Virus record (IMG/VR): IMGVR_UViG_3300032030_002018
From: a virus
Lineage: Duplodnaviria > Caudoviricetes
Length of the DNA stretch: 64,000 nt
Strand: one strand, 5' to 3'
This document shows, one piece after another, positions 1 through 64,000 of the stretch. Both the position numbers and the translations under genes were made by a program. Below the pieces are notes generated by a model. That model did not search any database. It had not been told where the DNA came from and saw nothing but the letters and a program-made list of their open reading frames with translations. Position 1 is the stretch's first letter. Each line of letters begins with the position of its first letter.

Positions 1-3000
1 ATCCTGTTTGCAACGTCACCATTGCTGTCATATGTCATAACAGGCATTGAGAACTTGGATTCATTGAAAGTGAGAACAGTTCCGTCTTCACTGTTAGTGT
101 ATCCGGTATTATAATTAAGTCTATGATACCTCAAATTATAACAAGCTCCATCACCAAGCATATATTGACATAAATCATCTATAATTTCAGCCGTATCAGA
201 ATACATAACACCCGGATGATATTTAGTACCATTTGTCGTCTTGCTCTTCTCTATCTCATACCCATTGAATGTATAGGTTATATCTTCTCCTTCCTCATTG
301 ACATCAATCCTCTTGTGTAATATCGCACCTATATTGTATTCTATGGTGCAATACATATTATCTGACACATTCACATTTTCAATACCTACGTAATCAATGT
401 TAACGCTTCCACAATTAGGACAAGTTCCCAAATCAGTGATAGACTCGCTCTTGAACAGCATTCCGCAGTTGGCACATTCATAAATATCCAACAAAATACT
501 TTTAACAATCTTGCATATGTCAATAACTTTCAATACATCATAATAATTGACATCAGGCAATTTAATGTTATTATCCTCACAATATTTGTTAAAATACGCG
601 TTATGGACTCTGTAATATTTTCCGTCAGAAAACTTGTCATTAGATAGTTCTACAATAGAATCATCAATTATTTTACCATTCAATGTATCTATATAGTAAA
701 ACTTAATCTTCTGTATTATATTACCGTCATAATACTGTTTGAATAAGTTATTATTATCTGTAAGTTTTTCATTTACAGTTAATTCTGATGTATCGCCAAC
801 TTTAAAATACCAATCGAGCAACACTCCGTCGTATGGTTGTGAAGTCTTTGAGTTTATTCTGTTGTTATCAGGCATATCATTGTTAAACCATTCTTTTTCA
901 GCCTTGTAATCGACATTAAAGTCGTAATATCCAGGCATAACATTACCGAAATCATCAACTGTGAATCTTTTTGGATAAAAACAGCCAAGCATAGAAGATG
1001 ATGTACCCGTTATCTTATCACACGTTACCTTGTTATAAGGATATAACACCTCAACATAATCGTCAGAAACATAAGGATACCTTGTGTCATTTATCCAATT
1101 AGCGTCAGGTTCATTATAATTAACTATGAAAACACCGTCATTGTCATTATAATTTGAAAACACAGCATCGCCAACAATAACTTCCCTTGTGTCACCTGTT
1201 ATATAATATTTCACATCATCTATATACGTGTATCCATTCACCTTCTTATATAGAATATCCTGTTTTCCATCGAATATATCAACAACCTCAACTGTACTGT
1301 TTCCCTGATTTACAAATTCAGTCTTTATCAATCTGTCACCATATATTATACACCTTGTAGGAGAAACCATCTTACAGATATAATCCTCGGGGTGATTACA
1401 CTCCTTTGCAATGTTGAAATTAAAATAATACCAACCGTTTTTCTTCATTGCATAATATGTATTACCCTCTATTTCAGTATAATACACATCATCAGAGTCA
1501 CTATAAACAGGAAAATCAACACCATTATTAGGACTATCTACGTTTTTATTGAAATATGTTACATATGGTATCATAAGTATTTCATATTCAACACCTTTTA
1601 TTGGTATGAAACCATTATCGCTTCTATATACGTTGTATTTGACCGTCATAGTTTTGTCTGTTGGGTTATATATTACAACATTGTTATGGTTTACAGCATA
1701 TGAATTGATATAACTGTAAAAATCATTTATGTTGTTTTTCCTGAAATTGTCATAATAATCTCCCCATTGTTCTTCGTCAAACACGTTTTTCATAGTGTCC
1801 TTGTCATATTTATGTCCAGTATATTGAAGGCTTGACGCATATGAGTTTCCTCCGCTTATGACATATCCGTTATTGTCATTTATCACAACAGTTCCGCCAT
1901 TCGAACTGTCACCGTTTATTGTGCTGTGATAGTCTTCATCGTTATCATACCTTTCTGAAAAGATACTCATTTGTCCAATATCGTAAATACTTGTTTGAAG
2001 AAGCAAAGGAATCGTGAAAGATGCCGAATTTGTCACATATTTATTAGGAACAACGCTGTCAATCCATTCATTCAGAGCAAAATACATTTCGTCTCCACCT
2101 CTGTTCACGTATTCCTCACAATTACAACACCCACTATATTCAGAACATTCGTAAACATTCTCAACACCGCTATACATCCTATACATACCGTCAAACCAGG
2201 CAGCCCATTTTGAAGCGTCAGGATAATATAGATACTTAACACCCCAATAACCAACATATTGTTTAGGTATCTCAAACCTTGCAAAAGAGGTTGATGATAT
2301 GTAATCATAAAAATCCTTACCACCTCTTGCAATGAATAAAGCGTCCATATCAGCACACTCCTGCTCTGTTAATTCCAATAATGAAGGATTGGACGTCTTC
2401 ATATCATATAATGTTTCATATTTTGTATCAGATGAATTAAGATAACCATAATATTCAACAAAGAAATGATACCACTTCTTCAATGTATGATACGTTATGT
2501 ATTTCCTTTTCTCAAAACATCCATCTATATCGCCATTGACAATATCATCAACATAAGGCAATATGTCGTCACAATAATATATGTCATTACCGATATAACA
2601 ATAAAACTCTAATTTTTCAACATCATATGTATTTGATTTATAAGTAGTTATTGTTTTTAATATATTATCGACTGAAAAATTTTCCAATTGATAGTATTCA
2701 TCTCCTTTTTTTCTGTAATATGAATCTACTGGTGTTGGTATGTTTATAATCAGGTCTGTATTGTATGATATTTGGAATGTTTTCAAGTCGAGTTCCATAT
2801 CGCTTGGCATATGGTTATAGTTTCCGTTTACGAAATACTCTGTCTTGTCAATGAAATCGACGAATTCTGATTTTTTATATATGTTTTCAGGTGGTAATCC
2901 GTGTTTTGAAGCATATTCAACAGCTTCTGAATACTTGTAGAATCTATTTCCTTCAATATACCACACATCAGATATGGATGCCATTGTTCCTGGCATTCTT

Positions 3001-3044
3001 GACTTTAATTGTTCTGATGATATTTTTCTGATATATGTTTTCAT
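1..3044 (-). CDS. large hypothetical virion-associated protein, >1000 aa, runs off the window start
   Basis: Not in the ORF track. ATG at 3044 gives MKTYIRKISSEQLKSRMPG..., starting 6 nt after the upstream stop; the frame is still open at position 3 and no closed ORF from this start is listed. Y/D/N-rich like its neighbours. Confidence 0.8.
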   Translation of the reverse strand, partial: MKTYIRKISSEQLKSRMPGTMASISDVWYIEGNRFYKYSEAVEYASKHGLPPENIYKKSEFVDFIDKTEYFVNGNYNHMPSDMELDLKTFQISYNTDLIINIPTPVDSYYRKKGDEYYQLENFSVDNILKTITTYKSNTYDVEKLEFYCYIGNDIYYCDDILPYVDDIVNGDIDGCFEKRKYITYHTLKKWYHFFVEYYGYLNSSDTKYETLYDMKTSNPSLLELTEQECADMDALFIARGGKDFYDYISSTSFARFEIPKQYVGYWGVKYLYYPDASKWAAWFDGMYRMYSGVENVYECSEYSGCCNCEEYVNRGGDEMYFALNEWIDSVVPNKYVTNSASFTIPLLLQTSIYDIGQMSIFSERYDNDEDYHSTINGDSSNGGTVVINDNNGYVISGGNSYASSLQYTGHKYDKDTMKNVFDEEQWGDYYDNFRKNNINDFYSYINSYAVNHNNVVIYNPTDKTMTVKYNVYRSDNGFIPIKGVEYEILMIPYVTYFNKNVDSPNNGVDFPVYSDSDDVYYTEIEGNTYYAMKKNGWYYFNFNIAKECNHPEDYICKMVSPTRCIIYGDRLIKTEFVNQGNSTVEVVDIFDGKQDILYKKVNGYTYIDDVKYYITGDTREVIVGDAVFSNYNDNDGVFIVNYNEPDANWINDTRYPYVSDDYVEVLYPYNKVTCDKITGTSSSMLGCFYPKRFTVDDFGNVMPGYYDFNVDYKAEKEWFNNDMPDNNRINSKTSQPYDGVLLDWYFKVGDTSELTVNEKLTDNNNLFKQYYDGNIIQKIKFYYIDTLNGKIIDDSIVELSNDKFSDGKYYRVHNAYFNKYCEDNNIKLPDVNYYDVLKVIDICKIVKSILLDIYECANCGMLFKSESITDLGTCPNCGSVNIDYVGIENVNVSDNMYCTIEYNIGAILHKRIDVNEEGEDITYTFNGYEIEKSKTTNGTKYHPGVMYSDTAEIIDDLCQYMLGDGACYNLRYHRLNYNTGYTNSEDGTVLTFNESKFSMPVMTYDSNGDVANR

Positions 3045-3050
3045 TGATAT

Positions 3051-6000
3051 TTATTGATATGATTCGTTTTGTAATTTAAGTTCAAACAGGTTGAATTCCA
3101 TTATATTATCGTCAACTCCTGTCACAATGTTTTCCCTATAATTATCTGGTAGGTAATAAACATACCTGTTGTTTTTAATATCATAAATCAATTTAACTGG
3201 TATATACAACCTCTTTCCTATCTCATCTATTGATATACCCCTTTTCATTACATCCCTATCAGCACCACTTGTTATTATGCAAGGTCTTGTTATGTTGCCC
3301 TCATCGACAGTTGGAATATAGAAAGGAAAACTCCTTCCAATACCGGCGTGAAAGAAATCAACTCTCATATAAACAGTAACAGGCTCAATTCCATTTGAAT
3401 ACTCCTTGAACATATATATGTAAAATCCATCAGAAGATGACTTGGTATTATATTTGTTTGTTATGCTTACCCTACTGCTTAATCTGAAATTATCGTTAAA
3501 TTCATTGTCGTCTTTCTCACTTAATACATTTATTGAATTTCCACTGTCAACATAATAATCATCAATATTATCCAACGATGTGTTTATAGTTCCATAAATA
3601 TATTGTGAATCAGCGTATTGAGTGTATTTTTGATATAATTGGTTCTCATCAAGAAATATTGTTGATGTATATAGCAGCATTTGTGTCATAGGGTCATTTG
3701 TGCTATAAAAAGAGAGTCTTATGAATGATTTCGACAACCTTTTCTTCCTGTACTTGACATCAGCATCATCAAAATTGAGCAACCCGATAAGGTCTGATGT
3801 GTTTTGCAATACAACAGTTTCGCCTGACTCAACTACATTCTTATATAAGGCGAGGTCAAGAACAAACCAATTTGAATTGAACCTATTTACGTCTGAAACG
3901 AATGAGTAAGTATCGTCAGAACTTGTTACCTCTCTTGTTGTGCTATTAACATTAACGCCATTCCATATACCGACTTCCTCAGATTCATCATTTATAATAT
4001 TCCACTCACTATCCCTTGTTCTGAAGTGAAAATTAAACCTTATCTCATCAATCAAATTATATTTATCACCATCTAAAAACACAGGGTAATAAATGTCTTT
4101 CTCCATATCAACAAATCCATTGATATTATCCTCAATTACATCATTCGTGTAATAATTCTGTACAAGGTCATCAAGTTGAAGTCTGCTTGAAGACTTACTG
4201 GACAATTCAATTGGCATAACCATAGATGTGCCTACGGCAAACACCCTCAACCCATCAGTTATATCGTACAAATCATTGCTTGACAACGGACTTGTTGAAT
4301 TCAACGCCGCATAAATACCATTTTCAGGATATTTCTCGCTGAATGCGAATATATTACCTGATTTATAAAATCTGAAATCGCTGAAATTCTTTGAAATATC
4401 AGAACATATCGTGTTCCTATAATTTGCAAGATTAACCGCATTACTGTAATTAATTTCATTTCCAATTGATTCTGATATAACCGGTTCACATATAAGCGTA
4501 CTTGGACCGTATATGTCACTAATATACAGACTGTATTCCCTTTTTCCACTTATAGTAGCATAATAAGCCTCAAAAGACCTTATATTATCACCTTCAACTA
4601 TATTGTCATCTATGTGCGTTATCCTGAAATTCCTTCCGTCAATAGTAACTCCACTATATTGAATTATTGGATATGATTTAATTGTATCTGATTCAGATTG
4701 TTTTGCATAATCAGTCAATACAGTTTCATACACATCCTTTTCTGTATAGCCATTCATCAACGCAACATTATAAGCCTCCTCAAAAGAAGCATATGTTGTC
4801 ATATAATCAAGCTTAGGTATGTACCACTTCTTCTTGCTGACTATTATAACATTGTCCTTATATTGTGCGCTCCAACCATCATCACCCTTTATGACTTTAA
4901 AAACAATCTCCTTGTCGTTCACAAAAGCTATGCATTGTGTCATATCATCAACAGTATATGTTATATCATACTCAATACCGTTTATTTCAACGACATCACA
5001 CAAATGCTCAACAGCATAATATCTCTTGCCATTATAAGTCAAATAAAGACTAGTATATCCAGATACTGAACTTTCATCAATATAATATACTATATCACCA
5101 GTCTCAGTTTCAGCACTTAAATACTCAGCTTTACTTTCATCAACTGGTGGGTTATCCTCAATGTAAAGCATATATGTTTCGTTATATGTATATGCTGAAC
5201 ATCTTATGATATCTCCTATATTAAGCATTATGCTTGTATCCGAAACATCAATAGCAATTAATGCTCCTTCTGCGTCGTAGTCAAGTCTTTGAAATACATT
5301 ATAATATTCATCTCCTATCTGTATTTTTGTTAAATCTTCAAGTGCCTGGTTTCCAATCGTATATATATAAGATTTAACAGGCATTATTCCGTCAACATAA
5401 AACTCATCAGCCTTATATACATTATCGTCTATTTTAACGCCAAACACATATTCATCATCACTGTTTCTGTAATAATTCAAATCATATGTGTTATCACCGT
5501 ATTCAATATAAGGAGAATAAGAAACAATTCTTGCCGAATTTACACCAATAGTTTCAAAATTCGGACCATATATCTCAAATTTATTTACATAATGCCACCT
5601 TTCGCTCTCATAATCAAAGAATTGTATCGGTTTGTTGTCAATATATGAAATTGGGTCATATACACCTTCCTGCCTTATAACAGGCATATCATTCTCATTC
5701 TTATAAGTTGGGTTGTATGAGTAATCTATGTCAACATCGTATTCAACACCCTTAATCACAACCTTTCTGTCTTCAATATAATGTTTTGTCGGTATCCTTA
5801 CATAACCGTCAGATGTTTCCTCATAAAACTTGTTATTAATCAGGAAACCACTTACAAAATCATTAGAGAACCTGTAATAATAAACACCATCGTATTCAAT
5901 ATACTTGACTTCTTCCTCAACTAAAAGAGTGCCATCACCAGGATTGAAATTATATATATATCCATTAACTGTGAAAGTATCAGTATTATAATCCTTATAT

Positions 6001-6323
6001 ATTATATTTCCATTATAATCAATATAATATGTATCGCCTGAAGGGTTTATTACATAAGTGCTGTATCCGTGTATGGTATTAATTGCGTATAATTCGTTAG
6101 TCAATACGTATCCCTGTCTTATAACTGACTTGACAGTTATAGGAAGCAATACATCAGTACCGTTATATGGTGAACGAACAATAACATTGTCACCGCTATG
6201 TATATCATATTTATAATCTGTCACACCAGACATATAAGAAAGGTCATCACTTACGTAAACCTCTCTGCAATCAAGCTCAACAGAACTTGTAGTATTGTCT
6301 AACAAGAATTTATACCTTAACAT
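3051..6323 (-). CDS. 1090-aa hypothetical protein, probably structural (baseplate/fibre region)
   Basis: Long beta-rich, Y/D-rich ORF overlapping its upstream neighbour in the baseplate operon; no family recognised. Confidence 0.6.
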   Translation of the reverse strand: MLRYKFLLDNTTSSVELDCREVYVSDDLSYMSGVTDYKYDIHSGDNVIVRSPYNGTDVLLPITVKSVIRQGYVLTNELYAINTIHGYSTYVINPSGDTYYIDYNGNIIYKDYNTDTFTVNGYIYNFNPGDGTLLVEEEVKYIEYDGVYYYRFSNDFVSGFLINNKFYEETSDGYVRIPTKHYIEDRKVVIKGVEYDVDIDYSYNPTYKNENDMPVIRQEGVYDPISYIDNKPIQFFDYESERWHYVNKFEIYGPNFETIGVNSARIVSYSPYIEYGDNTYDLNYYRNSDDEYVFGVKIDDNVYKADEFYVDGIMPVKSYIYTIGNQALEDLTKIQIGDEYYNVFQRLDYDAEGALIAIDVSDTSIMLNIGDIIRCSAYTYNETYMLYIEDNPPVDESKAEYLSAETETGDIVYYIDESSVSGYTSLYLTYNGKRYYAVEHLCDVVEINGIEYDITYTVDDMTQCIAFVNDKEIVFKVIKGDDGWSAQYKDNVIIVSKKKWYIPKLDYMTTYASFEEAYNVALMNGYTEKDVYETVLTDYAKQSESDTIKSYPIIQYSGVTIDGRNFRITHIDDNIVEGDNIRSFEAYYATISGKREYSLYISDIYGPSTLICEPVISESIGNEINYSNAVNLANYRNTICSDISKNFSDFRFYKSGNIFAFSEKYPENGIYAALNSTSPLSSNDLYDITDGLRVFAVGTSMVMPIELSSKSSSRLQLDDLVQNYYTNDVIEDNINGFVDMEKDIYYPVFLDGDKYNLIDEIRFNFHFRTRDSEWNIINDESEEVGIWNGVNVNSTTREVTSSDDTYSFVSDVNRFNSNWFVLDLALYKNVVESGETVVLQNTSDLIGLLNFDDADVKYRKKRLSKSFIRLSFYSTNDPMTQMLLYTSTIFLDENQLYQKYTQYADSQYIYGTINTSLDNIDDYYVDSGNSINVLSEKDDNEFNDNFRLSSRVSITNKYNTKSSSDGFYIYMFKEYSNGIEPVTVYMRVDFFHAGIGRSFPFYIPTVDEGNITRPCIITSGADRDVMKRGISIDEIGKRLYIPVKLIYDIKNNRYVYYLPDNYRENIVTGVDDNIMEFNLFELKLQNESYQ

Positions 6324-9145
6324 CTGTTTTTATCTATATTGGTGTAGTTATCTATATCCTCATCAAAATATATGTCATATGTCTGACCATTAGGCTCATA
6401 TTCAGGCACATTACCGTCTTGGCTTTCTTTTCCAACAACCCTGGGACCATAATATCCATATGGATTTTGCCTTCTAAGGAAGAAATTTATATTGTGTGTC
6501 ACATATATCGCCCCATTTGCAAACGGATGCTCATATCCACCTATTCCATTACTGTCTCCGTGGTCTAAAACCTCTCTCCACACATATTTGCAAGAACCGT
6601 CCTTTGAAAGTTCCGCATAATATGGTGTTGTTTCAGCATCCCTGACACACAATTTAAGGTTTCGTATGTCTGTATAGTCTATAACCTTGTTGTTTTTGTT
6701 GGTTATTGTCACAAGCAATCTTGTGTCACTCAATATGTCATAAACCTCGCATACATAGGTTTCAGAATCATTGAAAGAATATATGTCAAAAACACTACCC
6801 TTTCCAAGGTAACATTCTTCCTTTACACAAACCTCAAACAAAGGCTTACCTTCATTATCATTCCAATATGTTTGTGTTATATATTTCAATGTGTATGTTA
6901 TAGGCTCAGAATTATAAAGGTCGGCGGATAATGTCCTGAATGGTATCCTGTGATGCATCTGATGATAATATCCTTCAATACGCGCATTAGTATTTGCAGT
7001 TATAATACTAAAAGTTTTAACCTCCTTTCTACCGTTCTTTTTTATGCCGAAATCATCGTATTCTATGGTTGACAAGTACTTTTTCGCCTTATCATTTTTT
7101 TTAAGTTCCCTCTGCGCCGTATTGAACCTGTTCTGCATAGTCTGCAATACCTGTTCAAATTTCATATCATCATTATAACAGCATATATCACCGTAGAAAT
7201 TAACAGTATTGTCAAATTCTATCTCATAATTGCTGTCAGCATCCTTATATCCATCCTTGTTTATCCTTCCGATATTATATCCATTCTTCCCTTCGAATGT
7301 GTTTATTGTCCTGATATCAGTAACTCTGCAATGATAAGCCTGGTCTGAAAGCCTGAAAGAACACATATTCGCTCCGAAACAATGCGAATACTCCACATTG
7401 TCAGATTGTATTTCTATTTCCCTGTTATTTATTCCATACCATTCCTTATATCCCTTGTTTCTCTTTGTAACGGTAAGATACAAATCTGTCAAAGGTCTTC
7501 CAAGATTGTCTTTCAATCCGCTTACATCGATATCGTCAGTGAACACTATCTCACTTACACTGTCACCATAAGCATTTGTAGAGAATGACAATTTACTGTT
7601 ATGATTTTCAAACTGATATATCATACTGTCATCCTTTCCAACATATTTCTTATTTGGAATCTTTGAGAATACCCTAACATAATACTTGCATTCAACACCA
7701 TTGTCATCTATTTTCTTAAATGACAAATTCTGTGTCTTGTAATCAACATTTATGTTATTCTCGCCTATATTAACACAATAAGTATTGTTGTTTTTATCAT
7801 ACCAGGAATAATAATCCCTTCTTGTAATTGTTATATCTTCCTTTCCGTTATTGCAATCTATTGACTCAACATCAACACCATCTATTGAAACCCATCTATC
7901 ACTTATTGTGTTATTGTTCTTATATATACAGAATGTATATCTGTCAATAACACTGAACACCTCACAACCATTTATCAATATTTCATCTATATTCTCGTTT
8001 TCCTCATTGATATAACTTGAATATATATTGATTATATCGCCTTCATTCAACCCGTGTTGGCATACACAAAAGAACAATGTCAATTCATCTCCATTCTCAT
8101 TCTTATAGAACGGATTGAAATACAATATTTTAAGAGAATCAATATCACTGTTCAGAAAATCATCAAAACCAACAGTAGTTGAAGAACTTGGATATGTGAT
8201 AGAATAATCCCAGTTATTCTCAACCCTATGTCTTATACTGTTATATTTTGGCACAAAGGAAAACAATGTCCTGTCAGGATACATATCAATGAACTTGTCC
8301 TTGTTTTTTTTACCGTTTATAACACTGTATATATCCAAAGACTCTTCCTCAAAATTATCGAAATTAACATAGTTGGAAGGCATTGAAGACTTGTTGTTAA
8401 ACCCAAACCATCCATTGCTCTCAATCATATTTTTTTCAATTGATTCGTTGAATGTAAGTATGTCGTTTGTTTTGTCATACAACTGAGATGGTGACGGCAC
8501 AAAATACCCACCACTTTCAGGATTCCATTTATTCGTTAACGCACCGTTAACAGCAAGTCCTTCTGAATCCCTTAGGTAATCCCTTATTGTGTTAAAGAAT
8601 CTAGGATTGAATATGTATTCTCCATCTTCATTTTTTTCATATTTTGTCTTACTGGTATATCTGACAGCCTTTGTTGTAATATTTCTCAATATATGGTTGC
8701 TGAATATATCAATTCCACAATGATAATCATATCCACAAGCATCATCCTCTTCATCATCTTTAAGTAATTTAGAATCCCTTGACAATTGTGTGTCTCTTAT
8801 TATGTCAAGATACTTCCAAATATAGTCAGTTCCCTTTCCTATTGAGGTGTTAAATTTTTTTCCATTTGCAAAATAATTAAGACATTCAACTTTATCACTA
8901 CCCTCATTCTTAACAACTTCTGTTATAGGGTTGAACAATGCATTGGTACACACTGAATTAACTGACAAAACAAGCCTTATCCGTTCACACTCATTCCTCT
9001 CCTTAATGTATCTTTCATATATATTCAGAGTATCATAAACGTCAACGGTAGGCATTATTTCCCCATTTCTGCCAAGTGATACGGGAATAAACTTGTTCTT
9101 ATTCACCGACTTCTTGCTCGTCTGTTTGTCCAGTAGAAGTTTCAT
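6317..9145 (-). CDS. 942-aa hypothetical protein, probably structural
   Basis: Long ORF overlapping both neighbours, downstream of baseplate wedge genes. Confidence 0.6.
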   Translation of the reverse strand: MKLLLDKQTSKKSVNKNKFIPVSLGRNGEIMPTVDVYDTLNIYERYIKERNECERIRLVLSVNSVCTNALFNPITEVVKNEGSDKVECLNYFANGKKFNTSIGKGTDYIWKYLDIIRDTQLSRDSKLLKDDEEDDACGYDYHCGIDIFSNHILRNITTKAVRYTSKTKYEKNEDGEYIFNPRFFNTIRDYLRDSEGLAVNGALTNKWNPESGGYFVPSPSQLYDKTNDILTFNESIEKNMIESNGWFGFNNKSSMPSNYVNFDNFEEESLDIYSVINGKKNKDKFIDMYPDRTLFSFVPKYNSIRHRVENNWDYSITYPSSSTTVGFDDFLNSDIDSLKILYFNPFYKNENGDELTLFFCVCQHGLNEGDIINIYSSYINEENENIDEILINGCEVFSVIDRYTFCIYKNNNTISDRWVSIDGVDVESIDCNNGKEDITITRRDYYSWYDKNNNTYCVNIGENNINVDYKTQNLSFKKIDDNGVECKYYVRVFSKIPNKKYVGKDDSMIYQFENHNSKLSFSTNAYGDSVSEIVFTDDIDVSGLKDNLGRPLTDLYLTVTKRNKGYKEWYGINNREIEIQSDNVEYSHCFGANMCSFRLSDQAYHCRVTDIRTINTFEGKNGYNIGRINKDGYKDADSNYEIEFDNTVNFYGDICCYNDDMKFEQVLQTMQNRFNTAQRELKKNDKAKKYLSTIEYDDFGIKKNGRKEVKTFSIITANTNARIEGYYHQMHHRIPFRTLSADLYNSEPITYTLKYITQTYWNDNEGKPLFEVCVKEECYLGKGSVFDIYSFNDSETYVCEVYDILSDTRLLVTITNKNNKVIDYTDIRNLKLCVRDAETTPYYAELSKDGSCKYVWREVLDHGDSNGIGGYEHPFANGAIYVTHNINFFLRRQNPYGYYGPRVVGKESQDGNVPEYEPNGQTYDIYFDEDIDNYTNIDKNRC

Positions 9146-12100
9146 CCTCCATTTCCTCCTTGTTAATTTTTATAGTGAAAGTCCTCGTGTCTTTATTATC
9201 TCCACATTCTCTTGTTAACGTGATTTCATACTCACCTTCTTCTTCTATATGGAAAGTCAACACTTTATTAACATAATCAAAATCATACGGTTTCGCACCA
9301 GTTTCCTCATCTATCTCACACAATCCATCAATTGGTGATATATCCAATGTGAATGTGGAATCCTCCAAAGACGTGCTTAATATACTTTCGTCAAAATCAA
9401 AATCCGTTAAAGTGACAAACTCAGATTCAACATATAGTCCTGATATTGATATTTTACCATAATAAGGATTTTCCTGTTCCTGACATATGGTATCACCAGT
9501 GTCTGACGGTTCACTTATGTTCTTTGTTGCAAACTCCATAGCCATTTCTATACGATTCAATGGTATATATACCTTTTGTGTATTTCCATATATATCAGAT
9601 ACATATAGTTCGTAATTGCCGAAATCCAAATCGCTGAATTGATGATTTATTTTATCTACTTCATCTGTCGGTACCTCATAAAAACCGTCCATAATAAGTT
9701 TAACGCTATTGTAATCAACTTCTCCGCTTGATATACACTTAACGTCCCAGGATATAACACCCTTATCGCCACATAATGTAGGATTTCGTTCAATTTTATA
9801 TGTTATTCCAAAAGGAAACGAATAGTCAACCTTGCAATCATCAGAGAAATTCTGTTTCAATTCATCCATTGCTGTTGCACCATTATTCAACCCAAAGAAG
9901 AAATAAAACGAGTTCTCATACAAAGGAAACTTATATTTATTATCATTTTTTGTATAAAAATGACGTTTGTTTATGAAATGGTCGTAATATGAATCTTTGT
10001 TATTCCAAGATTTTTTCGCCTTATTCCCACTCCTGTATTGATACAATGCACTATCTTTAAATTCAGAATACACTAAATCATAGTCTTCATCTTCCCAAAA
10101 TTTGCTGCTTAATCCGCCAGTTCTGAACAATAAATAATCATTATCCCTGTTCTCAGTTATCAATATATCATCTTTATAATCTGATACTGCGTTTCCATCT
10201 ATAAATGAACGCAATCTGGCATCAAAATTAACCTGGTAATTATATCCAATGTTATACCTTTTATATCCAGTGAATTTATCATTAGCGATACCAACTAATC
10301 TTGAACTATTCAATGATGCAAACATAGAACGTATGTCGCTGTTTGATATTTCATCAGATGTAATCAAACCATCAACAACACGTCTGTTTTTATTTTCACC
10401 CGTATTATTAATTTCATCTGAATTTTTTGGCAAATACATCTGTGTATCATTCGTAACACCAAGTTCACATATCCTTTCAACATTTACGCAAGTTTTCCTA
10501 ACCGTTCTCACAACTAATGTATGACTTGCATCACCATAGTTATAAGACTCCCATCTAACAGCAACGCCAAAAAATAAACCCGTGTCAAATTTAACCCTGT
10601 TCCATTCAGTTTTTTCTGTATCTCCCCAGTTCATACCATTTATAATGCTTTCATAAACATCATAAGTACTGCTACCACTTGTTCTATCTTCAGGTTTAGG
10701 TGATGTTGAATGTACGGAAATAGAAGGTGGTATATTGCTTGTTGAAGACGGCATTTGATTATTGAACTTTGGTATTCCAAATATGTTGTATTCTGACAAA
10801 TTGCCCAACAATATTATATCTGTTGAAAACAAACGAACGTAAGAATTTTCACCATTTGTCCCACAAGAATAATAATAACATATTGTGCCATCTGAATTTT
10901 GATGCAACTGTATTATTCCATTCTTAATATTTATTGTTTCTTTTTCAAGGTCAAATCTCTTTTTGTCATCACTATCACTGGTGTATTGAAAATCATCATT
11001 GTCGTAACCAATAGAACAAGAATCAATAAGGACAATATTCATATTTTTGTCGGGTTGCTTCTGACATTCACAGAACTTTTCCTCAAATGTTTTTTCTCCT
11101 TCATTATAGTTTTTCTTAAGCCTATTCCTGAAATACCATAACGGAAAATATAAACAGCCATTCACCCAATCATTGTAGAAATCAAGACCAACAGAATCTG
11201 ATTCATTCATAACAGACGAAAAAATCTCATTTGTATTATAACCAAATGAACTGTAATTCATTACGTCCCATCGGTCTTCTTTTGTTGCTGGTGGTCTATT
11301 TCCTTGGTAAGCATCCCATATGTTGTTAGCGACATTCCTATAATACTCCCTGTGTATGTTATTCAACCTTATCCTATTAAAAGGGAATGGATTCTTGTCT
11401 TCTGTAACTCCAATGTTTATATCCTTTATACCAGTTCTTTCAGGAGTTACTGTTTTATTTCCGCTTTGAACACGTGGGATATAACTTTTGACAGAATATA
11501 CATTGTTCCAATACAAATCCCTGAAGCAATTGTCTGGTGTTGCCGAACCGAAATGATACAAATCCTCAAGTGAATAATCGTCATACAGTTTAGGTATGAC
11601 CTCATTCTCTTTCAAAAAAGGATTGCAAGGAACAAGGTATCTAGCCTGATGATGCGTCGAAAGTTCATCACCATTCTCACTCAATGTTATTCTGAACCTT
11701 ACAGAAGTCCTTGTCGGTATTCCTTTTGTAGGGTCATTAACAGGAACAATATTACCATATTCATCCATACCGACATAATCAAGGTTCATAGGTATCTGAT
11801 AACACCATACACCGTTTGAATCAATAAGTTGGTTTCCCTTGATTGAAAACTCCTCTATATTACCATAAGGTGTTTTCCTTATCATCTCGATAGTACCCTC
11901 AGATGTTGTGAGCTGCGAGAAAATACCACAATTCGCATTTGGTACACAGTCCTGTGATATGAAGTTATCACTGTTATCAGTTACAATAGAACCCATAAAC
12001 ACACAGGTTGTCTCAAAAGAATACTGTATGTCAATGTCCTTCCTTGTGATAGCGACATCATCAGACGATTCATCTCCACAGAACGGATATACATTGATAG

Positions 12101-12755
12101 CCTCATTCTGAGAGAACACCTGCGCAAGTGATGACAAATCCGTTGCGCTTTTGAATTTTGACGGACTTTCAAATTGATTTATATTATACCCCTTGTATAT
12201 TAAATCACGAGGTTTTTGAGATAACAGTCCGATATCAGACAAATCAATGTCAATATGGATTGTATAATTTCCAGTTGGAACTCCAAAAATCATATAATCA
12301 CCTGATTTATTGGTAGTTGTAGTATATTTCCAATATTTTTCATATATTTCAATGACGGTATCATTATCCAATACCATTCTCTTGCTTGGAAATGTTCCAA
12401 CTGGTTGAAAACAGGCATCTGAATTGTTTTCCATTGGAAGTAGATTATATGCTATCCCACTTCCGTCCCTATCTGTAACAGAGTGATATGGATAATAATG
12501 GACAATATCACTTCTTACAGAATCAGCATCAGACAATGGAACGAATATGGACACTTTTGCATTTGGTATTCCAAACGCCTTGTTTGCAAGCACTCTACCG
12601 ACGACAATTCCATATCCAGACCTTTGCGCTTGATAAGCTTGTGATTGTCTGAGAGTTAATGAAAGCATTTCGTATAGATTAACGCCTTGTTTAAGTTGAA
12701 ATCTAACTGCTTGGTTTTCTCCTATTCTTGTATGTATCCTAATATTCTTTTCCAT
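9099..12755 (-). CDS. 1218-aa putative structural protein with N-terminal prealbumin/carboxypeptidase-regulatory-like fold
   Basis: GIVVGRVLANKAFGIPNAKVSIF...TTTNKSGDYMIFGVPTGNYTIHI pattern; baseplate operon context. Confidence 0.55.
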   Translation of the reverse strand: MEKNIRIHTRIGENQAVRFQLKQGVNLYEMLSLTLRQSQAYQAQRSGYGIVVGRVLANKAFGIPNAKVSIFVPLSDADSVRSDIVHYYPYHSVTDRDGSGIAYNLLPMENNSDACFQPVGTFPSKRMVLDNDTVIEIYEKYWKYTTTTNKSGDYMIFGVPTGNYTIHIDIDLSDIGLLSQKPRDLIYKGYNINQFESPSKFKSATDLSSLAQVFSQNEAINVYPFCGDESSDDVAITRKDIDIQYSFETTCVFMGSIVTDNSDNFISQDCVPNANCGIFSQLTTSEGTIEMIRKTPYGNIEEFSIKGNQLIDSNGVWCYQIPMNLDYVGMDEYGNIVPVNDPTKGIPTRTSVRFRITLSENGDELSTHHQARYLVPCNPFLKENEVIPKLYDDYSLEDLYHFGSATPDNCFRDLYWNNVYSVKSYIPRVQSGNKTVTPERTGIKDINIGVTEDKNPFPFNRIRLNNIHREYYRNVANNIWDAYQGNRPPATKEDRWDVMNYSSFGYNTNEIFSSVMNESDSVGLDFYNDWVNGCLYFPLWYFRNRLKKNYNEGEKTFEEKFCECQKQPDKNMNIVLIDSCSIGYDNDDFQYTSDSDDKKRFDLEKETINIKNGIIQLHQNSDGTICYYYSCGTNGENSYVRLFSTDIILLGNLSEYNIFGIPKFNNQMPSSTSNIPPSISVHSTSPKPEDRTSGSSTYDVYESIINGMNWGDTEKTEWNRVKFDTGLFFGVAVRWESYNYGDASHTLVVRTVRKTCVNVERICELGVTNDTQMYLPKNSDEINNTGENKNRRVVDGLITSDEISNSDIRSMFASLNSSRLVGIANDKFTGYKRYNIGYNYQVNFDARLRSFIDGNAVSDYKDDILITENRDNDYLLFRTGGLSSKFWEDEDYDLVYSEFKDSALYQYRSGNKAKKSWNNKDSYYDHFINKRHFYTKNDNKYKFPLYENSFYFFFGLNNGATAMDELKQNFSDDCKVDYSFPFGITYKIERNPTLCGDKGVISWDVKCISSGEVDYNSVKLIMDGFYEVPTDEVDKINHQFSDLDFGNYELYVSDIYGNTQKVYIPLNRIEMAMEFATKNISEPSDTGDTICQEQENPYYGKISISGLYVESEFVTLTDFDFDESILSTSLEDSTFTLDISPIDGLCEIDEETGAKPYDFDYVNKVLTFHIEEEGEYEITLTRECGDNKDTRTFTIKINKEEMEDETSTGQTDEQEVGE

Positions 12756-12975
12756 TCATAAAACAGTCTATTTTGTTTAGAACCCACTTTGGAATTGAGG
12801 GTCTAAGCTCATTTTTCCTGATGAAATTATACAATGCTGTGAATGTGAAAAATGTTTGGAATACCAAATATCCAATCACAACTTTAGTCTTATAAAACCA
12901 TCCAATTCCTTGTTTTTTCTTTAATTCACTTTCAAGTTCATTCACCGTATTTACTTTCTTACAGTTACAGGACAT
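12739..12975 (-). CDS. small hypothetical membrane protein (N-terminal CxC)
   Basis: 78 aa with one hydrophobic segment (VVIGYLVFQTFFTFTALY), tightly packed between neighbours. Confidence 0.6.
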   Translation of the reverse strand: MSCNCKKVNTVNELESELKKKQGIGWFYKTKVVIGYLVFQTFFTFTALYNFIRKNELRPSIPKWVLNKIDCFMNGKEY

Positions 12976-12976
12976 A

Positions 12977-14971
12977 TTATTTAACTTTCACTCTAATACT
13001 TATGTCATTTGGATTAAGAATCTCAAACATTGAGTTATATTCTCCATATAGCACTCTGTCTATCGCGTCAAGGTCAATCTCATATGACTTCGCACCTTCA
13101 GGCGTCTTGAAATCGCTGTCAACATAAGGCATACACCCATCATTGTAAACCTTCTCCGGGAATGGACATCTGTCACTGCTGTAACTTCCGTCGTATATGT
13201 TGAACACCTTTATTGAAATCAAACTTATCACACCGTCAATCATAGTAATCTCCTTCTCCAAATCACCTATGAATATATCGTCACCCATATCCCTTCTGTT
13301 TATGTCCATATAGTTCCTTATTGTAGCCACAATTGTAGAAAGGACTGTCGCTGAATCATAATTCTTGCTTATGAACACGTCAACGAAGAAACCTATGTTG
13401 TATATCTTTCCGCTTCTTATCTCAATATAATCATTGATTGACTTGTAATGTGACATCCATTCCACTATATTGTCAGCAAGCGTAGAAGGAAGGTACTTGT
13501 TCAGTTTTCCTGTAGGTGTTATACCTAACAAACTGAACAATATCTTATTATTGTCCTCAATAACACTGTTTCTGAATGGCGCACCGTATTTTGGCGGCAT
13601 CTGCATCATCTTAACCTTATAATCCTTCAATGTCACGCATCTATCTTGTGCAGATGTGTTGTACTTCATAAGATATTTAATCTCATCATTTGAAGGGAAA
13701 CTCTTGCCGGCTACTGATGGACTTGCGTTATATACCCTCAAAGAGTTGATTACCTGCCCCTTTTTCCTTGAATTAAGCCCTATGTCATTCTTGAATTCAT
13801 AGGTTATTAGACCAAATCCGTTTATTGAGCCAGCAGCTAAATTAGTTTCAATTCCACCCCCAACACGATACATTATATACATTGTCCATCCTTCTCTAGG
13901 GATAACACCCAACATATCATTGTTGACAATCTTTGATACCCTGTATTGAGCGTATTTTGACAAATCAGATGGCATCTCATCGTAAGCAACTCCACTTCCG
14001 AATATAACTTTCAGATAACCGTTATCAGTATATTCTGTTATGAATTTCTGTTTCAATGGTTTCCATTCGCCTCTGTAAATCCTTGTTGTTCTTGTACTTC
14101 CACTATCATAAGATTCTGTAAAGTCATCATATATTTCCGGATTGTATATATCTTTAATAATGGTATCATCAATATTAGTTGCGCTTCCAAAACGATATTG
14201 GTCAGCCAAAGAATCTGTTTCAAAGAATCTATATGTCGTTATGTCCTCAGATGATAACTTATACTCCTCTGCGTCAAAATAAAAGTCTTGAATCATAGGG
14301 TCTTCCGATATGTTCGCTGATTCCTTACATATAACAGATTCAACATTCATAACATTTTCGTCAGGCAATACAATCTCCATAAAAGGCTTTATGTCGTTAC
14401 GCATAAGAACCTTCTTGTATATCTTTGTGGTACCATTGACAGCCACAACGCTTTTTGTTATTGTATAACTTGTTATTGAGCCGTTGTTATTTCTGTTAGG
14501 CGCAAAAGTCCTGTTCGAAAATCCCTCTGAGTTGAACTGTGAGCCAAAATCAACGTCCTCTGATAGTTGGAAGTTATAATTGCCTGCCGTTACAACTGTT
14601 GCCCTCTTTAATATTGGAGCATAAGACCAATCAGGTTGTGATATATTCTTACTGTTCACGTCAACGACACAACTTATCCTAACCTCACACATACTTGCCT
14701 TTGGACCTGGTATTTTGAAACCATTAGTACGTGCTATGTTCATAACAGAACTCCTCAAATTAGCACTGTTTATGTTTGTTTCCTGCGCCATTCTGTCTAT
14801 GTGATAACTAAGGTTGTCCGCAACAGATGAGACCAAATCAATAAACCACGAACCGACACTGCTGTCGTTGAATGTGGTTGCCATATTAGGATAATACTTG
14901 TTGCTGAAATTAATCAACTCAGATTTATAATCATCAAACGTCCTTGCCAAATAATTTATCTTCTTGTTCAT
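12977..14971 (-). CDS. baseplate wedge subunit, T4 gp6 / baseplate J-like
   Basis: N-terminal YLARTFDDYKSELINF...DNLSYHID...ANLRSSVMNIARTNG; YRVGGG and QDRCVTLKDY motifs; follows a gp25-like gene. Confidence 0.85.
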   Translation of the reverse strand: MNKKINYLARTFDDYKSELINFSNKYYPNMATTFNDSSVGSWFIDLVSSVADNLSYHIDRMAQETNINSANLRSSVMNIARTNGFKIPGPKASMCEVRISCVVDVNSKNISQPDWSYAPILKRATVVTAGNYNFQLSEDVDFGSQFNSEGFSNRTFAPNRNNNGSITSYTITKSVVAVNGTTKIYKKVLMRNDIKPFMEIVLPDENVMNVESVICKESANISEDPMIQDFYFDAEEYKLSSEDITTYRFFETDSLADQYRFGSATNIDDTIIKDIYNPEIYDDFTESYDSGSTRTTRIYRGEWKPLKQKFITEYTDNGYLKVIFGSGVAYDEMPSDLSKYAQYRVSKIVNNDMLGVIPREGWTMYIMYRVGGGIETNLAAGSINGFGLITYEFKNDIGLNSRKKGQVINSLRVYNASPSVAGKSFPSNDEIKYLMKYNTSAQDRCVTLKDYKVKMMQMPPKYGAPFRNSVIEDNNKILFSLLGITPTGKLNKYLPSTLADNIVEWMSHYKSINDYIEIRSGKIYNIGFFVDVFISKNYDSATVLSTIVATIRNYMDINRRDMGDDIFIGDLEKEITMIDGVISLISIKVFNIYDGSYSSDRCPFPEKVYNDGCMPYVDSDFKTPEGAKSYEIDLDAIDRVLYGEYNSMFEILNPNDISIRVKVK

Positions 14972-14986
14972 TTTCAAATGTTTTTT

Positions 14987-15376
14987 TTATAGTTCAACTG
15001 AAATACTGTCGCTTTCAGATGAATTTCCATTTATCAATTTATAATCAATCCTGACATATATCAAGTGGTCATTGCTCTCATCCTGAATGACTTTTACGTC
15101 ATCGATAGCAACATTGTTCACATATTTTGCCACAGATTCCTTAATCTCATTCTTTACACCCTCCCAGCTGTCACTGTTATTGTTGTCAAATATATACTTT
15201 ATCAAATCCGTTCCAAATTCAGGATTCCTTAGCCTCTGACCTTTTGGAGTGAATATGACGTGCATAATCTGACCTCTTACACGACTTTTCATAGTGTTGC
15301 ATAAGTCAACAAAGTAATTCTCTTCATTCTTCGCAGTGAAAGGATATTTTATACCATAATATTGTTTTTGCGCCAT
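14987..15376 (-). CDS. baseplate wedge subunit, gp25/GPW-like
   Basis: GIKYPF...IFTPKGQRLRNPEFGTDLIKYIFD signature; 129 aa. Confidence 0.9.
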   Translation of the reverse strand: MAQKQYYGIKYPFTAKNEENYFVDLCNTMKSRVRGQIMHVIFTPKGQRLRNPEFGTDLIKYIFDNNNSDSWEGVKNEIKESVAKYVNNVAIDDVKVIQDESNDHLIYVRIDYKLINGNSSESDSISVEL

Positions 15377-15441
15377 CCTAATTAAAAAGATTTATCACAT
15401 ATAATTACCTAAAAAATAACTTTTTTATCATTTTTTTAAAC

Positions 15442-15468
15442 AAAAAAAGGTGACTATGCAGCCACCTT
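15442..15468 (-). terminator. intrinsic terminator after the LRR gene
   Basis: Minus strand AAGGTGGCT-gcat-AGTCACCTT followed by a T-run. Confidence 0.75.
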
Positions 15469-15489
15469 GTTAAAATCACACTAAAATAT

Positions 15490-18400
15490 TCACGAACCAT
15501 ATCCTTCAATATAGTCAGCGTACACACTCCATCCTTCTGCTTGCTTATAAGCGTCAACAGCTTCATAAGGCACTAATATCCTCATACCTTCCACACTTGT
15601 ATCAAAAGTTCCACTTCCAACAGTAACAGAATCTGGTTCATCTGATACCATCCTTATATTCACAAGATGCGAACAACCATTGAAGGCATTGTCACCAATA
15701 CTTGTAACACTGTTTGGTATTGTAACGTCTGTTATTCCTTCACATCCTTGGAATGCTGCGTTATTTATCGTAACTAATCCATCAGCAAGAGACAACGACG
15801 TTAATGTTGCGATATCCTTAAAAGCTGATACACCAATACTCTTAGCCTTTATGTTAACTCCACGCAATTTTGTCCCAACAAACACGCTTTCTCCAATACC
15901 GTTTGAAACCATTCCATTGAATGTAACAGAAGAAAGACTATCGCATCCGTTAAACGCATAATTTCCTATTGTTGTAGTTCCATTCGGTATCACAACGCTT
16001 TTTATTCCAATACATCCATCAAACGCGTTGTTTCCAATTGTTGAAACTTTACCAGCTAATGTCAGTGATGATATTCCTGTACATCCGCTGAATACTCCAT
16101 TACTTATAGAATGGCTTGATATGCTCACTGATTTCAATGACGTTCTGCCTTGAAGTGTATTTCCGCTTATAATTCCAGGGTCATTGTCTTTTCCTGATAC
16201 AGTAAAAGCCGACAATCCCGTCATAGGTGCAAGAACCCCAATATTGAAACCACTGTCACCACTGATTTTAAGGTTTGTACTAAATCTCTTGACATTGTTA
16301 CATCCGTTAAACGCCGATGTTGAGATTTGCCTTGAATTATAATAACTAGACGCATTCAGAGTTATAGAAGAAATATTTGTGCAATTAGCGAACGCATTGC
16401 TGTCTATTTTCTTTATATGAGGCAAATTCAAAGTTGTTATAGTATTATTATTGGCGAAAGCATTTGAACTTATACTTGAAACACTTGACAATGAACCACT
16501 TGTGAAAACAGCGTTTGTATCACCTGAAAATGCGGCGTTTCCAATGCTTATGTATTTATTTTGCGGCACGGATATTGTTACACTTGAAAGGTTATTACAG
16601 TTACTGAAAGCAGCATTTCCTATTTCATTTGAAATGTTTGTGATAACCATTGATGTCAATGAGGAGCAGTTACTGAACGCTCCTTCCCCAATAGTACTTG
16701 CCTGTGTCGTTGCGCTTACGATACCATTACATCCTTTGAATGCGTTTCTTCCAATACCGCCTGTAACGCCTGATATATCAGGTTTGACAAGGCTTGTACA
16801 ACCTTCAAACGCTGATTCATTTACATTTATTCTACCAGTAATTCTTAGATAGTCAATTTCAGTACATCCACTAAAAGCAGACTTTCCAATATTTTGGTTG
16901 CCAACTGTAACTTTCTGTATTGAAGTGTTTCCCTTGAATGCGTTCTGATTGATACTACCACTACCACCGATAAATACCGTGTTAAGCCGTGTCATCGCTG
17001 AAAATGAGTTCTCCGCGAAAGAAGACATATCGCTATAACAAGTAAACGATGTGACACCGCTACATCCGTGGAACACTCCTGACCCAACAGTTGTTAATTT
17101 GTCACCTACATATATATTATTAACACCGCTACAGTTATAGAAAGCACCCTCTTTTAGACTGCTTATATTGTGCAAGTTTAAATCAGTCAATTTAGAACAA
17201 TCTTCAAACGCCCTTTCGTTAATCCATTGAATCTGTTCAAAATCGAATATTTCAAGATTTACACATCCTGCAAATGCGGCTGTATCCACACCAACAAGTG
17301 TATTGTTCTTTTTATTTACACTTGGGGTTATGTCAACTTCTGTAAGTGCTGTGCATCCGCTGAATGAATTTGCACCGAATTTCCTTAACGGATTTTCAAA
17401 TGAATCTGTATATTTGTTCACAAAATCCCAATCACCTCCGTTTGAGTCAAATGGAACTGTGACTTTTGTTACGCCAGTGTTTCCTTTGAAACACACGTCC
17501 TTTACCTCGTTCTCTGTAAGGCAGAAATTAACACAATTGCTGCCGCTTTGTGGGAACTTGAAATACGTGCTGCCAGTTTCAGACGGTGTATGCGCAACCC
17601 TATTAAGGCTGTATTTCCATACATTTGTATTTGCGTTGTTATTAAGTATGAGATAGTCAACGTTTTTTGTCGGAACATTATATGTAATGCCAATCAAAGA
17701 CATCTTCATAACATCTGATTCAGATATTGTGATAGGTGATTTCAAGTGTTCCTCAATAAGTGACAACTGTGAATTAGCACAAGATGTCGCGTCGTTTCCA
17801 CTACCACCTATAAGAAGTGTGTTGTATTTATCATCCAGGTCTATGAGAAGCGATTCTATTCCACCTTGTACTGTTTCATTTGTAGTTACAGATTCTGCAA
17901 CACCCTTTATCATCCAATTTGGTATAATCTTTTTAGCCTTCAACACGAATTCATCATACGAAAGGTCTTCTTTGCCAATTATGTTCCTCAATGCGTTGTC
18001 AGCCAATGCGAAAAGATACTCAGTATATGTCATACTTATGTTTGGCGCAATCACCTTATATGGTTTCAACCCTTCCATCTTGTCACCGTCAGAAATCAGT
18101 GTGTCAAGATAATATGTTGTATTTGGAGAACATTCATTGTCCATAACAACAGTTATCTGTGGCATAAAATCCTCATCTGAAATCGCCCAAATACCGCATT
18201 CGTCATTGTCCTGAGATGTTGAAATTCTGTATATCACATCACCCCTGACAAAATAGAACCTCTTCATAACATTGGTTGAAAGTGTCGGCATATAAGCCTT
18301 GCCGTATGAAATAGAAGGTTCTATACCAGGTTCTCTGTTGTTCTCATCCTCTATAAATTGTCTTATCTTGTCCTCGCCGCTTTTCTTCAACATCTTGTTG

Positions 18401-18957
18401 TCAACAGAAAGACTCTTGTTTGCACAATATATCGCACTTTCAACTGCAAGCTCAATAACAGAATCGTTGAAAACCTTATCAACATCAATCTGCATTTCGT
18501 TTATGTTTGTAAACGCTGTGCTTGTAGGTGTAATAGTTCCGCTTATAGAATACCCATTTCCACTTATCATATATTCAGGTATTATTTTATGCACATCATT
18601 TCTGAACCTGTCAAGTGATGGACGTTTGCTGTTTATATACTTCTGTATTTCTTCTTTGGCAAGTTCAAAATAATAATCCACAAAGTTTATCTCAGTAGCG
18701 GCTCCGTCGTGCAATATCTTCGTTGGCAAATGCCTTGTCTCCCATAAATCTCCATCATCAATAAGTTCGCTCAAATATACATCATAAGGTTCTTCACTAC
18801 CTTTTTGAACCTTTATCTTCGGCGTATAATATTCTTCTGTACCTATTGACGGTATCTCCTTACCAATACCACCTGCATTATAATCGATTATGGAATAAAT
18901 AACTTTGTTCCTAATGAAGTAAAAATGTGTCCTGTTTAAGTTATCCACAAATTTCAT
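15490..18957 (-). CDS. BspA-type leucine-rich repeat (LRR_5) protein with duplicated N-terminal domain
   Basis: Many xIPNSVTSIGDNAFNGCxxL-type repeats; typical C-cap ILVPYEAVDAYKQAEGW; two related ~180-aa N-terminal units. Confidence 0.9.
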   Translation of the reverse strand: MKFVDNLNRTHFYFIRNKVIYSIIDYNAGGIGKEIPSIGTEEYYTPKIKVQKGSEEPYDVYLSELIDDGDLWETRHLPTKILHDGAATEINFVDYYFELAKEEIQKYINSKRPSLDRFRNDVHKIIPEYMISGNGYSISGTITPTSTAFTNINEMQIDVDKVFNDSVIELAVESAIYCANKSLSVDNKMLKKSGEDKIRQFIEDENNREPGIEPSISYGKAYMPTLSTNVMKRFYFVRGDVIYRISTSQDNDECGIWAISDEDFMPQITVVMDNECSPNTTYYLDTLISDGDKMEGLKPYKVIAPNISMTYTEYLFALADNALRNIIGKEDLSYDEFVLKAKKIIPNWMIKGVAESVTTNETVQGGIESLLIDLDDKYNTLLIGGSGNDATSCANSQLSLIEEHLKSPITISESDVMKMSLIGITYNVPTKNVDYLILNNNANTNVWKYSLNRVAHTPSETGSTYFKFPQSGSNCVNFCLTENEVKDVCFKGNTGVTKVTVPFDSNGGDWDFVNKYTDSFENPLRKFGANSFSGCTALTEVDITPSVNKKNNTLVGVDTAAFAGCVNLEIFDFEQIQWINERAFEDCSKLTDLNLHNISSLKEGAFYNCSGVNNIYVGDKLTTVGSGVFHGCSGVTSFTCYSDMSSFAENSFSAMTRLNTVFIGGSGSINQNAFKGNTSIQKVTVGNQNIGKSAFSGCTEIDYLRITGRINVNESAFEGCTSLVKPDISGVTGGIGRNAFKGCNGIVSATTQASTIGEGAFSNCSSLTSMVITNISNEIGNAAFSNCNNLSSVTISVPQNKYISIGNAAFSGDTNAVFTSGSLSSVSSISSNAFANNNTITTLNLPHIKKIDSNAFANCTNISSITLNASSYYNSRQISTSAFNGCNNVKRFSTNLKISGDSGFNIGVLAPMTGLSAFTVSGKDNDPGIISGNTLQGRTSLKSVSISSHSISNGVFSGCTGISSLTLAGKVSTIGNNAFDGCIGIKSVVIPNGTTTIGNYAFNGCDSLSSVTFNGMVSNGIGESVFVGTKLRGVNIKAKSIGVSAFKDIATLTSLSLADGLVTINNAAFQGCEGITDVTIPNSVTSIGDNAFNGCSHLVNIRMVSDEPDSVTVGSGTFDTSVEGMRILVPYEAVDAYKQAEGWSVYADYIEGYGS

Positions 18958-18966
18958 TTTATGCCT

Positions 18967-19488
18967 TTATTTTTTAACCTTTATCTCATCACATTCCTCC
19001 TGCAACTTATTCACTTGCTTATAATTGGAATATGCGTTGTTTGTTATATCAATCAAATGAAATGTCTCGTCAGGCATCTCAAATGATTCAATTACCTTGT
19101 TGTTCCCTACATTCCATAATTGTATGCTGTATTTGTTATTAACAATGTCAAGGACAAATTTATAGTTATCAGAACCATATAACCAATATCTGAAACTATG
19201 TATGTTCTTGTCAAAGTTCTTGTTCTGTATGTTATACCCAAATCTTACACTGTTATTCACATTTGAAACAAAATCAGGTATATCATCAGACAATAACGAC
19301 CAACTCTTCTTTCCATCAGTTCTGAAAAACACATTGAAATTATCATATTTCTGCTCAATCCTCACATTATTTATATTATATAATGTGACACCATCACTGT
19401 CGGACACTATTGAAAAGTCCTTTTGAGCCAATGCGCTTGAATTAAACAAGCAAAATGACATTAATAAAAAAACAAATAATTTTCTCAT
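18967..19488 (-). CDS. secreted/periplasmic hypothetical protein with Sec signal peptide
   Basis: Likely start MRKLFVFLLMSFCLFNSSALA|QKDF (A-x-A site with Gln at +1, common in Bacteroidota); late-type motif 20 nt upstream. Confidence 0.7.
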   Translation of the reverse strand: MRKLFVFLLMSFCLFNSSALAQKDFSIVSDSDGVTLYNINNVRIEQKYDNFNVFFRTDGKKSWSLLSDDIPDFVSNVNNSVRFGYNIQNKNFDKNIHSFRYWLYGSDNYKFVLDIVNNKYSIQLWNVGNNKVIESFEMPDETFHLIDITNNAYSNYKQVNKLQEECDEIKVKK

Positions 19489-19507
19489 ATTTTTTCCACT
19501 TTTTACT

Positions 19508-19516
19508 ATAAATATC
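19508..19516 (-). promoter_or_regulatory. putative late promoter GATATTTAT
   Basis: One of nine copies of (G/C)ATATTTAT lying in sense orientation upstream of a gene start. Confidence 0.6.
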
Positions 19517-19588
19517 AAAGATGAATCAAAAATCTTTACTGTCAAACCATATCTTTAACGTTCTTTAACAAAAAATGTTGTGAAAATA

Positions 19589-19620
19589 TTTGGTGGAATA
19601 AAATAAATAGCTTACATTTG
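19589..19620 (+). promoter_or_regulatory. Bacteroidota primary-sigma promoter (-33 TTTG / -7 TACATTTG)
   Basis: TTTG 19589-19592, 20-nt spacer, TACATTTG 19613-19620. Confidence 0.8.
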
Positions 19621-19674
19621 CAATGTTTCAAACAAAAATCAAAATTAATAACCAATAAAAAAATTCACAACATT

Positions 19675-20775
19675 ATGGCACACAATCTTGAAATGATTAA
19701 TGGAGTAGCATCTTTCGTAGAGAACGGTAAGAAGGAAATCGCTTGGCACGGTCTTGGAAAACAGTTTGACAGACCACTGTTTGTCGCAGAGGCAATCAAA
19801 GAGTGTAGGGCTGACTACAATGTATCCCTCCAACCAATCGTGGCACTCACACCTGAATTGGTGGAAGCAATGAGCAACGAGAAAATGATTAACGCGGGTG
19901 ACCTCTTCAACTACCTCATCGCAGGCAAGAGGGCAACAATGAGAACAGACCAAAACAAGGCTCTTGGAATTGTTGGGGATTCATATGGAATCGTACAGAA
20001 CATTGACGCGTTCAAGTTCGTTGACCTTATTTGCACTGGAAAACTCGCAGACAGAGACCATACACCTGTCATCGAAACCGCCGGTGTACTTGGACACGGT
20101 GAGAGGGTTTTCGTTTCCGCCAAGTTCCCACAAGACATCATTCTTGACAACAAGGGAGATGACAGAGTTGAAATGTACGTAATGTTCACAACATCTCACG
20201 ATGGAACTGGCGCTGTCAATTGCATTGTAACCCCTGTAAGGGTTGTGTGCAACAACACATTGAGATACGCAATGCAGCACAACTTTGGCAAGTTGTCATT
20301 CAAGCACACAGTGAATGTAATGTCAAGACTTGACCTTGTTGACAAGGAGAACGCTTCTTTCGCTTATCGTGCGCTCAATATGTACGACATCTATAAGAAG
20401 AGCCTTGAGGATTCATTCAACCACCTGAAAGAGGTTAGAATCTCTGACAAGATTCTCCAAAACATCGTTGCAGAGACAATCCTTCCAGAAGAGGCTTGGA
20501 AGGTGTATGTCAACAACAACTTCAACATCGAACACGATGAAATCAGCACAAGGGGAAAGAACCTCTTCAACAATGTGCTTAACTGCATCGAAAACGGTGT
20601 CGGACAAGAGATTGGGGAAAGAGGCACAGGTCTTTGGGCAATCAATGGTATCACATCATACTTCCAAAACGAGGCAAACTTCAAGGATGATGAAATCAAA
20701 ATGGATTCAATCATCAATGGAAATGTTGCAAAGAAGGTTCAAAAGGCTTATGACCTTATAAGTATGGCTGCATAA
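19675..20775 (+). CDS. DUF932/DUF945-family phage/plasmid protein
   Basis: MAHNLE...AWHGLG...LGIVGDSYGIVQNIDAFKF...ETAGVLGHGERVF...TTSHDG...TPVRVVCNNT...RGTGLWAINGIT motifs. Confidence 0.85.
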   Translation: MAHNLEMINGVASFVENGKKEIAWHGLGKQFDRPLFVAEAIKECRADYNVSLQPIVALTPELVEAMSNEKMINAGDLFNYLIAGKRATMRTDQNKALGIVGDSYGIVQNIDAFKFVDLICTGKLADRDHTPVIETAGVLGHGERVFVSAKFPQDIILDNKGDDRVEMYVMFTTSHDGTGAVNCIVTPVRVVCNNTLRYAMQHNFGKLSFKHTVNVMSRLDLVDKENASFAYRALNMYDIYKKSLEDSFNHLKEVRISDKILQNIVAETILPEEAWKVYVNNNFNIEHDEISTRGKNLFNNVLNCIENGVGQEIGERGTGLWAINGITSYFQNEANFKDDEIKMDSIINGNVAKKVQKAYDLISMAA

Positions 20776-20792
20776 CATACAATAACAAAAAG

Positions 20793-20830
20793 AAAAGCAC
20801 CCCAAAAACGGGGTGCTTTTTATTTTTTTT
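20793..20830 (+). terminator. intrinsic terminator
   Basis: AAAAGCACCCC-aaaaac-GGGGTGCTTTT followed by a T-run. Confidence 0.9.
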
Positions 20831-20839
20831 CTTAAAAAA

Positions 20840-20871
20840 TTTGGTTTTTACAAATATTTCATATATCTTTG
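20840..20871 (+). promoter_or_regulatory. Bacteroidota primary-sigma promoter
   Basis: TTTG 20840-20843, 20-nt spacer, TATCTTTG 20864-20871. Confidence 0.8.
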
Positions 20872-20903
20872 CATTGATAATTTTATAAAAACAATAATAT
20901 ATA

Positions 20904-21137
20904 ATGCCAAAATGTTGGAGATGTGACCAAGAATTAATATGTTCAGGTAATTTTATGGCAAGCGAATGTGGATTCTCTGATTCAGAAGAAGAAGATAGAG
21001 ATGCAATAGTGACAGACTATTCCTGTCCTTATTGCGGTGCATATTATCAAGTTGTTGATACGCCAGAATCAGAAAAAGAACACTATAAATACTGGAACGA
21101 ATATTGGAAAAATCAAGAAAATAATGAAAATGAATGA
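20904..21137 (+). CDS. small zinc-ribbon protein
   Basis: CWRC...CPYCG cysteine pairs; 77 aa; promoter directly upstream. Confidence 0.75.
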   Translation: MPKCWRCDQELICSGNFMASECGFSDSEEEDRDAIVTDYSCPYCGAYYQVVDTPESEKEHYKYWNEYWKNQENNENE

Positions 21138-21204
21138 TTTTTTGAATTTTATGTGATATTTATTAGAGATATATAAATTTTTTATTATTTAAATTGAGAG
21201 AGAA

Positions 21205-21381
21205 ATGAAAAAGTTAGTTTTAGTTGCATTTGCGCTTGTTGCATTTGCATTTTCTTCTTGTGAAGGATGCGGTGGTACCGCAGTAGTAGAGAACGATACT
21301 GTAAGTGTTGATACAGTTGTTGTAGAAGACACAGTTGATACAGTTGAATTTGACACAGTTGAAGTTGATTCTGTTCTTTAA
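21205..21381 (+). CDS. 58-aa lipoprotein rich in D-T/S-V sequons (below ORF-track cut-off)
   Basis: MKKLVLVAFALVAFAFSS|CEGCGGTAVVENDTVSVDTVVVEDTVDTVEFDTVEVDSVL: basic n-region, hydrophobic h-region, lipobox FSSC. Confidence 0.85.
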   Translation: MKKLVLVAFALVAFAFSSCEGCGGTAVVENDTVSVDTVVVEDTVDTVEFDTVEVDSVL

Positions 21382-21489
21382 TTCACAAAGAAGAATTCAA
21401 CATTGATGTTGGAAGGACGCCTGATAAATTATTAACAGACGCCCTTTGTTTTTTTATGTGGGTATATTTGAACAAAAATATTTGAAAAA

Positions 21490-21651
21490 ATGAATTATTT
21501 AATCAATACAGCAATATTTGTTAGAAACATTGTTGGTAATGTTTTTCACTACAAAAGACTTGAAAAAAATGGATTTGGATTTAAACGTATGCTTCAATAT
21601 GAATGGAAAAATTTCAAAAAAAGAAATACCTACGAATATTATGAGACGTGA
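21490..21651 (+). CDS. 53-aa basic hypothetical protein (below ORF-track cut-off)
   Basis: MNYLINTAIFVRNIVGNVFHYKRLEKNGFGFKRMLQYEWKNFKKRNTYEYYET; TATATTTG at 21463-21470 upstream and a terminator immediately downstream. Confidence 0.6.
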   Translation: MNYLINTAIFVRNIVGNVFHYKRLEKNGFGFKRMLQYEWKNFKKRNTYEYYET

Positions 21652-21684
21652 AAATGAGCAGTCAATATTATGGCTGCTCATTTT
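21651..21684. terminator. bidirectional terminator between convergent genes
   Basis: AAAATGAGCAGTCA-atatta-TGGCTGCTCATTTT. Confidence 0.8.
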
Positions 21685-21686
21685 CC

Positions 21687-22640
21687 TTATGATATTCTCA
21701 CATATTCTGACAATATATCATTTATCTTATTCTGTGCCTCATACAGTTCCTCAACCTTGCCACAGACAATTGGCGGACTATAATGTGGATGATGTTCGTG
21801 TGTCATAAACGCCGCAACAAACAAATTGAGAAAATCAACCAATTTATCGCCAAGCGGCACCTGATGCAAATTGTCCATTAATTTTGATAGGTCTTCTGTC
21901 TTTATTAATGTATTTCTATCTGTCCTATTAACGTCAATAGTGTCGTCAGAAATACCAATAAGGTTAATCTTGTCAGCAGCAATGTTGACCATACTGTTTG
22001 CGAACTTTGACTTTCCTTTCTTATCACTTCCAGAAGACAACCCCCATCCATATTTCAATTGAATGTAAGCAGGGTCAATGTCATTGAAAATAACCCTTCC
22101 TTTCAACCCTTTGTCAAGTTCTTCATTTCCTGTTGTCGTATCACTATATCCCCTTATACCACAACGCAATGTAAGTTCCTCTGCATTAGCACCATATGAA
22201 GGTTTCATTGTAATGTCCTGTCCTTCCCTTCCGACCATTGAAACACTTCCCTTTTCAGGAAATGAACCGTCAGTCATCTCTCCATAATTGGATAATCTCG
22301 GTAATATATGATATCCAATACCTTTTTGGAATAAAGAAGTTGCTGGACCGGTATCATTGTTATGGCTGCACATATCCTGATATTGTGGCTGGGATATTAC
22401 AGGTCCGATATAGAACCTATCACTGTTCTTGTTGTCAGAATTAGCCAATATAACAAGAACACACTCGCCAATCTTTGGAACACATTGGAATACCTTTGGT
22501 AACAAAGGAAATGCCCAACAAGAAGGCGGTTCTTTCTTGTCACCATCCTGAGATAATTTAACCTTTACCCTAAGACCATCATATTCGTCGTCAATATCCT
22601 CTACTTCTCCGAATTTGATTATGTTATGCTTGTTTACCAT
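21687..22640 (-). CDS. baseplate spike protein, gp5/gpV-like
   Basis: N-terminal OB-fold pattern (GEVEDIDDEYDGLRVKVKL...WAFPLLP...VPKIGECVLVI) and C-terminal H-x-H (THEHH) metal-binding motif. Confidence 0.75.
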   Translation of the reverse strand: MVNKHNIIKFGEVEDIDDEYDGLRVKVKLSQDGDKKEPPSCWAFPLLPKVFQCVPKIGECVLVILANSDNKNSDRFYIGPVISQPQYQDMCSHNNDTGPATSLFQKGIGYHILPRLSNYGEMTDGSFPEKGSVSMVGREGQDITMKPSYGANAEELTLRCGIRGYSDTTTGNEELDKGLKGRVIFNDIDPAYIQLKYGWGLSSGSDKKGKSKFANSMVNIAADKINLIGISDDTIDVNRTDRNTLIKTEDLSKLMDNLHQVPLGDKLVDFLNLFVAAFMTHEHHPHYSPPIVCGKVEELYEAQNKINDILSEYVRIS

Positions 22641-22816
22641 TGTCTACGATTGTTTATTTCTTCCTTTATCAAAAGATATTCGTCGTTTAACTCTTTCAAT
22701 TTCTCCATTATTGACAAAGCTTCTTCCCTTTTTTTATTATAAGCATTTTCCAATTTCAATGACTCAATATTAAGTTCAGCATTTGTCATTTTCTTGTATT
22801 CATTTTTCTTTGCCAT
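22634..22816 (-). CDS. small coiled-coil hypothetical protein
   Basis: MAKKNEYKKMTNAELNIE...; packed in operon. Confidence 0.65.
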   Translation of the reverse strand: MAKKNEYKKMTNAELNIESLKLENAYNKKREEALSIMEKLKELNDEYLLIKEEINNRRQW

Positions 22817-22823
22817 TGTTACC

Positions 22824-23216
22824 TTATAATATTGTAGCACTACCCCCAGCAGGGTTTATATTAAATCCTTGTATAAACACGGGTCCTCCTGAATTAGCAC
22901 CCCATCCAATAATCCCAATGCCACCAACTGGAATACCAAGTTGTACATTGGTATCCTGTCTTATTGCCCTGAATATCTCTTCCACAATGGCATTAACTAA
23001 CGCAACACCTCTGTTTTGAGAACCATCTGGGGCAGGACCAGTTTCAATGCCAATTTCATTCATCTTAGCAATGATATTACCAGTTGACTTTATTGTCGAA
23101 AGACCTGGTCTACATATCCCTGCAAGCGATATTAGGAAAGGCGGTATTATACTTGTCGGTTTTGTTATACCGTCAAGCAAGTTATTAATTGGTTCAAGAA
23201 TTGACTTAATTAGCAT
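22824..23216 (-). CDS. 130-aa hypothetical protein with Gly-rich C-terminus (likely baseplate associated)
   Basis: Operon position upstream of the spike gene. Confidence 0.55.
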   Translation of the reverse strand: MLIKSILEPINNLLDGITKPTSIIPPFLISLAGICRPGLSTIKSTGNIIAKMNEIGIETGPAPDGSQNRGVALVNAIVEEIFRAIRQDTNVQLGIPVGGIGIIGWGANSGGPVFIQGFNINPAGGSATIL

Positions 23217-23220
23217 AATT

Positions 23221-26160
23221 TCAACAGTTTGTATTTAATGGTTTATCTTCATCTCCGTATAAATCTGTATCAAATATATCAGCATAATTGACATTATCAA
23301 GTACAGTTGGAAGGTCTGTATTCGTATTCTTTATAAGTTTTCTCAGTTTCTTGAAAATTGAACCCACAATAGGAGCATAAGCACCGAATAAGTTCTTCGC
23401 ACAATTGAAAGAGCTGTATAATTGTAATAACAACCTATACACATCCATAAATGCCTGTAATTGCTCCATAACTATCTTTTTAGACAGTTCTAATACTATT
23501 TGTCTGATATAATCAAGAATAAGTTCTGTAAGTTTCCTGATTATCATCTCAACAATTTCCCTCGCAATAGCAACAACAACACCCTTCATAGCATTAAGAA
23601 GGTTCTCAACTGTAATGTCAGATATGGAATCCGTTAAATTGTTTATCGTTAATTCCTCTCTTCCTCTCAATGTGTCGTTGACTTTCTTTCCGCCTAAAAG
23701 ACGTTGATTGACATATAATATAAGAAGCATTTTTGGAGTTATCAACGATTCCATAAGTATTGACGTGAGATTTGTTACAAGTGACAATACAAATTTAATC
23801 CTTATCTGCCTTCTGTCCTGTAACGCAACACTGCTTTGGTCAATAACATTAGCCATCGAAGCCTCTATGGCATTGTGTATCACAGTTTTCTGCATATCAA
23901 GAGTTGCAGAATCATCATATAATGAATCTAATAGAGAATCAATATTTGTATTTCCATTGTATTCATTATAATTATAATCAGTTCCAAAATACCTTGCATT
24001 CTCAGAGTCGCGTAACATTCTGTCATAATCATCATTTGAGAAACGATAGAAACAACTGTAGATTTCCTCATCCTCTTCCATAATGATTTGTCTTACAATA
24101 TTTTGTATTCTTTGAGATTGATTATTATAACTATATTTGTTATGGTCGTTATGCACTTCCAAAGACAACCCAGGATAGATTTCAACCCTGACAGCGTTTA
24201 ACAGTCTTTTTGCCACAACACCTGGTTCAAATAACCTCTGACTCATTATATAGTCATAATTGAACTCATATACTGTCAAACCATTATAACATTCAACAAA
24301 ATGTTTTGAGAAATTATTAGGTAATATATTCTTTGTTTCCTCTGTGTCACCACCAAGATTATATTCGCCAGTTTTTTTATTAACATACAACATACAATGG
24401 TCGTCGTCTTCTCCAACCATATATTTTGCATATATTTCTGATTCTGATGCCGTTGACGCTTCCTCTTCTTCCTTTTCACTCAACCATCTTGTCAATAACG
24501 CGCATAATCTTATGTCAGAATCATTCATTATATCATTAACATCATCGTTTCTGGCGTATGCTATCAACGCATTCAAATATGCCGTTGACTGTTCTTCCTC
24601 TGTTGTCAGATAAGCGTTTTTTAACGCCTTTAAAATATCATCATCTGTAAATGATTTATATTCTTCTTCATCAGCGTCCGTCCTGTTTAAGAACGCTGTT
24701 ATATCAAGATATTTTATAATTACCTCTGGATGTTCATCAATGTAATCTTTTGTGGATTGCTCCATCATAGTAACTTGTACTCTTCTCACATATGGTGTGC
24801 CAGAAGATGTTGTAGCATCGGTTGGTAATGAGAATCTTCCTTTCTTATCCTGAACGCCAAATTTATTGAATAGTATTTTCTTTATCTTACCTGTTAATCC
24901 TCCATATGGAGCATACACAAATGGTTTTGGTAAAACTGTAACCCTCAACATTTCCTCTGTGTATCTATTTCCGTTAGAACTATCAGCATAAGGTCTTATA
25001 TATTCAACATTACATATACCATCCTCCTTATTGTAATCGTTCTTATCATCTGGCAATCCAAGGTTTCTATTGAAATACTTTGATTTATCCGCATACCAGT
25101 TAAGGCTTGTCCAATCACTCGATATTGGCATAATAAGTTCTGATGTCGGTTGTTTCGTTATACCATTGTCGTATGTTTTGCTATAACACATACTTATAAC
25201 ATTTCCGGCGCCTCTTGAAGTGAACACCTGTCCTTCAGTAATCCTGTCTTCATTATAGTCTTCATTATACACTGGATTTGCGACAATTGAAGACAGTAAT
25301 GTATTGCCATTAACCTTATACTTAAAATTAGTGTTTGGATAATAAAAGAACGGAGCATCATCACCTTCCGTTTGTATTTCAATGCCAGTAGGTGATGGAA
25401 ATCTCCCCTTATGTATAAGATACCACAGGAATGCGTTGAAATCATCAGCACGAGATAGTTTATGTGTTGATTTTTTCAATCCATTTGCATAATACGCGCC
25501 GAAATAGTTGTCCTTTCCATCTCCCCAAGGACTTGTATGCAATATACCTTCAGGGTCGATTGAATTGACATTAACCAATATTCCCCTACTATAAGCAGGG
25601 TTATTTTCGATGATATCGTATATATAATCCTCAAAATACTTGTTGGTCTTCTTTCTCAATTTCTTTGGAATACGTGGGTCAGCAACACAGGAAATTGTTT
25701 CCTTAAGTTTTGCAAGCAACACTCCCTTCACTCCAATTTCAATTGAAGGTAATGCCACAACCAACATATCACAGAGCCAGTTTATTATTTTCTCATCAGT
25801 AACTCCAACCCTGTTAAGTATTTGCAATAGGACATACATAGGACTCTGCAACAATGCCGATATATCACCGTCAACAAATTCTCCAAGATAATAGTCTATA
25901 GTCGGCAATTTATTCAACACACATATAGCACTGTCCAACTTTGAATAAACCTCAGATTGTGCCTTTCTTGCGGATTCTGTTATTGATTTCTTTTTTGTCG
26001 GAACATTGCTTATTGGATTTGTAACGGGCATATTATTTCCTATCGAAGGACTTTCAGAAGTATTCACATTTGTGAAATTGTTGTTCTCCGATAGTTTTGT
26101 GTTATATTCACCAGTCCAATAATCGCTGCTTCTTTTTGATGTGTCGAGTATTGTTGCCAT
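23221..26160 (-). CDS. ~980-aa hypothetical protein, probably structural
   Basis: Long ORF in the operon containing the spike gene; helical N- and C-terminal parts. Confidence 0.6.
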   Translation of the reverse strand: MATILDTSKRSSDYWTGEYNTKLSENNNFTNVNTSESPSIGNNMPVTNPISNVPTKKKSITESARKAQSEVYSKLDSAICVLNKLPTIDYYLGEFVDGDISALLQSPMYVLLQILNRVGVTDEKIINWLCDMLVVALPSIEIGVKGVLLAKLKETISCVADPRIPKKLRKKTNKYFEDYIYDIIENNPAYSRGILVNVNSIDPEGILHTSPWGDGKDNYFGAYYANGLKKSTHKLSRADDFNAFLWYLIHKGRFPSPTGIEIQTEGDDAPFFYYPNTNFKYKVNGNTLLSSIVANPVYNEDYNEDRITEGQVFTSRGAGNVISMCYSKTYDNGITKQPTSELIMPISSDWTSLNWYADKSKYFNRNLGLPDDKNDYNKEDGICNVEYIRPYADSSNGNRYTEEMLRVTVLPKPFVYAPYGGLTGKIKKILFNKFGVQDKKGRFSLPTDATTSSGTPYVRRVQVTMMEQSTKDYIDEHPEVIIKYLDITAFLNRTDADEEEYKSFTDDDILKALKNAYLTTEEEQSTAYLNALIAYARNDDVNDIMNDSDIRLCALLTRWLSEKEEEEASTASESEIYAKYMVGEDDDHCMLYVNKKTGEYNLGGDTEETKNILPNNFSKHFVECYNGLTVYEFNYDYIMSQRLFEPGVVAKRLLNAVRVEIYPGLSLEVHNDHNKYSYNNQSQRIQNIVRQIIMEEDEEIYSCFYRFSNDDYDRMLRDSENARYFGTDYNYNEYNGNTNIDSLLDSLYDDSATLDMQKTVIHNAIEASMANVIDQSSVALQDRRQIRIKFVLSLVTNLTSILMESLITPKMLLILYVNQRLLGGKKVNDTLRGREELTINNLTDSISDITVENLLNAMKGVVVAIAREIVEMIIRKLTELILDYIRQIVLELSKKIVMEQLQAFMDVYRLLLQLYSSFNCAKNLFGAYAPIVGSIFKKLRKLIKNTNTDLPTVLDNVNYADIFDTDLYGDEDKPLNTNC

Positions 26161-26167
26161 CAATCAA

Positions 26168-26563
26168 TTACTTTTTCAATGTTATCTTTTTTGGCTCTTT
26201 ATTATCAGTATATGACGAATCAACCATTTCCTTTATCTTTGCGAAATCGAAATTCATCTTTCCTCCCTGCTGTTCAGTGACTTGTCCTTTTGATTTCTTA
26301 CCGGATTCAAGTATCTCAGCCAGAAGTTTAGCCACATCCATTTTCTTTCCAATAGCCTTGTCTTTGATTGTCATATAATCATTCATAGCCTTGGAATACT
26401 TTTGCTTTGCATCCATAACTTCCTCTTCAAGTTTTGTCGAGTTTGCCAATTTATCCATCTCGTTCTGCGCCTGAATTAACTGTTCATCTGCAAGTCTGTA
26501 AGCCTCCTGTAACAATTGTTTTATATTATCAGGAGAATATAATTCCACTTTATATTTAGCCAT
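26168..26563 (-). CDS. 131-aa coiled-coil hypothetical protein
   Basis: Helical, K/E-rich; first gene after the late-type motif at 26589-26597. Confidence 0.65.
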   Translation of the reverse strand: MAKYKVELYSPDNIKQLLQEAYRLADEQLIQAQNEMDKLANSTKLEEEVMDAKQKYSKAMNDYMTIKDKAIGKKMDVAKLLAEILESGKKSKGQVTEQQGGKMNFDFAKIKEMVDSSYTDNKEPKKITLKK

Positions 26564-26588
26564 TTTCGTAAAATTGTTTTATACCCAT

Positions 26589-26597
26589 ATAAATATC
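26589..26597 (-). promoter_or_regulatory. putative late promoter GATATTTAT overlapping the sigma-gene stop codon
   Basis: Minus strand ...GAG TGA TATTTATATGG... Confidence 0.6.
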
Positions 26598-27324
26598 ACT
26601 CAGACAATAAATCATTCTTAAATAGATAATACTGTTTCTTGTATATCTTCATACTGTCACGTATCTCCTTTGCCGTCAATAATGTCCTCTCCTTTAAAAA
26701 CAACAATATCGAACTCTTATTGTATTTATTACTACCCATCTGAGTGAATATCTCATCCCAATTTGTAAGCAATTCTATTAACGCCTCCCCGACAATTACT
26801 TGATTATCAGTAAGTTTGTTTTTCTCTTTATCGTTTATTGTTTGTCTTATTCCTTCAACTGTCTTATTTATCAGTTCGGTTAGCATAGACTCACTGCTTT
26901 CTGAATCGTCGTATGAGAACTTTATATTGTCTGATAATCCTCCACTTGACTCATTATAAGCTTCGCTTCTGTTTCTATTCTTATTGAATTGGTTTATTTT
27001 GTATATAAGATAGTTTTTGCATACTGTTCCACAATACGAATAAGACTTATATCCCTTTGACGCGTCGAAGTGGTTTATCTTTGTCAATAAGAATGATATT
27101 GTATCATCAAATGTTTCCTTGAAATTTTCATCAGGTGGATAAAGTTTGTATCTATTAATGATTGATTCAACCATTTTTGAGAAAACAGGATGAAGTATTT
27201 CGTTATATATCTTGTTCTTCTCTTCTTCATCTGTTGAATTTATATAATCAACAACTGCCTGCTCCTCTCTTTCATAAAAATAACCCTTTCTTTTTGCACC
27301 AGGCTTTCTGCCTCTTTTAGCCAT
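26596..27324 (-). CDS. phage RNA polymerase sigma factor, T4 gp55-like (late)
   Basis: YFYEREEQAVVDY...FSKMVESIINRYK...SFLLTKINHFDASKGYKSYSYCGTVCKNYL resembles sigma region 2 of gp55-like proteins. Confidence 0.75.
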   Translation of the reverse strand: MAKRGRKPGAKRKGYFYEREEQAVVDYINSTDEEEKNKIYNEILHPVFSKMVESIINRYKLYPPDENFKETFDDTISFLLTKINHFDASKGYKSYSYCGTVCKNYLIYKINQFNKNRNRSEAYNESSGGLSDNIKFSYDDSESSESMLTELINKTVEGIRQTINDKEKNKLTDNQVIVGEALIELLTNWDEIFTQMGSNKYNKSSILLFLKERTLLTAKEIRDSMKIYKKQYYLFKNDLLSE

Positions 27325-27439
27325 TTTTAAAACTTATTGATTTTTAATATATTATGTTTTAAAAGGCTTCACTACGTTATTAAAACGTACTTTCCGAATA
27401 GGCAATTTTTTAATTAAAAAATCTTCACGTCGCCAACCT

Positions 27440-27480
27440 AAAAAAACAGACCGACTACCTTATTTATTAAATAATCGGTC
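27440..27480 (-). terminator. intrinsic terminator between the glycosyltransferase operon and the sigma gene
   Basis: Minus strand GACCGATTA...TAGTCGGTC followed by TG and a T-run. Confidence 0.7.
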
Positions 27481-27516
27481 CATAATTTATGATAATTATT
27501 ATGACAACTACTGTTT

Positions 27517-28284
27517 TTATTCTTTATAAGGTTCAATGTCACGTTTCTTGAACATATATTCCTTCCTTGCGACATCAACCCAATATTTAGACTCTTTCTC
27601 ATCAACCGTCTTCTTATATTCCTCAATAAGAGAGTCTTCCCTTCCAAGATAATGTACATAACCAACCTTTGGAATGACAAACACCTTCTTTCCCTTATGT
27701 GTCATCCTCATAAGGAATTCATACCAGAATGTAAGTTTGATATTATCTTTCAGACCTCCTGTTGATTTCCAATCCTTGATATTGAAAACGCCACCAGTAA
27801 GATAGAAGTCAAAGAAATTAGTTAGACAGTCAAGGTCAATGTATCCTATCTCATTTGAGAAAGAACTTGCCCAAGGTGCTTCATTTCCAAACGATATGAA
27901 AGACTTGTTGTTGAAATCAACAATATCCTCAATAGGCAAGAAAACACTTACATCAGGCTTATATTGCAGATATTCATATACATTGCCGAACCATATCTTT
28001 GTGTATTCATCATCATATTCCAAAATGGAGAAATATTCTGTATCAACATTTTCAACAGCATTGTTTACAAGTGTTTGGAAATCAGATTTCTCATCTAATG
28101 ATATCACGTTAATTTCCCTTCCTTCGTATTTTGACGCGAATGATTTGATTTTATCCGCCAAATCTGTTGTGGTTGAGATATTGATTTTTATATCAACATC
28201 AACGGAAGCAATAGCCCTATCCAATAAAGCACTGACACCATCATCGAATTTATGTACTGGTATTATAACTGTTAATTCGCTCAT
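27517..28284 (-). CDS. glycosyltransferase, GT-A/GT2-like
   Basis: LTVIIPVH N-terminus; EYFSILEYDDEY acidic motif; WYEFLMRM...VFVIPKVGYVH. Confidence 0.8.
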   Translation of the reverse strand: MSELTVIIPVHKFDDGVSALLDRAIASVDVDIKINISTTTDLADKIKSFASKYEGREINVISLDEKSDFQTLVNNAVENVDTEYFSILEYDDEYTKIWFGNVYEYLQYKPDVSVFLPIEDIVDFNNKSFISFGNEAPWASSFSNEIGYIDLDCLTNFFDFYLTGGVFNIKDWKSTGGLKDNIKLTFWYEFLMRMTHKGKKVFVIPKVGYVHYLGREDSLIEEYKKTVDEKESKYWVDVARKEYMFKKRDIEPYKE

Positions 28285-28298
28285 TTATATCATATAAT

Positions 28299-29396
28299 TT
28301 AATCCTTCTTATCTTCAAAATTTTTAACCAATTCCTCCATTTCTTTCTTCCTGTCAGATATAACCTTATCAAGATAGTCAACAACAGCATTTTCTGTATC
28401 CTCTTTCTTATACATACTCATAACTTTCTTGTCTTCCTCTATAATCTCTACTGGTATGGTATCTGTTGTCCAAGACCTTACAACATTGGCTATAATCTTA
28501 TGCACACTGTGGAAATCATCAAACCATACACAGTTGTTCTTATATCTGTCCTGTTCATCCAACGCCCATTCAATCTTGTTGTCAGGCATCTTTGCGATAA
28601 CAATGCATCCGCTCTTCAAAGCCTCCAATGCGCTGTATCCAAAACTGGTTTCTTCATCAACCCATACTGTAATAGCAGCCTCACGCATCAATTCTGCGAA
28701 TTGTTTCTTTGGAAAACCTCTTAAATCCCTGAATGATACCCATTTAAACGACGGATATTTCCAATAGAACGGTTTCACAATCTTATTCACATCACTTTGG
28801 TCTCTTGCTACTATATTGACAATCATTTTCTTTGGCTCAGATGTCTTACCGAAATATTCCTTTATATATGGTGGTATTACTGTTGTTTTAACATATGGAT
28901 AGATGTCGTTAAGCACCTCACCATTAGCCTTTGTGTTTGTTATCGCTTCAAGAATACCGAAATCACCCCATTGTCCCGCGAATGGCATTTGCTCTACAAG
29001 GAAATCGTAGTTCTGGAAGATTCCAATCCTCTTGCAAGGCAATTTCTTTGTCTGATTCATAACATTCGCAAAAATCTCAGGTATGAATAGTATATCAGAA
29101 GGACCGATTTCAATGCTGTCATTGTTGATGTTGTGATGAGGAATATTGGCATATTCTTCGCCAAGCCATTCTCCTACACCTACAAAGTCATCATCCTTTG
29201 TTTCCTGATATAGCATAGATACATTGTACCCTTTGTCCTTGGCAATCAAGGCTATGTTGTATATATATTCCAAACTTCCGCTTGGAACGCCTTTGGTATC
29301 AAGAACAAAGAAGAAAACATTGTTCTTTTTGTCGTTAATTTTGGAAATTTCTTCCATTACCCTTTTCAAAGCCTTTTCTTTCTTACTGTCAGCCAT
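28299..29396 (-). CDS. glycosyltransferase, GT-B/GT4-like
   Basis: PSGSLEYIY...DILFIPEI...ETSFGYSALEALKSGCIVI (E-x-FG-x4-EA-type motif). Confidence 0.75.
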   Translation of the reverse strand: MADSKKEKALKRVMEEISKINDKKNNVFFFVLDTKGVPSGSLEYIYNIALIAKDKGYNVSMLYQETKDDDFVGVGEWLGEEYANIPHHNINNDSIEIGPSDILFIPEIFANVMNQTKKLPCKRIGIFQNYDFLVEQMPFAGQWGDFGILEAITNTKANGEVLNDIYPYVKTTVIPPYIKEYFGKTSEPKKMIVNIVARDQSDVNKIVKPFYWKYPSFKWVSFRDLRGFPKKQFAELMREAAITVWVDEETSFGYSALEALKSGCIVIAKMPDNKIEWALDEQDRYKNNCVWFDDFHSVHKIIANVVRSWTTDTIPVEIIEEDKKVMSMYKKEDTENAVVDYLDKVISDRKKEMEELVKNFEDKKD

Positions 29397-29399
29397 TAA

Positions 29400-30008
29400 C
29401 TAATTCTTTTTAAAACTTAAAATTATCTTATTTAACATTTCCTTATCTGAAATGAAATCAGACAAACTATCATATGAACAATCAGACATAACATCCTTAT
29501 TCCACTTCCTGTTTATCTTTACCTTTGTTCCTACATTAATGTCAATATTCTCCAATATGTCGTTATTAGCGGTAACAACAACATCAAACTTACCATCAAG
29601 TTCTGATATGTCCTTTGGGAATATTATCTCCCTTACTCTTGTTCCCATTCTACTAAGGAAAAACAATGTTGATTGTATCGTCAACGCCTCCTCTTCCAAA
29701 GAGAACAGGACAACACGAATTTCATCATCCTCAATATTAGTAAGTTCATTGAGCCATCCATTGAACTCAACTTGCAAGTCCTTTGTCATTGTCTTTGCGC
29801 ATCCATAAATCTCATAAGGATAATCAATGTACAAAAATCCCTTTCTTTCCCTTATGCTGTCAAATTTCGCATAAGTTTCAAACACATCGTCATTATCGTC
29901 AATATTATCAGTATCATAATCATTGGCATAGTCACGACCATAATACTTGATAATCTGCTTGTTTATGTTCCTGAACACATTGTTCAATTCAATACCAATA
30001 GTTATCAT
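29400..30008 (-). CDS. HAD-fold 5'(3')-deoxyribonucleotidase-like protein with degenerate catalytic motifs
   Basis: MITIGIELNNVFRN occupies HAD motif I (normally DxD); DVVVTANNDIL and KINRKWNK resemble the NT5C C-terminal layout. Confidence 0.55.
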   Translation of the reverse strand: MITIGIELNNVFRNINKQIIKYYGRDYANDYDTDNIDDNDDVFETYAKFDSIRERKGFLYIDYPYEIYGCAKTMTKDLQVEFNGWLNELTNIEDDEIRVVLFSLEEEALTIQSTLFFLSRMGTRVREIIFPKDISELDGKFDVVVTANNDILENIDINVGTKVKINRKWNKDVMSDCSYDSLSDFISDKEMLNKIILSFKKN

Positions 30009-30010
30009 TT

Positions 30011-31015
30011 CTATTTCTCTCCAATTAATTTCATAAGACAATCAGGACAAATAGCACGTCCATAATCATACTTTGTTATATCTCCGTCATATACAGACAT
30101 TTCCTTACCACACTCTGAACACCTTATAACCCTTTTCATAGGTGTTGCGTCATTACTAACCTCTTTCGGTGCGTTATTCTCGTATTTCAAAGCCATATTA
30201 CTTGAAAAATACTTCTCCATAAGATTCTCATATTTCATCGCCTCCCACTTGAAAGACAATAATATATCCCCTTCTTCATTATATCTTACAGATACAAGTC
30301 TTGGCGATATGAATGTGAATGAAACCATATCAGGAAAATCATTAGACGCATTCATAGTCACAAAAGCCATAACAGACATCGAAGACGCAATCTCATTATG
30401 CTTTATAAACTCAGATTTGTTTTCAGAAGAACTGACACCGTGTTCAAGTTCCTTTAGCGCGTTTATGAATGGCATAGAATTCTCATCGTAAGGATTCGGC
30501 AAAGTGTCAAACCTGAATGTGGTTAAATAATATTCCTCATCAACATTTGCATCAACATCTATGTATTTTACATATTTTTCAAGTTTGAACCTTACAAATT
30601 CATTGATATACAATACATTAAGCGTATAATTTTCAGTACCGTAATCATTAACCCTATTCAATTCCTCCAATACACTTGCATATTGCATCTTGCACCTTTG
30701 TGTGAACTTGAATTTCTTGAAATCAAACTTATTCCTCTTCTTCTTGAAAGCAAATCCATTGCCAGCATAATCGTACCCCTTTGAAGCGTCTGCAACTGTA
30801 TAAGTCCTGTACCTTAAATCCTCAACTTCCTGTGTTACCTCACCGTTCATAAGGTCTTTTGACAGTCTTTTTTCCTCGACAGTCTCAACTACGCCTTCTC
30901 CTGTTTCACTGATATTTCCACTTCCAAGTATCTCTTTATCAGCACCTTTCAAGCCAAAAGGTATTGCATATAGAAATCTTTTTACAATGTTACTTATCTT
31001 CGATATAATCTTCAT
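30011..31015 (-). CDS. hypothetical protein with C-terminal zinc finger
   Basis: CSECG...ICPDC at the C-terminus. Confidence 0.7.
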   Translation of the reverse strand: MKIISKISNIVKRFLYAIPFGLKGADKEILGSGNISETGEGVVETVEEKRLSKDLMNGEVTQEVEDLRYRTYTVADASKGYDYAGNGFAFKKKRNKFDFKKFKFTQRCKMQYASVLEELNRVNDYGTENYTLNVLYINEFVRFKLEKYVKYIDVDANVDEEYYLTTFRFDTLPNPYDENSMPFINALKELEHGVSSSENKSEFIKHNEIASSMSVMAFVTMNASNDFPDMVSFTFISPRLVSVRYNEEGDILLSFKWEAMKYENLMEKYFSSNMALKYENNAPKEVSNDATPMKRVIRCSECGKEMSVYDGDITKYDYGRAICPDCLMKLIGEK

Positions 31016-31250
31016 AAATCTTATTCTCAACTTTTCTGTTTAATATGATAAGTAATTTGGCGAAATCATTGCGTCTCTCATATGATTTAACCATATCCTT
31101 GTCCATATCGTTAAAATAAGGGTCGTTATGTGTAACAGCATATGTTGTCAATGTATTAGCGTAACCCTTGCAAATAATATCAACCTCATTCCTTAATAGA
31201 ATCAGTTCATCAAATGACAAACCATTTATTTTCTCAATATTTATCTTCAT
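30990..31250 (-). CDS. 86-aa hypothetical protein
   Basis: ATGA overlap with the upstream gene. Confidence 0.65.
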   Translation of the reverse strand: MKINIEKINGLSFDELILLRNEVDIICKGYANTLTTYAVTHNDPYFNDMDKDMVKSYERRNDFAKLLIILNRKVENKIYEDYIEDK

Positions 31251-31939
31251 TTTTTCACTTCGATTGGATAATATTCCTTATATTTTTCATTTATCAATTC
31301 CCTGTTTATATACCATCCCGGTTTTAATTCGCCAACAGACTTATGACACATTCTGATATTTGTTGTCACACCAATCTTTGTCTTGCCGTCAAGATAATTG
31401 TCAAGACAGAATGTGATGTCATAGAAATCAAATCCTTCTAAATCCGGATTAAAACCTTTTGTAATCCTGTCACGATGAACAGCCATAAAAACACCGTCAA
31501 TTACGCAAACCTCTTCAAGGTCTTTATTCAATAACGGGGAAAACGCTGTTAACCAACTCTTTCCGTTACTTCTGTGTAGAATCTGCCCGAATTTCTTGTC
31601 GTATCTCCACCAAGCGGCGTTCTCATCAAACTGAGCAGAACCTGCAACACCTATGATACCGTAATCCTTGTTATCGTTGAACAAACGTATGACTTCTTTT
31701 CCCCATCCGGGTTTAAGGAATTCAACATCATCGTGTATAAAAACAACAATTTTATCGTTAATTTTTCCTGGTTGCATAATGTCATCATATATCTTACTCA
31801 ATCCAACACCGTCTGGGTTTATAAGGTAGAAAAAATGACATTCACAACCGCAGGTTGTCTTAACGTGGTCTATGAAATCTTTGTTATCCTCACTGGTTAA
31901 ACGAGAACAAATAACAATAGCAATGCTTTTTTCTTTCAT
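31247..31939 (-). CDS. glycosyltransferase-like protein (GT-A, GT2-related)
   Basis: IAIVICS...GLSKIY...VVFIHDDVEF...GIIGVAG...VCVIDGVFMAV...GFDFYDITFCL...CHKSVG. Confidence 0.8.
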   Translation of the reverse strand: MKEKSIAIVICSRLTSEDNKDFIDHVKTTCGCECHFFYLINPDGVGLSKIYDDIMQPGKINDKIVVFIHDDVEFLKPGWGKEVIRLFNDNKDYGIIGVAGSAQFDENAAWWRYDKKFGQILHRSNGKSWLTAFSPLLNKDLEEVCVIDGVFMAVHRDRITKGFNPDLEGFDFYDITFCLDNYLDGKTKIGVTTNIRMCHKSVGELKPGWYINRELINEKYKEYYPIEVKK

Positions 31940-31997
31940 TTTTATTAAAAAATATCAAAAAAAAATAGTAAATAAATAGTTTATTTTAACAAAAAGA

Positions 31998-32006
31998 CAT
32001 ATTTAT
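31998..32006 (+). promoter_or_regulatory. putative late promoter CATATTTAT
   Basis: Same motif, here on the plus strand 21 nt before a plus-strand gene, which fixes its orientation. Confidence 0.6.
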
Positions 32007-32027
32007 TGTATAAACATTTGTTAAATT

Positions 32028-32690
32028 ATGAAAAAAAGAATTAGATTAACAGAGAGTGACCTGCACAGGATTGTAAATAGGTCAGTGAAAAGAGTACTAC
32101 GAGAGTCACAACTTCTTACAGAACTTGACCCGAGAACATATGCAAATTATGCAAGGGGTCGTGCGGCACAGGGCAATTATAAAAAGGCTGTAGAAGGGCA
32201 AGAGTATGCTGCTCAACAGTTTAACAATCAATATGGTTATGATAATCGAAACCTAAATGGATATGTTCAATCTGATAGCAATAACCCAAATGTCAAATAT
32301 ATGGGTTACGACACAGATTATTACCGTATGAGGAATGATAAGAAACCAGGTTATAGATTCAAATGGGATAGCCCTGATTATTATAAAAATCGTTATAATA
32401 ATAACGTATATGCTACTGAAAGATGGCAAAGTAAAAATTACCCAGGCAGAAATGATATGGACGACCAAGAAACATTCTCAACATATAATCCTGATACAGA
32501 TACAAGTAATTCCACAACATACGGTAGAATGAAATACCAAACGCAACCAAACAGACTTGTAGTATATGGTGATTATGACGGAAGACCAATTAGAAATCAA
32601 AATAACAATAGAAGTGGATTGTATGGTGATGAAGTTGCAAGACAAATGCAAACTGGTACTGGAATTTATAAAAATGGCAAATGGCAATAA
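32028..32690 (+). CDS. LTESDLHRIV-leader protein 1 (N/Y/D-rich cargo)
   Basis: Starts MKKRIRLTESDLHRIVNRSVKRVLRE; has its own promoter motif and terminator. Confidence 0.85.
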   Translation: MKKRIRLTESDLHRIVNRSVKRVLRESQLLTELDPRTYANYARGRAAQGNYKKAVEGQEYAAQQFNNQYGYDNRNLNGYVQSDSNNPNVKYMGYDTDYYRMRNDKKPGYRFKWDSPDYYKNRYNNNVYATERWQSKNYPGRNDMDDQETFSTYNPDTDTSNSTTYGRMKYQTQPNRLVVYGDYDGRPIRNQNNNRSGLYGDEVARQMQTGTGIYKNGKWQ

Positions 32691-32691
32691 C

Positions 32692-32725
32692 AAATAACCC
32701 AGACTAATTAAAGTCTGGGTTATTT
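32692..32725. terminator. bidirectional terminator
   Basis: AAATAACCCAGACT...AGTCTGGGTTATTT inverted repeat between convergent genes. Confidence 0.85.
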
Positions 32726-32745
32726 ATTTGTAAATTAAGCAAATA

Positions 32746-33201
32746 TTAACGAAACATTTTATCTGTTATATCAATCATTTGTCCGTCTTTAATCTCGTAT
32801 AACCTTTGGTTTGTTGTTTCTTTATTTATTGGTCCTCGTTCTTCAATATATCTCCCAAGTTTTATATAGTCAAAATTACTCTTTTCAACCTCACTTGCAA
32901 GATATTCTCTTCCTGAATACCATCCAACCTTTATTCTGCTGTATTTTTCCTTGATGTATTTAGCAAGAATATTTATTTCTTCAGGATTTCTGTCTCCACC
33001 CATAAAGCAAAAACAGGTAATCCCATTGTTACTTTTTATTAATGTATCAATTGATTCTTCATTTAGTTCCTCCCCAATATCATCCCATAAATGCTTTGAG
33101 TGGCATCCTTTACATCTAATAGGGCAGTTGCTGATATTGACAGCAAGAGTGATTTCATTTGGTATTTCAGAGAAAACCACCTCATTTTCAACAAATTTCA
33201 T
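32746..33201 (-). CDS. nrdG: anaerobic ribonucleotide reductase activating protein (radical SAM)
   Basis: CPIRCKGCHS (CxxxCxxC); adjacent to nrdD; YIKLGRY...TTNQRLY. Confidence 0.93.
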   Translation of the reverse strand: MKFVENEVVFSEIPNEITLAVNISNCPIRCKGCHSKHLWDDIGEELNEESIDTLIKSNNGITCFCFMGGDRNPEEINILAKYIKEKYSRIKVGWYSGREYLASEVEKSNFDYIKLGRYIEERGPINKETTNQRLYEIKDGQMIDITDKMFR

Positions 33202-33203
33202 AA

Positions 33204-35378
33204 TTAAGCAAAATATCTCATTTTTTCCTCTATCTGTCGAGGTTCACTAAAAGATGATACCCTTTTCAGATATCCTATAATTCTTGTTATAGCATCAACC
33301 TTATCGCTTCCACATTTAGGACATTTGTCAAGTTTTGTCTTCATAATATATCCACAATCATCACACACTCCACCTTCAATATTATAAGTGAAATAATTCG
33401 TACCATTCTTTGCTGCGAAATTCAATAGTTCACGATATTGTTCCTTTGATAAATGTTCTTTAAGATTTGCGTGATATGCACTTCCGCCATCAAGATATTT
33501 AACATAGTCACCGCCGTGCATAACAAACTTATCGAGTATACTAAGGCTTTCGTCTTCTGGGTTATAAAAATAAGAACTATACATAATATGTTTTGGACTC
33601 ACATAATAACCATCTTTTTTATCCCAATTATAATTCTTTACTGACAAATTCTCGCCTGGTACAAATTCTGTATTATACATACACTCCCTAGTTTTATCCT
33701 TTGCATTACACTTGTTTATAGTTTCAAGTATAAGGTTTACAAATTCTTTATATTCGTCATTTGGTGTTATTTGCAATCCCATAAATTCTGCCGCGTCAGT
33801 GAGTCCATTAACCCCTATTGTCAAATATTGCTTTTTCATATCAATAAATCCAGCGCTATATACAGGCAGCATATTAGCCTTGTAAAAATCCTTGATTATC
33901 TCGTTAAAAGCTTTCTGATATTTATGTACGTTAGATGTCATACCATCGACATATGAAGCAATATGGTTGTATAAGGAATCTTTATCCACAGACGACATAT
34001 CAAATCTTCCATCATCAAAATACTTACCGCCAAATTGATAAACATAATTTCTAACAGCGTTCTGTATTAAACGATTGAGATTAATTGTCATTACAGATTT
34101 TGAACCTGTCGCAACAGATGCAGTACCCATAGAGAATTGATGTGTTGTATAATTATGGTTTTCATCTGCCTGATTATTTTTTAACGAGTTTCTTAACCGG
34201 CAACACGATGATAACGAGTCTGGACTATCGCTTATGTAACAGAAGAATGAATGTCCTTCAGACCACATTTCTGATGTGAAATCTGCGTATTCCTTATCAA
34301 TGAAATCACCGTTCCCATCAGATAATAACGCCATAGTCTCAACTGGGAAAGTAAGGATATATTTTTCTCTCTCCTTATTGAACCATTTCATAAATTTCTT
34401 TTGAAGCCAAGATAATGTCTCCCATTTGGGTGAAGTTCCATCAGGAAACTTAAATTCGCCGAAAACACCTTCATAATAAGGCTTATCAAAGTAACCAACG
34501 TTCCAAAAGACCGTTTGGTATCCTCTGTTCCCAGCAGGCATATTCATACTATGCACTACCTGTTGGAAACAATTTTCAATAACCTGTTCAAGTGTTCTCT
34601 GTTTCCTGTTGTTTTCTACAACTTCATCTAACCTTGTTAAATAATCATCACCGTAATCTTTTCTTATGAAGTAATCTAAATATAATAAAAATTCAGGGGA
34701 AGCAACAGCGCCAGCGAACTGTGAAGAAACTGAATATATTAGATTTATAAATTCTCCACAGAAACTTTTTAAATCTGTGGGCGCAACAGATACCCCACCC
34801 AACTTCGTTAATCCATCAATCAAAAATGGATACATTGTAATACTGACACAATATGGAACACCAGGAATTGCAGTTTCGTCGTGCTTATATAATACGTGGC
34901 TCTCAAGGTCTGTTATGTATTGGTCTGCCAATTTCTTATTATACAAAGACTTTATTTTGTCACGCATTATGTATCTATTCTGCTTTATATTATTAACCTT
35001 ATAAAGTTCTTGACCCATCGTAACAACATTCTTATTACTTACATTCGCATTTGCGTCATATTTTGAGCCAGTTGAAGCATTTGAAGCTTTTATGTAATCA
35101 GAAATAAAGTTACTCTTCTTATTAAGTTCACTTTCGTTGTCAAATTTCTCTATGTATTTCCTTGCAACCTTTTTATTAATAGACATCAAACTATCCTCTA
35201 CTTGTCTTCTTATTTCAGAACTTGATATCTTTTCATAAACATAGATACTTGACACTATCGCCTTTATCACTTCTTCTTGACAACCTTCTCCTGCTGATTT
35301 GTAAGCCTCACAAATGCCATTTGCGACCTTTTCAGGGTTGTATTCCTCATAAGAACCGTTGCTTTTATATACGTTCAT
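33204..35378 (-). CDS. nrdD: class III anaerobic ribonucleoside-triphosphate reductase with N-terminal ATP cone
   Basis: YKHD, PYCVSI, SSCCRL, CDDCG...CPKCGS and the glycyl-radical motif TRIIGYL. Confidence 0.96.
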   Translation of the reverse strand: MNVYKSNGSYEEYNPEKVANGICEAYKSAGEGCQEEVIKAIVSSIYVYEKISSSEIRRQVEDSLMSINKKVARKYIEKFDNESELNKKSNFISDYIKASNASTGSKYDANANVSNKNVVTMGQELYKVNNIKQNRYIMRDKIKSLYNKKLADQYITDLESHVLYKHDETAIPGVPYCVSITMYPFLIDGLTKLGGVSVAPTDLKSFCGEFINLIYSVSSQFAGAVASPEFLLYLDYFIRKDYGDDYLTRLDEVVENNRKQRTLEQVIENCFQQVVHSMNMPAGNRGYQTVFWNVGYFDKPYYEGVFGEFKFPDGTSPKWETLSWLQKKFMKWFNKEREKYILTFPVETMALLSDGNGDFIDKEYADFTSEMWSEGHSFFCYISDSPDSLSSCCRLRNSLKNNQADENHNYTTHQFSMGTASVATGSKSVMTINLNRLIQNAVRNYVYQFGGKYFDDGRFDMSSVDKDSLYNHIASYVDGMTSNVHKYQKAFNEIIKDFYKANMLPVYSAGFIDMKKQYLTIGVNGLTDAAEFMGLQITPNDEYKEFVNLILETINKCNAKDKTRECMYNTEFVPGENLSVKNYNWDKKDGYYVSPKHIMYSSYFYNPEDESLSILDKFVMHGGDYVKYLDGGSAYHANLKEHLSKEQYRELLNFAAKNGTNYFTYNIEGGVCDDCGYIMKTKLDKCPKCGSDKVDAITRIIGYLKRVSSFSEPRQIEEKMRYFA

Positions 35379-35531
35379 AATTAACTATTTTTCTTTTTTT
35401 ATCTATTAGGTCAACCAAAAATTTTAAATACGCGCACTCATAAATATGCAATTTTTCATTAAAATTTTCCTGAAATTAACAAAAAAATCATATAATTCAC
35501 GCAACTCAATGAGTGTCAGCGAGAAAAAAAT

Positions 35532-36965
35532 TTAACTTTTTTTATCTCTTACCATTTTGAAAATTGACTGTTGTAATTTGACCTCATCTGTCTCTTTTTT
35601 CTTATCATAATCAAACATACTGTCAATCTCATCAACATTGTCTGTGCTTATTCTACAAGTACCATTGTTGAATTCAACGTTGTTGAAAACCTTACCAGCT
35701 TTACCAGCTCTGTTCTTCAAAATGGCTATTGTTGCCTTGTTATCCTGTATATCCTCATTGGTTCTCGCTATTGACATAACAATATGGGCAATCTGTATCT
35801 TCTTAAATGAACCACCTGCCTTATCCATTGTCACTAACTCTGCATTCACAGAATCTCTTGTACCCTGAACAGGCACCCATAGTGCAAAATCCATCTCACC
35901 AGCCATTGATTCAAGTTTTCTCATTGTCTTACCCTCTTTCTCCCATTCATTGTTAGTTGAAGAGTCTCCAACAATCCTCAATGTCTCAAAATAGTCTATT
36001 ATGACCATATCAGGCTTAAAACCGTGATTTATAAGTTTCTTTATGAACCTTTTTATGTCGTCAGCAGTCTTCTCACCAGATGGAAACCTCACAATTTTAA
36101 GATTGGCTTTCAGAGTATCCCTCTCTCCAAATCTTTCAAGTTGTTCCCTGACAATTTCAATATATTCAGGTTTTGAAAGGTCTTTAGCCTCAACCCCAGT
36201 AATTCTTCCTATATGTTTCCTCTGAATCTGCTTAATTCTGTCCTCAAATACAATTTGAAGCACTTTATATCCCCTGTTATTATTGTTGTCACATCTATAT
36301 GTAGCGGCATAAGAAGCCATTGCCGTTGACAATGACGACTTTCCAAATGAACTCGGACCTACTATTACACCCAATTCACCCTTTCCAAGTCCTCCTTCAA
36401 GGGTTTCGTCGATTTTGCCTATTCCTGTTGGTATTGTTATTCTGTAATCGTCAGAAAGCGTTTCTTCTATGTTGTCAAACACGGTCACGCCAAGGTCTTC
36501 GTGGACACCAGTTGCCATCGCATTGTTAAGTAGGTCAACGCAATCCTGATATTTTGTTATATCGCCATCACCTGCTATTTTAAGTATCTCATTAGCCGTT
36601 TTGATTATGTTCTGCTGCCTGAAAAACTTGATAGCCATTTCCTTTATATAGTCAGCACCGTCGGAAGGTGTGTCTATAATCTTGTCTGTCAACGCTATAT
36701 AAGTCTCTCTTTCAATCTCGTTATGAGAGCGGTCCGACAGGAGAATCTTCATTATATCATAACTTGGAACGACGTCGTGTTTCTCGTAATAGTCCTTCAT
36801 CGAGCCAACAAACACCCTTAATCCGGGGTTTGTGAACATATTCTGATTTAATATGGATGACAAGTCCATAAACAGTTCCTTGTCATCCATAAATTCGTGA
36901 ATAAGCTTGAATTGGAACTCCTCGCCCAAATATCCCAAGTTATTTCTATTCGTCTTATATACCAT
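35532..36965 (-). CDS. replicative DNA helicase (DnaB/gp41-like)
   Basis: IPTGIGKIDETLEGGLGKGELGVIVGPSSFGKS (Walker A), IIDY, LKNRAG; TAATG coupling with the upstream gene supports a start at 36965. Confidence 0.9.
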   Translation of the reverse strand: MVYKTNRNNLGYLGEEFQFKLIHEFMDDKELFMDLSSILNQNMFTNPGLRVFVGSMKDYYEKHDVVPSYDIMKILLSDRSHNEIERETYIALTDKIIDTPSDGADYIKEMAIKFFRQQNIIKTANEILKIAGDGDITKYQDCVDLLNNAMATGVHEDLGVTVFDNIEETLSDDYRITIPTGIGKIDETLEGGLGKGELGVIVGPSSFGKSSLSTAMASYAATYRCDNNNNRGYKVLQIVFEDRIKQIQRKHIGRITGVEAKDLSKPEYIEIVREQLERFGERDTLKANLKIVRFPSGEKTADDIKRFIKKLINHGFKPDMVIIDYFETLRIVGDSSTNNEWEKEGKTMRKLESMAGEMDFALWVPVQGTRDSVNAELVTMDKAGGSFKKIQIAHIVMSIARTNEDIQDNKATIAILKNRAGKAGKVFNNVEFNNGTCRISTDNVDEIDSMFDYDKKKETDEVKLQQSIFKMVRDKKS

Positions 36966-37699
36966 TATTTGTTTTTGTTTTTCTGTTTTGTCCAAGACCT
37001 AAACATCCTTGTATTCTGGTCTTCAATATTGAAGTTGTATTCTTTCTTACCCTTTGACTTGTCATCATTTCCGTATGTGACAATTGTGTTTGCTGAAAGC
37101 CTTCTGACTGAGTTGTCTCTTGATGAACAGGTTTCACATATCTTCTTTGTTATTGCGAAAAGAACATCAGGTCTGTCCATAATCATACCTCTCAGTACTA
37201 AAAGGTCTCCAAACAGCGTGTCCTTGTTCTTCTCAAAGAAGAATTCCTTGTCGTATACAACCGGTGTTCCATTTGTCATTATCTTCACAGACTTGTTCGC
37301 AAGGTCAACGTTGTCACGCACCACTCTTGGATAACAATATCCATCCCATATCTTTGACATAACAAGTTTGCCATTGTCTGTAATCTCAAATTTGAAGGTG
37401 CATTCCCAAGGTTCTATCAATGGTGACGTCAATTCCTCTGTTGCCTGAGGATTAGCATCAGGATTCTCAGGATTGAAATTATACCACGTCCAAACTCTAC
37501 TTTTTGAATTCAGGTCATTCTTAATCATCTCAACAATCTCATCAACACAATACTTGAAATCAAGCGTTTCCATACTATGCTCTATGAAATTGTAAATTCG
37601 TACAAAACGCTTGCATATTATGAAATTGTTGACATAAATAGCAAATTCAAACCTCTCATCTGGATAAACTTTTTCCTCATTAATCTTTTTTTCTTCCAT
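36965..37699 (-). CDS. hypothetical protein coupled to the helicase gene
   Basis: 244-aa ORF; stop overlaps the helicase start. Confidence 0.7.
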   Translation of the reverse strand: MEEKKINEEKVYPDERFEFAIYVNNFIICKRFVRIYNFIEHSMETLDFKYCVDEIVEMIKNDLNSKSRVWTWYNFNPENPDANPQATEELTSPLIEPWECTFKFEITDNGKLVMSKIWDGYCYPRVVRDNVDLANKSVKIMTNGTPVVYDKEFFFEKNKDTLFGDLLVLRGMIMDRPDVLFAITKKICETCSSRDNSVRRLSANTIVTYGNDDKSKGKKEYNFNIEDQNTRMFRSWTKQKNKNK

Positions 37700-37752
37700 T
37701 TTCAATAAAAAAATTAAAATTAAACAATACTTTTTTTCTCAATATTTTTTTG

Positions 37753-37783
37753 TAAATATACGTTAAAAAATGTTAAAAACAAA
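37753..37783 (-). promoter_or_regulatory. variant host-type promoter TTTG-N19-TATATTTA
   Basis: Spacing as in Bacteroidota promoters; TTAACA in the spacer. Confidence 0.5.
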
Positions 37784-37791
37784 ACAAATAA

Positions 37792-38949
37792 TTAACTATT
37801 TTTGTAAAAAAAATCTTTTTCCCTCTTAATCAACCCCTCAAATATCCCAAATAAATTCCCAAATGAATTCTCAGCAAGCAAATCATTCATTCCAAGTTTT
37901 GTGATTATATCATAAACATTCTTCATATCCCTTCCTTCAGGGTCAATTGGAACATACATAAGAGATTTCATAGCATCAACAGCCTCCTCAGTCATCATTG
38001 GCTCTGATAGGTCTATAATCCTCTTGTTTATATCATATATATCACTTCCTTGACAACCTTCTGTTACTTTGTTTACAATGTTTTCAAGTACCTTTAGTGG
38101 CTTTTTCTTATTCCTGACCCTTTCCTCATTGATTCTTGAAGCCTCATTCACTATATCGTCAACACTTCTCTCATTTTTAATTACATCAGGGAATGTCTTG
38201 ATAAACGTAGTCTTTCCAACACCTTTGATACCCTTGATATTATCAGAATTGTCTCCACATATTATTTTCTCCAATACGATATTCTTATGTGTTATTCCAA
38301 GCACATCTATTGAGTTTTCGGGTGTGACATATTTCTTTATTGAAGGTATATATAATGTAACCGTATCAGATATAAGTTGAGATAAATCCCTGTCTTCAGA
38401 CACTATGACAACCTTATCATCATCATTCTTGTTGTTTACATAATACGCTATAAGGTCATCTCCTTCAATGTCGTCACACATCAACTGTCTTACAAACAAC
38501 TCCTCCAATATGTTCATCAATACACCTCTCTGTCTTTGAAACACCTCATCATCAGTTTCAATACGTTTCACCTCACCTCGCTTGCTTGCATAATACTTAT
38601 CAGCCCTCTTACAGAAATCCATTATAGCCTTATCATACTCACTCTGACATTCACCATAATGCTTATCCCTGTTAGCCTTATAATCCTTGTATATATTATA
38701 CCTTAAACTTCCACTATAATCACCGTCCCAAAAAGTGTAAACATAATTAAAGTCCTTGACTTTTAGGAATCTGTTTATTTGGTAAAGGAACTGGTATATA
38801 CCACCATATTCCTTCCCTTCAGAATTCTCCCTTCTGTCAACAAGTGATTTCTTCAACAAGTTATTCCCATCTATCAATAATGTATATGTGACATTTGATT
38901 CAATTATGTTATTAGCATCACGTATGCTTTTTCTTATAACCTGTTTCAT
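37792..38949 (-). CDS. 5'-3' exonuclease / flap endonuclease (PolA N-terminal, T4 RNase H-like)
   Basis: LLIDGNNL, YKDYKANR, IEGDDLIAYY, SEDRDLSQL, GDNSDNIKGIKGVGKTT. Confidence 0.93.
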   Translation of the reverse strand: MKQVIRKSIRDANNIIESNVTYTLLIDGNNLLKKSLVDRRENSEGKEYGGIYQFLYQINRFLKVKDFNYVYTFWDGDYSGSLRYNIYKDYKANRDKHYGECQSEYDKAIMDFCKRADKYYASKRGEVKRIETDDEVFQRQRGVLMNILEELFVRQLMCDDIEGDDLIAYYVNNKNDDDKVVIVSEDRDLSQLISDTVTLYIPSIKKYVTPENSIDVLGITHKNIVLEKIICGDNSDNIKGIKGVGKTTFIKTFPDVIKNERSVDDIVNEASRINEERVRNKKKPLKVLENIVNKVTEGCQGSDIYDINKRIIDLSEPMMTEEAVDAMKSLMYVPIDPEGRDMKNVYDIITKLGMNDLLAENSFGNLFGIFEGLIKREKDFFYKNS

Positions 38950-38951
38950 CT

Positions 38952-40106
38952 CTATTCTGCATTAGCATAATTGAACAAATCATTGGCAAAATCAATAACC
39001 TCCCAGGGATAGTGGAAGGAATCATAACTTGCGTCACCAAAATGACCGTATTTTGCAAGATACTGATTTCTTGGTACTTCAGCTTTAAATCTTTTCATTA
39101 TACCACTTGGAGTACAGTCTATATTGTTGTCTATGTATTCAATAATACGTTTGGCAAGATGCTGATTCTCATCCATTTCAATATTAATTGATGATGGCTT
39201 TGCAATTCCAATCATATATGACAATTCAACCTTTGCAGTATTGCACAAGCCACTTGCAACTATATTCTTTGCTATATATCTTGCCATATAAGACGCTGAA
39301 CGGTCAACTTTTGTCATATCCTTACCTGAAAAAGCACCACCACCAACGCTACAATAACCACCATATTGGTCAACGACAATCTTCCTACCAGTAACACCAC
39401 AATCTGATATCGGACCGCCAATATTCCAAGTTCCACAAGGATTCACCGTTATCTCGGTATTGTCATTCCTTATCTTGTCTATAATTTGCTTCTCAAACCC
39501 AACCTCGTTATCAACTATACACCTTACAATAAATGTCCTTAATAAATCAATATCACATTGATGCATAGCTGAAACCAATATTGACACTATTTTTGATATT
39601 CCACAATCATACTCCACAATTACTTGTGTCTTCACATCAGGACCGATTGTATTACCCATTTTACCAGCCACAAATTGACATAGTTTCTTTGCTACAAAAT
39701 ATCCAAGCGGTAAATATGATTGAGTTTCATTGGAGGCGTAACCAACAACAAAACCCTGGTCACCTGCGCCAATCTCACCGTCTTCCTTGTCAACGCCTGA
39801 GTGTATTTCTGTTGATTGTTTTCCTATCAGATTGATAATCTTGATGTTATCAGGATTTAAATGATGTGATTCGGGGAATTTAATTTCACTGAATACTTTT
39901 CTTACAACATAATTGTAATCAACATACGCGTTAGAGTTTATTTCACCACCCAACACAACAACATTATCCTTCACCATTGTTTCGATGCCAGCTCTTACAT
40001 TAGTATCAGCTGAAAGATAAGCATCAAGAATGGCATCACTGATTTGGTCTGCGATTTTGTCAGGATGACCCCAACTTACATATTCACTAACAATAGTTTT
40101 TTTCAT
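38952..40106 (-). CDS. metK: S-adenosylmethionine synthetase
   Basis: SEYVSWGHPDKIADQISDAILD, GAGDQG, GVTGRKIVVDQYGG, GGGAFSGKD..KVDRS, YGHFG all intact. Confidence 0.96.
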   Translation of the reverse strand: MKKTIVSEYVSWGHPDKIADQISDAILDAYLSADTNVRAGIETMVKDNVVVLGGEINSNAYVDYNYVVRKVFSEIKFPESHHLNPDNIKIINLIGKQSTEIHSGVDKEDGEIGAGDQGFVVGYASNETQSYLPLGYFVAKKLCQFVAGKMGNTIGPDVKTQVIVEYDCGISKIVSILVSAMHQCDIDLLRTFIVRCIVDNEVGFEKQIIDKIRNDNTEITVNPCGTWNIGGPISDCGVTGRKIVVDQYGGYCSVGGGAFSGKDMTKVDRSASYMARYIAKNIVASGLCNTAKVELSYMIGIAKPSSINIEMDENQHLAKRIIEYIDNNIDCTPSGIMKRFKAEVPRNQYLAKYGHFGDASYDSFHYPWEVIDFANDLFNYANAE

Positions 40107-40157
40107 TTTTTTACTAAAATTAAAGGTTTAACATCTATTTTTTAACTAAAATTTTGT

Positions 40158-40189
40158 TAAATATACCCACTTTTTTCGAAAAAAACAAA
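40158..40189 (-). promoter_or_regulatory. variant host-type promoter for metK (TTTG-N20-TATATTTA)
   Basis: 20-nt spacer; the duplicate copy at 40941-40972 has the canonical TATATTTG. Confidence 0.55.
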
Positions 40190-40219
40190 AAAATATTAAT
40201 AAAAGTTAACAATAAGCAT

Positions 40220-40248
40220 AAAAAAAAGCGTCCAAATCGGAACGCTTT
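40220..40248 (-). terminator. intrinsic terminator (cassette copy 1)
   Basis: Minus strand AAAGCGTTCC-gattt-GGACGCTTTTTTT. Confidence 0.75.
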
Positions 40249-40324
40249 GAGGATATATTCAATAAGTCTATTGGACTGATTGTTACTGGGGTGGATTAAG
40301 TGCGCACAAGGTGGGTTGAACTCA

Positions 40325-40828
40325 TCACCATCCAATTCTAATATGACTATCGGCTTGTTTAAACCTATTTATTAATTCATTGTATTGAGATGGAAATAAT
40401 GCTTGAAATTTTTCTAATGATAGTTCCCTTTCATCATATTCTTTGTTGAATTCTCCTTCTATTTCATACCATCTTATAAAACCGCCATTTTTAAAGTCTG
40501 AATATTCACGCAAAGAAACCAAATAAATATAAACATCGTTGTTACCATCCACGCTTACATTATAAACCTGATACATTTTATTACCAAACGGAACTATTAT
40601 ACAATGTGTGCTATATTTGGGTATTTTTCCATTAGCCTCATCGTTATTCAGTATATCTTTAACAAATGGATAATGACGTTCTAAATCTCTTAAATCTGGA
40701 GAATTGTGTAAAACTTGAATTATTATATTTTTTCCGTAAGCATCACTGTTTTCTTTCAAAATTCTTTTCACTGACCTGTTCACAATTCTGTGAAGGTCTG
40801 ATTCTGTTAGTCTAATTCTCCTTTTCAT
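40325..40828 (-). CDS. LTESDLHRIV-leader protein 2
   Basis: MKRRIRLTESDLHRIVNRSVKRILKE plus unrelated globular-looking cargo; late motif at 40861-40869. Confidence 0.85.
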   Translation of the reverse strand: MKRRIRLTESDLHRIVNRSVKRILKENSDAYGKNIIIQVLHNSPDLRDLERHYPFVKDILNNDEANGKIPKYSTHCIIVPFGNKMYQVYNVSVDGNNDVYIYLVSLREYSDFKNGGFIRWYEIEGEFNKEYDERELSLEKFQALFPSQYNELINRFKQADSHIRIGW

Positions 40829-41002
40829 ATTATTTCTATTATATTATCTTATTTTTCCTTATAAATATCACGATATTTTTGTTTTGTCATATTTTTTACT
40901 AAAATTAAAGGTTTAACATCTATTTTAACATTTTTTTAAGCAAATATACATACATTTTAACTAAAAAACAAAGAAATCTTAATAAAAGTTAACAATAAGC
41001 AT

Positions 41003-41029
41003 AAAAAAAGCGTCCCAAAAGGAACGCTT
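41003..41029 (-). terminator. intrinsic terminator (cassette copy 2)
   Basis: Minus strand AAGCGTTCC-tttt-GGGACGCTTTTTTT. Confidence 0.75.
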
Positions 41030-41102
41030 CATTGATATGTTTTGGTAAGTACAGTTGTATCATCAATAGATACACTAATATCAAAGTTGTATTGATGTAT
41101 GG

Positions 41103-41585
41103 CTAAGCATCGAATACCCTGTTAAGACTCCATTTTCTATGTAATGGTCTTTTATCAGCAGCATCTAATGCTCTATTAAATGATTTGTCAGTTTTAGGCT
41201 GCTGCGATGTTTGTTTATCAAAGTCTTCAAACTCATCATTATCAAATCCGTCAGCACCTCTTACAAACCAATCGCTTGGTCGCATCCATTTACCGCTATC
41301 ATCTGAATATTCACGCCCTTTAGGTTCATCAAGTCTATATTGATAATTTGTTTCGGCTCTTGGGTCTCTATGTGGGATAGACCTTAAATACTGTTTGGTA
41401 TCAGAAGCAAGTCCACGACCAAGACCTCTTACATCAGCATATGAACGGTTTTTTGCACGTCCAAATTCATCATAATCTATAATTCCGCTATCATCTATAT
41501 CCCATACTTCATTCAAGGTTCTTTTCACTGATTCATTCACAATTCTATGAAGGTCTGATTCTGTTAATCTAATTCTCTTTTTCAT
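41103..41585 (-). CDS. LTESDLHRIV-leader protein 3 (D/R-rich cargo)
   Basis: MKKRIRLTESDLHRIVNESVKRTLNE; late motif at 41618-41626. Confidence 0.85.
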   Translation of the reverse strand: MKKRIRLTESDLHRIVNESVKRTLNEVWDIDDSGIIDYDEFGRAKNRSYADVRGLGRGLASDTKQYLRSIPHRDPRAETNYQYRLDEPKGREYSDDSGKWMRPSDWFVRGADGFDNDEFEDFDKQTSQQPKTDKSFNRALDAADKRPLHRKWSLNRVFDA

Positions 41586-41634
41586 ATTATATTTATTATA
41601 TTTCCTTATTTTTCTTTATAAATATCACGATATT

Positions 41635-41666
41635 TTTGTTTTTGTCGTATTTTTTATGTATATTTG
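41635..41666 (+). promoter_or_regulatory. Bacteroidota primary-sigma promoter
   Basis: TTTG 41635-41638, 20-nt spacer, TATATTTG 41659-41666. Confidence 0.75.
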
Positions 41667-41695
41667 TAATATATTTATATTAAAAATGTTAGATT

Positions 41696-42475
41696 ATGTA
41701 TTTAGAAAGTCCTTTTAAGAGTTGGTGGGAGGCGAGAGATGTATTCAAGATGCCTCGTTTCTCATTTTATATGGGTTCTTTGTCAAAATGTGAAGGTGTT
41801 TACTACAACGATGAAGAAAACGAAGAATATAACAGAAAGGAAGCAGAAAAACTTCTTAACATATATAAATTAAAGAAAATGTTGAAAATTATGACAATTT
41901 CTTTATTATTGTTGCTGTTTTTCTTGTATGTTATTGGAAATGTGTTTTTAAGTTGTACAATATGTGTTATATGCTCATATCATATAATACAAGGTGTAAT
42001 AGACATATTTAAATTAAAGTTAATGCCTTCGAAATTCTGTAAGAAAACAAGAATGTCATACACATCCAAGGGTTTTGTTTACTTCGTATCGAAACATTTC
42101 CTCAAATGGAGCAAATATCCAATAACAATAACATCTCACGATATTGGTTGGAAAACTAAATTTGATGATGTTAGATATGAAACCCCTGGATTTTTCTCAA
42201 TAATATTCGGAAGAAACCCTGATACGGCATACCAAATATGTATGATGGTTTCAAGCCCTAAATCAGAACTTGAACATCTTAATAAAAGCACATCATTCAG
42301 AGACCTAATATATTGGGAAATGATTCTTTCTTATCTATATGTAGATAAAGACATAGAAAAGGCAAGGAAGATGCGTTCAGGATGTTGGGGAGGAAGCGAC
42401 GGAAATAAAACACCTGAATGGGATGAAAGTTTCGTAAAAGACAAATATAAGACAAAAAACACCAGTATGAAATAA
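41696..42475 (+). CDS. hypothetical membrane protein
   Basis: 259 aa with a central hydrophobic stretch (ISLLLLLFFLYVIGNVFLSCTICVIC). Confidence 0.7.
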   Translation: MYLESPFKSWWEARDVFKMPRFSFYMGSLSKCEGVYYNDEENEEYNRKEAEKLLNIYKLKKMLKIMTISLLLLLFFLYVIGNVFLSCTICVICSYHIIQGVIDIFKLKLMPSKFCKKTRMSYTSKGFVYFVSKHFLKWSKYPITITSHDIGWKTKFDDVRYETPGFFSIIFGRNPDTAYQICMMVSSPKSELEHLNKSTSFRDLIYWEMILSYLYVDKDIEKARKMRSGCWGGSDGNKTPEWDESFVKDKYKTKNTSMK

Positions 42476-42484
42476 CATACTGGT
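42461..42484. terminator. bidirectional terminator
   Basis: ACCAGTATG-aaataa-CATACTGGT flanked by A- and T-runs. Confidence 0.8.
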
Positions 42485-42490
42485 ATTTTT

Positions 42491-42811
42491 TTAGTTCGGA
42501 TTATATATCACATTGACAGTTGTATCACCTGTTATCAACCCATTAACAACAGGTGTTTCTGTTGTATATCCTGTTATTTCAGGACTGCTTACTGCATAAT
42601 GAGTTCTATATGTCATTTGTTCCGTATATTGGCTTGATATAGGTTCGTCATTTTCATCAATATAATTGATAGTTAACGTATACAATATCGGATTATAATG
42701 TAAAGCACTACCTTCCTCAACGTAACTTACATTAGGATAATCTGTATTCCCTGTGATATACTCTTGATAATCAGCATCATTTTCAAAATAAGTTAAATAT
42801 CTCTTTTCCAT
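42491..42811 (-). CDS. small protein with C-terminal MucBP-like domain
   Basis: YTLTINYIDENDEPI...YAVSSPEITGYT...GLITGDTTVNVIY matches the MucBP repeat pattern; late motif at 42832-42840. Confidence 0.7.
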   Translation of the reverse strand: MEKRYLTYFENDADYQEYITGNTDYPNVSYVEEGSALHYNPILYTLTINYIDENDEPISSQYTEQMTYRTHYAVSSPEITGYTTETPVVNGLITGDTTVNVIYNPN

Positions 42812-42838
42812 ATTCAATTCTATTTTTCTTTATAAATA

Positions 42839-43522
42839 TCACGAATAATAGAATTTATAATCAAGATGTTTGTCATAATCCTCAATTAAATATATAATTG
42901 TTGACTTTGTATTCTTGTATTTTGAATTATCGCCAGAATAATTGAATATCTTTATATCATTAAACTCCTCGCAGAACTTCTTAATTATAGCCTCCTTCTT
43001 CTCCCAGGCGCACCGTATGGCGATATCTCGTTCGTCACCTACATATGATACCGTGGCAAGAAAAAGTCTGTCCTGGTTGTTATTTCGCACCCCTTGTGAC
43101 TGTTTGTCATAAAAGAAATTTATGACAAGTTCTGGGTGTTCCAACAAATAATCCTTTTCATAAGTTTTCAACAAATCATTTGGCAGTCTTGTTGATTTCA
43201 AGTCAAATTTGACACCATTTATGGAGAAATCCCAATTCTTATCTTTTGAATCAGGATTCTTGGATACATTTTCATTCAGACAAAACAATTCCTCATCACA
43301 CATTGCAGCCTGATATCTGAAAAATCTAGTATGGTAATATTTTATAATACCTTCTGCGTTAAATCCTTTCTCCTTTAACATACGGTCAATTTCATCAATG
43401 GTGGAGCATTTGTAAAACGCCCCACCCAATATCTTGTCAAATCCATCATTCTGTATTGTTCCCCAACCATAGATGTCTTTTCCTATTCCTGTTAGATAAG
43501 ATTCTCTCTCCTTTAATGTCAT
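42839..43522 (-). CDS. putative PD-(D/E)xK endonuclease
   Basis: E..F...WDFSINGVKFDLKST pattern (D-x8-D-x-K). Confidence 0.5.
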   Translation of the reverse strand: MTLKERESYLTGIGKDIYGWGTIQNDGFDKILGGAFYKCSTIDEIDRMLKEKGFNAEGIIKYYHTRFFRYQAAMCDEELFCLNENVSKNPDSKDKNWDFSINGVKFDLKSTRLPNDLLKTYEKDYLLEHPELVINFFYDKQSQGVRNNNQDRLFLATVSYVGDERDIAIRCAWEKKEAIIKKFCEEFNDIKIFNYSGDNSKYKNTKSTIIYLIEDYDKHLDYKFYYS

Positions 43523-43548
43523 CCACCATCATATTTATCCATATTATA

Positions 43549-44736
43549 TCAGTCCAACGTTTCCTCTTCCTCAAAATCAACTTCCTCAACATCAGACTCA
43601 TAAATGTCACTCCTGTCACTTATCTCACCAATCTTGTTCAATATTTCCTTTACATTATTCTTCTTATATTCATCAAGTTTATCTTCAGATATAATTCCAT
43701 TATGCACGCAACACATTGTACCTGAATATGTTATATTGAATGGCGTTGGCAATTGGTTTTTAGTTACAGACAGTTTTGTGACAATACCATAGTTATATGT
43801 CTCACCCTTTGCTGTTGCCGTAAGTTTCTTTGTAGCCGCTTTGGCAACGCCCCCAAGGTGAATAATAAGTCTTGCACCATAGAAGAATGTCTTGCCACCC
43901 TTAAGTTCCAGTGATACACCTGCCATTGAATTCATATTGTCCTGCCATATCTTGTTAACACAGAACATTGTATTGGTATATTTCTCACTTACCTTTCTCG
44001 ATGTTGGTATTCTATCGTTTATAATACTGTTGAATGACTGTGATATTGCACCAGCATCAAATTGATTATTACCTAATTTACTTGTAAGTGACTTAAATGA
44101 TATGATTGAGCCAATACTATCCCATATAAAGCATATTGGTTGTTTTATTTTACCATCATCTTGATAATCAAGTATTTCATTGATTGAATATGCAATATCC
44201 TCAATTACAGCACGATGACGTCTTTTGGAAACTCTTTTACCGGCTGAGTAATCCATATCGCCGTATTTATTAACCAAAGTCTTTGTGTCGTAATATATGA
44301 AATTACCTTTATAATTGATAATTCCTTCAGTTACCTCACCTGTATCTTCGTCAATAATTTCTCCGTATACAGGTTCTGCTTCCACGCCACAGTCGATTGC
44401 GTATTTCCAATCAAAATTACCCTCAGTCTCATAAATAACTGGCAATATTCCTTTCTTTTGACAGGCAGCGATAAGACAATTTTTTATAGTTGATTTGCCT
44501 GTATTTGACCATCCTGTACATAATGTCAAATAACCCATTGGTATTCCAGGTAATTTAAGAGCATTCTCAAATGCTTCTGGTAACACAATGAAATCAAGAG
44601 GTTTTTCTGCACTTGACACTTCAAGGTCACTTCTCTTTACAGGTTTGTTATTCTCTTCAATATTGATTCCCAATAACTTATTTATATCATCAATACTTGG
44701 AATTTCAAATGTTTTCTTTTTAATAGCTTGCTTCAT
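43549..44736 (-). CDS. uvsX: RecA/UvsX-like recombinase
   Basis: GIPMGYLTLCTGWSNTGKST (Walker A), YETEG, FIWDSIG (Walker B), KGGKTFFY; next to SSB and tdk. Confidence 0.88.
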   Translation of the reverse strand: MKQAIKKKTFEIPSIDDINKLLGINIEENNKPVKRSDLEVSSAEKPLDFIVLPEAFENALKLPGIPMGYLTLCTGWSNTGKSTIKNCLIAACQKKGILPVIYETEGNFDWKYAIDCGVEAEPVYGEIIDEDTGEVTEGIINYKGNFIYYDTKTLVNKYGDMDYSAGKRVSKRRHRAVIEDIAYSINEILDYQDDGKIKQPICFIWDSIGSIISFKSLTSKLGNNQFDAGAISQSFNSIINDRIPTSRKVSEKYTNTMFCVNKIWQDNMNSMAGVSLELKGGKTFFYGARLIIHLGGVAKAATKKLTATAKGETYNYGIVTKLSVTKNQLPTPFNITYSGTMCCVHNGIISEDKLDEYKKNNVKEILNKIGEISDRSDIYESDVEEVDFEEEETLD

Positions 44737-45334
44737 AATTTTCTCTAATTTTTTTCTTATAGCATAATCTGCATAATGGTTGGTAAACATCGTCTCCTCC
44801 AATCATAAACTGATTACCTTCCTTTATTATATTGCCATCCTTATCAAACCTTGCATTAACTGTTGCCTTTCTACCACATTTACAACTTGATTTCACCTCA
44901 AATATATCGTCTGCAATCTCAAATAATCTTTTAGATGCTTCAAATAGTTTAGATTTGAAATCAGTTCTAAGCCCATAACATATAACATCCGTATCCATAA
45001 GGTCAACAACATCTGATAATTGGTCAACCTGTTCTGGTGTCAGGAATTGGCATTCGTCAACCAATACCCATTTGTTTGGCGGTTGTTGATTAGCCATTCT
45101 AACATCGTTATATGTCTTAACAGCCTCGTAAATATTGACATCAGAAGCAACACTTACACATTCCATTTTCAATCCAGCCCTTGATTTGACATATCTCTTT
45201 CCGTCTCTGTTATCAACTCCTGGTTTAAGTAACATAAATGGTATTCCCTTTTCCTTGAAACTATGGGCAGTTGCCAAAAGATTCAAACTCTTGGCACTCC
45301 CCATAGCACCGAAATAAAACCTTAATTTAGCCAT
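44720..45334 (-). CDS. tdk: thymidine kinase
   Basis: FGAMGSAKS, LVDECQFL, YGLRTDF, CKCG...YQPLCRLCY. Confidence 0.96.
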   Translation of the reverse strand: MAKLRFYFGAMGSAKSLNLLATAHSFKEKGIPFMLLKPGVDNRDGKRYVKSRAGLKMECVSVASDVNIYEAVKTYNDVRMANQQPPNKWVLVDECQFLTPEQVDQLSDVVDLMDTDVICYGLRTDFKSKLFEASKRLFEIADDIFEVKSSCKCGRKATVNARFDKDGNIIKEGNQFMIGGDDVYQPLCRLCYKKKIRENYEASY

Positions 45335-46296
45335 TAAAAAGGTAATTCTTCTTCATTATTCTCTTCATCAGAGTTTATTTGTTCAACCCACTTCGTGTAA
45401 TCAGTGGTTGACTGTGTTAAATTGTCTTGTATCTCTCTCTCTTTCCTTTCAGCCTCAATCTTATTGAAACTATCCCTGTCAACGTATTTGCCTGATGTCT
45501 TGTCGAAAACAGGTATTCCGCCTTCAACGATTATTGCCATATATTCATATGGCTTCACAGTGAATACATCAGTCCATTTCTTCTCGTCATTAACCCACGA
45601 CAAAGCTTGTTCATAATCATCAGAAAGAGGTGTGTTCCTTCCTTTATCTGTAACTTGAACTGTCGTCTTGTTATTGGAGTCTTTTGACAAAGTTATAACA
45701 AGGTCTTTTCCTTCATTAAGGTCAAATATATTTTCCTCGTGACCGTCTTCCTTACCTTCGTCATATCTTGTCTTGAATAGGTTCATAATCTTGTCGTACA
45801 CACCGTCCTTCTTCTTTGAATGACTGAATACCCAGAACTTAACTCCGTCTTCCTCGTGTCCTCTCTCTATACATCTGACAATCCAAGATTCCTTTGCTCT
45901 GTTAGCAAATTCAATATCTCCGTATTTTTTCTTTTCAGATTCAGAAGATGCTTCATTGCGTAACTTCCTAGCTTGTTCAGATGTCTCACAGAATGGGCAT
46001 TGGTGTTTATTTTCAATGTCATTCTTCTCTGGACATATGAATGTGCGCCAACCGCTATTGGTCAGTTCTTTATTAACCTTTACAGTGTGTGTGTGGATTT
46101 TATAAAATGGTGAGCCACCTTCAGGGAAAAACGGCAATAACCTTATGGTTATTTTCTTTGTGGTCTCATCAGGTCCAAGCCTTGCTTGAAGATAATTTTT
46201 TGGATTAAATTCTGTTCTCTTCTTTGGTGCTAAAGTCTCTTGTTCATTTTGGCTGATAACAGCATCTACATCAATGTTAACATTTAAATTATTCAT
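45334..46296 (-). CDS. single-stranded DNA-binding protein, T4 gp32-like
   Basis: IRLLPF, H...CP...CPFCE zinc ligands, IFDLNEGKDL, acidic C-terminus EEELPF. Confidence 0.85.
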   Translation of the reverse strand: MNNLNVNIDVDAVISQNEQETLAPKKRTEFNPKNYLQARLGPDETTKKITIRLLPFFPEGGSPFYKIHTHTVKVNKELTNSGWRTFICPEKNDIENKHQCPFCETSEQARKLRNEASSESEKKKYGDIEFANRAKESWIVRCIERGHEEDGVKFWVFSHSKKKDGVYDKIMNLFKTRYDEGKEDGHEENIFDLNEGKDLVITLSKDSNNKTTVQVTDKGRNTPLSDDYEQALSWVNDEKKWTDVFTVKPYEYMAIIVEGGIPVFDKTSGKYVDRDSFNKIEAERKEREIQDNLTQSTTDYTKWVEQINSDEENNEEELPF

Positions 46297-46353
46297 AATA
46301 TATAAAAAGTTTTAAAATGCGCACCTATTATGCGCTTAAATATTATTTCGAAT

Positions 46354-46404
46354 TAAAGATATATAAAAAATGTTAAAAAACCAAATTTTTCCACTATAAA
46401 TATC
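46354..46404 (-). promoter_or_regulatory. tandem promoters for the SSB operon: late motif (46396-46404) and variant host-type TTTG-N20-TATCTTTA (46354-46385)
   Basis: Both motifs are read directly from the sequence. Confidence 0.55.
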
Positions 46405-46407
46405 CGG

Positions 46408-46448
46408 AAAAAAATAAAAAAATGCAACCATTTTTTTTAGGTTGCATT
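46408..46448 (-). terminator. intrinsic terminator
   Basis: AATGCAACC / GGTTGCATT inverted repeat followed on the minus strand by a T-run. Confidence 0.8.
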
Positions 46449-46453
46449 CTTAT

Positions 46454-47860
46454 TTACCATTCATCATCATAGTCTGGTTGTCTTACAATACCGTCATCTA
46501 TTCTTCTTTCTATTTCATTTGTTAGTTGTTCTCTTCCGTAGATGTCGAACCATCTTTCAAGTTCATCACTTATTGGTATCTGTCTTCCATATCCACTATG
46601 CCCACGCATAAGAAAGTCTAATTCTATTTCTCCGTTTGCATAAGTTCCTCGTAATGTGTACCAATTGTTGTCACATCTTGCCTCAAAATCGTAATATCCA
46701 TCTGGGTTTTCTGATATATCTGTGATATGCCAATCACTGAAATCTATCTGACCGCCACCAAGATTCATTTCACTTATAATTCTTCTAACTGAATTATTTA
46801 CAATTCTATGCAAGTCACTTTCTGTAAGTCTTACTTTTCTCATTGTGTTTCTATTTTTGTTTTCCTGTCTTATTAAATTGTGATATTGAGCCATTGTCAT
46901 TTCGTCTCCATCTGACTTGGTGAGTTTTTGACCCCATACCTTATCCCTGTTCCTTCTGAAATCTTTCAATGCTCTCCATTTCTCGTAAGGGCTTTGAAGA
47001 TGTAGTGGTCTATCGTCATTGTTTGTACTATCGCTTTCATTCTCTTCAGAATCATAGTCATTACGTCCAGTAACATCTTTTGTTACTTTTGGTTCTTCTC
47101 CGTGAATAAATCCTCTGACTGTCCAAGAAAGAACACCATCCTCACCGGAGTCGAAAGAAGTGTCACGAAGATATGTGTAGTTCATCAATGTCATAACAGG
47201 AATGCCTGAAGTCTTACTTAAATCAGTAATAATTCGCCTCATTTCGCCTGGTGATAGATTCTCATCATTATACATACATATAATGTAATCCTCAGTCCAT
47301 ATTCTTCCATTATACTGTGTTTTATGATAAAACCAGTCATTGAATTTTCTAGATGAGAACTGAAAATCAGAATCGCTGTTTATTAATGAGTAAAAATCAT
47401 TTGAGTAAAGTCCTGTGTAATTATGGATAATGTCATCATAAGCGTCTTTATTGTTGTCAACAATTTCATTTATCTGACCATACGTAATACCACCATTAGC
47501 TTGTCTGAACTTAATGATTTGTTTGAACGCATCGTAATCATCAAAGTCACCGGAATAATTATCATAATAAAAAGTCGCAACATCTTCATTATAATCTTCT
47601 TTGTTATTGTCATATTCCTCCAATAACCATTCAAGTTCATTCGCACGCTCATATTGAAAATCGTCCAATAAACTGTTAACACATTCTGCGTAAAATCTTG
47701 ATGAAGCCTCTTTATGTGTTGTTTGCTCTTTGCCATAGCACATCTTATACTCTTCCCTGTCGTCAAGAGTAGCCCAATATCCAAATGGATGGGCACCGTA
47801 ATAGTCCCACATTAATTCGATATCATTCCATTCAACCAAATCCGGTGTTGCTGTTAACAT
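46454..47860 (-). CDS. 468-aa acidic protein with an internal LTESDLHRIV leader
   Basis: MRKVRLTESDLHRIVNNSVRRIISE begins at an internal ATG at 46843. Confidence 0.8.
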   Translation of the reverse strand: MLTATPDLVEWNDIELMWDYYGAHPFGYWATLDDREEYKMCYGKEQTTHKEASSRFYAECVNSLLDDFQYERANELEWLLEEYDNNKEDYNEDVATFYYDNYSGDFDDYDAFKQIIKFRQANGGITYGQINEIVDNNKDAYDDIIHNYTGLYSNDFYSLINSDSDFQFSSRKFNDWFYHKTQYNGRIWTEDYIICMYNDENLSPGEMRRIITDLSKTSGIPVMTLMNYTYLRDTSFDSGEDGVLSWTVRGFIHGEEPKVTKDVTGRNDYDSEENESDSTNNDDRPLHLQSPYEKWRALKDFRRNRDKVWGQKLTKSDGDEMTMAQYHNLIRQENKNRNTMRKVRLTESDLHRIVNNSVRRIISEMNLGGGQIDFSDWHITDISENPDGYYDFEARCDNNWYTLRGTYANGEIELDFLMRGHSGYGRQIPISDELERWFDIYGREQLTNEIERRIDDGIVRQPDYDDEW

Positions 47861-47864
47861 AATT

Positions 47865-48749
47865 CTAAATCTTTCCGAATATCTTGTTTATATTTTGAAT
47901 ATCGTCTTCGTCAACATAGAAACTGTCAGCCATTTCTCTCTCGTCAAAATCGTCAACATCACTATTTGTTATTTGATATTCAGCCGTAGTCGGCTCGTTA
48001 TTATCACCATAAGCATAATAATTGCTTGTACGCGCCTTGTTATCCCAATACTCATCAGGCCGGACATTGAATGGATAAGAATCAAGTGAACGAAGATTCA
48101 ATTTCTCCGTCTGAGTTGGATTCCTCTTCTGAAACTCACGATTTAAATCAGCAATATTCCTATTGTTATTATCAATCATAGACTGCATCTGGTCAATAGC
48201 CTGAATAAGTTGTGTGATTCTATGATTTACCTTAACAACATCACGACCTACTGCATTAACCTTATCATTACCCTTCTCTTGAGCATTTGTCAGGTCATCT
48301 ACATCAATAACATCCTCATCTCCACCCATTGGGTCATCCATACCCATTGGGTCTCCCATTCCTGGGTCTCCGCCCATTGGGTCACCACCCATTCCTGGGT
48401 CTCCACCAATTCCTTGGTCACCACCCATAGGGTCACCACCCATTCCTGGGTCTCCACCTTGTGGAGGCATACCACCGCCCATTCCTGGGTCACCACCTTG
48501 TGGAGGCATACCACCGCCCATTCCTGGGTCACCACCTTGTGGAGGCATACCGCCACCCATTCCTGGGTCTCCGCCCTGTGGAGGCATACCATCGCCCATT
48601 CCTGGGTCTCCACCTTGACCTTGTGGGTCGTTCATATCATCGTCTTCGCCTTCTTCTTGCATCATAGTCGAGTATCCGAATGTCTCGTTCATAATCTGCA
48701 TAAATCTCTTTCTGTACTTTTCAGCCTCGTTGTTTCTATTTCTAGCCAT
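47865..48749 (-). CDS. acidic protein with Gly/Pro/Met repeats and coiled coil (possible prohead core/scaffold-type)
   Basis: GGDPGMGGGMPPQ repeats followed by a heptad-like helix; in an operon behind the late motif. Confidence 0.7.
   Translation of the reverse strand: MARNRNNEAEKYRKRFMQIMNETFGYSTMMQEEGEDDDMNDPQGQGGDPGMGDGMPPQGGDPGMGGGMPPQGGDPGMGGGMPPQGGDPGMGGGMPPQGGDPGMGGDPMGGDQGIGGDPGMGGDPMGGDPGMGDPMGMDDPMGGDEDVIDVDDLTNAQEKGNDKVNAVGRDVVKVNHRITQLIQAIDQMQSMIDNNNRNIADLNREFQKRNPTQTEKLNLRSLDSYPFNVRPDEYWDNKARTSNYYAYGDNNEPTTAEYQITNSDVDDFDEREMADSFYVDEDDIQNINKIFGKI
48320..48620 (-). repeat. coding tandem repeat: four 39-bp units plus shorter GGDPM/GGDPGM units
   Basis: cattcctgggtc(t/a)cc(a/g)cc(t/c)tgtggaggcatacc... 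repeated in frame. Confidence 0.9.
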
Positions 48750-48753
48750 TGTA

Positions 48754-48921
48754 TCAATCTATAAGCAATTCTCTATTATCTTCTGTAAGTATTGTTTTGG
48801 AACTTTCCGTCTTCTCTATGAGTCCCTTGTCTCTTTTAAGTGTTTCAAACTTGAAGTCTTCATCACACTCACCTTTGAGGACTTTCCTCGCAAGCGCAAT
48901 TTTAGTCTTTGTGTCCATCAT
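48754..48921 (-). CDS. 55-aa hypothetical protein (below ORF-track cut-off)
   Basis: MMDTKTKIALARKVLKGECDEDFKFETLKRDKGLIEKTESSKTILTEDNRELLID; ATGA overlap with the upstream gene and ends 4 nt before the next start. Confidence 0.75.
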   Translation of the reverse strand: MMDTKTKIALARKVLKGECDEDFKFETLKRDKGLIEKTESSKTILTEDNRELLID

Positions 48922-49220
48922 ATCTGTTCAATATTTATGTCGTTATCAATATCAGCAGACTCAACGTTATCAACCGTTGTGTCTTGCTTTTTGTTTCTTT
49001 TCTTGTTTCTCTTTTTCTCTTGTTGCTCTTCGGAAACCTCAACAATATTTTCCTGTATATTGTCTTCAATTACCACAGACTCAATATTTACAGGTTCTTC
49101 CTGTATGTTTTGAACATCAGGTACAATTATGTCTTCAAATTGAATTGGTACAGCATTAAAATGTACCGTATTTGTCTTCTGTGGTCTGTTTCCAAGCAAT
49201 CTTTTTGTTATAAAACGCAT
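48918..49220 (-). CDS. 100-aa low-complexity hypothetical protein
   Basis: First gene after the late motif at 49242-49250. Confidence 0.6.
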   Translation of the reverse strand: MRFITKRLLGNRPQKTNTVHFNAVPIQFEDIIVPDVQNIQEEPVNIESVVIEDNIQENIVEVSEEQQEKKRNKKRNKKQDTTVDNVESADIDNDINIEQI

Positions 49221-49270
49221 AATACAAATATATTTTTTTTAATAAATATCAAATAAAACTTAAAAAATCA

Positions 49271-52200
49271 TCACTTGTGTCTTAATAAGAAGTAAGTTAA
49301 TGGATATTGTTTAAAAGTTTCGCCACTTTTAGCAGTTCTTGTTACTGCGCCGTATGGTGACACGTGCTTTTGTAATGTACCTGCACACCATTGTTTATAT
49401 TTAGAACCACAGTATCCACAACTGTGATATCCACTACCAGGAACAGAACTTCTTTTATCCCATCCTACAGGCCACATAACGCATATATCACCTGTTTGTG
49501 GAGTGACTGAAAAATTAAAATCTCTTACCACTGACGCAGGTGTAGTTCCACTAGCCGCAGCAACCCATTCTCCTGTTGATAAAAGACTCTGCATTAATTG
49601 CCAAGGATACGTTACTCTCGTGTATTTCTGACCGCTTTTATCCAAAGCGACCATAACCCAATGCGTACATCTACCGTCATATCCGTGATTTGAATCAAGT
49701 ATAAGTTGTTTTTCGAACAGTCCTACTTTCCACCCTCCAATCGTTGCGTTTTCATCAATTCCTTCAATTGAGCCGCCTTTGCCAAGTTCAGTTCCATATC
49801 CATAGTCTGAATTTCCAATCAAAGAGTTGCAATCTTTGATTTCAATTCCGTTGCTGTCAATCTTTGTCTTTATAAATGATTCATTTCCACCGCTTTTAAG
49901 ATATTTTGTGATGCATTTCCTATATCCGTCGTGTACTTCCTTTGAATCAAAACAAGTACCGTCAGCCTTATATACACCAATTATTCTTGACGGTGGAGTT
50001 TTCTCAACAACCTTTACTTGTATGTGCTCAGGATTTTCCTTTGCTCCGTTATCATCTTTTATAACCCATTTAAGTTCCTCAACATACCGTATATAGTCAC
50101 TATTAAGACAAACGTCAAAAACACCTATAAGTTTTGACTTGTCATCACAGGTGAATCTTATTGTATTATTCGCAATATTCTTTTCATCAATTCCAATATT
50201 AGCACCTATACCTGAACTCTGACAGGTTTGGTTGACAGCCTTTGCAAAAGCTTTAGCGAGTTTGTCTTTTTCCTTGTCCTTATCATTCCTTACTTCTGGT
50301 TCTAGTTGCCAAAAATGGTCTATCGAACCATCATTTACATAGATGTGATACTTATTTTGAAATAGCCACTCACCACCCCACCAGAACGCTTGGTTTGGAT
50401 TTTCTTTTGCAGCACCTTTACATACTTTCTGCTTTGCAAGAACAGGGTCCCATCCACACATAGTACAATAGTTTGTCATTTTTGACAACATATCATAAGT
50501 CAACGCAACAGGTGAAGATTTTTTCCCTGTGTGATTATACTTGCTTACTATCTCGACAGGATAAGAAACTTCAGTCATCTGTCCAATCAAAGAAGCTGGG
50601 CCATTGAAAAAAACTTCCTTAATATCTTCCCAATATTTGTATTTTTTATAATTACCAGCACGGAATGGTTTATCTAGATAATCCTCATTATACCATCCCA
50701 TTTTCTTGTTCTTGAAAATACCGTGTGAATATTTTTTGTTAGGGTGATGCCAATAATTGCAAATAAAAGCTGCTTGTATTTTATTTCCAATTCTTCCTGA
50801 ATATTCACCGCCAGTTTCTCGATATACAATATCACATAACGTTTCCCATAGTGGCTGATTCTCAAATGCGCTTTCAATTGAAGCGTCTTTCCACTTATCT
50901 ACATTCCATCCGTATTTATTCCACACATCAATCGTTCTGCTCATCAAGTCTTCCTGTGGAATTGAACCACCCTTTCCACCTCCGAACAATGGATATACCT
51001 TATAAGGGCAGTCATTGTCATAGTTAGCCAAGGCATTCTTTCTCGCTTCCATATCATTCCTTCCTGAAGATTGGTTAAGTAATCCTTTAGTAACCCAATT
51101 CTTCACCTTTCTATTCTGTACATTAGCCATTCTAACACCTTTGAATGTAGTTGTCATATTTCCTGGTTGTATGCTGTGCGTTACATTCATAATCTGATAT
51201 GTACCCCTGAACAACGGAACATTCGTAAGGCAGAAATACATAAGTGGCTGTATCCAAGCACAACCCATCATCTTTATTGTGCAAGTATATGAGTTGTTTG
51301 AATAAACAGTGTAAAGGTCTTGTCCAACAAATGACATCCTCTTGTTCTCAGATTCCTTGTTGTCATTGTTCATAGAAGCAATCATATACTGTGCCTTGAT
51401 AGCCTGGTCTGTAGCGATAGGCGAATCCATAGAAACGTCAATATCAGAGAAAAAACTTTGGTATTGCTTTCCATAAGACACACCGAACGCAGGAATATGA
51501 TAGTCAGTTTCATTTCCTCCTTGCAATGGTATTGGCAAATGACTTCCTTCAGGCGTTATCATAAATGAATCACCCTTATAGGCGTTCCCATCGCCAAGGT
51601 CAAGGTGTGATGAAGCCTCATATGTGTAATTGAATATGAAATTAGGATGATTTGCAGGCTTTTTCATATCCAAATATGATATCGGCTTGAATATATTCTT
51701 TAAATTCTCCTGTTTTGACAAATCTATGAAATTGTTTATGCAGAAAAACAAGAACTTATTGACATTGCATATATCTCCAAACATTGAAAGCAATGAATAC
51801 TGTCTTGATGTCTGTGCTTCAATTATCTTATCCGCAAAATCGCCAATATTTATCAATATGCTCTGTCCAATCTTGTGATAAAATGTATCAATGAATACAA
51901 ATACCGGATTATCACCCTCAAAATAGTATTTAAGAGTGAAATTATCCCCAACATTATCGCCGGCAATCCATCTATCATATATAAGCTTTATGTATCTGTA
52001 AATACCTACCCTTATATCATCATTTGTCATTGTTGCATTGTCCTTGGCAAGTTTTGTACCGCTTGTCTCACCTTTATTGTCTGTGGTATTGCTTGAAACA
52101 CCATATTGAATCTTCAATTCATCAACAAACCCATCAATGAAATTGTTTCCGTTTGATTGTGAAATTGATATTACACCTTTTCTGTCTTTTTCAGCGTATG

Positions 52201-55200
52201 CTGTTGTTTTTAATACAGCATATCGTTTTAGAATAACCTTTGTGGCTTCTTTTGTTCCTTCTCCAGATTCTCTGTTGGCTAATAGGAAACCGTCTACGTA
52301 ATCTTCGTCTACTGTCACATAATTAGCAAAAAAATCTTCGTAATTCTCCAATTTATCTGCAAAATATTTTACAGTATCACCTCCTTTTATTTTGTCATCT
52401 TGTACATCTTTATTATTTAATACCCATCTATGAAAATCTTCTTTTGGGAATTCACCTGTAAATCTTAATTCAAGTTTTTGTATTGCCTTGAATCCTTCAT
52501 TCATCCATTTGTTAAATTCGTCTATAAAAAAATTCCTAACGTCATTTCTTACGTTAATAAACTTTTTTCTATAATCATTGATATTTTCCTTAAGTTCCTT
52601 TATTTCACTATCTACAGACAATACAGCACCAGCTAAAAGAATTGAAGCATACGGTACAAAAGAACAAGGTGTTTTGTAATCTACGATTCTATCAAGACAA
52701 GTATCATAATCAACAAGATGCCTTAATGAAATTAGAAAATATGTTGCCTTTTCTTTGTCACTACTTAATGAATAATATACAGGGCTTCCAAAAACACTTC
52801 TACTAACGTTCCCGTCATTTGTATCATCATAATCAACATCTGTTAATACATTTACTGTGTATTTATTGAAATCATAATCAGCGCAAAATTCTTCAAAATT
52901 TATCTTCTCATATTTAACATCACTTTTTTCGAAATATGGCAAATTTCCTAAATCAAAATCAGAACCAGCTTCGCCATTACCCAAGACAAATCCTTTTTTA
53001 AATAAACCATATTTTTTTCCTTTATCAACCTTAATTGGAAAAACTTCTGCCGTTTGTTCTTTATCTTCAGTACCATCCTCTTTTTCTACAATAATAGGAA
53101 TCTCTTTATTTATTTTTTTATAAAGACCCTGGTGGTTAATATAGCAGTCCTCATACATCGCAGCGGTACATTTGAAATCTTTGAATATACCCTGTACTTC
53201 AGAAGAATACTCGTCGTTAAACTTATTATTTATTATATTCTCATACCTATCAGGCGTTGCGTCTATGAAAACAACATTTGGAACTGTCTTGTCCTTTTCC
53301 TCATCATTTGCTGTGTCACTTGTAGCCAAATAATTATCCAACGAAGAAGGTCTTTGCCTATTGTCCTTACCAACAAAAGGCATATCACTGTTTATTTCTT
53401 TAAACCCTACATTTTGAACCGGAATATAGTAAGATTTATTTTCAGACGTACCATCTTTAACGCCTGCATAACCTGCCTTAGACCTTGTTTTTACTGTTTC
53501 CTTTACAAAGAAATCATTTAGTTTGAAATCAGCGTTTCCTTCAGCCATAAACAATCCCTTGCTTCCCTTGCTTGATGGGTTGTCCCAGGCATATCCATAT
53601 TCAGTGTCACTGTATTTCTTACCATATGTCTTTCTTGTGCTATCACTTGAACCTTTAAGCAAGTCAACGAATACTTGTGTAAAGCTAACATTATCAACAC
53701 TTAACTTCTCAATGAATTCCTTACTTGGATTTGGAAAGAACTTGGCGAAGTTATACGCCTCAAGTTTACCTATCGTTTTTGCGTGGCTTCCGTAATCAAT
53801 GTTGCTGACACCGAATATCTGTGCCATTCTTATACCAACCCTTCCAACTACATCAGTAAAATCTGAGAAATCAACATCGCTTCCGTATGGGTTTCCTGTT
53901 ATTATGAAATCAGTAGGGCACATAGGATATTCCATAGGTGTTGTATAACTACCTACATTATCAGTATTGGAAATCGGTTCTCCTCTTTTAGCGGCTTCTA
54001 ATTTCTTACTCGCTTCGTTGACACCGTTAATGATGCCGTTAATCAAATCTTCCTCTCTCCAATTACCGGATAAGTTTCCAATCCAACATTCCTCTTCGTC
54101 GGAATATCCGCCTTCTGAATTCTTGTTCGACACTTCTGTTACCCTTGGAAATGGAGGTATATGGTCTTTTCCTATCCTCAAATCTGGTATTCTGTTAAGG
54201 TCGACGCCAAGTTTCTCCGGTGACCTGTTCTCTGTATCATTCTCGATATCAAGTGCTGTCTGTTTAATCATATGGATTAACGTCTCAAAATGAGCCATAA
54301 TAATCCTTGATATGTTCTCTATCGTAGGAACAAACCCAAGAGCATCTATCATTTTCTGTTGCTCTTCTGTTATGCTGCTCTGTTGCTCATTCTCAATGTT
54401 CTGATTTACATCCTCATTCGTCTTGAACAAAGTGTCGTAAAAACCGTTGTCAAGTATTATAACACCACTTATTTCATCTGTCGATATAGTGTGTGGTTTA
54501 TCTTTATCATCTTTTCTCCATCTATCACCTTTTCCAAATTTGCTTAATTTTCCCTTTCTGAACTTTTCAAGATATTCATTTAACCATTGTGTCACACCAG
54601 GATATGACTTGAGTTTTTCCTTCATATCGTCACTTATCGCAAGTGACATCTCGTTCATTTTCTTTCCTTTGAATGAGAACAATGTTGTAGGCGAAATTGT
54701 TTCCGGCGAAGTAAGTGTATTCTTTATGTTCTTACCTGTCTGACTATTGTAATTGTCTATTGAATCATTAAGGTTTTTCCATAAAAGTGCTGTTTTACCT
54801 TTATCAGACATAGACAATCTGTCCATTATGTCCTTATTACTCTTAATATCCCCAGGTAATACACATACAACACCCCTTACATATTTTTGGCTTACACTAT
54901 CGTATCCAATCTTGAAGTCTGTGAACCACAGTCTTTTAGCCATTAAGAAATTAGCAACATTTCTTATGTGTTTCATATAGTCCTCATAACAAGACATTAC
55001 ATCAGACAATAATTTCTGTTCTGTGCTTCCATCTACATTGCTGTTAGTATTTGTATTGCCTGTAGTGTTTGATTTTCCATCATTCTGATTGTTTGTCTGT
55101 TTCTGAACAATGGTTCCATCAGCGCTAGCATAAGGAGGTTCCGCTGGTCTGTTTGCTCCGTTTGTCGTACCTGTATCTCCAAATCTAACAGGTTCATTCT

Positions 55201-56320
55201 GATTTTGCACTGACGGTGTTGTTTGCCACCCAAAATCAGGTCTGCTGCCTTCCGCAGGTGGTAATGACGCAACTAATGGCTGATTTGAAGTTGTTTCTGA
55301 AACTGCAGAACTGTTTGATGTTGTGTTGGTATCTGTCGAGTTAGTTGAGCCTGTGCTTTGTGTTTCTGAATTACTTGATGATTCTTGTGCTTCCCTTTCT
55401 GCTTGTTCCTGTACATATGCTGTGCTTGTCTGTTCTTGCTGTTCAGTAGTTAAACTCTTTATGGTCTGTACAATTTCTGGAAGTCTTTTCATTGGTGTAT
55501 GTCCACCAGTTTCATCTATTGTATAGAACTCACCTGAATTTACTTTCTCATTCCAATAGTCTTCACCAAGATAATCAGAATATGGTGCAGACGTTATTGC
55601 ATTCATCATAACATCAGAAAGGAAAGCATATGCAAATCCGACAAACGTTGAGTCAACATTGAAATTTCCTGTTGAAGAATCAAAATGAGCCTTCCATTCT
55701 GAACAAGAAAGTTCATAAGATACAGGTTCCCCATAAAATCCCTTCACTTCAAGTATATACCTTGGATAAGGAAAAGAGAAAAATGACTTGAAGAACGAAC
55801 CCTCAACATCTAATTTGTGTAATCCTGTAGTAGCATCGTGAGCCTCTTCCTCAGGAGAGAATAATGATGCGCCCCTAACGTCGACGAACTTAATCTTGAC
55901 TTGTGGAACCATCATATGGGTGTATTCAATGTCAATTGAAGATATGCCAAACATTTCGTTATTCTCACCTGTTTTAACATCGTCAACATACAAATCAGTG
56001 TATTTTGTCGTCAAATAACATCTTGTTTTGCATTCAACACCCTCATATTCAGTACCTTTTAGAAAACTTAGGAATTCTCCAGGCTGCATATCCTCATAAT
56101 TCACAGCAAACTCCTTACCTTCGTTTGTTGTGTGTATGTTTATATTACGCCCCTTAACCTGAACCTTCAGATTAACGAATATCGAATAATCTGATGGGTC
56201 AGGTATAGACTCATTTGTATGTAATCCGTGTTCTCCTATGTCAGTTCCTACATTGCTGACATAATTTGGTTCTACATAATATATCCTACTATTTCCAATT
56301 GGTATTAAATCTTCTGCCAT
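49271..56320 (-). CDS. 2349-aa baseplate hub / tail-associated lysin-like protein
   Basis: Follows the LysM/gp53-like gene; hub-like motifs (MFGISSIDIEY...VKIKFVDVRG; YTCTIKMMGCAWIQP...GTYQIMNVTHSIQPGNMTTTFKGVR); hydrolase-like C-terminal domains. Confidence 0.7.
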   Translation of the reverse strand: MAEDLIPIGNSRIYYVEPNYVSNVGTDIGEHGLHTNESIPDPSDYSIFVNLKVQVKGRNINIHTTNEGKEFAVNYEDMQPGEFLSFLKGTEYEGVECKTRCYLTTKYTDLYVDDVKTGENNEMFGISSIDIEYTHMMVPQVKIKFVDVRGASLFSPEEEAHDATTGLHKLDVEGSFFKSFFSFPYPRYILEVKGFYGEPVSYELSCSEWKAHFDSSTGNFNVDSTFVGFAYAFLSDVMMNAITSAPYSDYLGEDYWNEKVNSGEFYTIDETGGHTPMKRLPEIVQTIKSLTTEQQEQTSTAYVQEQAEREAQESSSNSETQSTGSTNSTDTNTTSNSSAVSETTSNQPLVASLPPAEGSRPDFGWQTTPSVQNQNEPVRFGDTGTTNGANRPAEPPYASADGTIVQKQTNNQNDGKSNTTGNTNTNSNVDGSTEQKLLSDVMSCYEDYMKHIRNVANFLMAKRLWFTDFKIGYDSVSQKYVRGVVCVLPGDIKSNKDIMDRLSMSDKGKTALLWKNLNDSIDNYNSQTGKNIKNTLTSPETISPTTLFSFKGKKMNEMSLAISDDMKEKLKSYPGVTQWLNEYLEKFRKGKLSKFGKGDRWRKDDKDKPHTISTDEISGVIILDNGFYDTLFKTNEDVNQNIENEQQSSITEEQQKMIDALGFVPTIENISRIIMAHFETLIHMIKQTALDIENDTENRSPEKLGVDLNRIPDLRIGKDHIPPFPRVTEVSNKNSEGGYSDEEECWIGNLSGNWREEDLINGIINGVNEASKKLEAAKRGEPISNTDNVGSYTTPMEYPMCPTDFIITGNPYGSDVDFSDFTDVVGRVGIRMAQIFGVSNIDYGSHAKTIGKLEAYNFAKFFPNPSKEFIEKLSVDNVSFTQVFVDLLKGSSDSTRKTYGKKYSDTEYGYAWDNPSSKGSKGLFMAEGNADFKLNDFFVKETVKTRSKAGYAGVKDGTSENKSYYIPVQNVGFKEINSDMPFVGKDNRQRPSSLDNYLATSDTANDEEKDKTVPNVVFIDATPDRYENIINNKFNDEYSSEVQGIFKDFKCTAAMYEDCYINHQGLYKKINKEIPIIVEKEDGTEDKEQTAEVFPIKVDKGKKYGLFKKGFVLGNGEAGSDFDLGNLPYFEKSDVKYEKINFEEFCADYDFNKYTVNVLTDVDYDDTNDGNVSRSVFGSPVYYSLSSDKEKATYFLISLRHLVDYDTCLDRIVDYKTPCSFVPYASILLAGAVLSVDSEIKELKENINDYRKKFINVRNDVRNFFIDEFNKWMNEGFKAIQKLELRFTGEFPKEDFHRWVLNNKDVQDDKIKGGDTVKYFADKLENYEDFFANYVTVDEDYVDGFLLANRESGEGTKEATKVILKRYAVLKTTAYAEKDRKGVISISQSNGNNFIDGFVDELKIQYGVSSNTTDNKGETSGTKLAKDNATMTNDDIRVGIYRYIKLIYDRWIAGDNVGDNFTLKYYFEGDNPVFVFIDTFYHKIGQSILINIGDFADKIIEAQTSRQYSLLSMFGDICNVNKFLFFCINNFIDLSKQENLKNIFKPISYLDMKKPANHPNFIFNYTYEASSHLDLGDGNAYKGDSFMITPEGSHLPIPLQGGNETDYHIPAFGVSYGKQYQSFFSDIDVSMDSPIATDQAIKAQYMIASMNNDNKESENKRMSFVGQDLYTVYSNNSYTCTIKMMGCAWIQPLMYFCLTNVPLFRGTYQIMNVTHSIQPGNMTTTFKGVRMANVQNRKVKNWVTKGLLNQSSGRNDMEARKNALANYDNDCPYKVYPLFGGGKGGSIPQEDLMSRTIDVWNKYGWNVDKWKDASIESAFENQPLWETLCDIVYRETGGEYSGRIGNKIQAAFICNYWHHPNKKYSHGIFKNKKMGWYNEDYLDKPFRAGNYKKYKYWEDIKEVFFNGPASLIGQMTEVSYPVEIVSKYNHTGKKSSPVALTYDMLSKMTNYCTMCGWDPVLAKQKVCKGAAKENPNQAFWWGGEWLFQNKYHIYVNDGSIDHFWQLEPEVRNDKDKEKDKLAKAFAKAVNQTCQSSGIGANIGIDEKNIANNTIRFTCDDKSKLIGVFDVCLNSDYIRYVEELKWVIKDDNGAKENPEHIQVKVVEKTPPSRIIGVYKADGTCFDSKEVHDGYRKCITKYLKSGGNESFIKTKIDSNGIEIKDCNSLIGNSDYGYGTELGKGGSIEGIDENATIGGWKVGLFEKQLILDSNHGYDGRCTHWVMVALDKSGQKYTRVTYPWQLMQSLLSTGEWVAAASGTTPASVVRDFNFSVTPQTGDICVMWPVGWDKRSSVPGSGYHSCGYCGSKYKQWCAGTLQKHVSPYGAVTRTAKSGETFKQYPLTYFLLRHK

Positions 56321-56324
56321 AATG

Positions 56325-56645
56325 TTAATCTAGTCCGTACAATTTTATATATAAGTCAATGTCGTCGTTGTATTTCTGAATAGTGGAATCCAACGGAAAC
56401 GGTATCCTTAATAACGCTCCGTTTGGAATACAGAACTCCAAAGAGCCGTATTCAGGGTTTGCCTGCATTATCAACCAATCATAATTAGCATTGCCATAAT
56501 ACTGATACGACAATAAATCAAGCCTTGTCCTACCAGCTTCATATGTATGGTAATAATCAGTACCCTTCTTTGGTATTGCTATAAATGGAACTTTCTTAAC
56601 CTCGTTTCCGTTCCTGAATTTTCTATATCTGTCGTATGTTGCCAT
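56325..56645 (-). CDS. LysM-like baseplate wedge protein (gp53/tail X-like)
   Basis: RLDLLSYQYYGNANYDWLIMQANP...IPNGALLRIP. Confidence 0.85.
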   Translation of the reverse strand: MATYDRYRKFRNGNEVKKVPFIAIPKKGTDYYHTYEAGRTRLDLLSYQYYGNANYDWLIMQANPEYGSLEFCIPNGALLRIPFPLDSTIQKYNDDIDLYIKLYGLD

Positions 56646-59600
56646 TACGGGAATAATTTAATCTTATCAATTTGTCCATTATCATTATAAAGTACCTCCT
56701 CAGACCTGTTGTCATAAACACCAGTGTTGGCATAATAATTGAACGAAACAGCATTCTGAAGCCTTGCAATAGGTCCTGCAAGGTCGCTTCCTCCAATAAA
56801 TGTGAACCCAATCTGAACGTCAGCAACCATCGGCATAACACCAATACCCTCTGTGTTCAAATCCCAATGTATTGGGTCGTAATTTATTGAAACATTCTTT
56901 ATTATGACCTTTGTATAATAGAAATCTCCAATTCTAAGTATGCATACAGGAGGTCTTCCGAAAGAAAGGTTTCCTGCTGTCTTTGGTGTCAAGTCACTTC
57001 TTCCTACTGTCGGTCCTTGCCTTGTGCATTGATGTAAGAAAGTAAGCCTTGCATTAAAACCTTCAGGGGTTATTGAATGGAATGCAGGGTCAAAATACTT
57101 TATCTTGTCTGTTATCTTATGATGTAAGAATGGTGCTTTTAACGGCAAAAGTTTGAAAAACTCAGCCTCGTTATCGTGATTGCTGCTGCTGAAACTATAT
57201 TGGAAATCATCAATTTCATCTTTTTTCTCATCAATATCAGTATTCTCCCTTATAACATCATCGCCAGCAATTGTTTCACCTGTCATATCATCTAAATACC
57301 TGATAGAATCGTTAAATTCATCAGGTGCAACAATGTCAAGTCTCTTAATCTGAGGCATACTGTTATAATAAGTATCTTTCTCATCTTCATCATCAACCAC
57401 AGGACCAAGATACATACCACCACTTCTTTCAGAAGATTCACCAATTGTCTGCGCTTGACTTTTCTCGTCAACAATTACCTGCCTTGTTCCTCCTGTAACG
57501 CCTACACTAGTAACTCCAGTATCGCCTGTTTCTGAATCTCCACCGACATTAGCACCTCTTACAACTTCCTTGATTGTGTCCTTGTCTTCATTGACCTCAT
57601 CTGTGTCAACGTACATATCAACCCTTACACATCTGTACATCTTGTTTTCAAGACTGCTTACATTACCTCTATCGCCCTCACTTCCACCAACAGCACCTTC
57701 TTTGAATAGATATTTGTCACACTCAACCAATTTCTCATCCTGAAGCCATAATTTAACAGTGTTCGCACGATTCTTTATTAGTTTTGAATTCCTGTCCTTG
57801 TTCCTTGTTATTCCGTGACTGTCAGCAAATCCCTGACAAACTATCTTACTGAATTTGTGGTTCATAACAATATCCCTGAATGCAAGAACACGTTCCTCAT
57901 CATAATACCCAGTAAAAGCGTCCTCATAATACTCATTCAGTGCAATATAAACATCAAATAAACTATACAGTTTTCCCTTGTCTTTGATACCATACACCTC
58001 GCATATCTTGTCACGTTGACCACCAGCATTCAATCTGTAGCTTGTCGTATCATAATAATCTATTGTTGAATTGTACTTATGACCACTACTGTCAATCTCT
58101 TCCTTGTCGAGAATCTCATTCTCATTATCCTTGTCAACCCTGTACGTCCATTTTCCAACCTTCTTGTCCGTAGAACCCTGTCTGAATATATTCAACCTTC
58201 TTCCGCCACCTTCTCCATCCAAAGGCGGATTAAGATTTTCGTGAGAACCCTCGTGCCATACCGCTACAAGAAAATCACTCTCACCAACAGTATAAGCTGT
58301 ATTGTAATCAACAACACTGACTCCAATACCATTTCCTTGTACCTCATATCCTCCAACCCTTAGGTTCTTGTTTGGGTCTGCATACCATTTGTGCATATCA
58401 TAGCTCAGTATCTTTCTCCTGTTTCTGTCAATCATTGGTCCAACGCCGTCAAGAAGATAACATATCGGTTCAGAAGGTTCTTGACTGTTGTCAAATTTAC
58501 CAGAATAATCATTTGGGAAGAACACAAAGAAAGTCAAAACATCAGTTGTTGCTGAATTTTCCTTGTCCTCAGGAACTACTTCTTCTGTTTTTTCAGGAGC
58601 GTCCTTTGCTGTAAGCATATCACATCCTGCAAAAAACCTCAAAAGTGACTGTTCTGAGCTATCAATATCGTCAACCTCAGAAGGTTCTTCATTATAATCC
58701 TTTCCATTCCAAAAATCAAGGACAGATGGATGGTCTATCAATAGTTTAAATGACAAACTACCCTCTCTGCTTGTGTTTCCATAAGTATATATATCCTCGC
58801 CTCTTCCAATGAATGTATTGTTCTTCCAATCAACATTGACACTCTCATTGAACTTCAAGTCGTACGGTGGAAACCACATAATCCTACCACCAAAAGGTCC
58901 TTTCTGTTCATCTGACAAAGCATTTGAGAACATACCCTTCCAAGCAAGGTTCTCAATGGAGAACATACATTTCTTGATATCCTTAACAACATCATTTGGA
59001 GTTATGTTGACCATACCATTCTCAGTGTTCTTAACTCCATAAGTATCAAGCCTTTTGCCACCTGTTCCACCAACACCGCTGTCAGTACTCCTGAAGTTTT
59101 TGAACCCATACTTGTTCTCCAATTCCTCATTGGTTATAATCTTACCATCCTCACTTAATGGTCTTATAGCATCAGCCAACGACTTGTACTGATGATGATA
59201 AGTCCAAACACGACAATAAGGATTGCCATACCCCTCAGATGAATCAGGATTCCTTTTCAGAAGGTTTCTACCCTTTGACATACCATATTTCTTGCTTATG
59301 GCAGAACTTGTGATATCACCCTCAAATGAATCTGTAGCCTTTGTGTGGAATCTTGCGATAAGGGTTTTGTATTTGTCGTCCTTGAAATTCTTGTTTGTCT
59401 TGTTTATCAGGTCATTCTTACTTGTGTCCGACAATTCAAAACTTGAAACATATCCATATTTAATTCCGTCGTTAAAACTACCGCTTATATTTGGAGATGA
59501 ACCAGCCTCATTTTCAGCATAAGACTCAATTCTGTTCCCATTAGAAAAAGTACTATGCAATTCACTGGTATTGAACACATATCTCATTGGATTACTTCCT

Positions 59601-60379
59601 ATTGTATCATTTCCGACAATAATACCTATGTCATCTATGTAGTTCTTACCACTTAACGGATTGAAATCATTGTTTGACAGTATATTATCAACATACCCCT
59701 TATATTTGTCACCAAGTGATTTATAATATTCTTCATAAGAGCCTAAACTATTATAATTCAAATAGTTACTATTGTAAAGCGGACTTTTATTCTCTTCAAG
59801 TGGACTTAAATTACCGTACCTACCAGTTTCTTTGTCCAATCTATTTGATATTGAAAATATGTTGTTCTTTACAACGCCATCTGTATTCGCTCCGAATAAT
59901 TCTGCAACAGCTTTGGTTATATAGAATCCCTTGCTTTTCCTTTTATCATTGTATTCTATTGATTTGTCGAGAGTGCCTTTCAATAGAAAGTTTCCCAGTT
60001 TACCTGTTCTTGTGTCATTTTTACCGTTTGGATTTGTTATGATAACAGTATTGCTTGCGTCAGATAATAGGTTTGTTATAACATTGCTGTCAACATATCC
60101 TACCTTATAATCATCTGAATACAAACCATATCCATATACATTCTTGGCATATTCGATATAATTGAAATACCTTTTCTTGTCAGAATCCTCACCAAACCAA
60201 GGTGTTTTATATAGGTTATAATACGGGTCAGATACCCAACTTATAGGTGTCGAGTATCCGTCGTATTTAAAGTCTGCATTTCCTATGTTTCTCCTAAGAT
60301 GTCCAATCATAAAGTCGTAACATCTATTAAGAAGACCTATCTTGCATATTCTATGTGTTCTGTCAAAACTATAAATCAT
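56645..60379 (-). CDS. tail tube-initiator-like protein with inserted OmpA-like domain (start uncertain)
   Basis: Lies between tape measure and LysM genes; tube-fold motifs FIGRGEDIYTY...SLSFKL and PPVCILRIGDFY...IIKNVSINYD. Confidence 0.65.
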   Translation of the reverse strand: MIYSFDRTHRICKIGLLNRCYDFMIGHLRRNIGNADFKYDGYSTPISWVSDPYYNLYKTPWFGEDSDKKRYFNYIEYAKNVYGYGLYSDDYKVGYVDSNVITNLLSDASNTVIITNPNGKNDTRTGKLGNFLLKGTLDKSIEYNDKRKSKGFYITKAVAELFGANTDGVVKNNIFSISNRLDKETGRYGNLSPLEENKSPLYNSNYLNYNSLGSYEEYYKSLGDKYKGYVDNILSNNDFNPLSGKNYIDDIGIIVGNDTIGSNPMRYVFNTSELHSTFSNGNRIESYAENEAGSSPNISGSFNDGIKYGYVSSFELSDTSKNDLINKTNKNFKDDKYKTLIARFHTKATDSFEGDITSSAISKKYGMSKGRNLLKRNPDSSEGYGNPYCRVWTYHHQYKSLADAIRPLSEDGKIITNEELENKYGFKNFRSTDSGVGGTGGKRLDTYGVKNTENGMVNITPNDVVKDIKKCMFSIENLAWKGMFSNALSDEQKGPFGGRIMWFPPYDLKFNESVNVDWKNNTFIGRGEDIYTYGNTSREGSLSFKLLIDHPSVLDFWNGKDYNEEPSEVDDIDSSEQSLLRFFAGCDMLTAKDAPEKTEEVVPEDKENSATTDVLTFFVFFPNDYSGKFDNSQEPSEPICYLLDGVGPMIDRNRRKILSYDMHKWYADPNKNLRVGGYEVQGNGIGVSVVDYNTAYTVGESDFLVAVWHEGSHENLNPPLDGEGGGRRLNIFRQGSTDKKVGKWTYRVDKDNENEILDKEEIDSSGHKYNSTIDYYDTTSYRLNAGGQRDKICEVYGIKDKGKLYSLFDVYIALNEYYEDAFTGYYDEERVLAFRDIVMNHKFSKIVCQGFADSHGITRNKDRNSKLIKNRANTVKLWLQDEKLVECDKYLFKEGAVGGSEGDRGNVSSLENKMYRCVRVDMYVDTDEVNEDKDTIKEVVRGANVGGDSETGDTGVTSVGVTGGTRQVIVDEKSQAQTIGESSERSGGMYLGPVVDDEDEKDTYYNSMPQIKRLDIVAPDEFNDSIRYLDDMTGETIAGDDVIRENTDIDEKKDEIDDFQYSFSSSNHDNEAEFFKLLPLKAPFLHHKITDKIKYFDPAFHSITPEGFNARLTFLHQCTRQGPTVGRSDLTPKTAGNLSFGRPPVCILRIGDFYYTKVIIKNVSINYDPIHWDLNTEGIGVMPMVADVQIGFTFIGGSDLAGPIARLQNAVSFNYYANTGVYDNRSEEVLYNDNGQIDKIKLFP

Positions 60380-60430
60380 ACCAAATAAAAAATACAATTA
60401 TCAGACAAAAAGTATATAATTGCCGTTATT

Positions 60431-63400
60431 TTATGTTCTGTTGTACATCATACTTGTGTTATATGACATACTCTCCTTATTCATCTTACCACCAGTTCCC
60501 TGTGTATTAAGTCTTTCCTTAACCATCTCAACTATCTGTCTTCTGAACTCAGCGTTGTTCATCAACTCATTGAAATCTATTCCAACTCCTCCATTAGCAC
60601 CTTCCAACCTTATTGTACCGCTTATGTTGACATTTATATCAGATACTGTGGTGTTTCCACCTCCATAAATCATTGTCTCACGATATTGTGAAACATTCGA
60701 AGGAACACTTCCTATTGGTTCTGAAGGCTTTACAGTTTCAGTGTAAAGACTTGATATGTTGTCGTTATTTAACTTCCTTACAATAATCTCATTGAACTTG
60801 CTTTCATTGGTTTCCTTTATTGTGTCACTAACCATACCATTAGCATTAGGAGTTTCAATGCCAGCAATCTTATTCACAGCGAACAATATCTTCGATAATA
60901 TTGAATCCTTATCCTCAACATTGTTATCACCAAACACAAAGTTTCCAACTGAATCAAGTATGCTGGATATTGGATTCTTTACATTGCCTCCTTCTTTCTT
61001 TCCGAACAATGAACTTGATATAAGTCCTGCAACGCCAAGCATTCCTGACTTACCACCACTCTTAAGTAGTTCAAATAACGATTTCTGTTCTGCCTTGTTG
61101 AGAATCATCTCGCCACTGTTAGCCATAACGTGTACCTTATCACCAGTGTATGAATCACCAGGAATCATAGCACCAATTGAAGACATAACGCTACTTGCGG
61201 TATTCTCCATCATACCCTCAATGGTATCACTTCCACCCTTGCTTACCAAAAGTCCTTTTTCCGCCTTTTCAGGTATTATTCCACCATTTTCCTCACCGAA
61301 GAAATTGGAAATCTTGTCATATACCCATTTATTGGCATCTGCGATAGGTTTTCCAACAATAGGTATTTTCTCAAAATTGTTCGACATATTGTCAACATAT
61401 TCCTCAATCATACCCTTCTCAGTACCATCATCACGTTTTCCTTCCTCTCTATTCCATTTGGTTATCAAAAGGTCGTGAATTCCAATAGTTGCCATAGCAG
61501 CCTTTTCCATCAACGCAGGGTCTGTAATGTCGGTATAACCAATCTTACCAGTCTCAAAATCAGACTGTTGCTTTAACGCTGCTCTTTCTTCTTTTGATGT
61601 TCTCTTTCCAAGGATGTAATTAACAACATCGCTGTCACGATATTGATTTAAGGCTTCATAAATAGCGCCAGCTGTAGCACCAATAGTAGTTCCAACTCCA
61701 GGAATTACACTTCCATAAGCACCCCATTCCGCGGCACGAGTACCAATATTAAGTAACTTATTAATATGACCACCTTCTTCTATAACACCGCCCGCTACAA
61801 GCCCTTGGTTAAGCAAATCGCCGGCCATTGAGTATAAAGAACCCTTCATAGCCCCTTTAAGGACTGTTCCGGCTACTTTTCCTGCCATTTGTCCGACTGT
61901 TTTGCCAGCAATAGAAGAAACTGCCTTGCTTGTTACTGACGCGGTTGTTTTTTCACCTGCTAAATATGCAGCCGTCATAACTGTATTACCAGCCTTACTT
62001 GCTATACTTTCCTCTTCTTCTTGTATTTCTTCCTGCTTTTCTTCTGTACGCCTTACTCCTGCTAATGCTGAAAGTAATTCATTCCTTTCAATAGCAAGTT
62101 TAACTAACTCGCATATACTACATTCGCCTTCACTAACATTTGTATTAGCACTTGAAATATTTGAAGTAGGCTTTTCTTCTTGAGATTGTTTTGAAGATAA
62201 AAGTTGACTACCAATCATTAATGCAGCCATAGCAATCATACCCTTACCACCGCCGCCTTTGAATTTAAATCCGGAAGAACCTGGTGGTGTTACTCTTCCT
62301 CTTGCAGGAGTTGGTCTTCTATAGCGAACTGTCATACCAGTTCCACCATTTCCTTTTCTGACTCTAATATTCCGCGTTCTAGGTTTAGCAGTCCCGGTTG
62401 ATGATGCTGATGAACCACCTGCTGATGATACTGTTGAACCACCTGCTGATGATGCTGATGAACCACCTGCTGATGATGCTGATGAACCGCCTGCTGATGG
62501 TGCTTGTGTACTTGTTGCTTTACCTTTAAACCAATTCTTTGGATTTAATTTTTGTGACGCTTTGTATGTCCAACCTCCCTTTGCATAATTTCTAGCGAAA
62601 CTTTTACGTATAGCACCATTATGTCCGAAAAGTTTTCTACCTATCATAGGTCCAACGACAGCAGTACCTAGGCTTGCAATACCAATAACCCAACTTGGTA
62701 AAGTGGATACAAGACTTCCTAATGGTTTTAAAATTAAATTCTTAAACCATTGAAATGGTGTACTTAACCAATCTGCTGATGCTGCTTTTACTCCATCAAT
62801 AAAGCCATCCTTTAATTCTGCTGCGCTTGCTGTCTTTTTAGCTTGTTCTTTTAATTGGTCTGATATTGGACCAGTAAGATGTTCCCTAATTGCACGAATA
62901 TCTTTAAACGCATTCTCCTCATTTATGTCGAGTGCTTGATTTTGTGCTATTTCTTCAGCTGTGACTGCTGTTATGGCTTTTTTCTCAATTTCACCATTTT
63001 CTTTGATGATATTGATAACATTCTGTTTGGTTTCAGAGTCAAAATACGACTTATTCTTGATATAAGCCTCTTCAATTGCTCTTTTGTCCTTATCTTTACT
63101 TAACTGATTTCTCTTACTAAGTTCAGCATCAATTATCTTCCTTCTGCTTTCCTGTTTTGCTATATTGGTAAGTTCTTGCGCTGATATACCCATAGCATCA
63201 GCAGCAGCCTTTATCCTATGCATATCAACAGGATTGATTTTCATCTCACCCGTATTCTTATCCATAGTAGCCAAACCACCAACAGCCTTAACAACATCAT
63301 CAAACAACGCTTCTGGGTCTGACCAAGCCTTATACATCATACCCATTGGATTACTTGCAACTGACGCGAAACCACCGCCAAGCATCTGTAATCCTGCCGC

Positions 63401-64000
63401 ATTTTTCAAAGAATCTTCAATGGTGTCAAACTTATCAGTTACACCCATTACGGCATCCATTGATGTTTTTAACTCCTGAGTCTTTAAAACCATACGAGTT
63501 AATCCATCAACACCATTCCTAAAGTTATATTTGTTAAGTTTATCAAGATTTTTTGCAATAGCCTCAGTTGATTTACCAGCGTGTAAACCTAATGCCTTGG
63601 CACGCTGCTGTGCCATAAACATTATATCGCCAGTATCAGTTATTGAAACTCCAACCTTATCAAGACCAACGAGCATATTATTGACGGTTTCTTTGCCAAA
63701 CATCTTTGACATCGCCGTCATATACTCGACATTCTCATCAGTGAAATACGCAGCCCTTTCTGTGGCTTCCATATAAGACTGCTTCATATCTTGTATGGCT
63801 TCGTTTGTCGTGCCATAAACACCAGCAAGTTCCTTTGTATTAACTAACTGTTGAGATGTCAGATTTTTAGCTTGTTCCGCTGACATTCCAGCGGTTCTTG
63901 CCATTTTGTATATTTTATCTTCTGTTTTTTCCCAATAAGAATAAGTGTTCTTTAACCATCTCCAAGCGTCACGAAGAGCATAAACTATTTCGTCATACTT
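60431..64000 (-). CDS. tail tape measure protein (5' end beyond the window)
   Basis: Long helical A/G/M/K-rich ORF; GDKVHVMANSGEMILN motif; the frame stays open from 63904 to the window edge. Confidence 0.8.
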   Translation of the reverse strand, partial: KYDEIVYALRDAWRWLKNTYSYWEKTEDKIYKMARTAGMSAEQAKNLTSQQLVNTKELAGVYGTTNEAIQDMKQSYMEATERAAYFTDENVEYMTAMSKMFGKETVNNMLVGLDKVGVSITDTGDIMFMAQQRAKALGLHAGKSTEAIAKNLDKLNKYNFRNGVDGLTRMVLKTQELKTSMDAVMGVTDKFDTIEDSLKNAAGLQMLGGGFASVASNPMGMMYKAWSDPEALFDDVVKAVGGLATMDKNTGEMKINPVDMHRIKAAADAMGISAQELTNIAKQESRRKIIDAELSKRNQLSKDKDKRAIEEAYIKNKSYFDSETKQNVINIIKENGEIEKKAITAVTAEEIAQNQALDINEENAFKDIRAIREHLTGPISDQLKEQAKKTASAAELKDGFIDGVKAASADWLSTPFQWFKNLILKPLGSLVSTLPSWVIGIASLGTAVVGPMIGRKLFGHNGAIRKSFARNYAKGGWTYKASQKLNPKNWFKGKATSTQAPSAGGSSASSAGGSSASSAGGSTVSSAGGSSASSTGTAKPRTRNIRVRKGNGGTGMTVRYRRPTPARGRVTPPGSSGFKFKGGGGKGMIAMAALMIGSQLLSSKQSQEEKPTSNISSANTNVSEGECSICELVKLAIERNELLSALAGVRRTEEKQEEIQEEEESIASKAGNTVMTAAYLAGEKTTASVTSKAVSSIAGKTVGQMAGKVAGTVLKGAMKGSLYSMAGDLLNQGLVAGGVIEEGGHINKLLNIGTRAAEWGAYGSVIPGVGTTIGATAGAIYEALNQYRDSDVVNYILGKRTSKEERAALKQQSDFETGKIGYTDITDPALMEKAAMATIGIHDLLITKWNREEGKRDDGTEKGMIEEYVDNMSNNFEKIPIVGKPIADANKWVYDKISNFFGEENGGIIPEKAEKGLLVSKGGSDTIEGMMENTASSVMSSIGAMIPGDSYTGDKVHVMANSGEMILNKAEQKSLFELLKSGGKSGMLGVAGLISSSLFGKKEGGNVKNPISSILDSVGNFVFGDNNVEDKDSILSKILFAVNKIAGIETPNANGMVSDTIKETNESKFNEIIVRKLNNDNISSLYTETVKPSEPIGSVPSNVSQYRETMIYGGGNTTVSDINVNISGTIRLEGANGGVGIDFNELMNNAEFRRQIVEMVKERLNTQGTGGKMNKESMSYNTSMMYNRT
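62402..62497 (-). repeat. four 24-bp in-frame repeats (SAGGSSAS) in the tape measure gene
   Basis: tgatgatgctgatgaaccacctgc units. Confidence 0.85.

Follow-up and report, generated by a model that had tools for sequence, protein, structure and literature searches.

Internal proteins of bacteriophage T4 are diverse and share only a capsid-targeting sequence (PMC3012670), which is 10-20 residues long (PMC5694885). In the giant phages phiKZ, 201phi2-1, and SPN3US, a homologous prohead protease acts on many of the head proteins; their propeptides are often longer than 100 residues, contain multiple sites of the motif (A/S/G)-x-E, and do not constitute one shared module, while the paralogues gp53 and gp54 share conserved N-termini (PMC5694885). 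Many effector modules are also combined in polyvalent and MuF-type fusions, which, according to the statement in PMC7824862 that cites Iyer et al. 2017, are thought to be co-delivered with the DNA as one polypeptide that is processed. In addition, T4-type phages possess mobile regulatory cassettes (PeSL), in which unrelated genes stand between conserved regulatory flanks, an arrangement by which genes are reported to be shuffled as modules (PMC2839356).

The locus described here lies in a 64,000-nucleotide window, which is part of the 334,687-bp genome of an uncultured jumbo phage in IMG/VR. Like the T4 capsid-targeting sequence of IPI-III and Alt, the tag encoded here is a short conserved peptide that is found on diverse proteins and ends in (L/I)-x-E, and this phage resembles T4 in combining a gp21-type protease with a scaffold core and a gp23-type shell. 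Unlike its strictly N-terminal T4 counterpart, the tag is 26 residues in length with a long conserved helix and two site-like motifs, is also internal, C-terminal, and repeated, and has about 30 carriers per genome with mostly acidic cargos. The homologous prohead protease is a feature in common with the jumbo phages phiKZ, 201phi2-1, and SPN3US; unlike phiKZ and SPN3US, however, this phage uses one shared 26-mer with L at P3 (L/V/I/M in 97-98% of metagenome copies at both sites), and unlike phiKZ-type giant phages it belongs to a T4-like head lineage in which a scaffold gene can be recognised. In contrast to MuF and polyvalent proteins, most modules form small genes of their own, and the shared element is a short repeated peptide. 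As in PeSL cassettes, conserved flanks surround unrelated bodies (genes F06, F07, and F24), but here the conserved block runs on into coding sequence, where it is the peptide that is maintained. Encapsulin cargo-loading peptides and bacterial microcompartment encapsulation peptides are likewise short, often helical, and portable and send unrelated cargo into a protein shell, and encapsulin shells share the capsid fold. The tag has no known sequence relation to these peptides, which are not known to be removed by a maturation protease or to be phage-borne.

A six-frame scan of the window detected exactly four perfect copies of the core RLTESDLHRIVN, in peptides starting at 32028 (+), 40828 (-), 41585 (-), and 46843 (-). 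The first-pass annotation had described one common leader on these four proteins, and the peptide is indeed present at all four places, although they are only part of about 30 copies genome-wide. The relevant features of the window are as follows.

31999..32006, + strand: promoter-like motif ATATTTAT of F05, beginning 29 nt before the F05 ATG
32028..32690, + strand: gene F05, 220 aa; tag at residues 1-26 (32028-32105), cargo belonging to a conserved family
40225..40248, - strand: terminator-like hairpin following F06; those of F07 and F24 are its homologues
40325..40828, - strand: gene F06, 167 aa; tag at 40751-40828, cargo an orphan
40861..40868, - strand: ATATTTAT motif of F06, within a ~70-nt promoter/5'UTR block
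41007..41030, - strand: terminator-like hairpin behind F07
41103..41585, - strand: gene F07, 160 aa; tag at 41508-41585, cargo an orphan
41618..41625, - strand: ATATTTAT motif of F07
46454..47860, - strand: gene F08, encoding one 468-aa protein with an N-part of ~340 aa, an internal tag, and a C-cargo of ~103 aa
46769..46843, - strand: internal tag copy of F08, MRKVRLTESDLHRIVNNSVRRIISE, with no ATATTTAT before it

The motif ATATTTAT had been placed 21-32 nt upstream of the three stand-alone genes, in agreement with distances from motif end to ATG of 21, 32, and 32 nt. Each of these genes had also been credited with its own terminator, which is true of F06 and F07, but no terminator-like hairpin was found behind F05. 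The ~70-nt block around the ATATTTAT of F06 is common to F07, F03, F29, and F24, and F06, F07, and F24 share a 5' block of ~90% identity from -70 to +67 as well as a 3' terminator around unrelated bodies. The copy at 46843 lies inside the 468-aa open reading frame of F08, and relatives show one protein. As for the view that the four proteins have nothing else alignable, a BLASTP comparison of the parts after residue 28 of all 30 family members in the genome gave no pair at E<0.01; nevertheless, F05 is not a sequence orphan, because it has about 15 full-length orthologues as well as weak paralogues that share the frame ELD(P/W)RTY...KGKGW (family pattern of the cargo, ELDPRTYA..KRAAQG ... GKYxKGKGWQ).

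We then considered the tag itself. It opens with the basic stretch K-K-x-I-R-L, continues as the amphipathic helix T-E-S-D-L-H-R-I-V-x-x-S-V-K-R-x-L-x-E, and contains two near-invariant (L/V/I)-x-E sites, namely L-T-E and the terminal L-x-E. Among 28 aligned copies of this genome, L7, E9, and V20 were invariant, S19 and E26 were conserved in at least 90%, and conservation ended at E26 with none beyond, just as similarity had been said to stop at an (L/I)-x-E. An alignment of 106 internal metagenome copies gave a similar picture in its own numbering: E2 was present in 98% and E19 in 94%, the residue two before E2 or E19 was L/V/I/M in 97-98%, position 17 was Leu in 83% and I/V/M in a further 14%, and conservation stopped directly after E19. 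In the same alignment, a small residue, S12, was conserved in the middle of the hydrophobic face, together with polar positions. A search for a Phi-x-E-S-K site upstream of the internal copies did not establish one, as E, S, N, and Y were no more than diffusely enriched at -15 to -8. The net charge of the tag ranged from +1 to +7, whereas 22 of the 30 cargos were acidic. The reported codon differences among the four window copies also hold, the Ser codon being AGT in the copies at 32028 and 46843 and TCA in those at 40828 and 41585, with TTA/CTA/TTA/CTT for the first Leu and CTG/CTT/CTT/TTG for the second. These four copies gave pS of 0.34-0.75 against pN of 0.08-0.23. Genome-wide, the peptide is retained although synonymous sites are almost saturated, and because mean pS was 0.66 and mean pN 0.23 over 378 paralogue pairs, selection on the tag family acts at the peptide level. 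This genome has a tag signature of its own: R at position 3 and N following R-I-V occurred in ~70% of its copies but in <10% of those in seven other genomes, despite the near-saturated synonymous sites, and the tag variant of another genome has K in place of this N. Three cargo families with orthologues elsewhere (F05, F08, and F29) followed the resident signature, which fits one common partner of the tag.

The tag had been regarded as an N-terminal leader. Many copies are N-terminal, but the module is also internal, C-terminal, and repeated: five of the 30 copies in this genome are internal, and the best metagenome matches comprised 148 N-terminal, 130 internal, and 12 C-terminal copies. Two or three modules are frequent within one metagenome protein, repeated tag-body units occur inside single proteins, most internal copies have neither a Met nor any promoter, some copies form the very end of the protein at its C-terminus, and an HNH-like protein has half-motifs on its flanks. 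The tag is a portable module of ~26 residues that is free to occupy any position in a protein, and its cargos measure 60-230 aa. An orthologue of F08, P0174, has the same N-part and tag with a different C-cargo, while P0175 and P0177 carry the C-cargo of F08 behind an internal tag and a different N-part; cargos are exchanged exactly at the tag module in orthologues. Cargo turnover is rapid, with a homologue in two relatives for none of the 30 cargos versus 96 of 254 other small genes (p=2e-6), and in this the family resembles the diverse T4 internal proteins, which have only a capsid-targeting sequence in common (PMC3012670).

A profile of the leader, which the first-pass annotation had suggested as a means of counting matches, recovered 6,926 protein clusters at E<=1e-3 and 471 at E<=1e-10. 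Besides the present genome, 21 of 22 related phage records (107-412 kb) carry the tag on 3-18 genes each, and tagged genes account for ~7% of the genes in these jumbo phages. Conservation of the tag extends to phages that share only ~50-60% identity in their capsid proteins. One complete relative has S77-type head genes and lacks the tag, and one 95%-complete relative gave no S77 match. No cultured phage with the tag was found, since tblastn of F06 and one two-tag protein against 50,697 phage records gave no real match.

The motif ATATTTAT precedes 46 of the 422 crude gene calls, including that of the prohead protease, and also occurs ~90 nt before the scaffold gene. It was upstream of 15 of the 30 family genes versus 31 of the 392 others (odds ratio 11.6, p=2e-8), a statistic that is inflated, like those for the gene neighbourhood, by tandem duplicates and shared ancestry. 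Another motif, TACATTTG, which is of the host-type early kind and heads 30 small genes, was found before none of the 30 family genes. By these motif counts, tagged genes appear to favour a non-early promoter-like class common to the protease gene. Because ATATTTAT also precedes one transposase-like gene and one HNH gene, it is not established as a "late" motif.

The head module of the genome is of the T4 type. A search for the maturation protease and capsid gave a Peptidase_S77 protein (PF03420, gp21-type) at 38.7 bits, above the curated cut-off, a gp23-like capsid protein (phrog_138, 1.3e-64), and a phrog_207 hit; an acidic 516-aa scaffold-like protein is encoded between protease and capsid protein, and the gp20-like portal was matched as Portal_T4 (PF07230). 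The S77 protease lies at 221939-223093 of the genome and has an intein-like insert. The capsid protein sequence HLISE|A aligns onto FLTE|A of T4 gp23, with I-S-E|A on L-T-E|A. Tag copies are located near head genes: 22 copies in 10 genomes lie within 10 kb of the capsid gene versus 6.6 expected, an excess again enlarged by tandem duplicates and common descent. In one relative, G002, the gene order is portal, 562 aa, 74 aa, 441 aa, four tag genes, protease, scaffold, and capsid, so that the tag genes occupy the place that core genes 67/68 have in T4; P0022 is found 5 kb behind an S77-scaffold-Gp23 module. No likeness between the tag and T4 gp67 or gp68 was seen by eye. A resemblance of the scaffold N-terminal helix (..VKESLxE, ..KILNE) to the tag, likewise noted by eye, was dropped because the tag profile does not score scaffolds. 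Separately, the N-part of F08 and the 562-aa gene behind the G002 portal gave a single 48-residue match (E=0.001), too little to link them, and a co-fold of the tag with the scaffold-like protein, run without controls, scored 0.00 and carries no weight for or against docking.

Searches for known families gave little. The tag had no match in Pfam-A, PHROGs v4, or PADLOC, and a full-text literature search with tag motif strings returned no paper; a PDB profile search with the tag matched only idealised designed helical repeats, over 10 residues. The cargos matched no Pfam, PHROG, or PADLOC family, a match of F06 to phrog_847 "Ant" (E=0.0013) being judged a chance hit, and no MuF or other known head-anchoring or effector Pfam domain was present in the tagged proteins of this genome (30), the metagenomes (149), or the relatives (8). 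An AF2 model of F05 from 19 sequences (pLDDT 78, pTM 0.70) predicted a tag helix, a low-confidence stretch at residues 24-31 over L-R-E, the only one early in the model, and then a folded alpha+beta cargo. Foldseek searches of this model against PDB and BFVD found nothing at E<=0.001, and the best VIA-align Z of 6.7 was within the noise range. The AF2 model of F08 (468 aa, four sequences) had a mean pLDDT of 39 and was unusable except for the C-terminal beta/alpha cargo (pLDDT 60-73), and F06 in the ESM Atlas had a pLDDT of 0.40 for its own model and no useful neighbours.

On the head genes, the L-x-E sites, the promoter class, and the proximity to head genes, which are independent but circumstantial lines, the analogy to T4 capsid targeting drawn by the first-pass annotation is partly supported, its strictly N-terminal leader being wrong in part, and we tentatively regard head targeting and protease processing of the tagged proteins as the best reading, at a little short of an even chance. 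The most serious alternative, unlikely but worth keeping in view, is that the tag is a docking or oligomerisation helix unrelated to the capsid, which would bind one phage or host hub or self-associate and thereby recruit or multimerise effectors in the infected cell. Such a helix would suit the amphipathic character of the tag with its conserved S12 and polar positions, its independence of position with several copies per protein, the genome-specific signature, and the designed helical repeats as sole PDB profile matches; it leaves unexplained, however, why conservation stops exactly at the Glu two after Leu, why there is a second near-invariant L-T-E, and why the genes cluster with head genes and have a motif common to the protease gene. 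Alternatively, the positive charge of the tag beside the mostly acidic cargos might indicate an Arg/Lys-rich nucleic-acid-binding helix that tethers cargos to phage DNA or RNA, any head entry then being by riding on DNA. We consider this improbable: the most conserved positions are E2, E19, S12, and the hydrophobic residues, whereas the basic positions vary among K, R, and N, and no DNA- or RNA-binding family matched the tagged proteins. Equally improbable in our estimate is recognition by some other enzyme or route, such as a modifying enzyme, a chaperone or translocase, or an export system. One conserved leader on many hypervariable bodies, with leader-body units repeated in single proteins, does recall the repeated recognition sequences of RiPP precursor leaders, but the cargos of 60-230 aa include at least one predicted folded domain, the tag is charged throughout in the 28-copy alignment with no Sec/Tat-type hydrophobic core, and no candidate modifying enzyme was linked to the tagged genes.

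Two further explanations are rated lower. The common 5' block and terminator of F06, F07, and F24, the swapping of cargos exactly at the module, and the gene shuffling of T4-type phages by mobile regulatory cassettes, as reported in PMC2839356, would all be accommodated if the module were chiefly a mobile cassette acting at the level of DNA (promoter, 5'UTR, first codons, and terminator), spreading and reshuffling genes, with a peptide that is functionless. This is slightly less probable still, as the peptide is kept while synonymous sites approach saturation, is carried in several different upstream contexts, mostly lacks a Met or promoter when internal, and persists across phages with diverged capsid proteins; recombination at the module probably explains the shuffling but not the conservation. 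That the tag is the first helix of one fold common to whole-length homologues, a possibility that the first-pass annotation had itself set against its tag idea, we find scarcely credible. A subset of proteins (F05, F12, F23, P0014, and P0022) does have further motifs in common after the tag; on sequence comparison, though, this view is already contradicted by the absence of any cargo pair at E<0.01, by the N-terminal, internal, C-terminal, and repeated placements, and by the exchange of cargos behind the tag in orthologues.

If the tag is a head-loading signal, tagged genes would be expressed together with structural genes, and the tag helix would dock onto a single shared component of the prohead core during assembly, by which the tagged protein would be enclosed in the prohead. 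The Peptidase_S77 prohead protease may then cut at the two (L/V/I)-x-E sites, L-T-E|S and L-x-E|, to release the cargo inside the head and split multi-module proteins, and the cargo would exit with the DNA at infection; we infer these steps, as well as any anti-defence role of the cargos as effectors. Several observations speak against head loading. A 26-residue helix with conserved polar positions far exceeds what a cleavage site or a T4-type tag needs, some copies are at the extreme C-terminus and half-motifs flank an HNH-like protein, 22 of the 30 cargos are acidic and thirty packaged species would be many, one relative with an S77-type head has no tag and a 95%-complete one no S77 match, and no cultured phage carries the tag. 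Broader in scope, and held marginally more cautiously than head targeting and processing as such, is the proposal that a large clade of uncultured phages, 100-400 kb in size and with T4-type heads, may use a portable, position-independent address-and-cleavage module to load dozens of interchangeable, fast-replaced proteins, as well as multi-module polyproteins, into the capsid and so deliver them to the host.

The tag marks out a family that had not been described and that numbers thousands of members. Provided that it signals loading into the head, candidate injected proteins of uncultured gut- and rumen-type phages could be catalogued by a simple motif search, all of them of fast turnover and thus a good place to look for counter-defence proteins, and the tag would be a second natural one for packaging foreign proteins into large capsids. 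Such a plug-in delivery system, if true, would be far larger and more modular than the internal-protein system of T4. Even if the capsid reading fails, one conserved helix on so many unrelated bodies indicates one hub that many phage proteins have to reach.

The window (bases 58,645-122,644) belongs to a single IMG/VR entry of 334,687 bp that is 96% complete. A six-frame scan of the window yielded four perfect copies of the peptide core RLTESDLHRIVN, at every position where the first-pass annotation had placed one, and the codon changes that it had listed among them proved to be real. These copies differed from one another by 0.34-0.75 per synonymous site and by 0.08-0.23 per non-synonymous site; for all 378 paralogue pairs of the tag (the shared peptide) in the genome, the means were 0.66 and 0.23, respectively. 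Because the former is high and the latter low, this sequence comparison indicates that the tag copies are old and that conservation acts on the peptide itself. A profile built from the copies detected ~30 tag genes across the genome and a few half-motifs. In an alignment of 28 copies, L7, E9 and V20 were invariant, S19 and E26 were at least 90% conserved, and no position past E26 was conserved. The bodies, i.e., the remainders of the tagged proteins, gave no BLASTP pair at E < 0.01 among the ~30 family members and no match in Pfam, PHROGs and PADLOC searches. In one tag gene, F17 (L010:15855-15870; genome ~213857-213870), ten A directly follow an ATG whose frame differs by one base from that of KKKLIKLTESDL; possible explanations are a homopolymer error, a pseudogene and slippage.

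The tag had been described as an N-terminal leader. This holds for many copies but not for the fourth window copy, which lies inside the following protein, and internal copies account for 5 of the 30 in this genome.

46454-47860, minus strand: F08, a 468-aa ORF with the tag at residues 344-368

Among the best metagenome matches, 148 copies were N-terminal, 130 were internal and 12 were C-terminal; a protein typically had two of them, and Met was absent from most internal copies. A 670-aa protein of one relative carries the tag at either end. P0174, a 69% identical relative of F08, has retained the first 340 residues and, in diverged form, the tag, followed by a different C-terminal body, and the C-terminal body of F08 is found behind an internal tag in P0175 and P0177, whose N-terminal parts are different. 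Thus, judging from these relatives and from the internal and double copies, bodies are swapped and joined at the tag. At the DNA level, the tag genes F06, F07 and F24 have in common, around unrelated bodies, a 3' hairpin terminator and a 5' block made up of a promoter-like motif, the 5'UTR and the greater part of the tag; F06 and F07 are 90% identical over 138 nt there. Upstream of other copies, the DNA is quite different.

The consensus of 106 internal copies was K-K-x-(I/V)-R-L-T-E-S-D-L-H-R-I-V-K-E-S-V-x-x-(I/V)-L-x-E, with the following frequencies (numbered from the first Leu as position 0).

Position 0: L, 72% (98% counting V/I/M)
Position 2: E, 98%
Position 5: L, 91%
Position 12: S, 83%
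Position 17: L, 83% (97% counting I/V/M)
Position 19: E, 94%

Each module contains two (L/V/I)-x-E motifs, L-T-E|S near the start and the other at the very end. Positions 5, 8/9, 12/13 and 16/17 form one hydrophobic face with a small Ser in its middle, which suggests that the helix may pack tightly against a partner. Tags are basic, with charges of +1 to +7, and the bodies of 22 of the 30 tagged proteins are acidic, vs 55% of other small proteins. An AF2 model of F05 built with 19 relatives (pLDDT 78, pTM 0.70) consisted of a tag helix, low-confidence residues 24-31 over L-R-E, and a folded alpha+beta body, for which fold searches gave no convincing match.

Capsid-protein similarity placed the phage in a large uncultured group; many of the records in it are complete, 270-412 kb long and bear terminal repeats. 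The profile count of the leader proposed in the first-pass annotation extended from the ~30 genes here to 3-18 copies each in 9 of 10 such genomes, weakening as capsid-protein divergence rises, to 4-18 copies in each of 12 further records, and to 6,926 clusters at E ≤ 1e-3 (471 at E ≤ 1e-10) among 1.84 billion representative proteins. Essentially none of 149 of the best metagenome matches had a Pfam domain, a PDB profile search gave designed helical repeats only, none of the cultured phage records searched had the tag, and the motif strings were absent from the full-text literature searched. Distant relatives (capsid protein ~51-61% identical) have a shorter tag, MKKVIKLTESDLxxIVKRVLNE, with one helical turn less (L040:6425-8233, L071:5831-7057, L080:7809-9461), and several weak copies in larger proteins adjoining the scaffold gene.

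In ~70% of the copies in this genome, R occupies the third position and N follows R-I-V, compared with <10% in seven other genomes, and the tags of F05, F08 and F29, whose bodies have orthologues elsewhere, match the signature of whichever genome they reside in. Because synonymous sites are near saturation, recent gene conversion accounts for this pattern less well than co-evolution with a single partner does; the signature may also go back to a founder effect followed by recombination at the tag. In two relatives with 75-79% identical capsid proteins, which hold 7 and 17 tag genes with different bodies, none of the 30 bodies had a homologue (tblastn, E < 1e-5), vs 96 of 254 other small genes (p = 2e-6).

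The genome encodes a T4-type head set.

Genome 218164-220170, minus strand: gp23-like capsid protein
Just upstream of the capsid gene: acidic scaffold-like protein, 516 aa
Genome 221939-223093 (L011:4939-6093), transcribed divergently: Peptidase_S77 (S77) prohead protease, 384-aa ORF
Genome 191717-192946: gp20-like portal

The protease ORF matches Peptidase_S77 in two pieces; the stretch between them matches PHROG families that bear inteins (phrog_85), as would fit an intein-like insert. The capsid-protein stretch HLISE|ATAAD aligns onto FLTE|AEIGG of T4 gp23, where a 65-residue propeptide is removed (PMC5694885). This alignment makes a T4-like (L/I)-x-E specificity plausible for the predicted protease. 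In ten genomes, 22 of 110 tag copies were no more than 10 kb away from the capsid gene, where 6.6 would be expected, a figure inflated by tandem copies and shared ancestry. One relative (G002) has, in this order, the portal gene, genes for proteins of 562, 74 and 441 aa, a run of four tag genes interrupted by one other gene, and the genes of the protease, scaffold and capsid protein; the T4 small core genes 67 and 68 occupy the matching slot, and by eye their sequences show no relation to the tag. On a 191-kb contig, a three-module protein is encoded 5 kb behind S77-scaffold-Gp23.

The tag genes of the window lie amid nucleotide-metabolism and replication genes (33204-35378 and 45334-46296, both minus strand), including an NrdD-like protein (45-54% identical to phage NrdD), a gp32-like protein (PF08804) and, by eye, NrdG, DnaB-like, FEN-like, SAM synthetase and thymidine kinase genes. 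Only 4 nt separate F08 from the gene directly upstream (47865-48749, minus strand), which encodes a 294-aa protein in which GGDPGMGG(G)MPPQ is repeated in tandem about six times, similar to the G/M/P/D-rich tail of the G002 portal; beside it is a 2,349-aa ORF without a Pfam match (49271-56320, minus strand).

The Bacteroidota -7 promoter consensus is TAnnTTTG. The motif TACATTTG, located 23-62 nt upstream of 30 small genes, mostly at genome 238-260 kb and also at 286-296 kb (L012-L015), fits this consensus, so these genes probably form an early region, with a hint of a Bacteroidota host. It precedes none of the 30 tag genes. The promoter-like motif ATATTTAT was found upstream of 46 genes, comprising 15 of 30 tag genes vs 31 of 392 others (odds ratio 11.6, p = 2e-8); these include the genes of the protease and of a baseplate-hub-like protein as well as several very large ones, and the motif also lies ~90 nt ahead of the scaffold gene. 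Its range extends beyond structural genes, since it also precedes an HNH endonuclease gene and one of two transposase/TnpB-like genes (L011:14550-15755 and L016:2036-3235, both minus strand; phrog_506, E 1e-118 and 1e-133). Five sites outside the window (L006, L008, L011) have a perfect palindrome of A and T only, AGTTTAATAAT/ATTATTAAACT within CGTTTAGTTTAATAATTATTATTAAACT.

Genome 131991-132018
Genome 137295-137322
Genome 162626-162653
Genome 227760-227787
Genome 228673-228700

At four of the five it lies 10-13 nt ahead of the ATG of a tag-gene subgroup beginning MRKNR(I/V)RL. This subgroup lacks a same-strand ATATTTAT, and the palindrome may serve as an operator, as a bidirectional terminator or as a further class of promoter.

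The best-supported mechanism, to which we give a substantial but less than even chance, is that the tag acts as a prohead address-and-processing signal. Tagged proteins would be expressed alongside the structural genes, their tag helix would dock on a common core component, the docked proteins would be enclosed in the prohead, the S77 protease would cut one or both (L/V/I)-x-E sites, and the bodies would leave together with the DNA. The proposed address-and-processing logic is that of the T4 internal proteins (PMC3012670; PMC5694885); unlike their capsid-targeting sequence (CTS), which is short and strictly N-terminal, the module is longer, repeated and position-independent. The main rival, in which the helix would serve docking or oligomerisation at a hub outside the capsid, accounts for the helix and the genome signature but leaves the exact stop at Glu and the head-gene links unexplained, and we regard it as rather unlikely. 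A nucleic-acid-binding helix and a leader recognised by some other enzyme or route both seem improbable, a purely DNA-level cassette slightly more so, and a part of a shared fold very improbable indeed.

Searches of Pfam, PHROGs, PDB and the literature covered turned up neither the module nor an architecture or scale of this kind, and the tag family itself is new to annotation. If it does serve head loading, the system would be of a kind already known from T4 and, more loosely, phiKZ-like phages. Under any function, recombination at the tag probably shuffles the bodies.
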